Shown piece after piece: positions 1-64,000 of a stretch of DNA of 64,000 nucleotides; within the stretch, counting starts at the first letter, position 1, and each line of letters opens with the position of its first letter. The stretch is from Pseudovirgaria hyperparasitica (taxonomy: Eukaryota): NCBI GenBank assembly GCA_010093815.1, contig ML996594.1, one strand, 5' to 3'. The position numbers were made by a program, and so were the translations under genes. Below the pieces are notes generated by a model, which saw only the letters and a program-made list of their open reading frames with translations, was not told the origin of the DNA and made no database searches.

Positions 1-1257
1 TATTTATTAGCTTTCTTCTCTAATTTATATAGATAGTTAAAACTTAATAATACTATTTCTAGTCTTTTATAGATTAACGGGAGTAGTACTTTATAAAACT
101 AGAATATATAAATATTTTTCTATAGTATAGGGATATTATTCTATAGGTTTTAAAGGTATTATAGTAGTTAAGTAGGTATCTAGTTCGGTTATTATACTAC
201 GCTTCTTAACTTAGATAGTACCTTTCTTTTATATTCTCTATCTATTCTAAGGGTATTTAGTATAAATATAGCTAGATATTCCTAGGTTATCGTAGATAAT
301 AGCTATACTTCCTTCTATCTATTCTATTAATTATAGAATTATAAGTCTAGGTATTATTCCCTAAATAAAATATATTATACTTTAGTAGAGAAGAGTAGTA
401 GATTATTAAGAAAGTACTTTTTATAGTCTCTCTTCTAGTCTTTCTACTCCTTTTAGTTCTTCTCTATAAATATAGTTAGATCCTTAGATTTTAGTATATC
501 TAGAGAAGAAGTAGAGTAAATTAGTAATGAAGTGGCTAGAAGTATAGTAGATTATTATAACTCTAATAGTAGGTAAACTAATTCCACCTAAATTAGTATA
601 GAAGATTATCTATCTACTATTATTTAGCGTAGTTCTTTAAGAGACTCCTTAAGTTCTTATCTCTTTATAAGAAGTTTTATATATTCTATCTACTCTTTAA
701 GAGTTTAAATCTCTTAGGCTTAATTAGTAATATACTTCTATAGTTTAGTAATAGTTTATTATAATATCTTATATAGCTCTACCACGACTTATTATCTAGC
801 TTTATATTATTAGAAGTTACTTAGTATATCTACTATTTCTTTATCTTAAAGCTCTATAATTTAGTCTAATATCTCTACTTCTTAGTTAGAAATAGCTAGG
901 ATTAATACTAATTATAGAGGATCTCTATTATTTATTATAGTATTACTTATCTCTATAGTAGATTATATTAATCTTCTTAGTTCTAGTTAGACTATCTTAA
1001 CTATAGTACTATATAGATAGTAATTTAAATATAAGAATAGAGTTATTAGATAGTAGTATAGTTAGATAGAATAATAGAGTATATTCTATTATAGAATAAA
1101 TTACTACTAAACCCTTTTAGTAGAAATCTAAGAGTATATATATAAAGGAACGTTAATCTATCTAGTATATAACCATTTACTACCCTTTATACTACCTTCT
1201 AACTATATTAGCTAAGGTATATATAGATCGGGTTATACCTAAGACTAAGTTCTAATA
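1..1257 (-). mobile_element. Probable 5' LTR + gag of a third Ty3/Gypsy element ('C') inserted in left Gypsy B; continues beyond window
   Basis: Homology of left Gypsy B to the right copy stops abruptly at 1258. The minus strand then begins TATTAGAAC (RIP form of a TG.. LTR start), and gag-like coding relics follow at ~250-500. Confidence 0.5.
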
Positions 1258-1510
1258 ATATATTAGATTAAAACCTTTTAAGTAATAAGATATAGAATAT
1301 ATTATAGACTTTTATATTCTTTCCTAGGTTTAGCTTATAGACTCTTATACTAATATAATATTTAACCTAGAAGGGACTAGCTATTTTATAATTAAGCTTT
1401 TTATTTACTTATAATATTTATATATTATAGATATTAAGAAGAACTTTATCTTTCTTCTTATATATTTAATCTTTAACTAATCTTTTATAGTACTTTATAT
1501 ATAACCTTAT

Positions 1511-1596
1511 GGCTAGGTGGCGTAGTGGTAGTATGCTACGTTACTAGAAGCGTTTGTTATCTAATATCGTGGGTTCGAATTCTATAACGGCTACCT
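1511..1596 (+). promoter_or_regulatory. tRNA-like head of SINE with Pol III internal promoter (A and B boxes)
   Basis: GGC(C/T)AGGTGGCGTAGTGG...GTGGGTTCGAATC..., ending GG(C/T)(C/T)ACC followed by a T-run; conserved in all three copies. Confidence 0.75.
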
Positions 1597-2450
1597 TTTC
1601 ACATACTAGTTTTCGCACGCTCTATTAAAAAGTATGTAGGGCTAAGCGAGCACGTGACGTGAAGGTTACCGTTATATAACTACTTAGTCCTAAGCGACCA
1701 TTAGGTAATATAAAAATGACTATACTATTATCACATAATGAGAATTACCTAATATAGCCATCTACTAAGCCACCTTAAGTAGTAGAGCGACGCCTAGAGC
1801 GGCTAGACCCATAACTAGCTTAGCTCGAATCATAGAATTTTCACCATATACCGGGGCCTTATCTACCCTAATCCGGCTTAGCTCGCGCTTACTCCGGCTC
1901 GGCAACCACGAAATAGATAGTAATACCTAATTAAGTATCCCGTCTACCTATAGACGATTACATAGCCCCGAAGAATAATTTCCGAATTCGGCCTAGCTAG
2001 GGTTAGTACTAAGGCATGGACCTATTAGATATATACCCCCTCTAGCATTAGTTATCTTAATTAATAACTACTACCTAGCATAAAGCTATATTCCTATAGA
2101 TAGGAAAAAAACACGGTAACATAGGAATAAAAGACTAGGCCTAGCCTAGCGACCTACCTAATCATAAGAAAGGTAATACCTACTATAGTTGGTTAGGGCG
2201 TTATTAAGAGCCGGTACTAATATAGTAATAAAAGCCTAATATAAGGATAAGAAGTAAGTTTATCACCCAATGGGATTCGAGGACTTAGACTAGGCTAGGT
2301 TAGGTTAGTAATAGGGTCTAGTTAGGGAGCCAATTACAGGAGGTTTTCTTATATACATAGCAGCCAATACTAGAGGAGGCCTGAGCCTATGGAGCATATA
2401 TATGGCTATATATATAGTTCTTCCTAGTTAAAACACTAATATTATTATTA
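1511..2450 (+). mobile_element. tRNA-derived SINE, copy 1
   Basis: A-box TGGCGTAGTGG and B-box GGTTCGAAT in the first ~85 nt; (TTA)n tail; 16-bp TSD TTATATATAACCTTAT at 1495-1510 and 2451-2466; two more copies in the window. Confidence 0.9.
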
Positions 2451-3332
2451 TTATATATAACCTTATTTACCTACTAGATTATTATATAATAGTTATATAT
2501 AGTTTTAAAGATTTTAATTACTAGTTTCTATATATAGATATTAATATTTATTATTTAGTTAAACTAGACTATATAAGATTTTAAATCTATTCTTAGACTA
2601 TATTCTAGGTTTATCTAAAAGGGTATAATATCTATTATACTATAATAACTATTATTATATATAAATTCTACTATACTTAGTAGAGAGGCCTAGTTATCTT
2701 ATTTAAAATTATAGAATATATAAAGATAGGTCTTAAGTATTTAGTTCTATTACTCTATTTAACTATCTATTTATAGATAAAATACTATTAATATATATCT
2801 ATTTATACTAGCTATATTATAGAATAATATCTAGAATTTATATATAAATATACTCTCTTAGTCTATAATAATTCTTTTTAGTATACTATAGACCTTAATA
2901 ATCTTATTCTAGAATACTTATACTAGTTCTTTTAATATAATTATCTTCTATATAGAGATATATCTAGATATCTTTATAAGTCTATCTATAATAATAAGAA
3001 TTAAATTATAACTTATTCTAAGTATCTTACTTAGAGATAAGTTAACTATAAAATCTATAATAATATCTTTCTATATAAAGAGAGGAACTAGTAGAGACTA
3101 TAAATTCCTATATAGCTTATATCTAGATGCCTTTATTCTTTAATAAATTAGATAAGTAGCTATCTATTCTTTAATATACTTAGGTATATCTTTCTAAAAA
3201 TAGTACTAACAAATTAAGCTTAGGGTACATATATACCCAAAATATTCTACTAGGTTAGCGTTATAGTATTAGCTAACTATAGTAAATTATATATTATCTA
3301 TTAGTATATAGTACTTTCTATTATAGTAGAGT

Positions 3333-3535
3333 TATTATGGACTTCGGCTTTACCTTGTCTCTAGTATTATATAACGGAGCCGGGACGGATAGAGACTAGT
3401 ATAGGGGTATCACGTGACCTCGCTTAAAGACTATACTTAAAGCTATAACTATACGGCTTATCCCTACTCTCTCTAAGTTAAATTATAATATATCTTAATT
3501 ACCATTATAGTAACACCTTAGTTATATCTATTATA
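3333..3535 (+). repeat. 5' LTR of Gypsy A (203 bp)
   Basis: Direct repeat of 16485-16686; starts TA where the 3' LTR has TG (RIP change). Confidence 0.92.
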
Positions 3536-3599
3536 TTAATTTAACTTTAATTATCTCTTTCTATACGTGGCCTTATAGTATAAGATAGTCTTAACCCGT

Positions 3600-4815
3600 A
3601 AGACTCTAATCTAATATAGTAACTCTCTAACTCCTTCCTTAGCTTTCGGGACGAGATATAGTCTATCCACGAGTCTATTACGGCCGTCTAAGCGGTAAGT
3701 AAGTCTTAGATATCTAATATTAAATATAGCGTCTATACGGCTCTATAACGTATTAACGCCCGCCTCCTTACGGTCGAGTTATATAGCTATACTCCCGCTA
3801 CCTTAACTTATAGTAACTCGTCGCTACCCTAGCCCGACTCCTCTCCGGTAGCGCTCTAACGTCTATATAGGCCCGAACTAGCCTTTCCTACACGCGCTCC
3901 CGCCTTACTACTTTCTACGCCGTATATTATACTTAACCGGACTCCTAAGAGAAAGTCCCTCCCCCTTAGCGACCCGTATAACGGGTCTAAGACTCTCTTC
4001 TATATATAGTCCGTTACGATATGGTATAAGATTACCCGGGACGCTAACTTTATTAGTACCTATAGAGACTAAATAGCCCTTATTTAGGCTAACCTAGCGC
4101 CTAAGATATAGAGGGGGGTTAGCGCCGTGTATTCTACTAGAGGGCTAAACGGCGACTAGAACCTATACGCGTTCTTAGACTACCTTAAATTCTAGTTTAG
4201 AGATACACATACTAAAGGGCGGGCCCTCTAGCGGTTAAATATAATTATATAAAAGGTAAAGGAGCCGTTCACGGAGTACTTTATACGGTTCTATACCGCC
4301 CTCTAGAAGGCTAGGGGAATATACTAGGCCGACGACTAGAAGCTTATACGGCTCTAGGACGGCCTTAACTAGAAGATCTAGGCGGTAGCCCTAAACCGGG
4401 GCCTCCTAGACTAGTACGAGGCCGCTATAGGCCGCCTTAGGGATATTAGTATAGATATAGAGTTATTCCGGCTCTATACTAGGTAAAGCGCCGCACCTTA
4501 AAATAGGCCTAGTAAGGATAAGAACGGTAATATAACGATATCGGTAGTTACTATTAAGGCCGTTAAGATAAAGGGTAAGAAGTAAGCCGCGTTACTAATA
4601 GTAAAGGGTAAGAATAGAGTTAAGAAGAAAGAGACTCCTTTATAGATCCTAAAGGACTTATTCTAGAAGCGCCGCACGGCGGGCGTATATACCCGGTACG
4701 GCTAGGCTAGCTACTAATACTAGGGCTATCTAAACGCTATTAATATACGAGCGCTTAAGGTTACGGCCCTAGCTTAGAATAATACTAATTCCGACTCTAA
4801 GGCGAGGGAAGTATA
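3600..4815 (+). pseudogene. gag: gag relic of Gypsy A
   Basis: De-RIP CX2CX4HX4C knuckle (GVCTRCGQAGHWYQGC-like) at ~4682-4730; many TAG/TAA stops; ends approximate. Confidence 0.7.
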
Positions 4816-5120
4816 GCTCTCTACTAAAGCCCGGGTCGGGGGATATTACTATATTTAGTAAGAAATAAAGCTATAGGCGACCTAGATAATAGCTCCGACC
4901 TAGAGGATAGTATACCCGCTTAGGTTATAGACGGACCCCTACCCGTTATATTACTATTTCTCTAGGATAGAAAGTATAATAATAATAATATTAGTAAACT
5001 AGGTAGAGTACCACTCTATAGGCGTATGCCTCCTCTAGTCTAAGCTACTATATAAGAAGAAACCTACGAATAGGAAAAACTCCCTTATATCCATAACTAC
5101 GCTCTGTCTATCCTCTCGTT

Positions 5121-5795
5121 NNNNNNNNNNNNNNNNNNNNNNNNNNNNNNNNNNNNNNNNNNNNNNNNNNNNNNNNNNNNNNNNNNNNNNNNNNNNNNNN
5201 NNNNNNNNNNNNNNNNNNNNNNNNNNNNNNNNNNNNNNNNNNNNNNNNNNNNNNNNNNNNNNNNNNNNNNNNNNNNNNNNNNNNNNNNNNNNNNNNNNNN
5301 NNNNNNNNNNNNNNNNNNNNNNNNNNNNNNNNNNNNNNNNNNNNNNNNNNNNNNNNNNNNNNNNNNNNNNNNNNNNNNNNNNNNNNNNNNNNNNNNNNNN
5401 NNNNNNNNNNNNNNNNNNNNNNNNNNNNNNNNNNNNNNNNNNNNNNNNNNNNNNNNNNNNNNNNNNNNNNNNNNNNNNNNNNNNNNNNNNNNNNNNNNNN
5501 NNNNNNNNNNNNNNNNNNNNNNNNNNNNNNNNNNNNNNNNNNNNNNNNNNNNNNNNNNNNNNNNNNNNNNNNNNNNNNNNNNNNNNNNNNNNNNNNNNNN
5601 NNNNNNNNNNNNNNNNNNNNNNNNNNNNNNNNNNNNNNNNNNNNNNNNNNNNNNNNNNNNNNNNNNNNNNNNNNNNNNNNNNNNNNNNNNNNNNNNNNNN
5701 NNNNNNNNNNNNNNNNNNNNNNNNNNNNNNNNNNNNNNNNNNNNNNNNNNNNNNNNNNNNNNNNNNNNNNNNNNNNNNNNNNNNNNNNNNNNNNN
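5121..5795. other. Assembly gap (675 N) within LINE copy 1
   Basis: N run; the equivalent interval in LINE copy 2 is 37031-37597 (567 nt). Confidence 0.99.
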
Positions 5796-8640
5796 GCCCA
5801 CTAGGCTTTAAGTACCTCCCTCTATTTATTCTAGATCCACGACCGTATAACGCGGCTAAGCTCCTTAGGGCTCTATTAGCTTAGAACGGTGTCTAGGTTA
5901 TTTCGAACCTCCTATACGGTCTAGCTCGAGTCCACCTCTATATAGTATTTATATTATACTTAAGTTCGTCCTATAGTAGGGAGGGCCTAGTAATACACGT
6001 AGATACGTGTACGTAGTATGGCGAAGGTATATACCCTATCTCCTCCACGTTCTTATACTTATTATTTAGTAAAGTATATAAGTCTCTATATCTAGTAGAA
6101 GTTCTATATACTTATTACGTTTATCTCGCGTCGGAGAAGCGTTATATTAGTAGCTTTATATACGCCGGAGATAAGGCGGAGTATACGGTTTTATATAGAC
6201 TTAAGCTTTACCCGCCGAGCTTATATAAGGGCCGTATACTAGTACTCGTGTCCGTATATAAAGGCTAGGCGTGCTAGGGAGACGTATAGCTATCTCGCCT
6301 TATCCTAGGCTATTCCCTACGTAGATACCGTAATCTAGTATATAGCGGTTTCTACCTAGAGGGCTCTAGAGACGGCGTGTACCACCTATGGTCCCTATTT
6401 TAGCTTATTATTAATCATAACGCCGAGTACTCATATACTCTATACTAGTGGTTCTATAAAGGCGTCGATTTAGGGGCGACGTGCCCCCTCCCTAGTAGCC
6501 TATCCTCTACGGCGGTTAATAAAGTATATAAGCTAGTATTTTTTAGATGTAAATTTTACTCCATGGCGCTTTACCTACTAGACGTATTTCTCGTGGTCTC
6601 GTTCGAGTCGTATACATGTTCTACTAGTACTACTATTAACCGCGAGGAGATATATATCGTCTACGTATCCAACTACCTCTATATATTCTATTCTCTAAAG
6701 GAGGTCTACTATAAAGAAGAGGAAGAGGATCGGGGAGATAGTACTCCCTTACGGGATACCGTATACCGTCTCCTTATATTCGCTTCGGTATCCGGGGATA
6801 TATATTTAAGTAGTCCTTTACGCGAGGAAGGACTATATAAATCGTATAATCTACTTAGGTATTCGCCTCATCCGGAGGTTATAGATAAGTCTTATATGGT
6901 TTACCTTATTAAACGCCCCTACTATGTCTAGGGAGAGTAGCGTAACGACTCGTCCTTATTTCTATATAGTCTAGATAACCTTAAGGATATATTAAATAGC
7001 TATAATTAGGGAGCTTTCTACCTTCACCTTCTGGTTTACTAGGAGAAGGCCGTATACCTATACTACTATACTTATCTTCTTAGTAATCATAGCTTCTAGT
7101 ACCTTACTAAGGTAGAAGAGGAGGGCGATCGGCCTCCATCCCTTCGGCGTGTTTAGACTCTTCCCTAGTTTTAGAAGTATAACCGTGTATATAGTTCGGA
7201 AGCTCTATAGGTAGTATCCTATACGGGCGCACGCTCGGAATATATGGCCTATAATCGGTAAGGTCGCCTATATAGTCCTCTTAAGGCATCGATTCGGAAT
7301 TCTATCTAGCCCGGGCGCTTTATCGTTCGGGAGTGTCTTAATAGCGCCGAGTATATTATCGTCCGTGATTTCCCTAGGGATACTCACGGCTTCTAGGTAT
7401 TCCGTACCGTCGATATCTAATAGATCTACGGGTTCTAGAAGAGGGAATATAACCTCTCGTAGAATCTCTATTTTCTCAAGGCTCGTGGAGTACGTCTTTT
7501 CTTAATATATAAGGGGGGGTATAAGTAGTATAGGTGTCGGGGAGGCGGTACTTTTAGCCCATTTTACTATATACCATAGTCTAGTAGTATTACGTATATA
7601 TCTATCCGTGACTATACGCTACTATTTACGTCGCTTATTATAGAGGACCTTATCTTATTATCTTCTCGCCTCTCTCTATTTATTCTACGCTTTAGATATA
7701 TAGTTATAGTATACGCGTATATATAATCTCTAGACTTCTCGCCTATGCTCTCGTACTTAAGGTATACTTTTCGGGTCTAGGGGTCTATATATTTAGTACG
7801 GCACGTGTTTATCTCTTACTCCCTAGTACGCCTATAGGAGTGTATTCACGGCCTGGTTAATGGCCGGGCCATTAGATACGTCGACTATAGACGGGTCTAG
7901 GATCGTCGATTCTAGGTCCTTTAGGTACTTTTCCTAGTTAGTATTCTTCTATAGCTATCGCCCTCGTTAGTCTTAAGGGGTAGATACGTCTATTACGGTC
8001 TCTATATATTCGTGGTTGGAGTCTATCTATATAAGGCTTAGGCGGTAGTATTAAGTCCTATTATAAATGTGTCTAGTGGCTAGGGTAAGGTCGAGTGTAG
8101 ATCCGCCCTTATCTTATTTATATTTTCGCTAGATAATCTATTCTACTAGTATAAGAAGGTATAGAAAGCCGTGGTATTAGATATATAGTTCTCTAGCTCG
8201 AAGCTCTTCGCGGGTAACGGTTAGTCTACCCTACTAGCTATAATAGAGGTTAAAGTCTCCTAGGAGGATGTGTTATCCTAGCTCGGTAGTACCCTTAAGT
8301 ATATTATCCGCCTAAAGCAATCGGTTCTAATTATATATATTATATATATAGAGGGGTCTAATATTCGTCTAGAGGTATAGTATTATCTAGAGGTTATCCC
8401 GTTTAGTATATAACCATAATAAGAGTAGAATAGACTTATAGACATGGAAGAGGACTCTCCTCTCCGGTCCTAGGGGGTGTATTATATAATATTCTAGGTG
8501 TGTTATTAGTTTATTCGTCTGGTAGTATTTATATAGCTCCTATATAGCGAGTATTATAGCTCCGGTCTCCTTAAGGAGTATCGCCTAGTTCTTACGTTTA
8601 TACTATACGTTTACCTATATAATTAGAAGTATATCTTAGT
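5796..8640 (-). pseudogene. LINE copy 1 ORF2 (endonuclease + reverse transcriptase), RIP-disrupted
   Basis: De-RIP motifs GDFN (~8245-8260), SDH (~8015) and YADD (6657-6668); 3' end lies in the gap. Confidence 0.8.
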
Positions 8641-8699
8641 CTCTTATTAGGTACTAGGGAATATATAGGCCTATATATTCGTTCCTCTAAGACGCGACT

Positions 8700-10107
8700 A
8701 TCCTTATATAGTAGCGGCCTTAGTAATTCCTCGGGGCCGTCCTATTATTAGCTTTCTTAGGACGGTTTACCATTCCTAACCGCTTCCTTATAAGGAGGTA
8801 GTCTATAATAATAGTATTATAGTAAAGAGAGGAACGGTAGTAGGTCGCATCGTTTATAGCTACCTTACTCTCTTTATCCGGATTAAGTGGATGTATTCGG
8901 TAACCTATTTACGTTTCGCGCACGTAGCCGACCACGACGGGTACTTACCGTCGTAGTTAGAGCACTTCGCCGTGTCTCTATCCCTCTAGCCCTCTTCTCG
9001 TGTCCCGTAGGGGCACTCCTAGGTACTATATTCTTATTAATACCACCTATACCTAGTCTTTTAGGAGCACCGCTATGCTATATACCCGTATCCCTAATAG
9101 TTAAAGCACTATATTATCGCCTATACTCTATCCTATAGTTCCGCTATAAGAAGCTCCCCTTCCGCTAGAAATCCCTCTTACGTAATTTAATACGCGAGGG
9201 CGGGGTCCTTAAGCTCTATTATTATAGTAGAGTATACCTTCGATCTGGTTTTAATCCCTTATATATTCTTCTACTATACTCTTACGATCTTAATTCCTAG
9301 GTATTTTTACTTATTTAACTATTCTATCCGCGTAATATCCTCTTCTCTAATAACCTATCCGCTTATAGATATAAAGTATACCTATATCGGGTATATGGCC
9401 GCCCTAATAGAGGCGCCTAGAAAGATACTACTAATCGCGTTCGGATCACGCGAGATAGTCTACTACACGATATTCGTTATTATAGTAAGTACTACTTCTT
9501 CTAGCGTAAGTTTAGCGACGACGACGTTTAACTATATTCCCTTTTATTTATTAATCTTACTTACTATATCCTTTAGAGATACTTACTAGACCTATACTAG
9601 GGTGTCCTTATCCTAGATTACGACGCGTATACTATATACCGCGTCGCCGGTCCGGGGGGCCCGTAGTATAGTCTCCGGTATTACTACTATTTATACCTAT
9701 ATACTAGGGCGCTTACCTTAAGTAAGTTCCTCCTAGATTCTACGTAGGCTGGCCTCTATTTAGTCGAGCCTACCCTCTAGTCCTCCTAGTTATATCTTCT
9801 TCTCCTCCTCCGTAATTCCCTTTAGATTCTAGATAAGGTCCTAGAATATATATAGGAGGGTCTTCTAGCCCTCTCCGGCTTCCTTCTCTATACGTACTAC
9901 CTAGTAGTTAATATAATCTAGGAGGGTTTCCCCTCTCGGGGTCCCCTTTATTCCGTCTATCTATAGCGGCGTGCGCCTTTAGGTATGTTCTACGTTTTAG
10001 ATAGGTATATAGTTACCCTTAGTAATATCGCTATATAGCCTTTTCTATCGTACTAGTGGGGGTATATCCGGTATATACCGGGGTATATCGGTGCCTAAGG
10101 CCGCCAT
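8700..10107 (-). pseudogene. LINE copy 1 ORF1 (gag-like, zinc knuckles), RIP-disrupted
   Basis: ATGGCGGCC start retained in copies 1, 2 and 3; QCFNCQGYGH-like knuckle near 9080-9115; stop position approximate. Confidence 0.75.
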
Positions 10108-10399
10108 ATTTATTAGTTAAGGGCTACCCTTAACTAATAAAAGGGGGTCGGCGTATTAGTATTCTAGTAGCGTGGTCCGTGCCTCTATCTCCGTAAGGAT
10201 TTTAAGAGGGTATATATATATCTTTACACGGTAATAACGTCTTGGTTTCGACGCTATACGTACGTGCGTATAGTAGTAGTTAGTATACTCGGTGTACTCT
10301 ATCGATTAAGGTATATATCTCGCTGTATTACCCTAAATGGACCAAGTTAGCCTCTTAGGGATATAAAAGAAGTTTTACGTATTGTTAATAGAAAGTATA

Positions 10400-13300
10400 T
10401 AGATACCTTAGTAGATATAGGGTGTAAGTATTTCGCGGTGGTTAGCCCGGCCCTTACGGCGGACGTAGCTAAGTCGTGTATCTTGGTCCTATGTCGTTAA
10501 GTAGCTCTCGCCACTAATAGAGTATTAGAACTAGAGATTACGGAAGTCATTACTATCTAGTATAATATTACGGGGTAGCGATAACGCCTTACCGCCTATA
10601 TAGTACCCGGGCTAGACCGGGATTTTATCCTTAGGAGTCTATAGCTCTACTAGGCCGGCGCCGTTATCGATATACGCGTAGACGAAATTACGCTTTACCG
10701 CGCCCACGGCCTTATAGCCCGGGATATTAATACCTATAGGCGCCTAATAAGTATCTAGGTCCTTACTAAGAAGGGCCGTATTCTTAGGGGTCTAGAGATA
10801 GCTTACCGCCGTAGGCGAGTAGTCGCTACTAGTATCCGCGACATTACCCGCCTCCTATAACTTATACTCCCCTAGTTACCTCCGGTATCTAACTAGGACG
10901 CGACTAAGCTTATAGAGAATAGGCGCCCGCTCCCGTTAACGCTATACGCCTACCGCGATCTCTTTAATAAGGAAAAGGTATCGACGCTATCTCCCTATAG
11001 AGAGAATACCGACTACTATATCCGCATTAAGTCTATACTAGCGGGAACCCCTATAAAGCTCCCCTAGGGACCTCTCTATACTATATCTCGGGAATAACTT
11101 ATAGAGCTCCGCCGCTAGCTTACGGATCTTATAGATAAGGGATAGATACGGGCTAGCTCCTTAGCGGCTAGGGCGCTAGTACTTCTTATCTCTAAGCCGG
11201 GAGAGAAGTAGCGGCTATATATTAACTATAGGGCCCTTAATAGTATTACTAAATAGGACTAATACCTACTACTACTTATATATAAGACCCTATATACTAT
11301 TAGTAATACGTCGTGGTTTAGTAAGGTAGATATCTAGGCGGTATTCTATAAACTACGGGTCGCCGCTAGGGACAAATATAAGACGGCCTTCCGTACCCGG
11401 TTCGGCCTCTTTAAATAGATAGTTCTCCCTTTCGGTCTCTCTAGCGCCCCTATCTCCTTCTAGTACTATATTAATAGAGTACTAAGCGGGGTCCTCGGGG
11501 TTACCTATATAGTATATCTTAATAATATCCTTATATATACCCCGGGTACGTTAGAAGACTACTAGGCTACCGTAAAAACTATTCTATCTCTTCTTATAAA
11601 GGCGGACCTTTACTATAACCTTACTAAATACCGTTTCGCTACTAAGGAGGTCCGGTACCTAGATTATATTATTACCGCTAGGGAGTTAATCCGCCCTAAC
11701 CTAGAGAAGATTACCGCTATCTAGAACTAGAAGCCCCTAACTACGGTCCGGGGCGTCTAGCGGTTCGTTAGATTCGTAAACTTCTACTATAACTTTCTCC
11801 CTAACTTCTCTACTATAGCGGCCCTACTCTATACCCTTACTAAGGCCGGGACGGCCTTCTACTAGGGCCTGGCTAAGGACCGCGCGTTTAATACGCTAAA
11901 GAACGCTTTTATTACCGGGCTAATCCTCTAGTCCTAGAACGAGATACGCGATATAATAGTCGAGGTAGATTACTCTAGACACGCAACGGGTAGATATCTA
12001 TCCTAAAAGGTTTAGGGTATTTAGTATCTAGTAGCCTACTATTCCGTAGCCCTTACGGCCGCTTAGCGGAACTATACGATCCACGATAAGGAGCTCCTTA
12101 TAGTAGTTTAGTATCTCTAGGCGTGGGAACCTAAGCTCCGAAGCGTCTACCGCCTCTTTATAGTCTATATAGACTATAAAAATCTCGAGTACTTTACTAA
12201 GTCTTATCTTCTTATTCTATAGTAGTAACGATAGTCTAACTAGCTTATACTATTTAACTACGACCTCGTATACTAGCTAGAATTCTAGGCGGCCCGCCCG
12301 GATACCCTAAGCCACCGTAACTAGAACTTATCTAAAAAGTCCCTTCTAAGGGGACGGCTTATAACCCTACGGGCCATTAGAATAGCACTAGTAAGTACCC
12401 GCTCTAGGGAGTTCTATCTCCCCTAGGGACGAAGTATCTTTACCGACCCCTATCTCTAGGAGCTCTAGAACTAGGCTATTTAGTTAGTCCCGGTATACTA
12501 GGTCCGCTATAGGGCCGTAGTAGACGGGGTACGCCTCTTTCTACTAGAGGCGCTTACTACTAAATAGATTATAGACTATATTATATTAGTATATAGAATA
12601 CTAATATAGCGGGGGGTCATTTAGGTGCCCGAGTAGGAACCCCTTACTATAACTATTATCTAGAAGTCCTATACCTCCCCCCTCGCGGGCTATCCTAGTA
12701 AGAATAAGACTTATATAGCTATTTGGCGGGAGTACTACTAGAAGCGGATATAGACTAATATCCGGTAGTTCGTGCGAAACTATAACTACTATAGAGCCTA
12801 TATAAACTAATATAAGGCCCCTAGCCTTCTCTAGCCTCTTCCGACGCTAGACCGGTTCTAGTCCTAAATTTCTATGGATTTTATAACTAACCTCCCCTAA
12901 TTAGATCTATCCCGGCCCCGATATCTTCTTATTATTATAGACCGACTCTTAAAGTTTATTTAGCTAGAGGCGATAACCTCTATAGTAGCTAAGGACTACG
13001 CTACGTGGTTCCGTAACACGTAGTAGCGTTTCTAGGGGTTCCCCTAGTTAATAATCACGGATCGGAGCTTAGACTAGCTTAGGTAGTTCTAGATAACCCT
13101 CTACTCTATAATAGGTATATACTAGAATCTCTCTATGGTCTACCACCCGTAGATAGACGGCGGTACTAAGTATACGAACTAGGAGGTATAGACCGTACTA
13201 CACGTTATAGTAACTTTTAAGTAAACTAACTAGCCGGAATATCTCCTAGTATATTAGCTCGCCCTTAATAACTATACCTTATTAGTAACTAGTATAGCGC

Positions 13301-13958
13301 TAAACTTACTTCTAAACGGATACTACGTTAAACTATTACCACGGTAGCTACTCTCTAACGCCTCTACGACCTTAGCGAAAGGTTAGACTATGAATTTTCT
13401 TAAACACCTTTAGGACGGTACTACCTTAGCTTAAGCGGCTATTACCTAGGCCGAGTAGCGTTTCTAAGACTTGGTAAACCGGTTACGACGCCCGGCTAAG
13501 CGTTTTAAGATTAGTAATATAGTATAGTTCTCTCTCCGGAACGTAAAGACTAACTACCCGAGCCGGAAGCTTAACTAGCTATAGATAAAATACCGGGTTA
13601 TAGTCTAATCTACCCTCTTAATAGTAACCCTTAACCTCCCCGGAGACCTTTATAAAACGGTCTATATAAGTCTTATTAAGCGCGCCGTAGAGGACCCCCT
13701 ACCTAGCTAAGAGTAGCTTAATACCCGCCTAGACCCGGCGCTTAAGCTTAACGAAGTAGACGAGGACGTCGCGGAGTATAAGATTAAGAACATTCTATAT
13801 ATAAAAAATACACGGGGGTAGAATAAGCGATAGGTGCTTATAAAGTAGAAAGGTTAGTTATAACTAATATAGGTTCTACTTAAGGACGTAGAAGATACCG
13901 AGGCGCTAGACCGGTTTAAGTCTAGATATAGCGACGCTCGATTATATAACGGCCTATA
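10400..13958 (+). pseudogene. pol: pol relic of Gypsy A (PR, RT, RNase H, integrase, chromodomain)
   Basis: De-RIP ALVDTGC at 10405-10425; YLDD (tat ctt aat aat) at 11515-11526; NYTIHDKELL at ~12070-12100; ISMDF at ~12870; chromodomain EYEIE..VKWKG at ~13775-13855. Confidence 0.85.
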
Positions 13959-15836
13959 ACTCTAACGTATCCCTAAGTAGTAATATTACTCTACTATTAT
14001 AGGTCTACAGCGGCCCTAATAACCTAATATAAGAGTAGAGATTTTAGAAAAGAGAGAAATAAACGCTAAACGCTAGTACCTAGTATAACCTAATAATAAA
14101 CTAATACCCGCCTTAAGATATAAAAAGGTTATTTACCTAGCCCTACCCTAGGTTTACACGGCGCTAGGGCCGGTACTATCCTTATCCGTAAGTCTTAATA
14201 TAAGGTTAGTTACCTAGTCCTCCCCTAGGCCGTCTCCTAATAGCGGTAGTAGCTATTAATCTAGGCGGGTAGTAAGGGCGAGTTATACTTATCTACGGGA
14301 GGGTTATAGCGGGAGTAGGCCGGCGACTAATAGCGGTATAACGCTTAACGATCCTCGTAGGAATAGTACTAACGGCTACCCGAGCGATAGCGACAATTAT
14401 ATAATTAGTTATAATAGTTATATAACCAGTTATAACGGTGGGGAGACCAATTACAGTAGGTAGAGGACCGGCTATAACGCTCGTAGAACCGGGAGTAGTT
14501 ATAGTAGCGAGGAGGGGTCCGGAGCTAATAATAAGATAGTAAGAACTTATAAGGAGGGGCGGCAATAGAGAGCTAGGGGGGCCTAATAGAGCGATAGCGA
14601 GAGCTCCGAGTCGGTAACTCCCTATAGCCTATAGACCGGGGTCGGCGCGAGCGGCTACTACCTAATAAGGGCTCCTTATCCTCTATAACTATCTAAGTAA
14701 TAAGGCGGTGAGATAGTAGCTCTACTAGGCGGGCTAACCCGGACGCGACTTACTATATAGTGCCCTACGTCACGCGTTAGAATAGGTATTTAGGCTTATA
14801 AAGCTTATATACCTATAAGGTACTAACACTAGTGCGTAGCTTACCTATCTAGGCCTTATTATAGGATATATACTAATTTATCTAGTAAATCACGCTACTA
14901 ATCTAGCTATGGTTACTACTACCGTAATACGGCGGCTTAAACGACGTTACGGCGCTATAATAAGGCGTTATAGGAGCCTAACTAATGATACTAGTATTAT
15001 ATCGCATAATATAGATAATCTCTAAGTTAGACTTATAGTCCTTATATAGGTAGTAGAACTTAGAGTTTATACGCGGCTACTTACCGGATAAAGGCTTTAT
15101 TAGGTCTAGGCCGCGACTATCACGGTCCGTTATATAGCTAAAGTTATTATTAACTAACTCGTGTATAAACTTTTTAAGACGACTCTACGCCTTACGTAAG
15201 GCCGGGTACGTGGCGAGCTCCTTAGTATTCTATAAGTAGATCCCCTTTAACGTATAGTACTTTATATAGTTAGTACCGCGGCTAGACTTATAGCTACGCT
15301 CTAAGATTAGTAGACGCCGCCACGGCGTAGAGACGGTATATACCTAAGCACCCTAGTTTTCTCTAGAGCCTTTATATATATACGATATACGAAGTACACG
15401 GACTTAGTACGCTTATCTTCTAACGAGTTACCCTCTATAATATATAGCCCTATATAGTAAATAGGCTTAGTCTATCGGGGTATAGTAGAAGGAATAGTCT
15501 ATCTAGTTAGCATAAGGAACGGCGTAGGGATAGGACCCACTCACGGTACGATCGGCTAGTTCCTAGCGCCTAGGCGCGCGACAATCATTAGGGTCTTAAC
15601 CTCTAGCACCTATAGCTACCACCAAGACGGCGCCGGCTTCTATAATAGAACTATTTAGGCCTAGAGCACTTATAATAATAGTATAGAAGCTGCGAGGTGG
15701 TATATAAGTTTACTAATATTATAGTAGCTACTACGCGGTATTAAGATAGTAGACATAAGGGTAGTTAAGGAAGAAGAAAGTCGCTAGGCATAGGACCTAT
15801 ATACTCGCGTTAGGGAAAATCGTATAGGCCGGGGTA

Positions 15837-16080
15837 GAGCCGGTCCTAAAATAGATAATAATAATAATAAACGCGGGTCGTGCGTAAGCTACTCTACTAC
15901 TACTATATAACCCCTAGCCTAGAGAAGAGCCGGTCTCGAGATAGATAATAATAATAATAAACGTAGATCGTACGCAAGCTACCCTACTACTACTACATGA
16001 CCCCTAGCCCGGAGAAGAGCCGGTCTTAAGATAGACGATAATAATAAAACAGGACGCGCGGTTCGTACGTAGGCTACCCT
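15837..16080 (+). repeat. ~3 tandem 90-bp repeats in the 3' region of Gypsy A
   Basis: GAGCCGGTC recurs at 15837, 15927 and 16017. Confidence 0.85.
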
Positions 16081-16104
16081 ACCTTTACATAACCCGACGC
16101 GGCA

Positions 16105-16340
16105 CGCCATGATATAAGGAGCCTATCTCTACCACGTAACCGCTATAACGCAACCATAAGATTCTACTACCTTATAATTATATAACCTACGACGCCGTGA
16201 TATAAGGAATCTACCTCTACTACGTAACTACTAGAACGTAACTATAATATACTACCACGGTATGACCTAATAACCTATAACGCCATAGTATAAGGAATCT
16301 ATCTCTACCACGTGACCGCTAGAACGCTACTATAAAAAGC
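16105..16340 (+). repeat. ~3 tandem 88-bp repeats in the 3' region of Gypsy A
   Basis: CGCC(A/G)T..TATAAGGA recurs at 16105, 16193 and 16281. Confidence 0.85.
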
Positions 16341-16484
16341 TACCACCTTACTAGAAGAAATATATAGCCCTATAGTTATTATATAGTACGATATAAAGAC
16401 CGTAAACCCAAGACCTAACTAAGCTAGTTATTATTACATAAAATACCAAGCCGGTCCCTAGGATAATCCTAGAGAATAAGGGTA

Positions 16485-16686
16485 TGTTATGGACTTCGGC
16501 TTTACCTTATCTCTAGTATTATATAACGGAGCCGGGACGGATAGAGACTACTATAGGGGTATCACGTGACCTCGCTTAAAGACTATACTTAAAGCTATAA
16601 CCATACGGCTTATCCCTACTCTCCTAAGTTAAATTATAATATATCTTAATGACTATTGTAGTAATACCTTGGTTATATCTATTATA
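16485..16686 (+). repeat. 3' LTR of Gypsy A (202 bp)
   Basis: Starts TGTTATGGAC; direct repeat of 3333-3535. Confidence 0.92.
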
Positions 16687-17341
16687 AGAGTAAGCTATCT
16701 ATAAAGATCTACTTATAGTCTACTTTAGTCTATAATAACTTATCTTACTATATTTTATATAACTTTAAAACTATTAGATCTATCTTTTATAGATCTATAA
16801 TTAACTAGATAAGATCTACTTAATATATATACTAGGTACTATTACCCTCTCTAATAGTACTAATAAATAGCTTACTAGAGACTTTAGTACTATATCTTTA
16901 GTTACTAGCTTTAGTCTTATAAATTTAATTACTAGTATTAGTATTAGTATCTTACTAATTATTAGATAACTTATTATCTAATCTTATTCTTAAGAGTTAG
17001 ATCTATAGCTACTCTAGAACTCTATAGCTACTATAATTCTAGGTACCTTTTTTATAGTTAGGTCTTCTTAATATTCTATTAGCTAGATTTATACTTCTAG
17101 ATTAATAGTAGATTATAAAGTAGAAATTTAGAAGCTACTTAGTCTATTAAATCTATTAATAATTTAAAACTATTATACTTATAAACCTCTTTAAGTTATA
17201 GTAATTACTTAATAACTTAATATTATATATAGTATCTTAAAGATAATATTACTACTACTTAAATAACTCTACTATTACTAGTAGCTCTTAGTTATAAATA
17301 GTATATCTAGTCTTAATATTAGCTATCTTATATAAGAAGAA

Positions 17342-17371
17342 NNNNNNNNNNNNNNNNNNNNNNNNNNNNNN
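17342..17371. other. Assembly gap
   Basis: N run. Confidence 0.99.
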
Positions 17372-20142
17372 TCTTTAATCTTCTTAAAGGATATTCTTTT
17401 AACCTCTATTAATTTAATAGATTATAACTTAATATTATACTATTTCTATCTACTATAGACTATAATAGATAAATTAGTAGTAATAGTATATATATTAAGT
17501 AGTACAGCTAAACAGAAGAAGTATTTAATAAATTTTTAATAGTAGTTAGTAAAGCTAATAAAGATATATATATCTTAAACGGATTTTAGTTTAGACTAGT
17601 CTATAATAGTAGTAACTCTATCTCTCTCTATAGTTATACCTTAGTTAATAATAATAAAGCTAAGAAAGTTAATATAGTTCTAGTGGAACTTATATTTAGA
17701 TAGCTAAATATATAGCTTATACTTTTCTAGTCTATCTAGAACTATATATATATACTAGATTTACTTCTTCTTATTATCTAAGAAGATAAGAATATTATCT
17801 AGGTATATAATATATATTATATTAAGTAGATCTACTAGTATATTATAAATATATACTTAAAAGATACCTAGTATATTAGTTAGTCTAAAAGAAACTATAG
17901 TATACTTAAAGTATCTATAATAGATTCTAAAGGCTATTTTCTATTTATTATCCTCCTTAATATAAAGGCGATAGTAGATATTATATAGATTAAGCTTAGT
18001 AAAGATCTTTATACATTCTAGTCTATTAATAGACTTAGAGATAAGAGGTAGTAGATAATAATTCTTTTATATAATATTATTTAGACTATAGTAGTTAATA
18101 TATAGATAGAGGCTTCTATCCTTCTTCTTTATAAAGAGAATTAGAGCTCTAGCTAGAAATATATTAGATCTAATCTATTCTTATATAAGATTCTTTTTAA
18201 TATATTCTTAAAGAACTTATAATTTAGATTCTAAAAGAGGGTAGATAGATCTATATAGAGGCTACTAGCTATCTTTAAGATTAATAGTAAGGTTAGTAGA
18301 TTAGTATTAAGGTAATTTAGAGAAATTAATCGCTAATATAATATATTAGTATATTTTATACTAATATAGTAGGTTTTTATCTACTTTAATACTAAGCTTA
18401 CTATTTTAGATAAGTAAGAGTATATAGATAGTAGAAATTATCTTCTTATAATCTTTCTAGAATTATTTATTATTAATAAGCTATACTAGTTTCTATTAAG
18501 GTAGGTTTATATACTAGCTAGCTATTTTCTTAAGGAAGTCTAGTTTTAGGTTATATTTCTTAAGTTATAGTATATCTAGAATTATATTTAAGGGACTATC
18601 TACTATAATAAAGGTTAAGTAGTAGGGTTTCTATTTCTCTCTACTATCCTAGATACTATATTTAATAGTATAGGTACTATATAACTTAATAGAACTATTA
18701 ATACTATAGAATATAGTATCTTCTAGAGCTTAGATATTAGTATTAAGTTCTTATACTTATTAGATTAATATAATATTAGTAGCTAAACTATTATTAAGTA
18801 TTATAGTCTAATATTATCTAGAAGAATATTAATAGGTCTAGCGTATAGTTTAATATACTATTTAGCGGGTTATCTCTCTATTATAGTTATATCTATAAGT
18901 TATAAGGGTTTCTTATAGACTATTAGTTTTTTATATTTTATACTAGTTAGTTAGGTATAATATATTCTAGCTACTAGTACTTATAATATATAACTAATTA
19001 GTTAGTTATATTAGTACTTAGTAGTTTCTCTAAATAGTACTTAAGTACTATATAGTCTATTCTACTATAGATATAGTAAGTAACTTTAGATTATTTATAT
19101 AAGTCGATTCTTATATCTTAATATATTAATTAGTAGAGAGATCTATAATATAATTCTTATGGTTTTAAGTTTAACATATAGTAGTAGCCTTATAATATTC
19201 TATGAGATCTATTACTAAATCGGTTTTAGTTAGATAATTTTATATTAGATTAGATTATTAGAGATAGTTATATACTAGCGCGGTATTAGTTATTTATTAT
19301 ATACTAGTATTACTCTATAAGATTTATAAGAGCTTAGAGGTCTATAGAGATTATTATTATAAGATTAAGATAGTTCTTTATATTTAGAGTAAGGAACTAT
19401 TTAAAGTTATTATATTATTAAATTATATAATCTTCTTTAGCTTCTCTCTAGAGAGACTAAAGGTATTTAAGAAGTTATAATAGTAACTAATTATCTTATT
19501 ATTAAGTCTTAAAGATATAGCCCTAGATCTAGTTATATTATTTAGCTCTATTACTAAAATATTAGAGAAGGAATTTAGTAAATATATTCTAGTTATAGAT
19601 ATTCTTAGAGTATTTAATTTAGTATACTATCTAATATTCTAAAGGTATTAGATTAAGATAGTTCTAGATAAATCTAATTTTATTACTATTATTTATAAAT
19701 AGATAAAAGAATTAGCTATATTAATAGATCTATATATAGAAGCTCTTTCTACTTTTACTATTAACGTAAGATAGTTTCTTAGATTAGAGTAATTAAGATA
19801 GTAGTAGACTAGAATAGACCGTTTTAGTTAGTATAGATCTATATAAATATAGATTAGTTATTACTAGGACTAAAGTATATAATATAGCTTTAAGTCTTAT
19901 AGTATATTCTTAAGCTTTATCTAGTTTATATAGTTATTACTTAAGTTAAGTCTAATATTATCTCTCTTTATATAGTCTAGTATATATATTATTATAAGAT
20001 ATAGTTAATATTAGATAATTCTAATAGATTAACTTATTAATATTAATAGGGTCTAGCCTTATATTAGAGTTAGGTCTAGTATAGTTTAAACTAGACTAAG
20101 ATAGAGTATAATAGACTCTATCCTTTATTAGGAAAGATACGG

Positions 20143-20520
20143 TACTTCTAGTACTTCTAGGTCTTCCGGTACTCCTAAAGTTATCCTAAATAGGTCCCGG
20201 TACTTCTAGAGTTATTCTATTTCTCCTAGAGTTGTTCTAGTACTTCTTAAGTTATTCTAGTCCTTCTAGAGTTATTCTAGTTCTTATAGAGCCGTCCCGG
20301 GTCTTCTAGAATTATTCTATTAAATATTAAGAAAACGTTTAATCCCGTTATATACCGGCGTATATTAGAATATTCTATTATATACTAGTATATAATAGTA
20401 ATACTACTTTATATTATAACTATATTTTAAGTATCTAGAAATATTCTATAATATACTAGCGTATATTAGAATATTCCGTTATATACTAGTATATATAGTA
20501 AAGTCCTACTATATACTAGT
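20143..20520. repeat. Left subterminal repeat arrays of the TIR element
   Basis: ~20-bp units like CTTCTAGAGTTATTCTAG at 20143-20320, then longer units containing TTATATAC(C/T)(G/A)G(C/T)(G/A)TATA at 20343-20520. Confidence 0.75.
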
Positions 20521-20569
20521 ATAGAATAAATATCTTATTTCTCTTTATATATAGATATATATAGATATA

Positions 20570-23500
20570 TAATTATAAGTAAATAGCGGTTCGTATTTAT
20601 ACTACTATACTATCTAGTCTCTTAGAAGCTACTTAACTAACTACCTTACTTACTTCTATATCTCTATAGAATTACTAAAGTATACGCCTAATACTAGTAT
20701 ATTAGATATAGTTATTACTACTAACTATAGCTATATCTTCTTTTTCTAGGTCTAAGGCTTATTTTCTTATACTTTTAATTATCTAGTCTAACGTGGTAAG
20801 TCTACTCTTAACCCCTAAATAGTCTAAAACTAAAGTATATATATATACTATAGACTAATATTATCTATAGTAATAATATCTTATACTTATCTATAGCCAC
20901 GTCTCCTTATATAGATATTAGTCTACTAATATAATATAACTAGTAACTATTAGATCTTATCTCTTATAGACTTATAAAGCTAAGACTAGTAAAATATATA
21001 GAGAATCTAACTTATTTAATCTAAAATCTTAGTATACCTTATCTATACTAGACGTACTTAGACCGGCTAGTAAATATACTAATATTTTCGATTTTACGTA
21101 TGAACGTAGTACCTATATATATATTAGTAAATTATATTACTAGTAAGTACTAATATAAATACTTACTATATATAGGAATATTATAGTTACTAGTATAGTA
21201 GATATAATTACGATTTTCTCTAGTTAGTTAGTAAATGTTTAATATATATATTTAGTATTTTTATTATAAATCTTTTTATTAATAAGCTTATAGAGCTAGT
21301 TTACCTTTAAAGTAACTCCTTTTAAAGCTAGTAAGATTATATTCTTTTATATACTATTATCTAGCTAGGGGAGTAATTCGCGCATAGGATTAACAATTAC
21401 TCTATCTAATATACTATTATTATCTATTAACAGACGTATAAGCCTAATTTTAATATATTTCTTACTTATTCTTTTATTAGTAAGGTATATAAGTAGTATA
21501 TATATAGTAGCTAGCCTAGCCTTATAGTAGTACGTATTATACCTAAGCCCGTTTAATTTACTCTAGGCGATAGCTTATTTAAGAAGCCTTTAGCCTTTAT
21601 TCTTATATAACTATATAACCCGCTTCTCTATATCTATAGTAGTAATATATATAATATCTACTACTAGGGTTACTATTATAGATAGATAGTTCTTTCTATT
21701 AAACTACTTACTTAGTAGTCCCCTTTATAGAATAAATAGTAAATACTAATTAGCTACTATTCATAGTATATACTTACTATCTATAGTTTCTAATACTATA
21801 CTAACTATACCGGCTATTATCTCCGCCGGCTTATTTTTCATTTAAGAGAGAAGTTTATTTAACTATATTATAACTATCTTTCTTATAGATCTCTTCTATA
21901 TACTCTTAAATACTAATTTAGTATTATTATTATTAATATAGTTAGATAACTAATCTAGAATACCTATTTTAATAGCTAATAGAATATCTAATAGACTATT
22001 TAAGAGGGGCGTTATACTAATCTATATACTAAATATAAAGGGATTAAGTTGCGTATACCTATACTATTTTATTATAGGTTTTTTTAAGGTATAGAACTTA
22101 TCTACTATAAATATACTAATAAATACTATATTATAAGTTTAAATAATATTAGCGCTAAATTTTTTCGCCTTCTTCTCTTTTAGAACTATATATCTAGTAA
22201 AGTTTATAATATATTAGATCTCTATACTTTAGATAGTAGTATAGACTATATTATTCTTCGTATATTATAATAGAAATTTAATAGTAGCGGTCTTATTAAC
22301 GCGAATTAACTACTCCTTAGTAATATACTTCTTACTAGTCTTATATTTTATAGAATTACTAATATTATTATAGTATTTCTATTCGGGGTTAGGGTACCCC
22401 TTAGCTAGATAGTATATATCTATAGATAAGAGTTATCGGATATTAGAGGTATTAAGAAGGGTTTTTAAGTATATTAACTATACTACTATCTTTATTAGAT
22501 TCTATTTATTAATTTTATTAGCGAATATACTATCTATATTATAGTATATCTAGTTAAAGCGCTATAGCTAATATAATACTAGAAGGTTTCTTAGATAGTA
22601 TAGTATAAATAGTTCTTAGAGGCGGGGTACCTTACTAAATTTATTAGTCTAGCTATATAGATATTTAATCGGATATAGAGGTTATATTAGGTACTTTCTA
22701 TCTATATCTAGGTCTTAAGTTAGTAGTAGATACTTTTCTAGATATAGTTCTATATTATTATATAGAAAGTTCTAATAGAATATAAGGTAGATAAACGTTA
22801 TAAGTATAATAGTCTTCTCTAGCCTTAGACTATCTACTAAGATCTAGTAGTTCTATAGATCTATCTACTACTTAAATATAGTAACTACTATAAGTAATTA
22901 GCCGGTCTATAGTCTATATAATCTACTTATACTAAAGGCTAGATATAGAATAGATATATAGCTAAAGTCCTTTATTAGATTATCTAGTATAAGCCTAAAT
23001 ATACTTATAGTAAGTAACTATATCTCTTCCGTATAATAAGAGATAGCTTAGATTACTTTATTAGAGTTATTAATAATAAATACTCTATAGATATATTAGT
23101 ATAGTAGTATATATTTCTACTTACTACTTAGTATAACTTATACTTTCTAAAGTTTTATACTAAGGTTATTATCTACCGGAAGATTATTATCTATATCTAG
23201 TTTTACTTTATCTTTATTAGACTTATTATCTAGAGAATAGATAATAAAGATAATATTATCTACTAATATATTATCTAATATATCTAATATATTTCTACTA
23301 TATAAATCGTCTATTAACCTAATTAGATTCTAGTACTTAAGTATCCGCCGGTTAATATCTAGTAGTATACTATATTCTAGTTTTAAGTGTTTAGGAGAAT
23401 CTATAGAGTTTACTATATTATTTAAGAGTATTCTCTTTACTACTAGTAGCTATAGATAAGCTTTACTAGTATCTAGAGGTTATTATATAATTATCTAAGT

Positions 23501-24230
23501 TAGTAATTATAGCTATATCTATCTTTAATACTACTCTAATATTAGTATCTAGTACTAAGTATATATATATATCTAAGTATACTTATTATATTATCTTCTA
23601 TTTTAGTATCTTCTATATTCTCTTTCTCTTTATATTCTAATAGTAACTATAACTATATATCTATAGCTAGTATATTTATATATATATAAGCTTCGCTAGA
23701 TATAATAGTACTTATAGAGAGATTATCTAAGTTAGTAATTATAGCCGTATCTATCTTTAATACTACTCTAATGTTAGTATCTAGTACTAAGTATATATAT
23801 ATATCTAAGTAGTATATATATATATCTAAGTATACTTATTACGTTATCTTTTATTTTAGTATCTTCTATATTCTCTTTCTCTTTATATTCTAATAGTAAC
23901 TATAACTAGGTATCTATAGCTAGTATATCTATATCTAGTTTAGCCTCTATTATATCTATAGCTATAACTATTAGTACTAACTTACTATCTATAGCCGCGA
24001 TATACTAATTAAATTCTTTAGTAATAGTGTCCTTAACTATTCTAATAAGTATAGTAGTATCTATACTACTATTTTTAAGCTCTTATAATACTTTTCCGTG
24101 TACTATCTTAATAATAGTATCTCTATATATACTATAACTTATTTTAGATAGTTAGTATAGACCTTAGAGGTACTAGATATATAGTAGAAAGACGCTAATA
24201 CTTAAGGCCTCCGTACGTTATACGTGTATA
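20570..24230 (-). pseudogene. SNF2-family (SF2) helicase/ATPase relic
   Basis: One frame gives de-RIP ILADGPGLGKT (22811-22843), IVDEFH (DEFH 22091-22102), WISATP (22007-22024) and EKIVIMS (21200-21220). After a 54-nt GTAAGT..CTAAT..AG intron (21113-21166) come motif V EG.DLTVAS (~20935-20970) and motif VI Q..ARCHR.GQ (~20860-20895). Ends approximate. Confidence 0.8.
23490..23933. repeat. ~190-bp direct duplication (period ~232) in the 5' part of the SNF2 relic
   Basis: 23490-23680 is repeated at 23722-23933. Confidence 0.85.
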
Positions 24231-25459
24231 TTATAGTTAGCTATTCTATAGCTAGTAGTCGAGCTAGAATAGTCGTAACTCTTACTATACTTATATATTT
24301 CTATATATAACTTAGGTTATAGGTAATAAGATAGAGTTAGTAGTAATAAGAGTTAAAAACTATATTTAGGCGGTAGAGGTTAAGTTACCGCGTTTACTAA
24401 TTATAATATAATTTTATAAAGTATAGAGAAAGTAAAGTATATAAGTAAATATTTAATTATTAGTATAGATCTTATATAAATATAATCATAGTAATAATAT
24501 AGCTAGTAGAACCGGGTATATACTAATATAAAATAGATAGACACCGGCTTATACTAGTATATTAATGTCTTAATTAAATATACGTGCTATAGTTATATAG
24601 CTAGTAGAATTAGATATATACTAATATACTATAGGTAGAACCTATCTTATATTAGTATTATATTACCTTAGCTAAATACGCACGCTACTCTTACTATCCC
24701 TAGTATCCTTTTTAATCTTCTATTACTCTTTATAATTAAGATCTATATTATCTATAACTAAGGTACTTCTAAGACTTTTAAAGTTACTATCTTTAGAGCT
24801 TATAGATTAGTCTTATGGCTTTCTAGATACTAATAGTAGTATATATAGTATTACTAGAGGAAGGGTTAAGTCATTTAGATAATACTATCTACTATCTATA
24901 ATACTATCTCTATAGGTATCTCTACTATTATAGATAGTAGCTTTCTATTACTACTATTATACTAGTTATAGTAAGTATAGTATTAGAGATAGAGAGACGG
25001 ATTTATTTAAGTATAACCTATATATAGCCGTCTATACTATTATATATTAGTTACTAGTTTATATTTCGTTTTACTTTAGATATACTATCTATATTCTATC
25101 TAAGGTCGAGAAGTATTATACTATTACTATATTCTAGAACACGTTTAATTACTAACTATAGAAGCTATCTAATATCTATCTCTAGTTCTATTTTACTTAT
25201 TATATACTTAACTAGTAGTATAATAGAATATATAGTAGTATAGCTCTAGTTAAATACTCTTCTAATCTTTATTATATATTAGACTCTAATTTACTATATA
25301 AATACTACTAAATTAATATATAAAGCGTTACTATAATCTTTCTACTAGTTAGATATAGATACTAGTATTTTAAGGAATATATTATTATTAAATCTAATTA
25401 TAAATTTAATTTTTCTTATAGTATATATATTAGTAGGCTATAGAACTACTATAAGTATA

Positions 25460-25590
25460 GACTATAAGGTTATAGTATATAAGAGCTATAAGGTCGTAAT
25501 AGACAGGGGTTATAAGATTACGATAGATAGAGATTATAAGGTTATAATAGGCAGGGATTATAAGATTATAGAATATAGAGCTATAATTAC
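25460..25590. repeat. Degenerate ~24-bp minisatellite
   Basis: About 5 units containing TATAAG(G/A)T(T/C). Confidence 0.6.
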
Positions 25591-26976
25591 GTGCCTCTTC
25601 TTATACTTAGAGATAGTTTTTCTATAATATATGGTTTTCTATACTATAGTATGTACCTAGTTATAGATATAGTATAGTATCTTTATCTCTATATACTCTA
25701 CTACTCTTTTCTATACTACTAGAAATTTATCTACTATCTTATTAATAATCTTATATACTCTTTTTATACTAAGCTTATTCTTAGTTTAATATCTATAGTC
25801 TATAAGTAGAGTAGCTATATATACTTCTATATATAGCTACCTTATATACGCCTCTATAGCTTTACGCTTTACTTATGTATCTAGACTTAAGATATAAAGT
25901 AGTACTATAGTAATTACTATATTTAGACGGTTACTTTATTATAGAATTAGATTTAATATATTAATTATATATAGTTAATATACATAGTTAATATAGTGTT
26001 TATAATTTATAGACTAATTATATAGTATATATATAGTATATTATAGGCGTAAGAAAGATAGAGATATAGATCGGATAATAGAGATAGAAGCCGGAATAAT
26101 AAGGTATCTACTAGGTAAAACTTATTTATATTCTTATTATTTCTTTAATACGCGTTTATAACACGCACGTAACTTAGTATAGCGTGGTTAGACGTATAGT
26201 TATTTACTTTCTATTATCTAATACCCTTAATAGAATTAGATAGCTATGATTCTTATCTTATAATATTATATTATAGGTAACTATATCTAGAATAGTATAT
26301 AACTATATATATATAAGGTACCGCGTTAGTCTTATTCTATTTTATATTTATATACTTATCTCTAGATACTCTCTAAGTATTATATATCTATATTTTATTA
26401 TATTTAAGTATTATATCCTTCTATGCCTTTAAAGTATATAATATTTAGATTTACTATATTCTATATATATTATAGTTGAAGTCTAAAGGTAGAGGCTTTA
26501 ATTAGAGCGTATGTTTTTTTATATTTTCTCTTTAGATAGTAATATCTCCTAATATAAAGACTAGAAGTAGTTTTAAAAGTATAAAGGGGATAACTAAAGA
26601 AAGTCTATATTATTAGGCTAGGGCTTATAGTAGATATAGAATTATATATTTATTTCTTAGTTAGTAGATATTAGTTAATGTACCTAGTAGCGCTATATTA
26701 TCTAATAGTATATCTATACTAGAGTAGATATAATAGAAATACCCTTAATAGATCTCTAATAGAGCTAAACTATCTATCTAATAGAATATTATAACTATAT
26801 CTAAAATAGATATAGAGATATACTTACTAAGAAGCTATAACTAAGTAGCTCTAATACGTAAGTCTAATTATATACTATTACTAATTAACTTCTATATCTT
26901 TATATATTATAATACTACTATCTTAGTTAGTATTCTCGTAGTCTCTATCGTTCTAGCCGCTAGTAGTTACTTTATT

Positions 26977-27046
26977 AGTAGTATTAGCTCTAGTAGTATT
27001 AGTTCTAGTAGTATTAGCTCTAGTAGTATTAGCTCTAGTAGTATTA
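26977..27046 (+). repeat. 15-bp tandem repeat TAGTAGTATTAGCTC, ~5 units
   Basis: Directly visible; a de-RIP reading QQHQP/L is possible. Confidence 0.85.
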
Positions 27047-30000
27047 ACTAAATTATTACTATTTATACGTGCTAGTAATTTAGTATAACTAGAATAATAA
27101 CGCTAAGTATAACTAGTAGTCCTATAATTATAATAAAATATATCTATAAGCGTCTTGGGTTTAGAGTAAATATTAGCTTTATAGCTAATATTCTAATAGT
27201 TATTATATATAAGTATTAACCCTCTTAGATACTTAATAGACTTATATTCTTTAATATTATATTTATAGTAGACTAGCGGCTTATAGAGCTTAGTACTATT
27301 AGTAGTTTATTAATTACTTCGTTCTTCCCTCTCTCTAATACTAAGTATAGAGTAACTATATTAGAGATTAGATATATTAGAGAGTAGAGGGAGACTATCT
27401 AGATTAGGGGTCGTGTACGTATATATTATATAAATCTTAGAGTATCTATTCTTATCTTACTAAGTATACTATCTAGAACTTTCTACCTCTTAAGAGATAC
27501 GAAGTTAGTAATAATAACTATTATCTATTTAGTACGCGTAATAGTAATAATATTATAGTTTACTTCTAAGAGGAAGCCGAAGTAATTAGTTTAGACTAGG
27601 TTAATAAGAACTATATTATTATTATAACCCTAAGAACCATTCTATAAACGCTATTAGATAAGCTTCTATACCGACTTAGATAGAGTATTAAATGAAGCTT
27701 TATCCGCTATAGTAAGTATAGTTAGAAGTAAGTTTCTAACTATCCCTTTAAATAGATTATGTTAGATAGCGTATATAGAAATATAGAGTATATAATTAAG
27801 TATAATACTATAATAGAAGAGCTTAGTAATAATCTACTAAGTAAAACGTAATAAGTCTATATTATATATTAAGTTATTTACCGTATATATATAATCTCTA
27901 TTAATATTAGTATATATAATATATTAATAGCTACGGATTCTAAATATTTATTAAACGGTCTCTACGAGTAGTATATTAATATTATTTATTATATAGAGTA
28001 AGGTTATTAGCTTACCTAAGTAAGTAATTAGTAATATAATATTTATTATTCTAGAAACTAAGCGTTCTAACTTAGTAAGGTAAGTAGTTAGAAAACTATA
28101 TTATATCTAGCGCTTTATAAAGGAGATCCTCTAGTTCGCGGTCTATATATTAGTACTATTATACTAGTAGATATTAAGCTAGCGTAGATTACTAATATAA
28201 ATAAATATTAGTTACTATTCTATAGTAGTATAATTAATAATAATCCTAAGTATATTACTTTTAAGAATATATATAGTCTTCTCTATTATAACTAAAATTA
28301 GATATATATTATAGACTACCTTATTAATATTTATAATATATAGGGTCTCTATATAAATCTAGGCGTAGATAGTAACTAGGTTCTAGATAGCGAGGTATAG
28401 CTTATTTATTCTATTATACTTCTTCTTAGATATATCCTTATTATAAGTATAATATTTATAGATAGTATATAATAGCTAAGCTATTTCTTTCTTAAAATTC
28501 TTAGAGATCTATTTATATTAGTATTAAGATTTAATAAGTCTAATAACCTTAAGTATAATATAACTAGTATATAGTTTCTATAGATAAGTACGGGGATCCG
28601 TACTATATTCTAATAGTTATTTACTATAGTTAGCCTAGACTTATATAAGGATAGTACTATCTATTATATTATTCTAGGTTAGTCTAATAAGAGGGTCGCC
28701 GTAATAAGATAGTCTAGCTATAGTAAAGAAAACCTCTTAATTAATAGCTTTAGGGTATCTTTAAAGAATAACTAGTATCTTTAGAGACTTATAGTAAGTA
28801 AATATATTACTTATATATTTATATACTTTTTCTATAGTATTATTATAGGTTTTATTAGTTAGACTAATAATAATATATATATATATATTCTATATATTTA
28901 GGTGGAACCTAGTATAGAGAGGTGCGCTATTATATTACTAGATAGAATAACTATCTTAGTAGTATAAGTAATAATAGAAGTACTATTTATTTTATTAATT
29001 AGAAGTATAGCTAGTAGTAGATAAAGCTATAAATAGCTCTTTCTAGCTCCTCTATAGCCGTGAAGTAGAAACTAAGCCCTAAGTATATCTATCGTCTATA
29101 TATAGATATACTATTATTAGAGAGATAGTTCTAAATATATAATATTCTAGAGATTATAGAATCTTTTATAATCTTTAATATAGTAGTTATAGTCAATAGG
29201 TTAAAGATTTAGATAGTTATTACTAAGTATTAGATTCTATATAGAGGGTAGTAAAGGGGATAGAATACTAGAGTAGACTTTAGATAATATTAGAAGTATA
29301 TATATATTAGTAATAGGGCTAGTAATAGAACCTTCATCACTAATAACATCATAACTATATTCTATATTTATATCCTTATTATTATCTAGAGATATAGATA
29401 ATTTAGAAAGAGTAATAAGGGTATTCTAAGGCTCTATACTATAATCTAGAATCTTATTATTAGAGTTAGAGGACCTATATATTAGAGATATAGATACCGA
29501 GTCTATAATAATATTAAGGACTATTATATTAAACGTATTCTAAGCGGCGTAGTTATCTATACTACTATCTCTAGAAGCTTATATAGTATAATAGATTAGT
29601 TTCTAGTATATATTAATATGTTACTTAGTAAGCTTATTATAGATTTATATACTAACTAAAGCTAGAATATCTATAAACTCTATAAGTATAGTAAGAGATA
29701 ATCTAATTATACTTAAACTAGTATTACTAGTCCGAATAAAATATTTAGGACGAGCTTAAGTTATATTAGTAACTATATCTATTAATATAATTAGTATCTT
29801 AGATACTTTAGAAGAATATCTAATCTTATTAAGGACTTTTAGAGTAAGGCATTTAAATAGAAGAACGCCTAGGCAAAATTAAAGGACTTTAAAGTAGTAT
29901 ATATTATTATAATAATTCTTTAAATCTACTTTAAGATACCTATAACTATCTAGTTCTATATAATAGAATTCTTTTATATTAATAGAATAGATAATAGCTA

Positions 30001-31042
30001 AGAGCGCCTAAGTAATATCTAAGAGCTAGATATATCTAATAGTAATATCTTAGAATTAGAATAATAGAAGATCTATCTATTTATCTTATAAGGTACTTAT
30101 AGTAATATATATTAGATAGTAAAATTTCTTATTAAATAACTCGTGGTAGAGAATAGAGATCTAGGGCTAAGTGTTCGGTCTACTTATTATACTATATTAT
30201 ATATAGAGAGTAGTAACTCCTATATACTATAAATTAATTAGATTACTCTCTAGGTTAAGCTTATTATTAAAGCTAGTAAGATCTATAGAGTTATATAGTA
30301 GTAGTAAGATATAAACTATAGTATAAGTACCTAGATCTTTAAAGAATTACTTTACTTATTCGTGTATTATATTAGATCTAATATATAATAGAATAGTAAA
30401 ACCTATACTAAGAAGCTTACTAGCTATAAGTTTAATAATCTAAAAGTTATAAGGGTCTTTATAGAGGCCGGTATTAGTATATAGTATATTAGCTTTATCT
30501 ACTTCGCTTATAATAAGATTAGAAAGTTTAGAAAAATACTTAATAAAGTTATCTACTTACTTAATCTTAAAGATCTATACTATAGAGTAGTTAGATAATA
30601 GAAGAATATTAGTATAATTAAAGTAGAGTAAGCTTATTAAGGATACTAATTTTCCTTTATTAATCTATTAGAAGTAAGTATATAACTTAATCTAAGAGTA
30701 GTACTTGGAGAAATTAAGAAATCTATATATATAACTAATTAACTCTTTAAAGCCGTAACCTTTACTACGAGCCTTAAATACTACTAGCTTAAGCTTAGCT
30801 TAAGTTTTTACTTATTTCTACTTAAGTCTATCTATTTCTCTACTAATACTATAGATATTTCTAAAGATTAACTATAGATTACTCTATATAAGAGAGATCT
30901 AATAGATAGTATAAGTAGAAATAGGAGCCTTACTACTTTAGACCTTCTTAAGTTTATACTTATTATTAGAATAGTAGTTACTAGTAAGTATACTAAAGAC
31001 GAGTGGTTTATTATTAGTTAAGATAGTAGTTATATTATAAGC

Positions 31043-31410
31043 TTCGACTTAAGTATAAGGCTTAGCTTAAATATAAGACTTAGCTTAAATGTAAGACTCG
31101 GCTTAAATATAAGAATTAGCTTAAGTATAAGACTTAGCTTAAATATAAGGATTGGCTTAAGCGTAAGACTTAACTTAAATATAAGACTTAACTTAAATAT
31201 AAGACTCGACTTAAATATAAGAATCGGCTTAAGTATAAGACTCGACTTAAACGTAAGGCTTAACTTAAATATAAGGCTTGGCTTAAACGTAAGACTCGAC
31301 TTAAACATAAGACTCGACTTAAATATAAGACTTAGCTTAAATATAAGACTTAACTTAAATATAAGGCTCGACTTAAACGTAAGACTTAGCTTAAATATAA
31401 GGCTTAATTA
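31043..31410 (+). repeat. 18-bp tandem repeat, ~20 units
   Basis: Unit (G/A)CT(C/T)(G/A)(G/A)CTTAA(G/A)(C/T)(G/A)TAAG; G/C-favouring consensus is consistent with GCT CGG CTT GAG CGT GAG (ARLERE). Confidence 0.92.
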
Positions 31411-31903
31411 TATTAAGCGTAGACTAGTTCTAAATATTACTAAATATAATAAGTTCTTAATCTATATTATAAACTATAAATATAACCTTATTAACTATTA
31501 TATAGAATAGACCTTAAGAGTTAATAGACTTAAGTTTAATAGAGTATTTATATATAGTTATAATTAATATAGAATAAAGTATAGAAGATAAGATTTAGAT
31601 TTAAAAACTAAGATAAGTAGAGAAAAGATTTATAGAAGTTTTCTTTTATAATATAGAGATAACTAAAGGAAGCTAAGATTAACGTAGACTAAAGTAATAG
31701 TAGCTTAAGTAGTATATAAAGTAGGGTAGCATACTACTATTATATAAGTCTAGTAGCTTACTAACTAAGTATATAGTATATTATAGAAGGCTATTAAATC
31801 GGGGCTTAGATAAATATAGATATAAGTAAATAGTATTATATAAAAGTTTAGCCATCTAATATACTAATACTATAGATACTAAGTCTATCTTCTAAATTCT
31901 ATA

Positions 31904-32848
31904 ATAATAATAATAATAATATTAGTGTTTAACTAGGAAGAACTATATATATAGCCATATATATGCTCCACAGGCTTAGGCCTCCTCTAGTATTAGCTGC
32001 TATATATATAAGAAAACCTCCTGTGATTGGCTCCCTAACTAGACCCTGTTACTAACCTAACCTGGCCTAGTCTAAGTCCTCGAATCCCATTAGGTGATAA
32101 ACTTACTTCTTATCCTTATATTAGGCTTTTATTACTATATTAGTACCGGCTCTTAATAACGCCCTAACTAACTATAGTAGATATTACCTTTCTTGTGATT
32201 AGGTAGGTCGCTAGGCTAGGCCTAGTCTTTTATTTCTATATTACCGTGTTTTTTCCTATCTATAGGAATATAGCTTTACGCCGGGTAGTAGTTATTAATT
32301 AAGATAACTAATGCCGGAGGGGGTGTATATCTAATAGGTCCATACCTTAGTACTAACCCTAGCTAGGCCGAATTCGGAAATTATTCTTCGGGGCTATATA
32401 ATCGTCTATAGGTAGGCGGGATACTTAATTAGGTATTACTATCTATTTCGTGGTTACCGAGCCGGAGTAAGTGCGAGCTAAGCCGGATTAGGGTAGATAA
32501 GGCCCCGGTATATAGTGAAAATTCTATGATTCGAGCTAAGCTAGTTATGGGTCTAGCCGCTCTAGGCGTCGCTCTACCACTTAAGGTAGCTTAGTAGGTG
32601 GCTATATTAGGTAATTCTTATTATGTAATAACGGTATAGTCATTTTCATATTATCTAATAGTCGCTTAGAACTAAGTAGTTATATGACGGTAACCTTCAC
32701 GTCACGTGCTCGCTTAGCCCCGTATACTTTTTAATAGAGCGTGCGAAAACTAGTGTGTAAAAAGGTAGCTATTATAGGATTCGAACCCACGACGTTGGAT
32801 AATAAACGCTTCTAGTAATGTAGTATACTACTACTACGCCACCTGGCC
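31904..32848 (-). mobile_element. tRNA-derived SINE, copy 2, inside the TIR element
   Basis: Reverse complement of 1511-2450; 14-bp TSD TTCTAAATTCTATA (31890-31903, 32849-32862). Confidence 0.9.
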
Positions 32849-35360
32849 TTCTAAATTCTATAGTAACTATCTCTTCTAGATAGTAAGTTATTACTAGCTA
32901 TATCTTATCTATTCTATTTATAGTAGAGATACTATATATCCGTTAGTATACTAGTATATATATCTAACTATAGTCTAAATATAACTTACCTTATACTATA
33001 ATATATACTATTAAGCTAATATTATACTAACATTCATAGGTTCATATCTATAAACTCCTCTTCTATAATATTAAAACTAGTAATATTATCTAGTAATAGA
33101 ACTATATAAGAAGAAGGCGGACTTAGTATATCTAGTTATATATAGACTTCTACTATTACCTTAATAACTACTACGCTAGTAGATACTTCCTCCCCGGCTC
33201 TAAATAGTATATAATATTAGACTTTTATATATTCGCTCGAACTCTTAAGTATACTAGTATTATATATTAATTTATAAGGTAATTAGGTTATAATTACTAG
33301 TATATTAATATTAATAGATAGAGTAGACGGGATAGTAGCGCTTAACTCTTCTAATATAATATTAGCTAGCTAATAATATAATAGATAAATATACTAGTTA
33401 CGTTATTATTAACGTCTATTATTTAAGTAGATAAAGCGTTAACTATATCTATATTAAGTAGACTAGGGCGTATCTATATACTATTAATGAAAGACCTAAA
33501 TCTAGTAAGGTATCTACTATATATATAACTCTATATATAACTAATAACTAAAAACCTAAGATAAATAAATAGTATTAGGTCTACGGAAGAGCGATAGTAT
33601 TATACTAGTATATACTAGATATACTAGTATATATTAGTATACGCCGCTTAGTAGTTATAATATATTAATATATACTAATATCTATTAGTATATATATATC
33701 TTAAGCTTATCTACGCGCGCTAGATAGAGGAATTCTACTACTATACTTATAGTATAATATTTCTATATAGTTAGATTATAGTTAATATATTATAGTAGAC
33801 TTCTAAATATACTATTTATATCGCCCATGCGGAAAACCACCTAATCTAGTTCTAAGCCTAGTATCTATTTAATAGTCTACTATAATACCTAGTCTAAACT
33901 ATTCTTATAAAGAATTATATTACTTAACTTACTTAGTAGAATCGAGTATTCTAGATAGATATAACTATATCTATAACCGCCTATGTTACCTAGTATATCT
34001 ATAGATAAGCTAATAAATTCTAATAGTTTATTTATACTAAGACCTACTATATTATATATTTTTATACCCTTAATATTTAACGGTATCGTACTATTCTATA
34101 TAGCTATTATTAGTACTAGAGTAACCTAAGTATAATCACGGATAAGAACTATAGATATATATATATAATATAGTAGTACGGCTACCTTAGAAGATATAGA
34201 TACTAGTAGTCCGATAGTTAAATAACTAGGTTAGCTAGATATATTAGACGGGTTTATAGAGTATATATAATATTATAATAGCTCGTCTAGCCTAGGGCAT
34301 TATTTTAATATATATAATAGTATTTAGCTAACCGCCGCTAGTTATACATAAATACTAAGAATATAGTATTAAGTTAATATATAGTATCTACCTATAAAAT
34401 AGTATAACTACTATTAATAAATATATATTTATCCGCGACTATCTAGAGGTAATACTCTTATTTTATATAGTAGTCCTTTACTTTCTTACTATATAGATTT
34501 AGTAATAGACTAGTAAATTCCTCTTAAATTAACTCGTCTATATATATCTAAAGTTTCTATCTATTAGACGCTCTAAATATATAAAGTATATTAAGACTCG
34601 CTTCTACTCGGCTATTTATTTATAGCTAGCTAGATATAGCTATAGATAGATAGAATAGAGAATAGAGTATATTACTAGGGTAATAGAGAGATAATATATA
34701 TACTCTATATAATAGACGTAGATATAATATATATATTATAGCTATATTAACGCGAGTAGTCCGTATAGTTATTAGTAATAACTCGTTAATTTAATAGAGA
34801 TAGGGAAATATATAACTAGTATCTAATCCCGTACTAATATAGGGCACGTAAAATAACGACGTTAAATATATAATACTCTATATATAATATTAAGTATAAT
34901 AGATAATAGCTCTACTCTAGTAATACTATCTCTATATAATAAAAGAGTAGCGTAGTATATAGATATAATAGAATAGTAGACCGTCTTTATAACTATATAG
35001 ATCTACTACTAAAGAGAAATACTATAAGATCTAGTATATACTATTATAAATATACTATTATCTATTATATTTAGGTATACTAACTCGGCGTATACGAAAT
35101 ATAGATAACTACTAATCTATTATAGTTCGCTATTATTTAAAGTCTAATAAGTAGAACTAAGAAATAAATAGTAGAAATAGTTAGATATAAGAGTTTTTAG
35201 TAATTAGAGAATAGTCTAGATAGCTTAAGGGAAGGATAGAGGACCTCTATAAAGTATATACTTATATAATATTAATATATAAATATTTAAGAGAAGTATA
35301 AAATACTAACTATTATCTCTATAATAGATTACTATTAATTAGTACTATTATTAAGAAGAG

Positions 35361-35370
35361 NNNNNNNNNN
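35361..35370. other. Assembly gap
   Basis: 10 N. Confidence 0.99.
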
Positions 35371-36889
35371 TAATAATAAATAATTATAGTAGTAAACCCT
35401 TATATTAAACACGAATAATGTGATATATTAGTATAGTATATTTATCGATTATAAGAATATATATCTAGTTACTATAGTTTCTAATGGTCTATATAATAAT
35501 ATATATATTAATAATATAATAATATAAGTCTAACTATACTTATAAGACTAGAGAAAGAATAAAGAAAGAGAAGAAGAAATATTAGAAGGGGGAGATACTT
35601 AAGAAAGATATTTCCCTAGTAAGAGCGTTATATACCCGGTATATACTTATTTATACTTATTTATATAGACTTATTATATACCTAGTACTTATTTATTAAT
35701 AGACTCGTTATTTACCTAATACTTACTTAACTATAGACTTATTATATACCCGGTATCTAATAAGATATAAACGTAAATAACGAAAATATTAGAATTAGAT
35801 ATAAGCTAGGTCTAGTAGATCTAGAGATATAGTTTGGATTTTAGGGTATTAATATATATAATCTATCTATATTAGATTAATACTATCTATATCTAGTTCT
35901 ATCTATAAATAAGAATTATTTAAGTTCTATATACCCCTTTTAGAGATATAGAGTTTTTATACTAGCTAGTAATTATTAGGTAATAAGGAGGTGTATCTCT
36001 AGATACTCCTTAGCTAAAATTATAGATAGTTATTAAATATAAGCCTTTTATAGAACTAATTATAATAAACTATAATTATTTCTTAGAGATATCCTAGTAT
36101 AGAATATAACTATTAAGTACTACTATATATAAACTATAACTTCCGCTATATACTAGTATATACTAGTATACTATAGTAGACGATAATAGATAGTAAGAGA
36201 CTTATAATACGCGCCTATATTTTAACGCTATAGTTATGTTTCGTCTATTTATAGTCTAGAAGTCTAGGTTATATACCTTATTATAGATTCTCTAATTAGT
36301 ATATATATTTAACTAGAATAAACTATCTATAACTAACTAATATAATATAATCTATATAGAGTATAGAATATACTCTAGCTCGTAGACACGGAACCTATCT
36401 ATTATATAAGTCTTATTACTAGACCTTTAACCTACTATATATAATAGTATAAGGCTACTAATAGTATTAATATCATCTCTATCTAAGTTATTAAGTAGTT
36501 TAACTAATATACCTAGGAATCGTACTACTATACTACTAGTTATATTAATACTCTCTATATTATATACCTCTAGAAATATATAGACTTTACTAACCTACTT
36601 CCTATTAAGGTAGTTACTACCCTTATTAAACTTCTATACTATTATATAATTCTCTCTAGCCTTACTACTCTTTTATTAGTTATAGATATATCTTATCTAA
36701 ATTAGATTAAAGGCCTCTATAGATATATCTCTATCTAGTTATATTAGTATATATATAGTCTTATATATATAGATAGAAAGGACCTATGCCTATAAAGGGT
36801 CCTTTTTAATATATTTAATATTCGCTTCTTTTAATATATTATCTCTAATAAGCTAATTATAATAGTTATATATAAAGGGTATAACTATA

Positions 36890-39800
36890 ATAATAATAAT
36901 ATTAGTAAACTAGGTAGAGTACCACTCTATAGGCGCATGCCTCCTCTAGTCTAAGCTACTATATAAGAAGAAACCTACGAATAGGAAAAACTCCCTTATA
37001 TCCATAACTACGCTCTATCTATCCTCTCGTTCTTTATATATATAGAGCCCTAGGGGCTACCTATGGGCCTATAGCCTATATTATAATAGTTTACCCTTAG
37101 GCAGCACGTGTAGATACAGAGATTATTAGTTAAGGGCTACCCTTAACTAATAATCGCGGTTCTCCCGGGGTTCTTCTAACGTATACCGGGGTTCTTCTAG
37201 TATATATCGGGCTTCTTCCGGCATATATACGCGGGTCTACTAGAACTAGGGGAGAGGAAGGTATACGAGCATCTATTAGGCGACGTCCTTAGAGTACTTA
37301 TTAAGCTATCGCGTAATGTCGGAGGTCCTCATCATATGTATAAGGGCTTATCTTAGGGTATAGAGGCTAGAGCATATCGCGAGGTAGTAGTATATTATAT
37401 CTCTCCGGCCGTAGTCCTCGTACTAGGGAGATATATCTAGGACGCCTCTCTAGTAGAGGTAATATAGGAGATCTATAGCGCCTATTCGGGCTTAGAGGAG
37501 TATAGATACTTAGGCCTTCGTTAGCCCTTTATATATCTATTTACTTAGTTCCTTCTAAGGCCCTCGAATCTATTCTAGATACCTATTCTATTAGGAGGCC
37601 TACTAGGCTTTAAGTACCTCCCTCTATTTATTCTAGATCTATAACTATATAACGCGGCTAAGCTCCTTAGGGCTCTATTAGCTTAGAATAGTATCCGGGT
37701 TATTTTAAACCTCCTATATAGTCTAGCTTAAGTCCGCCTCTATATAGTATTTATATTATACTTAAGTTTATTCTATAGTAGGGAGGGCCTAGTAATACGC
37801 GTGGATACGTGTACGTAGTACGGCGAAGGTATATACCCTATCTCCTCTACGTTCTTATACTTATTATTTAGTAAAGTATATAAGTCTCTATATCTAGTAG
37901 AAGTCCTATATACTTATTACGTTTATCTCGCGTCGGAGGAGCATCGTATTAGTAGCTTTATATACGCCGGAAATAAGGCGGAGTATATAGTTCTATATAG
38001 ACTTAAGCTTTACTCGCCGAGCTTATATAAGGGCCGTGTACTAGCACTCGTGTCTATATATAAAGGCTAGGCGTGCTAGGGAGACGTATAGCTATCTCGC
38101 CTTATCCTAGGCTATTCCCTACGTGGATGCCGTAATCCGGCGTATAGCGGTTTCTATCTAGAGGGCTCTAGAGACGGCGTGTGCCACCTATGGTCCCTAT
38201 TTTAGCTTATTATTAATTATAACGCCGAGTACTCGTATACTCTATACTAGTAGTTCTATAAAGGCGTCGATTTAGGGGCGACGTACTCCCTCCCTAGTAG
38301 CCCATCCTCTATAGCGGTTAATAAAGTATATAAGCTAGTATTTTTTAGGTGCGAATTTTACTCCGTAGCGCTTTACCTACTAAACGCATTTCTCGTGGTC
38401 TCGTTCGAGTCGTATACATGTTCTACTAGTACTACTATCGACCGCGAGGAGGTATATATCGTCCGTGTATCCGACTACCTCTATATATTCTATTCTCTAA
38501 AGAAGGTCTACTATAAAGAAGAGGAAGAGGATCGGGGAGATAGTACTCCCTTACGGGATGCCGTATACCGTCTCCTTATATTCGCTTTGGTATCCGGGGA
38601 TATATATTTAAGTAGTCCTTTACGCGAGGAAGGACTATATAAATTATATAATCTACTTAGGTATTCGCCTCATCCGGAGGTTATAGATAAGTCTTATATG
38701 GTTTACCTTATTAAACGCCCCTACTATATCTAGGGAGAGTAGCGTAACGACTCGTCCTTATTTCTATATAGTCTAGATAACCTCGAGGATATGTTAAATA
38801 GCTATAATTAGGGAGCTTCCTACCTTCGCCTTCTGGTTTACTAGGAGAAGGCCGTATACCTATACTACTATACTTATCTTCTTAGTAATCATAGCTTCTA
38901 GTACCTTACTAAGGTAGGAGAGGAGGGCGATCGGCCTCCATCCCTTCGGCGTGTTTAGGCTCTTCCCTAGTTTTAGGAGTATAACTATATATACGGTTCG
39001 GAAGCTCTATAGGTAGTATCCTATAAGGGCGCACGCTCGGAATATATGGCCTATAATCGGTAAGGTCGCCTATATGGTTCTCTTATGGCATTAATTCGGA
39101 ATTCCGTCTAGCCCGGGCGCTTTATCGTTCGGGAGTATCTTAATAGCGCCGAGTATATTATTATCCGTGATTTCCCTAGGGATACTTATAGCTTCTAGGT
39201 ATTCCGTGCCGTCGATATCTAATAGGTCTACGGGTTCTAGGAGAGGGAATATAACCTCTTATAGAATCTCTATTTTCTTAAGGCTTATGGAGTACGTCTT
39301 TTCTTAATATATAAGAGGGGGTATAAGTGGTATAGGTGTCGGGGAGGCGGTACTTTTAGCCTATTTTACTATATACTATAGTCTAGTAGTATTACGTATA
39401 TATCTATCCGTAACTATATACTACTATTTACGTTACTTATTACGGAGGACCTTATCTTGTTATCTTCTCGCCTCTCTCTATTTATCCTACGCTTTAGGTA
39501 TATGGTTATAGTATACGCGTATATATAATCTCCGGACTTCTCGCCTATACTCTTATACTTAAGGTATACTTTTCGGGTCTAGGGGTCTATATATTTAGTA
39601 CGGCACGTGTTTATCTCTTACTCCCTAGTACGCCTATAGGAGTGTATTCACGGCCTGGTTAATGGCCGGGCCATTAGATACCTCGACTATAGACGGGTCT
39701 AGGATCGTCGATTCTAGGTCCTTCAGGTACTTTTCCTAGTTAGTGTCCTTCTATAGCCATCGCCCTTATTAGTCTTAAGGGGTGGATATATCTATTATGG

Positions 39801-42189
39801 TCTCTATATATTCGTGGTCGGAGTCTATCTATATAAGGCTTAGGCGGCAGTATTAAGTCCTATTATAAATATATCTAGTGGCTAGGGTAAGGTCGAGTAT
39901 GGATCCGCCCTTATCTTATTTATGTTTTCGCTAGGTAATCTATCCTACTAGTATAAGAAGGTATAGAAAGCCGTGGTATCGGGTGTGTAGTTCTCTAGCT
40001 CGAAGCTCTTCGTAGGTGACGGTTAGTCTACCCTACTAGCTATAATAGAGCTTAAAGTCTTCTAGGAGGATATATTATTCTAGCTCGGTAGTGCCCTTAA
40101 GCATATTATCCGCCTAAAGCGATCGGTTCTAATTATATATATTATATATATAGAGGGGTCCGATATTCGTCTAGAGGTATAGTATTATCCGGAGGTTATC
40201 CCGTTTAGTATACAACTATAATAAGAGTAGAATAGACTTTTAGATATAGAAGAGGACTCTCCTCTCCGGTCCTAGGGGGTATATTATATAATATTCTAGG
40301 TGTGTTATTGGTTTGTTCGTCTAGTAGTGTTTATATAGCTTCTATATAGTAAGTATTATAGCTCCGGTCTCCTTAAGGAGTATCGCCTAGTTCTTACGTT
40401 TATACTATACGTTTATCTATATAATTAGGAGTATATCTTAGTCTCTTATTAGGTGCTGGGGAATATATAGACCTATATATTCGTTCCTCTAAGACGCGAC
40501 TATCCTTATACGGCGGCGGCCTTAGTAATTCCTTAGGGCCGTCCTATTATTAGCTTTCTCGGGATAGTTTACTATTCCTAACCGCTTCCTCGTGAGGAGG
40601 TAGTCTATAGTAGTAGTATTATAGTAAAGAGAGGAACGGTAGTAGGTCGCATCGTTTATAGCTATCTTACTCCCTTTATCCGGATTAAGTAGATATATTT
40701 AGTAACCTATTTACGTTTCGCGCACGTAGCCGACTATAACGGGTACTTACCGTTATAGTTAGAGTACTTCGCCGTATCCCTATCCCTCTAGCCCTCTCCT
40801 CGTGTTCTATAGGGGCACTCCTAGATACTATATTCTTATTAATACTATCTATACCTAGTCTTTTAGGAGTACCGCTATACCGTATACCCGTATCCCTAAT
40901 AGTTAAAGCACTATGTTATCGCCTATACTCTATCCTATAGTTCCGCTATAAGAAGCTCCCCTTCCGCTAGGAATCCCTCTTATATAATTTAATACGCGAG
41001 GGCGGGGTCCTTAAGCTCTACTATTATAGTAGAGTATGCCTTTAATCTAGTTTTAATCCCTTATATATTCTTCTACTATACTCTTACAATCTTAATCCCT
41101 AGGTATTTTTGCTTGTTTAACTATTCTATCCGCGTGATATCCTCTTCTCCGATAACCTATCCGCTTACGTGTATAGAGTATATCTATATTAGGTATATGG
41201 CCGCCCTAATAGAGACGCCTAGAAAGATACTACTAATCGCGTTCGGATCGCGCGAGATGGTCTACTATATAATATTCGTTATCGTGGTAAGTACTACTTC
41301 TCCTAGCGTAAGTTTAGCGGCGACGACGTTTAACTATATTCCCTTTTATTTATTAATCTTACTTACTATATCCTTTAGAGATACTTACTAGACCTATACT
41401 AGGGTGTTCTTATCCTAGATTACGACGCGTATACTACATACTATATCGCCGGTCCGGGGGGCCCGTAGTATAGCCTCCGGTATTACTACTATTTATACCT
41501 ATATACTAGGGTACTTACCTTAAGTAAGTTCCTCCTAGATTCTACGTAGGCTAGCCTCTATTCGGTCGAGTCTACCCTCCGGTTCTCCTAGTTATATCTT
41601 CTTCTCCTCCTCCGTAATTCCCTTTAGGTTCCGGATAAGGTTCTAGAATATATATAGAAGGGTCTTCTAGCCCTCTCCGGCTTCCTTCTCTATACGTACT
41701 ACCTAGTAGTTAATATAATCTAGGAGGGTTTCCCCTCTCGGGGTCCCCTTTATTCCGTCTATCTATAGTGGCGTGCGCCTTTAGATATATTCTACGTTTT
41801 AGATAGGTATATAGTTACCCTTAGTAATATCGCTATATAGCCTTTTCTATCGTACCGGTAGGGGTATATCCGGTATATACCGGGGTATATTAGTGCCTAA
41901 GGCCGCCATATTTATTAGTTAAGGGCTACCCTTAACTAATAAAAGGGGGTTAGCGTATTAGCGTTCTAGTAGCGTGGTCCGTGCCTCTATCTCCGTAAGG
42001 ATTTTAAGAGGGTGTATATATATCTTTACACGGCGATAACGTCTTAGTTTCGACGCTATACGTACGTGTGTATAGTAGTAGTTAGTGTACTCGGTGTACT
42101 CTATCGATTAAGGTATATATCTCGCTGTATTACCCCGAATAGACCAAGTTAGCCTCTTGGGGATGTAAAAGAAGTTTAGAAAACTCTAT
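36890..42189 (-). mobile_element. Full-length Tad1-like LINE, copy 2, inside the TIR element
   Basis: Colinear with copy 1, differing mostly by transitions; 12-bp TSD GGTATAACTATA (36878-36889, 42190-42201). Confidence 0.93.
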
Positions 42190-44499
42190 GGTATAACTAT
42201 ATTAAGTAATATAAAACTACTACTATATATATTATAAAGATCGCCAATAGTAGTCTAGTAGAATATAGATAGTCTATAGCTCTATAAGACATAGAGTATA
42301 TATTTACTCTAGTATAGCTTCTTTAGAATATACCGCTAGCTAACTAGCTTATATATATTATTAAGCTACTCTAGGCTAGAGACTACTAATATACTAGTAC
42401 TAGCCGCTACCTCTATACTACTAGAGATTTTAGTATTTATTATATATATATCTACTACTAGTATCTACTATAGAAACGTCTCCGTCTTATTTAAACCTTA
42501 ATATAATTTCTTTACTATAATATAAGATTACTCTAGTAGCTCTACTAATATTAGATATAACGAACTATAGTACTTTATAGTATTAACTAGGTATAATAAT
42601 ATATAGAACTTCGGAAAGTTAAAATAATTATCCTCTAATTTATCTCTATAATATAGTATAAACTAGTATATTAGATTATCTAGGTATAATATAGTCTCTT
42701 CTAAGTATACTAGTATCTATATATTATATATATAGTATACTACTAATATATATATATATATTAACGACCGCCCGTACTACGCTTAGAAAGTATTAATTAT
42801 AATATAGAAGCGGTTTAAACGTAACTATAAATACTACTACTATATACTTAAACATTGCCCCCGTTTATTATATTACTAAAGTTATATATATAAGTAGATT
42901 ATAATAACTAAATACCCTAATAGACGTAAATTACTTATTAATCGTCTTCTTTACTTATTCTATAGAGGGTATACTAGTAAATATACCCTTTAATCTATAT
43001 TCTATACGCTCTTAATTAATAATATATAAGACTATCTAATTAAACGTATATTCTAATATACCCTTATATAGTTAATATAGAATATCCGGAGCGACCACGC
43101 GGTATATATTAACTCTAGTAAGTAACTAGACGAAATTATCTAATAGCTCTATCTATCTACTAGAATACTAACTCTTAACTAATTAGTAAATATAATAGCT
43201 CTATACTACTAGCGTGAAAGATATCGACGAAAACAATAAGATACTAGGTATACTTATTCTATTATCTATCTTACTACTAGTATACTTACTACTATAGCTA
43301 TTAGTTATTAACTTATAATATATATAGTAAATCTATTTCTATAATAATAAGTATATATAGAACTTCTATATACTAGTAATAGCTTCTCGTAGATACTATC
43401 GTCTATTACTAGAGACTATATATATTAGATATATATACTAATAGAATACACCTGTAATAAGTATCTACTCTAGAAAATCTATAATATATAAAGCTAAATA
43501 TAGATAGTACTTATATAAGCCGCTATTAGTATATAATACTAATACTCTAGTACTTTATATAGTCTATAATACTATATAATAATTAGTATAGTTAACGACT
43601 CTATTATAGGCGGATATATAGGCTAGAACTTTACTTATAACCTAATAGAATATAAAGTAATTTACTACTATTTCTAGCTTAACTACTAGTAATAGAGTAA
43701 GTAGTAGAAATAATAGTAGACTTCTAGATAAGTGGACGTTTAGTAGTAGATTATAAATAGATAGATAGACTAGCTATACTACTCTATTACTACTATAGTT
43801 AGTAAGGTTTATCTTATCTAAAGATAAAATAATAGAGATAATAATAGTACTATCTAGAATAGTAGCGTATATATTCTACTAACTATCTACTATATAGACT
43901 TTACTATATACCTAGTCGCCTAAACTAGTAAATTATTATACTAGCTTAAATATAAGCTTACTAGTAAATAGTTAGTATCTAAGAAGGAATTCTACTAACG
44001 TAAGCGGATTCCTATACTAGTATTTAACTATAGTAGTACTAAATATATTATAGCTATACTACTAACTTTTATATAGTATCTCTTTAGGGTAGTATAATAA
44101 CTACTTATATATAATATTAGATTTTAGTATAAAAAGGTTAGAAGGTATAGTAGAAGTCTATTTAAGGATAGTAGTTAATTTATTATATACTATATTTAAA
44201 ATACTAAACTAATTTATCTATATTATAAGGCGCTCTATAAACTTACTATTAAATTAATTAAATCGGGCCTACTAAATTAGTTACTATTATAAACCTAGAC
44301 CATATATACTTACGTTAGACGGATTATTACGTCTACTCTAGTCTACTATAATATATATACCGCTCTCTTCTTTAAACGTTTTTATTAAATATATAGTACT
44401 AGATACCCTTATTACTATAGATATAGTATTTCTACTATATATATTAGACTAATATACTAAATTAGTACTATAGCTACTAGTAACGCCCTCTATAGATTC

Positions 44500-47400
44500 T
44501 AGGTCCGAAATAGAATTAGAGAATATAGTAGTATCTTTATATAGGGCCGTATTAGTAGTAGAAGTATCTAATTCTATAGACTTAGACTTCTAATTAATAC
44601 TTAGTAGCTAAATACTAATAGAGCGAACTAAAGAGTTCTATTAACTAATATAACTATAAGTACTAAACCTACGCTATAACCTAGTTAATAGTAGTAGCTA
44701 TAGATCTAATAGTTATAATAATAATAGTAATATAGTAAGCTATACTTATCTATACGGTTCCGAGTTATAGTACCTATAGATTATATAGTATATACTACTA
44801 ATCCTTCTACTATAGTATTAGTAGAAGACTATAGTCTATAGTATCTTAAGGTATAGTTACTATAAAGAAAATATACTATAGTATAATTATTAGTAGATAG
44901 TAATAATATAGTATATAATAGATATTCTAGGCGTATACTAGAAGAAGTTAGGTATAAGCCCGTCGAAAGTCTAATATATATCTACTAACCTCTAACTTCT
45001 ACCTAGCTCTTAGCCCCTTAATTCCTATATATACTTACTTAAAATTATTAATAATAATATATAAGTATTACGCGTCTATAAAAACACTATATTAGTCTAT
45101 ATCTAAACCTTTATTATATCTACTAGCTAGTTATTATCCCGCTATCTAATATTATTACCTAGTAGGTTACTAATCTATAGCTAATAAAAATATCTACTAA
45201 TCTCTTATATATCTTCTCTATAGAATCTCTAATATAGAAGATAGTTAAGGGGCTATCTAGCTACTATAGTAGTAATACTAATAAAAGATAATCTAGTAAC
45301 TATAGTAAACTAAATAGGATAGATAAACGAAGATATAATATAATATAGATATATATTAGTATTAATAATAGGGACTTATATAATAGCTATTAATATAAAA
45401 AATATATATATATATATCTAGCTTATCTTAATGTGTTCGTTTATCTACTAATAAACTAGTAGTCTAGATATACTAGTAGTAAATATAGTAGTAATACTCT
45501 ATATAGCTTAGATATTATAGTAATATTCTACTATAATAGTAACTAGGGATATAACGGCCTTACGTTCTCTTCTCTACTATATTAGCTATCTAGCTTAATA
45601 GAAGAAGATAGAGAAATAGTAGTAGAGAGGGAACTAACTATCTATAAAAAGAGGCGGTTCTATAGAGATAGTCTCTAGTCTTATAAACGAGACTAGTACC
45701 TTATAATAATAGAGATTTTAATTACTATTATGTTTTTAGACCAGTTACTACTAGTATTTAATTGCCTTAATATATAGCTAGATAGTAGTCTAGATAGTTT
45801 TAGAATACTAGTATAATCGATCTAGATAGCCGCCGGAGATATTAATCTTAGTAGCTACTATCTTAATTATAATTTATAAAATATACCTCCCGCCTATATT
45901 ATTATACTAGTAAAGAAAGATATAATAGACTTCTATTACTAACTTCTCTCTAGAGTTAGATAGATAGTATCTAAATACTAGAACTAAAAGATAGCTAAGA
46001 AGAGAAAAGCTAGTATAAGTAATCTAATATATAATAACATATATATAGAAGTAAAGGTATATTACTTATATTATATTAGATATATTACTAATTATTAGTA
46101 TAATACTAGTATAACTTAGAAAATATTTATAGAGCTAGTAGTAATTAAGACTCTAAAGTTAGTTCTATTATAGTCTCTAAGATTCCTTAGATTAAAGGGG
46201 TACTATAGTAGTATATTCTAACCGATTCTACTATCTATAATTACTATTATATATATTATAATAAGGTATACCCTTAATAAATATAGTAGCGGGTAGGTGC
46301 TAAACTTATTCTTTAGTTACTATAGATTTATATACTCTCTACTAATACTAGGTATATATATATACCTTTATCTAATTATATACTAAATTATATAGAGGAA
46401 TAGTAAGTACTAAGTCTAATATAGTCGAACTAGGCGCCCTACTATATTAACTATATTTAAAAATCGCTAATAGTATTAGTATTCGTAGTACTAATACTAA
46501 TTAACCTAGATACTATATATATAAATCTATATAAAGATAACCTAGATAACTTCTCTAAAGTAGATATAGATAACTTAGATAAGAGCGAGGAGTCTAAGCT
46601 ATTAGATAATATAAGTATATACTAAAGTTATAGAAGCTATATAGATACTAACTACTATAAAAAGAATAAGTTAGATACTCTAAACTAGTTAGATAAGTAC
46701 CTTAAATTATCTTATATACTATTAGATATAGATAAGAGTTCTATACTACTAGTAGTAGCTACGGATAAGATTATACTATCTTAGATATTAAGTATAGATC
46801 TACTCTAAGTAACCACGGAAATAGTAAATAATAGTATATATATATAGTATAAATAAGTCTATTACTAACTTATTATCTCTAGTTATAGCTACCTTAACTA
46901 GTAGTCTATCTACTCTAACTAATACTTAAATTAAAATAAAGTTAGATAGTAGCGGACGTTTAAGTTAGGTCTTTAACCTATATATAAAGAGTATATACTT
47001 TTAAGAGAAGTCGGATATTAGTATATAACTAGAGAACTATATAGACTACTATAAGACTAAATAGATAATATAAGAGAGAATAAAAATAGTAACTAGAAAT
47101 ATAGAGGGAAGTATCTAGTAGAAGAAAAGGTTATTAAAGATAGTTCTAGATAAGGATATCTTTTAATAGATAAAGAATACTATCTAAAGGTAGAAGAAAG
47201 GAAGGTCTACTATATTTTATTATAGCTATATAGTCGGAGAGAGCTTAGAATAGTACTATTACATTGAGTTCCTAGTCTAATTAATATTAAACCTCTACTC
47301 TCTATTATATATTATCTTTCTAGTATTAAATTTAAAGACTATAATTAAATATACTAAAGATATAATTTAGAATAATAAGATATATAGAGTTATAGAGATA

Positions 47401-47500
47401 CTTTAGATAAAGATATTACTTTAGAAAAGAGACTTCTATTAAAATAGATAGAGTATATAGAGTAGATAGAGTAGATAGAGTAGATAGAGAAGCTAAAATA
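44500..47500 (+). pseudogene. Possible second, degenerate SNF2-like gene relic
   Basis: De-RIP LVIIP.SNIITQW (45127-45165), YSAT (45524), SGQVLNL (46288) and QxxxGRTGR (~46410-46437). Motifs are not all in one frame and no Walker A/B was found. Confidence 0.3.
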
Positions 47501-47597
47501 CTAGATACTATTTATTCTATAAGAGTGATTAGTATATAGTAAATAAGTAGTACTAGTAAGCTAATTAGTATTAAGAAAATAACTAGTACTAATTATC

Positions 47598-47770
47598 CCG
47601 TTAGTATAAATAGTACGTTTAGTATAAACGGGACGTTTAGTATAACTAGTACGTTTAGTACTAACGGGATATTTAGTATAACTAGTACGCTTAGTACTAA
47701 CGGGACGTTTAGTATAACTAGTATATTTAGTATAAACGAGACCTTTAGTATAAGCGGGATACTTAGTAGA
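47598..47770. repeat. Right subterminal 18-bp minisatellite, ~9-10 units
   Basis: Units such as CGTTTAGTATAAACGGGA and CGTTTAGTATAACTAGTA. Confidence 0.85.
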
Positions 47771-47900
47771 AATTATATAAAGCCGTTCTATTAGAATAGA
47801 TAGTAAGTAGATCCGTCTAATAAATATAATAGAATAAAAGAATACTTAGGGAGTACTTAGAAGTACTTAGGAGCGCCGTATCTTTCCTAATATTATATTC

Positions 47901-48356
47901 TATAATATCTTCTATAGTTATATAAAATATTATATAAGTTATTAGTATAATAGTTTATAAGATATAGTTATTAGTAGAGATAGTTATAGATAGACTATTC
48001 TTCTTATTTAAGTTTAGAGAAGATCTACTATAAGAGATAGTACTATAAGTATTATAATAAGTAGTTAGAGCTATTTCTATAAACTACTATTATACTATAT
48101 AAAGAGGAATTAAAATATAAGAATTATAGATATAAAATAGTAGTCTAATAGATTATAGAAGGATTTAGAAATATATTTAAAAGAGTAGTCTACTCTTATA
48201 ATAAGGTTAATTTCTAAAGAGTAGAAATTAAGTATATATAGTCTACTTATATAGTACCTTCGCTTAATCTAGCTAACTTAATCTAGATTTATCTATTACG
48301 GGACTATACTAGACTATAGTAGTCTAGTTAAGTCTATTCTAGTACTTATTCTAATA
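47901..48356 (-). repeat. 5' LTR of left Gypsy B (~456 bp)
   Basis: Reverse complement of 50415-50870; both begin TATTAGAAT. The inner end is inferred. Confidence 0.8.
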
Positions 48357-50414
48357 ACTATAGATAACTAAGATAGAGTAGACCTTACTTAGGGATACCC
48401 TTATAAATAAGATTAAATACTAGATAGTATATATAGAAAGAGAGATTAAGAAGAGAGAAACTACCCTTCTTAATAGCTTCTAGAGTCTAGTCTAGAATAT
48501 CTAAGAACTTACTATAGAAGTAAAGTAGATACCGGAGTTAAACCTAGAATCTAGACTAGACTAGATTAAGACTAGTCTATTAAAGATCTAGATAGACCTT
48601 ATCTAGAAAAAATACTCTAGTATATAGATATAAGTTACTATACTAATAGATAGTATAACTAGAATAGCTTAAATACTAAGAATATCTAAGAGAGGAGTAT
48701 ATAGTATATAAGTTACTATCTAGGATAAAGTAATACTTATATAGATCTAATAAGCGTCCCTAAAGGATATTATTAATAAAATTAATAACTAGAAAGAGAT
48801 ATAGTTAAATATAGTTATAGCTAAACTTACTCTAGAAGGTATAGTACTAACTACTACTACTAATATAGTCTAGTAGACTATCTCTTATAATCTAAATATA
48901 ATTAATAATATCTTCTCTAGTATATATATCTATATAAATATATATCTATTATAGATATATACTATTACTATCTAGAGCTATATTATTAGAAATAATAATA
49001 TTAAGTAAATAGAGTAATCTAATAACTAGAAGTACCCTAGAATTAAGATTATAAAGGTATAGTAGAAAAATATATAGAGAATTAAGGTAAAATTAAAAAA
49101 ATACTCTACTATAATAGTAGAGCTCTAAGACCCTACCCTTATCTATTAGATTATATAAGAAGACTTTTTAGCTAAGAGAGAGTTACTTATAGTAGAACTA
49201 TAGAATAGAGTATAGATAATAATCTAATACTTTAACTATTAGAGATATAGATATACTAGATAGAGATAGTCTTAGAAGACTATCTATAGATAGTACTAAT
49301 AGAACTATAGTATCTAGAAATACTTCTATAGAGCTTAGAGTAATAGTATATATAATAGAGATACTACTAAGTATATTAACTATAATAGAAAATATCTATT
49401 CTAGTTAGTAATATATATAAAACATAAGTAAGTTACTAAGTATATTAATACTATAAAGATAAGAGAGGTAAGATAGATATACTAGGCTATAAGGCCTCTA
49501 CTAACTATTCTAACCTTACTATCTACTCTAATCTTATTTATAAATATATTAACTAATCTATAAGGGGGTAGTAATAATATATAATAGTATACTATATAGA
49601 GGAAGATAGACTAATCTAGAGATATACTTTAAGTAGCTACTATATAAGGGTAATCACGCCTTAATACTACTAGTATATAGACTTAAGTATTCCCTAGTAT
49701 ATAATAAGAAGCTAAGATATACTTATTATTATATAGATAAATATATAATATAAATAAGAAAACTAGACTATACTTCTAGAAGAGATAGATACTATAATAA
49801 TAGCTATTTAGAAGCTATATAAATACTACTAAACTAATAAACTAATAATATATCTAGAATACTATACTATCTACTCTCTAGGCCCGGGTAGAAGAGTTCT
49901 ATTCTATATATATAAATTAATCCCGCTCTTAGAATAGTTCTATATAGAATAAGACGACCTCTAGATAATACTATATCTCTAGATAAATATAGAGTCTCTC
50001 TATATCTATAATATCTATAACTAGAGAGAATTACTTATACTAGACGCTATACTAGAGAGTATTATAGTACTAGAATAATATATTCTTCTAGGTAACTTTA
50101 ATCTCTACTATAGATAGTAGAGAGGCCTAATAGTTATAAGGGAAGAACTTACAGTAAGAGAACTATATATAAGGTACTATAACCTTCTATATCTTCTTAT
50201 ACTAGTTAGATAAATTATATAGAGGAAATATAAATAAGATAAGAAAGAATCTATACTTAACCTTACCCTTACTATAGAATATATAAGCTATAGAGTATAA
50301 TACTACTATCTAAGTAAGATATAGATAGACTCTAACTATAAGTATATAGAGACTATAATAGATATATCTATATCTAATAAATAATACGAAAGATAGCTAT
50401 AGAAAGATACTAAC
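48357..50414 (+). mobile_element. Fragment of an older, different LINE (ORF1 end + APE endonuclease)
   Basis: De-RIP AIQEP (~49803), IHNIYN (~50005), LLGDFNLHH (~50084-50110), TLDL (~50253) and SDH (~50330); truncated on both sides by Gypsy B LTRs. Confidence 0.75.
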
Positions 50415-52640
50415 TATTAGAATTAATTCTAGGGTAGACTTAACTAGACTACTATAGTCTAGTATAGTCCCGTAATAGATAAATCTAGATTAAGTTAGCT
50501 AGATTAAGCGAAGGTACTATATAAGTAGACTATATATACTTAATTTCTACTCTTTAGAAATTAACCTTATTATAAGAGTAGACTACCCTTTTAAATATAT
50601 TTCTAAATCCTTCTATAATCTATTAGACTACTATTTTATATCTATAATTCTTATATTTTAATTCCTCTTTATATAGTATAATAGTAGTTTATAGAAATAG
50701 CTCTAACTACTTATTATAATACTTATAGTACTATCTCTTATAGTAGATCTTCTCTAAACTTAAATAAGAAGAATAGTCTATCTATAACTATCTCTACTAA
50801 TAACTATATCTTATAAACTATTATACTAATAACTTATATAATATTTTATATAACTATAGAAGATATTATAGAATATAAGAATAGAGTCTATTATACTCTA
50901 TCTTAGTCTAGTTTAAACTATACTAGATCTAACCTTAATATAAGACTAGACCCTATTAATATTAATAAGCTAATTTATTAGAACCATCTAATATTAACTA
51001 TACCCTATAATAATATATATACTAGACTATATAAAGAGAGATAATATTAGACTTAATTTAAGTAATAACTATATAAACTTAATAAAGCTTAAGAATATAC
51101 TATAAGATAACTTAAAGCTATATTATATACTTTAGTTCTAGTAATAATTAATTTATATCTATATAGATCTATACTAACTAAAATAGTCTATTCTAGTCTA
51201 CTACTATCTTAATTACTCTAATCTAAGAAACTATCTTACTTTAATAGTAAAAGTAAAAAGAGTCTCTATATATAGATTTACTAATATAGCTAATTCTTTT
51301 ATCTATTTATAAATAATAGTAATAAAATTAGATTTATCTAGAACTACTCTAATCTAATACCTTTAGAATATTAGATAGTATACTAAATTAAATACTCTAA
51401 GAATATCTATAACTAGAATATATTTACTAAATTTCTTCTTTAATATTTCAGTAATAGAGCTAAATAATATAACTAGACCTAGAGCTATATCTTTAAGACT
51501 TAATAATAAGATAATTAGTTACTATTATAACTTCTTAAATATCTTTAGTCTCTCTAGAGAGAAGCTAAAGAAGATTATATAATTTAATACTATAATAACT
51601 TTAAATAGTCTCTTACTCTAAATATAAAGAACTATCTTAATCTTATAATAATAATCTCTATAGATCTCTAAGCTCTTATAAATCTTATAAAGTAATACTA
51701 GTATATAATAAATAACTAATATTATACTAGTATATAACTATCTCTAATAATCTAATCTAATATAAAATTATCTAACTAAAGCCGATTTAGTAATAGACCT
51801 TATAGAATATTATAAGATTACTACTACTTCTTAAACTTAAGAATACGAGAATTATATTATAGATCTCTCTACTAATTAATATATTAAGATATAAGAATTA
51901 ACTTATATAAATAATCTAAAGTTACTTACTATATCTATAGTAGAATAGACTATATAGTACTTAAGTACTATTTAGAGAAACTACTAAGTACTAATATAAC
52001 TAACTAATTAGTTATATATTATAAGTACTAGTAGCTAGAATATATTATATCTAACTATCTAATATAGAATATAAAAAACTAATAGTCTATAAGAAACTCT
52101 TATAACTTATAGATATAACTATAATAGAGAGATAACCTACTAAATAGTATATTAAACTATAGACTAGATCTATTAAGGTCCCTTATAGATAATATTAGAC
52201 TATAATACTTAATAGTAGTTTAGCTACTAACGTTATATTAATCTAATAAGTATAAGAACTTAATATTAATATCTAAGCTCTAATAGATACTATATTCTAT
52301 AGTATTAATAGTTCTATTAAGTTATACGGAATCTATACTACTTAATATAGTATCTAGAATAGTAGAAGGAAATAGAAACCCTACTACTCTACCTTTATTA
52401 TAGTAGATAGTTTCTTTAATATAATTCTAGATATACTATAGCTTAAAAAATATAATCCGAAACTAGATTTTATTAAGAAAATAGCTAGCTAGTATATAAA
52501 CCTACCTTAATAGAAACTAGTATAGCTTATTAATAATAAATAATTCTAGAAAGATTATAAGAAGATAATCTCTACTATCTATATACTTTTACTTATCTAA
52601 AATAGTAAGCTTAGTATTAAAGTAGATAAAAACCTACTAT

Positions 52641-52724
52641 ATTAGTATAAAATATACTAATATATTATATTAGTATAAAATATACTAATATATTATATTA
52701 GTATAAAATATACTAATATATTAT
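52641..52724 (+). repeat. 28-bp unit triplicated
   Basis: ATTAGTATAAAATATACTAATATATTAT x3; only one unit in the left Gypsy B copy (~18335-18365). Confidence 0.85.
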
Positions 52725-54913
52725 ATTAGTAATTAATTCCTCTAAATTACCTTAATACTAATCTACTAATCTTACTATTAATCTTTAAGATAGCTAATAA
52801 CCTTTATATAGACCTATCTACTCTCTTTTAGAATCTAAACTAGAAGTTCTTTAAGAATATATTAAAAAGAATCTTATATAAGAATAGATTAGATCTAGTA
52901 TATCTCTAGCTAGATCTCTAATTCTCTTTATAAAGAAGAAGAATAGAAGTCTCTATCTATATACTAACTACTATAGTCTAAATAATATTATATAAAAGAA
53001 TTATTATCTACTACCTCTTATCTCTAAATCTATTAATAAACTAGAATATATAAAGATCTTTACTAAGCTTAATCTATATAATATCTACTATCGCCTTTAT
53101 AGTAAGAAGGGTAGTAAATAGAAAATAGCCTTTAGAATCTATTATAGATACTTTAAGTATACTATAGTCTCTTTTAGACTAACTAATATACTAGATACCT
53201 TTTAAGTATATATTAATAATATACTAGTAGATCTACTTAATATAATATATATTATATACCTAGATAATATTCTTATCTTCTTAGATAATAAGGAGGAGTA
53301 TATCTAGTATATATATATAGTTCTAGATAGACTAGAAAAGTATAAGCTATATATTAAGCTATCTAAATATAAGTTCTATTAGAACTATATTAACTTTCTT
53401 AGCTTTATTATTACTAACTAAGATATAACTATAGAGAGAGATAGAGTTATTACTATTATAGACTAGTCTAAACTAAAATCTATTTAAGATATATATATCT
53501 TTATTAGCTTTACTAACTACTATTAAAAATTTATTAAATACTTCTTCTATTTAGCCGTACTACTTAATATATATACTACTACTACTAATTTATCTATTAT
53601 AGTCTATAGTAGATAGAAATAGTATAATATTAAGTTATAATCTATTAAATTAATAGAGGTTAAAAGAATATCCTTTAAGAAGATTAAAGAAGTATTTATA
53701 ACTACTCTATTACTAGTATACTTTAATCTAACTAAATCTATTTATATTAAAACTAATATATTAGAATTTATAATCTTAGATATACTCTTCTAGTCTAGAC
53801 TAATAGAGTCTAAAAAGGTCTAATAGTATCTAGTTATATTCTTCTTATATAAGATAGCTAATATTAAGACTAGATATACTATTTATAACTAAGAGCTACT
53901 AGTAGTAGTAGAGTTATTTAAGTAGTAGTAATATTATCTTAAAGGTACTATAGATAATATTAAGTTACTAACTAATTACTATAACTTAGAGAGATTTATA
54001 AGTATAATAGTTTTAAATTATTAATAGATCTAATAGGCTAAGTAGCTTATAAATTTCTACTTTATAATCTACTATTAACCTAGAAGTATAAATCTAGCTA
54101 ATAAAATATTAAGAAGACCTAACTATAAAGAAGGCGCCTAGAACTATAGTAGCTATAGGGTTCTAGAGTAGCTATAGATCTAACTCTTAAGAATAAGATT
54201 AGATAATAAGTTATTAAATAATTAGTAAGATACTAATACTAATACTAGTAATTAAATTCATAAGACTAAAGCTAGTAACTAAAGATATAGTACTAAAGTT
54301 TCTAGCGAGCTATTTATTAACGCTATTAGAGAGGATAATAGTACCTAGTATATATATTAAGTAGATCTTATCTAGTTAATTATAGATCTATAAAAGATAG
54401 ATCTAATAGTTTTAAAGTTATATAAAATATAGTAAGATAAGTTATTATAGACTAAAGTAGACTATAAGTAGATCTTTATAGATAGCTTACTCTACTATAA
54501 TAGAAAGTACTATATACTAATAGATAATATATAATTTACTATAGTTAGCTAATACTATAACGCTAACCTAGTAGAACATTTTAGATATATATATACCCTA
54601 AGCTTAATTTATTAGTACTATTTTTAGAAAGATATACCTAAGTATATTAAAGAATAGATAGCTACTTATCTAATTTATTAAAGAATAAAGGCACCTAGAT
54701 ATAAGCTATATAGAAATTTATAGCCTCTACTAGTCCCTTACTTTATATAGAAAGATATTACTATAGATTTTATAGTTAACTTATCTCTAAGTAAGATACT
54801 TAGAATAAGTTATAATTTAATTCTTATTATTATAGATAGACTTATAAAGATATCTAGGTATATTCCTATATAGAAGATAATTATATTAAAAGAACTAGTA
54901 TAAGTATTCTAGA

Positions 54914-55846
54914 GGCTAGGTGGCGTAGTAGTAGTATACTACGTTACTAGAAGCGTTTATCATCTAACGTCGTGGGTTCAAATCCTATAACAGCCACCTT
55001 TTTACACACTAGTTTTCGTATACTCTATTAAAAAGTATACGGGGCTAAGCGAGCACGTGACGTAAAGGTTATCGTTATATAACTACTTAGTTCTAAGCGA
55101 CTATTAGGTAATATAAAAATGACTATACCATTATTACATAATAAGAATTATCTAATATAGCTACCTACTAAGCTACCTTAAGTAGTAGAGTGACGCCTAG
55201 AGCGGCTAGACCCATAACTAGCTTAGCTCGAATCATAGAATTTTCACTATATACCGGGGCCTTATCTACCCTAATCCGGCTTAGCTCGCGCTTACTCCGG
55301 CTCGGTAACCACGAAATAGACGGTAATACCTAATTAAGTATCCCGTCTATCTATAGACGATTATATAGCCCCGAAGAATAATTTCCGAATTCGGCCTAGC
55401 TAGGGTTAGTACTAAGGCATGGACCTATTAGATATACACCCCCTCCGGTATTAGTTATCTTAATTAATAACTACTACCTAGCGCAAAGCTATATTCCTAT
55501 AGATAGGAAAAAACACGGTAATATAGGAATAAAAAACTAGGCCTAGCCTAGCGACCTACCTAATTATAAGAAAGGTAATACCTACTATAGTTAGTTAGGG
55601 CGTTATTAAGAGCCGGTACTAATATAATAATAAAAGCCTAATATAAGGATAAGAAGTAAGTTTATCACCTAATAGAATTCGAGGACTTAGACTAGGCTAG
55701 GTTAGGTTAGTAATAGGGTCTAGTTAGGGAGCCAATCATAGGAGGTTTTCTTATATATATAGTAGCTAATACTAGAGGAGGCCTAAGCCTATGGAGCATA
55801 TATATAGCTATATATATAGTTCTTCCTAGTTAAACACTAATATTAT
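54914..55846 (+). mobile_element. tRNA-derived SINE, copy 3
   Basis: Colinear with copy 1; 15-bp TSD TATAAGTATTCTAGA (54899-54913, 55847-55861). Confidence 0.9.
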
Positions 55847-56100
55847 TATAAGTATTCTAGAATAAGGTTATTAAGGTCTATAGTATACTAAAAAGAATTA
55901 TTATAGACTAAGGGAGTATATTCACGTCTAAATTCTAGATGTTATTCTATGAAATAGCCGGTATAAATAGAAATATATTAATAGTATTCTATCTATAAAT
56001 AGATAGTTAGATAGAGTAATAGAATTAAATACTTAAGGTCTACCTTTATATATTCTATAATTTTAAATAAGATAACTAGACCTCTCTACTAAGTATTATA

Positions 56101-59100
56101 ATAATAATAATAATAATATTATATAACTAGGTAGAGTAGTACTCTATAGGCCTATGCCTCCTCTAGTCTAAGCTACTATATAAGAAGAAACCCTATAGGG
56201 AAAAACTTCCTTATATCTATAACTATATCTCGTTAAACCTCTATTTCGTCTTAAGTATATAGCTATAGAGTACGCCTATTAGCCTATAGTCTATATTACC
56301 GTTATTTCGCCCTTAGGTAGCACGTATAGGTGCGGAGGTTATTAGCTAAGGGCTACCCTTAACTAATAATCGGGGTTCTCCCGGGGTTCTTCCGGTATAT
56401 ATCGGGTTACTACCGGCGTATACCGGGTCTCTTCCGGTATATATTTCTAGGTCTACTAGTACTAGAGGAGTAGTAGATATATAAGTATCTATCGGGAGAC
56501 GTCCTTAGGGTACTTATTAAGCTATCGTGTAATATCTAAAGTCTTTATAACGTGGATAAGCTATTACTATTATATATAGAGGTTAGAGTATATAGCTAGA
56601 TAGTGGCGTATTATACCTCTCCGGCCGCACGCCTTATACTATAGAGAGTTATTAGGAACGCCTCTCTTATAGATATAGTATAGAAGTCCTATAGCGCCCG
56701 TTTAGGCTTGGATAAGTATAGATACTTAGGCTTTCGTTAGCCCTTTATATATCTATTTACTTAGTTCCTTCTATAGCCCTTAAATCTACTCTAGGTATCT
56801 ATTCTACTAGGAGGTCTAGTAGGTATAGAGTACCTCTTTCTACTTATCTTAAGTCTATAACTATATATTTTTTACGAGTTCTTAAAGGCTCTACCGGTCT
56901 AGGAGAGCGTCCGGGTTATCTCGGACTTCTTATACTACTTAGCTAGAGTTAGTTTCTATTAAGCATCTATACTATATTTAATTCCGGTCTATATATAGGA
57001 GTATACGGTAATATATACTAATTTATATATATAGCACGGCGAAAGTATATTCTACATTTTCTATACGTTCCTATACTTATTATTTAGTAAAGTATACCAC
57101 CCTCTATGTCTAGTAGAAGTTATATATACTTATAATATCTATCTCGTGTCGTAGTAGTACCGTGTTAGTAGCTTTATATACGCCTAATATAAGACGGAGT
57201 ATATAGTTCTATATAGATTCGAGCTTTATTCGCCTAGTCTATATAAGGGCCGTATACTAGTACTTATATCCATACGTAAAGGCGGGTCGTGCTATAGATA
57301 TATATAGCTAGCGTGCCTTATCCCGGGCGGTTCCCTACGTAGAGGCTATAATCTATTATATAGCGGCTTCTACCTAGAGGGCCCTAGAGACGGTATATAC
57401 TACTTATGGTCCCCATTTAAGCTTACTATCTAGTATAACTCCGAGCGCGCGTATACTTTATACTAGTAGTTCGTTAAACGCGTTAATTCGGGGACGTCGT
57501 TCGCCTTCCCTAGTTACCTATTTCCCTTAACGGTTAATAAAGTATATAAGCTAGTATTTCTCCGGGGCGAACTTTACTCTATAGTATTTTACCTACTAGA
57601 GGTACCTCTTATAGTTCTATTCTAGTTATCTATACGTTCGGTTAGTATTATTATTAATAGCTAGAAGGTATATATTATCGGCGTATCTAACTACCTCTAT
57701 ATACTTTATTCCTTAAAGAAGGTCTACTATAAAGAAGAGGAATAGGATCGGAGAGATAGTACTCCCTTATAGGATGCCGTATACCATCTCTTTATATTCG
57801 CTCTAGTACCTAGAGATATATATCTAAGTTATTCTTCCTATAAGGAATAACTATATAAAGCGTATAATCTATTCTAGTATTCGTCTTATCCGGAGGTTAT
57901 AAATAAGTCTTATATAGTTTACCTTATTAAACGCTCCGGCTATATCGAGGGAGAGGAGCGATACTACCCGTCTCTATTTCTATATAGCCTAGACGACTTT
58001 AATAATATATTAGATAGCTATTATTAGGGAGCTATCTACCTTTACCTTCTAGTTTAGAGGGAGGAGATTATATTTCTATACCGCGGTGCTTATCTTCTTC
58101 GCTACCGTGGCCTTTAGTATCTTACCTAGGTAGAAGAGAAGGGCGATTAGTCTCTATCCCTTTAGGGAGTTAGAGCTCTTTTCTAGTTTTAGGAGTATAA
58201 TAGTATAGGCGACTTAGAAGTACTAGGGGTGGTATCCCTACGTGACGTATACTTAGAATATATAAGTAATAAGCGGTAGGGTCACTTTTATAGTACTTTT
58301 TAGGCATTAATTTAGAATTCCATCTAGTCTAGGTGCTTTATCATTTAGAAGTATCTTAATAATATTAAGTATGTCCTCCTCTATAACTTCTTCGGGGATA
58401 TCTACCGCGTATAGATATTCGGCGCCGTGAACGTCTAATAGGTCTACTAGTTCCGGGAGAGAGAACATAGCCTCCCATAGAGCCTTAGTTTTCTTAAGGC
58501 TCGTGGAGTATATTCTCCCCTAATATATTAGGGGAGGTATAAGTAGTAGAGGTGTCGGAGTATCTACGCCCTTAGCCTATTTCGCTATACGCTATAGCCC
58601 TATTACGTATCGTGTCTATTAGCTAGTAATTATATACTACTATTTACGCCTTTTATTATAGAGGACTTTATTACGTTATCGTATTACTTCCTTCTATTCT
58701 TTCTACGACTTAGGTATTCTTATATAGTATACGCGTGTATATAGCCTTCGGGCGTCTTATCTACTTTCCTATACTTAAGGAATCCCCTTTACTTCCGGGG
58801 GCCGGTATATTCGGTATAGTATATGTTTATTTCTCGCCTTCTAGTATATTTATAGGAGTATCTATACGGCCTGGTCTATAGCTAGGTCGTTAGATATATC
58901 GACTATAGAGGGATCTAGGATCGCCGATTCTAGGTCCTTTAGGTACTTTTCCTAGTTAGTATCCTTCTATATCTATCGTCCCTATTATTTATTTAGGGTA
59001 TATATATTTATTATGGTTTCTATATATTTATAGTCGGAATCCGTCTATACCTAGCTTAGGCGGTAGTATTAGATCCGGTAACTAATATACTCCGTGGCGA

Positions 59101-61405
59101 AGGTAAGGTTAAGCGTAGACCCGTCTTCGTTCTATTTATATTTTTTCTATATAACTTATTCTATAGGTGTGAGTAGGTATAGAAAGTCGTGGTAGTAGGT
59201 ACGTAGTTCCCTTACTCTAAGTTCTTCCCTAACTATGGCTAGGCCTCCCTACTATTAGTAGTAGAGGTTAAAGTCTCCTAGGAGGATGTATTACTCTAGT
59301 TCCGTGGTACCCTTAAGCATCTCGTCTAGTATAAGTATACGTTATTAGTTATATATGTTATATATATATAGAGGGCCTATATCTATTTATAGGTGTAGTG
59401 TTATTCTAAGGTTATCGCGCTTAGTATACGACTATAATAAGAGTAGTATAGACCTATAAATATAGAAGAGGACTCGTCTTTCTAGTCCTAGAGGGTATAT
59501 AGTATAGTATCTAGGGTATATGGTTGGTTTACTCGTCTAGTAGTATTTATAGGGTTCCTAGATGGCGAGTATTATGGCCCCGGTCTCTTCGAGGAGCGTC
59601 GCCTAGTTCTCTCTTTTATATTATACGTTTACCTATATAATTCGGAGTATATTCTAGTCCCTTATTAGGTACTAGGGAGTATATATACCTATATACTTAT
59701 TCCTTAGAGGCGCGACTATCCTCACGCGGTAGTAGCTTTAACTATGCCTTTTAGTCGTCCTATTGTCTTTAGAATAGTCTACTATCCTATCTAACTACCT
59801 TCTAGAGGGGAGGTTAGAGGTATTATAAAGGAAGGGCCCGTGGTAGGTATTATATTCTATAACTATCTCGCGTCTCTCGCTTTTATCGTATAAATGTATT
59901 CTATAACCTATTTGCGTTTTATATACGTTATCGACCACGACGGGTATTTCCTATCATAGTTTAAATACTATGCTATATCCCTGTTTCTTAGTCTATCTCC
60001 TAGTGGTTCATGAGGGTACTCCTAGATAGTATAGTCCCCACGGTACTATCCGCACTTAGTCTTCTATAAGTACCTTTATATAGTATATCTATACCCTTAA
60101 TAGTTAAAGCACTATATTATTACCTATGCCCTATTCTATGGCTCGGCTATAAGGAGCTCTCCTTCTACTAGGAATCCCTTCTATATAATATATTATACGA
60201 GGGCGGGGTCTTAGAGCTCTATAATTATAGTAGAGTGTTTTTTCGCCGTCGTCTTAATCGCCTATAGGTTCTTCTACTATACTTTCACGATCTTAATCCC
60301 TAGGTATTTTCGCGTGTTAGATTATTCTATACGCGTAATATCCTCCGTACTAATAGCCTATCCCTATATAGGTACTACGTATACTATAATCGGGTATATA
60401 GCTACCCTAATAGACGCGCTAGGGAAGATACTACCTATCACGTTCGGATCTCGCGAGATGTTTTACTATATAGTATTCGTTATAGTAGTAAGTACTATCC
60501 TACCTAGCGTAACTTTAGTAGCTACGACGCTCGACTACATTCCTTTCTATTCGTTAATCTTATTTATAATTTCCTTTAGGGATGCCTATTAGACCTACAC
60601 TAGCGTGTTCTTATCCTAGATTATAACATGTATACTATATACTCTATCTATAGTTCTAGTAGTCCTTAGTATGGTAGCTCCGGGTGTTACTATAATCTAA
60701 GCCCACGTGTTAGGGCGCTTACCTTAGAATAGCTCTTCCTAGATTCTCCATAGGCTGGCTTCTATTTAGTTAAGCCTACTACTAGATTCCTCTCGTGGTA
60801 ACTTCCTTTCTTCCTCCGTGATTCCTCTTAGGTTCCGGATAAGATCCCGGAATATATAAAGGAGGGTCTTCTTTCTCTCCTTAGCGTCCCTCTCTATATA
60901 TATTATCTAATATTTAATTTTATCTAGGAGGGTCTCCCCTCTCGGGGTCCCCTTAGTCTAGATTATCTATAGTACTTCGTACCCTTAGTTAGTTCCTATA
61001 TTTTAGATAGGTGTCTAGCTATCTATATTAATATCGCTATATGGCCGTTTCTACTATACTAGTAGGGGTATATCCGGCGTCTACCGGGGTATTACGATGT
61101 CTAAGGCCGCCATGGTTATTAGTTAAGGGTAGCCCTTAACTAATAAAAGGGGGTCGGCGTGTTAGCGTTTATTAGATATAGTCTATACTCGTGTTATCGA
61201 AGAGTCTTCGAGCGTATATATATAGTATCTCTATATATCGGTATTGTCGCGTATTATATACTATACGTACGCATGTGTGTCGGAGGTTATTATACTCGGT
61301 ATACTCTATTATTTAATATATATAAATCGCTATTTTACCCCGAATTGACTAGTTTAGTCCGTTAGGGTATAAGAAGTTTTTTTTAGAGGAAATATAATAC
61401 TAATC
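56101..61405 (-). mobile_element. Full-length Tad1-like LINE, copy 3 (diverged subfamily)
   Basis: Same architecture as copies 1 and 2 but with many transversions and indels; 15-bp TSD CTACTAAGTATTATA (56086-56100, 61406-61420). Confidence 0.92.
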
Positions 61406-64000
61406 CTACTAAGTATTATAGAATTTATATATAATAATAGTTATTATAGTATAATAGATATTATACCCTTTTAGATAAACCTAGAATATAGTCTAAGAAT
61501 AGGTTTTAAATCTTATATAGTCTAGTTTAACTAAATAATAGATATTAATATCTATATATAGAAACTAGTAATTAAAATCTTTAAAACTATATATAACTAT
61601 TACGTAATAATCTAGTAAGTAAATAAGTTATATATAAAGTACTATAATAGATTAGTTTAAGATTAAATATATAAGAAGAGAGATAAAGTCCTTCTTAATA
61701 TCTATAATATATAAATATTATAAGTAAATAAAAAGCTTAATTATAAAATACCTAGTCTCTTCTAAATTAAATATTATATTAGTATAAGAGTCTATAAGCT
61801 TAACCTAGAAAATAATATAAAAGTCTATAATATATTCTATATCTTATTACTCGAAAGGTTTTAATCTAATATATATAATTATATAAATATATAGTTATAT
61901 TCTATTATACTCTAAGATAGACTAGATATATATAAAGTAGACTATATTATCAATTATAGACTTAATAAGAATAGTATCTAGAAGTATTAAATCTATTAGA
62001 AGAACTATACTAAGAATAAGAATATCTAGAAACCTATAGTATATATCTTAAGTACCGTAATATCTATATATAAATAGAGGTTATAGAATAATATATTACT
62101 ACTATAAACCTAGTACTATTAGAGCTATTATAAAAAGAAGAAGAATACTATAGAGAATAAAGTATTAAATTATAAATCTTAAATATATACTAGGAAAACT
62201 CTATAAAATAGCCCTATAATTTAAGTAATATATAGCTACTAAACACAAAGAAAATATAAATAACTATTATAGATATATAATATAATATATTATAATAGAA
62301 TAATATAGAAAAGTCTAGAATAGACTAATATAGACTATTATATATAAGAAAAATATAGAACTAAGAATCTAAAAAGGTACCCTACTATAGAATTAAACTT
62401 ATAATATATAATATAAAAAGTTAGAGTATCTAAACTAATAACTACTAGACTACTAGTTTAGATACTCTAATATAATTTAGAGAGATAAACTAATTTATAT
62501 ATAATATCTATACTTTAGTAACTAAAAGAAAATTAGAATCTAGAATTTAATAGTTATAGAATAAATAAGAGTATATATAATATTATTAAGTTAAGAATAA
62601 AATTACTAGAAAACTAGTAGATAGATATTTAAATAGTCTTAAAAGAACTAAAATAGATAGAAGCTAGATAAATAGAGCTAGTATATACCCTATAGAAACC
62701 CTAGTATATAAAGCTATAGAGCTACTTCTCTATCTTATTCTTACTTTTAAAGTATAATAAATAAACTAGCTAAGTAATAAAGTAGCGGAGGTCTAAGATC
62801 TTATTCTCTAGAGTAACTATATACTTAGTTAGAGTCTAGTAAGATAATAACTAAGTACTAGAGTAGAGTAACTAGGCCTAAAGTTAGCTAATATAGTCTA
62901 GAATAATCTAGAATAAAATATATACCTTCTTATAAGGTAACTTAGAAGAAGAAATAGTAGATCTCTTATAAGATCTATTAGTAGTATAAGATAGATAGAA
63001 GAAGATACTATAAATCTCTTCTATAGTCTTAGTAGCTAAAACTAACTCTCTAGAATAGATAGTCTAAGTACTAGAAATCTTATAGTAACTAAAAATTATA
63101 AGATAAGGTTAAGAGTAATTAATAGTTTCTAAACTTATACTTTAATAATCTCTAGAAAGAGCTTATATTACTCTCTAAACTCTCTATATATAGAGACTAG
63201 ATAACTACTAGAACTACTAAGAGTCTTATAGATATAAAGATTATTATATATATCTTATATATAAATAGAAATCTAAAAATATATTAGTATAGATAACTTT
63301 AGATTACTCTAGACTAAAATAGTCTAATAGACTAATCTAAAGATAAACTTTACTAAGAATAGTATAGTAGTAGTAGTAGATAGATAGTTTAAAGATTAGA
63401 TATATAGATCTATTATAATTAGTAGAGTAATAGCTAATACTAGAGTTAGAGTAGAAGAGGTATTTAGAGCTAGTTATATAAGTCTTAATATACTTATAGT
63501 ATATTAAACTATAGTTTACTATTTTTCTTATAGTATAAACTATAACTATATTTAGTATCTTTAGTAATCTAGGTCTTATTATTAGTAGAGCTAGATTTAA
63601 AATAAATACTAAGGTTCTAAAAGAATCTAGAGTAACTAAGCTAGTCTATATTAGACTAAAAAGAGAAATAGTATTTAGACTTAGATAGTAAGGGTATAAA
63701 CTCTTAATTATTATCTATAATAAGATTCTCTTTATTCTCTATAGAAGATAGAGTAGATAGATAGTATAAGAAAGTATAAATAGAGTTTATAGCTACTTCT
63801 TCTATAATACTAGTACTAGAATTATCTAGATTAGAGTAACTAATAGCTACCTTAGTAGTAATAGTAGTAGTAGTCTTAGCTATCTTCTTCTCTAACTTAG
63901 AGTATATCTTTATACTACTATAATAAGTAGACTTTTTAGCTAGTATAGCTAGAGTAGAGATAATCTCTTTAGAGTAAGTCTTATAAGAGAAGAAGATAGA

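Follow-up and report, generated by a model that had tools for sequence, protein, structure and literature searches.

Maize En/Spm and other CACTA transposons carry short TIRs, subterminal arrays at both ends and a DDE transposase. The Plavaka elements belong to the CMC/CMCT clade and are related to CACTA/EnSpm (the CMCT grouping is given in the available sections of PMC12730594). In the accessible portion of Hiltunen et al. (PMC8290104), autonomous Plavaka elements are defined by the PF18759 domain. Two lineages are described in the available text of PMC12730594: PlavakaA, with a 2-bp TSD and termini TGT..ACA, and PlavakaB, with a 2-3-bp TSD and termini CATCA..TGATG; the portion of its supplement at hand lists Plavaka-11_AB, which starts with CATCAG. 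Plavaka elements with 2-bp TSDs have been published for Agaricomycotina and truffles, and truffle Plavaka consensus sequences have been found mislabelled as LTR/Pao (available parts of PMC12730594 and PMC12581995 for the former, of PMC12581995 for the latter). Giant Plavaka elements of 17.4-19.1 kb that carry accessory genes have been reported from the red algae Bostrychia and Chondrus (available text of bioRxiv 10.1101/2025.02.11.637652).

Here we describe a block at positions 20126-47892 of a window of 64,000 nucleotides, the whole stretch of DNA that was analysed. The block is very probably one inactivated member of a multi-copy family of cut-and-paste transposons of the Plavaka group, unusually large at ~21.5 kb net. 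It provides a worked example of a class II element recognised after RIP saturation, the steps to recognition being a paralogous empty site, transition-tolerant TIR matching, a stop-read-through profile search and RIP-aware alignment.

Boundaries, net size and copies of the element

Two copies of a RIP-degraded Gypsy-type retroelement lie in inverted orientation to each other, and the block, 27,767 bp long, splits one of them. The interrupted copy, on the minus strand, runs from 16678 to 20125 and resumes at 47895-48356; self-BLAST aligned 16678-20129 and 47887-48356 with a contiguous paralogue at 50415-54504, in which Pfam read-through matched RVT_1 and RT_RNaseH_2. Within this retroelement, a TT duplication borders the element at 20124-20125 and at 47893-47894, and the sequence across the insertion is CTCTATCC-TT-[element]-TT-ATATTC. 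The empty site, CTCTATTC-TT-ATATTC, is preserved in the inverted host copy at 50871-50886 on the minus strand, with a single TT at 50877-50878. The exact core of the left TIR is TATTAGGAAAGATACGG (20126-20142, plus strand, with a degenerate extension to ~20180); the core of the right TIR, at 47876-47892 on the minus strand, matches it perfectly in inverted orientation, and this 17-nt match coincides with both edges set independently by the paralogous empty site. Each of the two words is unique in the window. The match extends to ~37 columns with one gap and four mismatches, all of them transitions, and to ~55 columns, perfect apart from the gap, when purines and pyrimidines are collapsed. From composition, two fixed positions would share an inverted match of 17 nt with p ~1.2e-9; among 2,000,000 random position pairs, 5 had one of at least 17 nt, probably because the sampled range contains real inverted repeats.

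Two retroposons lie within the block. The first is a LINE at 36890-42189 (minus strand; RVT_1, E 3.9e-20), which is bounded by a 12-bp TSD (36878-36889 and 42190-42201) and is far less RIPped than the body, with a GC content of ~0.40. The second, at 31904-32848 (minus strand), is SINE-like: a non-LTR retroposon, 945 bp long, that has a tail of simple repeats and a 14-bp TSD (31890-31903 and 32849-32862); two more copies occur in the window, each with its own 13-bp TSD. Since their target duplications are intact and their GC content is much higher, both are later insertions and not part of the element. Without the LINE and its TSD (5,312 bp) and the SINE-like retroposon and its TSD (959 bp), the element measures 21,496 bp net. 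Subterminal arrays occupy 20143-20523 on the left (20-nt period at 20203-20319, 10/30-nt period at 20361-20523) and 47528-47772 on the right (period 18/36). The motif GTCCCG faces opposite ways at the two ends, with plus-strand occurrences at 20194 and 20294 on the left and minus-strand ones at 47629 and 47701 on the right. An internal array of 20.6 copies of an 18-nt unit (31036-31407) lies directly upstream of a minus-strand coding relic; its units were no more self-complementary than shuffled ones. The element also contains a 10-N scaffold gap at 35361-35370.

Positions 28401-48400, which take in the right 20 kb of the element, were compared, at an identity of at least 80%, with short contigs of two runs from a single sample, possibly the source of the assembly. 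The runs yielded 24,153 and 10,521 matching contigs, and the differences from the element were almost all transitions. Summed contig depth, which is not copy number, was flat at 12-26 thousand over the body, compared to ~190-300 for single exact contigs; it was 65-175 thousand over the LINE, 50 thousand over the flanking Gypsy and 19-25 thousand over the SINE-like piece. The right terminus was examined, and in one contig per run the element ended at 47892 and was followed by LINE-like DNA. These contigs point to many diverged copies, one of which has its end at the same base beside different DNA. An earlier note on this DNA had described the inverted 17-mer ends with a RIP-type extension and one gap, the 2-bp TT duplication with an empty site in the same window, a net size of ~21.5 kb, subterminal tandem arrays at both ends and an assembly gap at 35361, all of which our results bear out; its prediction of other copies agrees with the thousands of diverged contigs over the right 20 kb.

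Transposase and other coding relics

A relic of a transposase gene, ~1,000 codons long and in one codon phase, occupies 43000-46100 on the minus strand, as indicated by RNY periodicity and PF18759. The Plavaka domain PF18759 was matched at 43447-44037 on the minus strand (E 6.5e-11; 42.5 bits vs. a curated cut-off of 26.3) as one stretch that covers part of the profile only (positions 41-235 of 325). It was the sole Pfam family in the 21.5-kb body, which was scanned in all six frames at E thresholds from 0.01 to 10 (the nested LINE at 0.1). As a control, Pfam read-through recovered reverse transcriptase in neighbours as heavily RIPped. A word-indexed protein search with the transposase relic returned no match. 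Read by eye, its translation contains ..IIDFLEX..YLIY.., which may fit the motifs D..E(Q)..CxxC if C and H were converted to Y by RIP.

The TT duplication, at 2 bp, is within the Plavaka range (2 bp for A, 2-3 bp for B). In the element, (CpA+TpG)/(ApC+GpT) is 0.04-0.06 and CpA and TpG are nearly absent, which shows that RIP changes of this kind have reached saturation; CATCA..TGATG would therefore now read TATTA..TAATA. The observed termini, TATTA..TAATA, are those expected of CATCA..TGATG after CpA-to-TpA and TpG-to-TpA changes, and TGT is compatible as well. The termini fit Plavaka only if RIP reversal is assumed, and TGT, CATCA and even CACTA are indistinguishable in this copy.

The strongest coding relic lies at 26600-31000 on the minus strand. 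It comprises ~4.4 kb, or ~1,450 codons, in three frame segments, with RNY of 0.33-0.49 in one phase per segment and fewer stops on the minus strand (42/700 and 35/499). No relative was found in Pfam, PDB or a representative library, and in RIP-aware alignment the relic was not Gypsy- or LINE-like; its family is not readable through the RIP damage. By analogy with other large Plavaka elements, it is probably an accessory gene. Weak codon-periodic stretches at 21000-25000, for which stop counts at 21.0-23.4 kb favour the minus strand, may be coding relics too; they gave no Pfam match at E up to 10 and no PDB match with phmmer.

The kb-scale gene relics mentioned in the earlier note correspond to the RNY periodicity at 26.6-31.0 and 43.0-46.1 kb. 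Its placement of the element as class II, TIR-bounded, with a 2-bp duplication and subterminal repeats, and of the CACTA/CMC kind and not a Starship, is supported, and the Pfam check that it proposed for the superfamily gave PF18759 above the cut-off, which leads to Plavaka. Among its guesses at the pre-RIP terminus, TGT... still fits. The note knew of no described fungal TIR family with an SNF2 gene at its terminus; the transposase relic, however, matches PF18759 of Plavaka, a fungal TIR family already in the literature.

Proposed history and competing readings

Judging from the family, a minus-strand DDE transposase would have bound the TIRs and subterminal arrays, cut the element out and moved it into a staggered 2-bp break. 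The RIP indices, and differences confined to transitions, suggest that RIP then stripped almost all CpA and TpG and wrecked all reading frames, having hit the element because the family was repeated; the LINE and the SINE-like retroposon arrived later. A more specific proposal, which we regard as possible but somewhat doubtful, is that of a high-copy family of PlavakaB-like transposons, ~21.5 kb in size, whose host is a fungus with active RIP and probably an ascomycete, with an integral ~1,450-codon gene beside the 18-nt x 20 array and with that gene's family absent from Pfam and PDB.

The single recognisable domain in 21.5 kb leaves room for unrecognised nested elements. A smaller Plavaka might have been swollen by nested transposons that RIP made unrecognisable, and the giant size would then reflect nesting and not the mobile unit. 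In favour of this reading, the two known insertions were recognised only because further copies lie in the window, and the contig comparison covered the right 20 kb. However, summed depth is flat over 28.4-36.4 and 42.4-47.7 kb, while the LINE and Gypsy stand out sharply and the SINE-like piece slightly, and RIP-aware alignment with Gypsy and LINE proteins scored 369 for the control and at most 69 for the body, near the null of 42-63. No second TIR turned up in the interior, even when purines and pyrimidines were collapsed, and RIP is much weaker in the recognised nested elements than in the body. We therefore consider nesting unlikely as the source of the size.

The scaffold could also be misjoined at 35361-35370, with the halves derived from two copies of the element-in-Gypsy arrangement and with the length and internal order unreliable. 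None of the contigs listed bridges the 10-N gap, and divergence from the paralogue is 6/462 columns (1.3%) in the right-hand host fragment vs. 146/2,814 (5.2%) in the left-hand part, a disparity that could stem from a misjoin or from a RIP length threshold. RIP needs a minimum repeat length for recognition, and such a disparity is expected if the 0.46-kb fragment falls below it. In addition, both junctions lie at the same host TT and the termini are mutually inverted, so even a misjoin would unite halves of one insertion event or of its duplicate. This explanation appears quite improbable.

It is very unlikely that the element is a canonical CACTA/EnSpm transposon (Transposase_21 type, termini CACTA..TAGTG) instead of Plavaka. 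Subterminal repeat arrays, which are typical of CACTA elements, are present at both ends, and two C-to-T changes turn CACTA into TATTA, but Pfam found no Transposase_21 in any frame, its sole match being Plavaka, and the TSD is 2 bp, not 3. Moreover, the second C would lie in CpT, the context with the fewest changes when the less-RIPped LINE copies are compared (CpA 89, CpC 50, CpG 17, CpT 7), although this argument is weak because CpT changes are common (45) between heavily RIPped Gypsy copies.

Helicase genes, with an SNF2 gene at the terminus, had been claimed for the element, but six frames of every part of it contained no helicase-type Pfam family. When SNF2 motifs II, III, V and VI were sought with RIP-compatible patterns, there were 0 exact matches; with one mismatch allowed there were 1, 4, 24 and 3 matches, respectively, against shuffle means of 0.5, 3.7, 36.5 and 1.1, which is the shuffle level, and they formed no collinear chain. 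Starships carry a DUF3435 tyrosine-recombinase gene, the captain, near one end, and six-frame Pfam detected none at either end; RIP lowers the sensitivity of this search, yet reverse transcriptase and Plavaka were detected at the same RIP level. A Starship or other giant element driven by a tyrosine recombinase or helicase (Helitron-like, SNF2-bearing) is thus extremely improbable, for although the size is within the lower Starship range and helicase-like relics had been claimed, no frame matched DUF3435, phage-integrase, Helitron_like_N, PIF1, SNF2 or Helicase_C in Pfam, the SNF2 scans were at chance and a Plavaka-type DDE transposase relic is present.

Comparison with described elements

As a Plavaka-group transposon, the element is a large addition to a known family. 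Very large Plavaka-type transposons can form a visible share of AT-rich, RIP-mutated fungal genome compartments, and such elements easily escape classification or get mislabelled. Should the long gene prove to be genuine cargo, a new transposon accessory function would best be sought in less-mutated copies of the family.

The element has in common with maize En/Spm and other CACTA elements its short TIRs, its subterminal arrays and the same broad DDE clade, whereas the 3-bp TSD and the Transposase_21 domain of CACTA were not found here. It resembles the fungal PlavakaB and PlavakaA elements, as presented in the available text of PMC12730594, in PF18759, the 2-bp TSD and the cut-and-paste TIR form, and its termini would be compatible with theirs after CpA-to-TpA RIP, but here all frames are RIP-destroyed, no TET/JBP relic was detected and the lineage may be A or B. 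The net length of ~21.5 kb may be large for a fungal Plavaka. The Plavaka of Tuberaceae (truffles, which are ascomycetes) likewise combine a Plavaka-type transposase with TIRs and a 2-bp TSD, but the available portion of PMC12581995 gives their TIR motif as 5'-CATAC-3' vs. TATTA here, and transitions alone would not turn CATAC into TATTA, since position 4 is A in the former and T in the latter.

The giant Plavaka elements of red algae belong to another kingdom, and the accessory genes named in the available text of bioRxiv 10.1101/2025.02.11.637652 (adenine methylase with SET; ParB-like with 2OG oxygenase) were not detected here. In that same text, however, they are similar to this element in size, in combining a transposase with further long genes, in having a tandem array beside an accessory gene and in their many degenerate copies. 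If the integral-cargo reading is true, the present element would be the first cargo-bearing Plavaka of its kind beyond mushrooms, truffles and algae, and a fungal counterpart of the red-algal giants, whose accessory genes are thought, in the available part of that preprint (bioRxiv 10.1101/2025.02.11.637652), to act on the element's own chromatin.

Boundaries, host and nested insertions

The block at 20126-47892 is a transposon, and its structure is real. The 17-mer TATTAGGAAAGATACGG begins at 20126 and its exact reverse complement lies at 47876-47892, each occurring once in the window. Alignment of these terminal inverted repeats (TIRs) can be extended to about column 37, at the cost of one gap and four mismatches that are all transitions; when purines and pyrimidines are collapsed, about 55 columns are perfect apart from three gap blocks. 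Self-BLAST resolved the flanks (16678-20129 on the left and 47887-48356 on the right) into two pieces of one repeat, of which an inverted paralogue at 50415-54504 is uninterrupted. The empty site in the paralogue reads CTCTATTC-TT-ATATTC and the occupied site reads CTCTATCC-TT-[27,767 bp]-TT-ATATTC. With both positions fixed beforehand by the empty site, base composition gives a probability of about 1e-9 for an inverted match of 17 nt. An inverted match of at least 17 nt occurred in 5 of 2,000,000 random position pairs, and these five are probably real inverted repeats within the sampled range. By its sequence, the host repeat is classed as a Gypsy-type retroelement; Pfam matches in the paralogue are to RVT_1 (E 1.1e-8) and RT_RNaseH_2 (E 6.7e-6). 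The two host copies (16678-48356 and 50415-54504) are arranged head to head, with 2,058 bp and a LINE fragment between them, and break off at the same position of the retroelement (48356 and 50415). An inverted segmental duplication, and not two independent insertions, may account for the pair.

Degraded mobile elements are nested in one another across the whole 64-kb window, whose GC content is 0.14-0.44 throughout. No open frame of at least 300 codons is found within it, and its longest nominal ORFs fall on a run of Ns. Indices of repeat-induced point mutation (RIP; C>T/G>A, with CpA favoured) are extreme: TpA/ApT is 1.5-2.2 in the window, and (CpA+TpG)/(ApC+GpT) is 0.01-0.22 over the parts measured and 0.04-0.06 within the element. 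Repeat copies in the window differ almost solely by transitions (302 of 308 differences between two LINE copies compared, most frequently in CpA context). Because of these indices and the transition-dominated differences, we infer that this is the genome of a fungus with active RIP, probably a member of the Pezizomycotina.

Two retroposons are nested in the element. A LINE occupies 36890-42189 on the minus strand (RVT_1, E 3.9e-20), with a simple-repeat tail and a 12-bp target-site duplication (TSD), GGTATAACTATA; a SINE-like retroposon at 31904-32848 has a 14-bp TSD, TTCTAAATTCTATA. Both have a GC content of about 0.37-0.42, compared with 0.22-0.26 in the surrounding element, and are far less RIPped, and therefore arrived after most of the mutation of the element. 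Subtracting them leaves a body of 21,496 bp, scaffold gap included, in agreement with the net size of about 21.5 kb proposed in an earlier note. The SINE-like retroposon, about 945 bp long, is present in two further copies outside the element (1511-2454 and 54913-55856), each with its own 13-bp TSD. It starts with GGCTAGGTGGCGTAG.., which is tRNA-like in look, ends in a simple (TAT/ATA)n tail, and has the appearance of a SINE that depends on the window's LINE family for its mobilisation. That family (5796-10375, 36890-42189 and 56097-61379, plus an inverted fragment at 48695-50416; copies 93% and 73% identical) has a GC content of about 0.40, with far less RIP than in the DNA around it, and no other repeat approaches its contig depth in the sample; of the repeats in the window, it is probably the youngest and the most abundant. 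A second, mildly RIPped Gypsy-type retroelement lies at 10300-16700 (RVT_1, E 1.9e-18; RT_RNaseH_2, E 1.7e-14), with an integrase-like stretch recognised by eye and a 90-bp tandem repeat in three copies at 15825-16094.

A scaffold gap of 10 Ns at 35361-35370 lies inside the element. A misjoin there would make the length and internal order of the element unsafe, and the two host pieces do diverge unequally from the paralogue, with mismatches in 6 of 462 columns (1.3%) for the right piece (47895-48356 against 50415-50876) versus 146 of 2,814 (5.2%) for the left (17372-20125 against 50886-53690). A fragment can escape RIP by being short, and the cut-off 0.46-kb piece may have been spared later RIP in this way; alternatively, sequences from two loci may have been joined at the gap. 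Even a misjoin would unite two halves of the same insertion, because on either side the element meets the host repeat at one and the same TT. No contig bridging the gap appears among those listed, which carries no weight either way.

Other copies of the element

We also examined contigs from two public runs of one sample, matched to 28401-48400 at 80% identity or more. The two runs yielded 24,153 and 10,521 matching short contigs, many of them diverged, which disposes of the possibility, raised in the earlier note, that the interior is single-copy host DNA. Among the differences listed for one run (X1), A>G (463) and T>C (421) dominate over G>A (157) and C>T (125), with each transversion seen 1-10 times; thus other copies are often less mutated than the window copy at a given site. 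At many sites the window has TA where every overlapping sample contig has CG (for example 29895-29896, 33184-33185 and 36596-36597), that is, double transitions at CpG in the window copy relative to the others.

Summed contig depth, which is not copy number, is flat over the element body at 12-26 thousand (single exact contigs, about 190-300), and reaches 65-175 thousand over the LINE and 50 thousand over the Gypsy flank. The family has many copies, probably tens of them, and the flat profile over 28401-48400 argues for one family over that stretch. In each run, one contig passes from the end of the element at 47892 into LINE-like sequence near 41074, which places the same terminus at a second insertion site. 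Further contigs connect LINE ends with the element at 34382 and at about 46.5 kb; we interpret these as copies into which different LINEs have inserted. The 17-nt terminus was also sought in metagenome contigs, where 22 loci matched. None of them shares more than 20-25 nt with the terminus, and one has two weak matches (52-80 nt, 72-81% identity) inside the element body; all of these are chance matches.

Coding relics and repeats of the element

Pfam was scanned in six frames with stops as X, at E ≤0.01 for 20001-34000, E ≤10 for 20100-26100 and 26000-31600, E ≤0.1 for 33900-35360 and 35371-42200, and E ≤1 for 42100-47900. The Plavaka transposase profile PF18759 matched 43447-44037 on the minus strand (E 6.5e-11; 42.5 bits against a curated cut-off of 26.3), over part of the profile only (positions 41-235 of 325). 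Over about 43.0-46.1 kb, a single phase of codon periodicity (a purine first and a pyrimidine third in the codon) is maintained, as expected for a transposase gene some 1,000 codons long. On this profile match, the superfamily, which the earlier note had left undecided, is assigned to Plavaka, in the CMC/CMCT clade. As a check on sensitivity, the procedure also recovers a reverse transcriptase from the host element, which is RIPped to the same degree. A word-indexed protein search with the transposase relic gave nothing at E ≤0.001 among 7,999 scored candidates, which we read as destruction of shared words by RIP and not as absence of relatives. With phmmer, none of three relics matched a PDB sequence, even with E values up to 1 admitted.

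The remaining Pfam matches in the element were the nested LINE and three weak ones on an 18-nt tandem array. No helicase, SNF2, Rep, PIF1, DUF3435 or integrase family was found in these scans. We therefore do not retain the helicase genes, SNF2 among them, that had been proposed for the element, as a RIP-compatible motif scan likewise gave them no support. At each codon, the scan tested whether C>T/G>A changes could have produced the observed DNA from an SNF2 motif, using short sequences for motifs II, III, V and VI. It returned no exact matches, in a run without a RIPped SNF2 control. P-loop-like matches (6 and 7, against shuffle means of 3.6 and 4.8) were at shuffle level, as were the SNF2 motif counts with one mismatch allowed, with no II-III-VI chain. 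As far as the degraded sequence allows a test, helicase content appears to be absent.

Within the element, the coding signal is strongest at 26.6-31.0 kb, where it is divided among three frame segments and RNY reaches 0.49. Stops are fewer on the minus strand in two of the segments (42 in 700 and 35 in 499 codons) and on the plus strand in the third (26200-27100; 22 vs 31 of 300). This relic has no Pfam match and no PDB match. Its 29000-31000 minus-strand part gave one phmmer match among 1.84 billion representatives (E 4.4e-5, in 9 stretches), rejected as spurious: the protein is internally repetitive (1,347 aa) with scattered Pfam noise. We also built a RIP-aware alignment that scores each codon by the amino acids that it could encode before C>T/G>A. 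Under this alignment, the mildly RIPped Gypsy polyprotein scored 369 against the heavily RIPped host element (null 42-63). With the same Gypsy queries and the LINE frames, no part of the element body exceeded a score of 69, which rules out a hidden Gypsy or LINE of those kinds as the source of the relic. By analogy with other Plavaka elements, we think that the relic most probably represents an accessory gene, and this long gene is the remaining point of interest.

Both ends carry subterminal arrays, of period 20 at 20203-20319 and of period 18/36 at 47528-47772. The GC-rich hexamer GTCCCG occurs twice in each, in opposite orientation at the two ends (the window has 13 sites, with 5.8 expected). 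An internal array of 18 nt in 20.6 copies adjoins the long relic; this array is no more similar to the subterminal ones, and no more dyad-symmetric, than expected by chance. A direct repeat of about 230-250 bp (83% identical) lies at 23451-23937, in the left part of the interior. With tblastx, nothing in the window scored against the element body except its own tandem repeats.

Comparison with described Plavaka elements

Autonomous Plavaka elements are defined operationally by the PF18759 domain in a passage of PMC8290104. According to the portion of PMC12730594 that deals with termini, PlavakaA has a 2-bp TSD and termini TGT..ACA, PlavakaB a 2- or 3-bp TSD and CATCA..TGATG, and the wider clade typically CA..TG with a TSD of 2-5 bp; an excerpt of PMC12581995 gives a 2-bp TSD and the terminus CATAC for truffle Plavaka. 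The element has a 2-bp TSD and termini TATTA..TAATA. Because CpA and TpG are nearly extinct in it, CATCA..TGATG would now read exactly TATTA..TAATA; CC and GG beside the termini, outside CpA context, survive. TGT of PlavakaA would likewise become TAT under RIP. Deriving TATTA from CACTA requires a change in CpT context. Such changes are rarer among mildly RIPped copies and common among heavily RIPped ones; CACTA is disfavoured as the original terminus. One entry in the supplement of PMC12730594, Plavaka-11_AB, starts with CATCAG, the unmutated form of the first six bases of the element, a likeness found by eye in a short word and of little weight.

Accessory genes are on record in the family. 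Mushroom Plavaka elements carry TET/JBP genes, as stated in part of PMC12730594; no TET/JBP, methylase, SET or ParB matches were seen in our Pfam scans of the element. The section on giant Plavaka of red algae in bioRxiv 10.1101/2025.02.11.637652 describes elements of 17.4-19.1 kb with three accessory genes, one of which is adjoined by tandem arrays. The element is a large, RIP-inactivated new member of Plavaka, a family already described and including giant forms elsewhere, and it resembles the red-algal giants, as they are described there, in having an array beside a long gene.

Follow-up and report, generated by a model that had tools for sequence, protein, structure and literature searches.

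The stretch of DNA analysed here, called the window below, comprises 64,000 nucleotides of Pseudovirgaria hyperparasitica (contig ML996594.1 of assembly GCA_010093815.1). It is a fungal repeat mosaic, in which blocks of 20-25% GC alternate with blocks of ~40% GC, and no tandem telomere repeats are present in it. One of its blocks, starting at position 20130, carries on the minus strand, at 20.7-23.4 kb, what is very probably a copy of an SNF2-type ATPase gene from a multi-copy repeat family, killed by repeat-induced point mutation (RIP). The DNA at 20570-24230 is saturated with RIP, having a GC content of 24%, observed/expected ratios of 0.04-0.05 for CpA and TpG, and a TpA/ApT ratio of 1.63.

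The left boundary of the SNF2-bearing block is set by self-BLAST at the end of a neighbouring repeat, 17372-20129, which is an inverted copy (92.5%) of 53690-50872 and whose homology stops exactly at 20129. The segments 20130-31905 and 32850-36880 are single-copy within the window by the same comparison, while the sequence between them, 31906-32849, occurs three times. RIP cannot alter a sequence written in the purine/pyrimidine alphabet, and a BLAST search of 20130-36880 against the window in this collapsed alphabet gave no hidden homology, including to Gypsy- or LINE-like elements. As a separate observation, the ~40%-GC blocks appear to be in part mutated retroelements, with putative LINE-like and Gypsy-like reverse-transcriptase strings recognised by eye in the translations. 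Inside the SNF2-bearing block, upstream of the SNF2 core, there is also a tandem duplication of ~230 bp (23451..23937), the units of which are 82.6% identical, or 89.7% in the purine/pyrimidine alphabet.

The reading frame of the relic

From the density of stop codons, the relic reading frame was placed at approximately 20702..23400 on the minus strand. Between 21001 and 23400 this density is 0.06-0.08 in the relic frame, against 0.115-0.185 in four off-phase frames, and it climbs to 0.11 beyond 23400, so that the region of low stop density bounds the relic at about 20.7-23.4 kb. Over 20570-24229 the frame contains 95 in-frame stops in 1,220 codons. The SNF2-type gene copy is dead and makes no protein now.

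Four codon strings had been picked out in a preliminary description of this DNA as remnants of helicase motifs, and we find each of them at the minus-strand position given there: atc tta gta gat agt cta agg cta gag aag act at 22843-22811, gat aag ttc tat at 22102-22091, att agt ata acg ccc at 22021-22007, and gag aaa atc gta att beginning at 21220. The offsets of the last three from 22843 are 741, 822 and 1623 nt, all divisible by 3, and the four strings therefore share one frame, as had been stated, although the spacings given at the time (720, 84 and 807 nt) were only approximate, the values measured from start to start being 741, 81 and 801 nt. Every repair that had been put forward for these strings is a T>C or an A>G change and nothing else.

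Searches of the unrepaired translation

The raw translation of the region is silent in conventional searches. Pfam returned no family at E<=1 for three frames, phmmer returned no PDB match at E<=10, and an exhaustive phmmer search found nothing among 1.84 billion representatives. A word-indexed search of 5.8 billion clustered proteins, at near and at shorter lengths, likewise gave no match. The failure of Pfam on the raw translation is due to the mutation load, and this search is therefore not a valid test of ancestry.

Profile scoring that allows for RIP

To score the DNA directly, we built a profile hidden Markov model (HMM) of the SNF2 family from natural viral proteins. We fetched 119 viral loci with an SNF2 Walker A motif and retained 77 complete open reading frames, from phages and giant viruses and selected by the motif-I pattern, which gave a model of 514 nodes; the eight of these 77 that were checked against Pfam all contain both PF00176 (SNF2-rel_dom) and PF00271 (Helicase_C). 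A custom scorer then summed, for each codon, the product of HMM emission and RIP-conversion probability over the possible ancestral amino acids, with a mutation rate of 0.97 at TpA and 0.30 elsewhere, plus 5% noise. The six-frame local scan used a context-free form of the model with one rate, 0.55. Collinear segments within one frame were combined into chain scores in windows of 3.6 kb, and 306 such window-frames were scanned.

The two 3.6-kb windows that span the relic give chains of 62.2 and 61.6 bits, compared with 40.1 for the best other window-frame and a median of 27.6 over all 306. Two null sets were scored in the same units: 300 order-3 Markov sequences trained on RIPped blocks reached a maximum of 41.5 bits, and 300 codon shuffles of the relic a maximum of 43.7 bits. 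Gumbel fits to these distributions yield P values for the relic chain of ~4e-5 (Markov) and ~8e-5 (codon shuffle). If corrected for the 306 window-frames, P becomes ~0.01-0.03; the frame, however, had been named beforehand.

As a control we used an HMM of DEAD-box helicases, constructed from 12 of 23 fetched viral DEAD-box loci. On the relic it gives 38.5 and 29.3 bits, against up to 40.0 elsewhere in the window, which is noise. This indicates that the signal is specific for SNF2, the DEAD-box family being the only other superfamily-2 family compared. Subfamily placement was attempted through the closest viral protein (L079) and named no SNF2 subfamily: the matches listed, at least 120, looked phage- or bacterial-type, some of them with HARP domains.

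Helicase motifs

With RIP allowed for, motifs I, II, III, IV and V-VI align collinearly in a single frame, which bears out the SNF2 motif order that the preliminary description had read from the codon strings. The three best-placed local matches of the window, corresponding to motifs V-VI, motifs II-III and motif I, are themselves collinear in the relic frame.

Motif I, the Walker A motif, lies at 22790..22870 (−) and aligns to HMM nodes 65-92 with 18.9-21.9 bits, of which the lower value is that of the local match (22870-22790). The observed string, ILVDSLRLEKT (22843-22811), departs from the (I/L)LAD..GLGKT consensus only at positions where the difference is the product of a C>T or G>A change. 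The segment between motifs I and II, 22115..22231 (−), matches nodes 113-150 with 18.2 bits and has a stop at a conserved W column. It is followed by motif II at 22049..22120 (−), nodes 166-189, where the DExH box and the subsequent ..K(N/K) are observed as IFIVDKFYTLKK, and by motif III at 21965..22021 (−), nodes 201-219, with 15.0 bits from match emissions and the observed string ISITPLLNS..DIL. Taken jointly, motifs II-III (22120-21932, −) cover nodes 166-230 and score 19.6 bits. At the position of motif III that usually holds a glycine the codon reads ATA, the ancestor of which can have been A, V, T, I or M; reversal of RIP cannot give G.

In the C-terminal lobe, the region of motif IV, observed as ...LEKIVIIS, is at 21200..21235 (−), nodes 347-358. 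Motifs V and VI occupy 20777..21007 (−), nodes 405-460, with stops where motif VI has its conserved Q residues, and their local match at 20995-20828 (−) is the best of the six-frame scan of the whole window, with 23.4 bits; this segment also forms part of the chains. Stops at these W and Q columns are what the decay of TGG, CAA and CAG codons is expected to leave.

The relic is SNF2-type, and resembles the SNF2 family ATPases (PF00176 + PF00271) in the order and spacing of motifs I-VI and in particular family traits, namely the LAD..GLGKT-type Walker A, DExH..K(N), the TP..N of motif III and the Q...R..R.GQ of motif VI. It differs from them in that the gene is dead, in the motif III glycine that RIP reversal does not restore, and in matching no curated HMM. 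The ancestral gene would have encoded an SNF2-type, two-lobed, DNA-dependent ATPase, all seven helicase motifs of which can still be traced in order in one frame of the relic.

A candidate intron in the C-terminal lobe

The preliminary description had placed a 54-nt intron ahead of motifs V and VI. A candidate spliceosomal intron of this length and of phase 0, with the pattern GTAAGT...TTACTAAT...TAG, is present at 21113..21166 (−), and the proposal is plausible on three counts: the GTAAGT...TAG boundaries at 21166-21113, the gain in score upon deletion, and the rarity of the pattern. Removal of 18 codons starting anywhere in 21163-21202 lifts the motif IV-VI score from 26.5 to 28.4-30.0 bits, the median over all positions of an 18-codon deletion being 26.5. 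Once the 54 nt are dropped, the C-lobe becomes a single contiguous alignment of nodes 324-468, inside which the motif IV region falls. On the minus strand of the 11.8-kb block, the donor-branch-acceptor pattern is found at no more than two places. Judging by these sequence features, which lend it moderate support, the 54-nt segment is probably an intron, and the ancestral SNF2 gene would then have had one intron of this size.

The relic belongs to a multi-copy family

Evidence on copies of the relic came from unitigs of two sequencing runs of one sample, taken at a likeness of at least 80% to the stretch. In the two runs, 955 and 1,529 unitigs aligned to it. Unitigs identical to the window have a depth of 127-143, whereas the summed depth is 1,150-4,500 for the greater part of the SNF2 body and is deepest, at 18,000, over the ~230-bp duplication, so that summed depth amounts to ~10-130x the exact-unitig depth. 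The SNF2-bearing stretch is part of a multi-copy repeat family. Its size is roughly 10-50 copies, an estimate, since summed depth cannot be read strictly as a copy number.

The differences between the unitigs and the window are strongly one-sided, with 74-76 A>G and 68-71 T>C against 16-22 C>T and 15-19 G>A: other copies have kept G or C where the window copy has A or T. A loose unitig end at 22813 is by eye the same sequence, with about one third of the positions differing by transitions, which indicates that less mutated copies exist. The family would comprise some 10-50 copies in this genome, diverged from one another, the window copy being among the more heavily mutated. It is because it is repeated in the genome that the SNF2 unit was exposed to RIP. 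In the ancestral unit the SNF2 gene would have been intact and expressed, and the family may have spread either as a mobile or as a segmentally duplicating unit.

Origin of the repeat

The closest precedent is X3X3R8 of Stagonospora (Parastagonospora) nodorum, a repeat degraded by RIP in which Rad5/SNF2-like helicases stand in tandem (Hane & Oliver 2010, PMC3017866). In the cited part of that report, the repeat further contains a reversed gene for a Rad6-like ubiquitin-conjugating enzyme (E2) and unknown ORFs, and its gene models are found in nine copies (PMC3017866). As described there, X3X3R8 is, like the repeat studied here, multi-copy, RIP-degraded, from a filamentous ascomycete and endowed with an SNF2-type helicase gene in its unit, and in both cases the helicase gene is recognisable only when RIP is allowed for. 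The two differ in that X3X3R8 is reported to have tandem Rad5-like helicases and a Rad6-like E2, whereas here there is one SNF2 relic. On that description the relic is the same kind of thing as X3X3R8; this is a likeness by description and not by sequence, and stops short of membership in the X3X3R8 family.

One could regard the relic as stemming from an endogenous gene cluster that was amplified through segmental duplication in the manner of X3X3R8, and not as the gene of a transposon. The X3X3R8 precedent, as far as the cited part of the report describes it (PMC3017866), speaks for this origin, as does the relic gene being full length and intron-bearing, as expected for a host gene. An E2 companion was sought with an HMM made from 117 of 119 fetched viral E2 loci. 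The best E2-like local match of the window, an HPN...GEIC-like string at 19078-19158 (+), is found in the adjacent repeat, on the strand opposite to the relic and with a copy at 51927-51859, which would suit such a cluster; its 18.4 bits, however, do not stand out from noise, which reaches 18.2 bits elsewhere. As chains, the candidate Rad6/E2 relics score 25.9 and 26.5 bits, below the window maximum of 31.5, and are not significant. The tandem helicases have no counterpart either, since the window has no tandem SNF2 partner and shows a single SNF2 chain outlier among the 306 window-frames. The scores for a RING domain between the lobes are 7.8-10.1 bits, with 15.8 as the highest value in the window, in a weak comparison with a single giant-virus SNF2 protein (L049), the alignment being mostly noise; this too counts against the cluster. 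Finally, where the adjacent repeat is found again, the SNF2 unit is missing. We consider an amplified gene cluster a possible origin, but a doubtful one.

The preliminary description had instead placed the relic at the left end of a DNA transposon with terminal inverted repeats (TIRs). In its full form this explanation holds that the SNF2 gene belongs, as cargo or as a gene of its own, to an autonomous TIR element at ~20.36-36.2 kb, the ATPase of which would aid transposition or oppose silencing. Several features would agree with it: the family is multi-copy, the block formed by 20130-31905 and 32850-36880 has no second copy or cryptic homology in the window, and the read depth is greater at the left end. 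The left end also has a terminal array of direct repeats of ~20 bp (20172..20319, +), found only here, with the unit CTTCTAGAGTTATTCTA followed by 3 nt, which is reminiscent of the subterminal repeats known from certain DNA transposons. With up to 3 mismatches allowed, six of the ten matches of this unit in the window are in the array, all of them on the plus strand, while the mean for shuffled sequences is 3.36 matches and ten are never reached in 100 shuffles.

The proposed termini themselves do not sustain the TIR element. The left arms are located in a palindrome-rich stretch of the TATATACTAGTATATA type at 20340..20530, which pairs with 36127-36206; the inverted pairs of this stretch are 70-79% complementary, and the pairing of 20359-20495 with 36127-36206, at 70-75%, is one of 66 of its kind within 22 kb. 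When the left 600 bp are aligned locally, with tolerance for transitions, to the reverse-complemented right 1 kb, the best score is 100, whereas for 54 random pairs of RIPped segments the median is 109.5 and the 90th percentile 130, so that the likeness of the ends is at chance level. Nowhere in the window does the 20-bp array have an inverted partner, and a target-site duplication could not be defined. Pfam, run on the raw translation of six frames with few stops between 24.6 and 31.8 kb, returned no transposase, only tandem-repeat artefacts and nothing above the curated cut-offs; RIP would mask a transposase as it masked the SNF2 gene, and this empty scan is therefore not evidence of absence.

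Helicase-encoding TIR DNA transposons have been reported in fungi (PMC10799480), and the superfamily-2 helicase gene of these elements, AcademH and KolobokH, is a point of similarity with the relic. Their domains are given in the cited part of that report as DEAD and Helicase_C (PMC10799480), whereas the relic is at noise against the DEAD-box HMM, and they have TIRs, which are unsupported here. The SNF2-specific signal means that AcademH and KolobokH, so described, do not fit the relic. All in all, we hold a TIR transposon to be unlikely, and a part played by the ATPase in transposition is likewise unsupported. It is also conceivable, if rather improbable, that the repeat represents an undescribed kind of fungal mobile element, with its own full-length, intron-bearing SNF2 chromatin-remodeller-type ATPase, a terminal 20-bp array in place of TIRs, and tens of copies before it was silenced by RIP.

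That permissive de-RIPping of AT-rich DNA has produced the motif matches by chance is hardly credible: single motifs are weak, with noise local matches of 18-22 bits (for instance 21.8 at 44201-45400) and GLGKT-compatible codon strings expected many times per window by a rough estimate from base composition, but the segments are collinear in one frame, the signal is specific for SNF2 and not for DEAD-box helicases, and the relic chain stands 22 bits above any other of the 306 window-frames and ~18-20 bits above the 600 null sequences.

Implications

A RIP-killed SNF2-type gene copy from a multi-copy family is thus the reading that we retain. It means that a gene invisible to Pfam, PDB and protein-cluster searches can be recovered, with statistics, by modelling C>T and G>A decay inside the profile alignment. 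To judge from the cited part of the X3X3R8 report, it would also be the second case, after that repeat, of an SNF2-type helicase gene that multiplied to a high copy number before RIP destroyed it. The finding raises the question of whether such helicase units are mobile elements with a remodeller of their own or a recurrently amplified host locus, a question that the copies least affected by mutation in this genome could answer.

Repeats and sequence artefacts in the window

Sequence comparison within the window identified a repeat of about 940 bp present in three copies (31906-32849, 1511-2454 and 54913-55856), which share 94-95% DNA identity, a figure that rises to 99.6-99.8% when C is treated as equivalent to T and G to A. 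This indicates that their divergence consists nearly entirely of transitions, i.e. of repeat-induced point mutation (RIP). Two types of partly RIPped retroelement, of about 40% GC, are also present. One, LINE-like and encoded on the minus strand, occurs three times (5796-10375, 37598-42177 and 56914-61380; identities 93% and 73%), and the other is Gypsy-like and lies on the plus strand (10400-16000); reverse-transcriptase and integrase strings were recognised by eye only.

Runs of N, representing either gaps or withheld sequence, occupy 5121-5795, 17342-17371 and 35361-35370. The first of them accounts for an apparent 14% GC bin and for the fact that ORFs at 5.0-5.9 kb stay open in every one of the six frames. 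At 31036-31409, a tandem array whose period is 18 nt translates into a six-residue repeat in several frames, and the sub-threshold Pfam beta-barrel matches it produces are spurious.

Background of the SNF2 profile

The second-best local match to the SNF2 HMM, a RIP-aware profile built from viral ORFs, lies at 44201-45400 (minus strand; 21.8 bits) and involves the motif VI nodes. It has no collinear partners, and its chain of same-frame segments reaches only 38.7-40.0 bits. The motif VI part of this profile attracts RIPped DNA in general.

Candidate relics near the SNF2 unit

The repeat adjoining the RIP-inactivated SNF2 helicase gene contains a string resembling ubiquitin-conjugating enzymes (E2), which reads HPN...GEIC once RIP is reversed (19078-19158, plus strand; copy at 51927-51859, minus strand). 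It is the best local match to the E2 HMM in the window, but its 18.4 bits are inseparable from the noise (18.2 bits).

Pfam gave no match to the raw translation of the minus-strand frame at 28802-30601, which has the lowest stop density (0.04-0.075) of the block containing the SNF2 relic. The window's best match to a giant-virus RING-finger segment, a weak one of 15.8 bits, falls within it (29501-30250), and the frame may be another gene relic.
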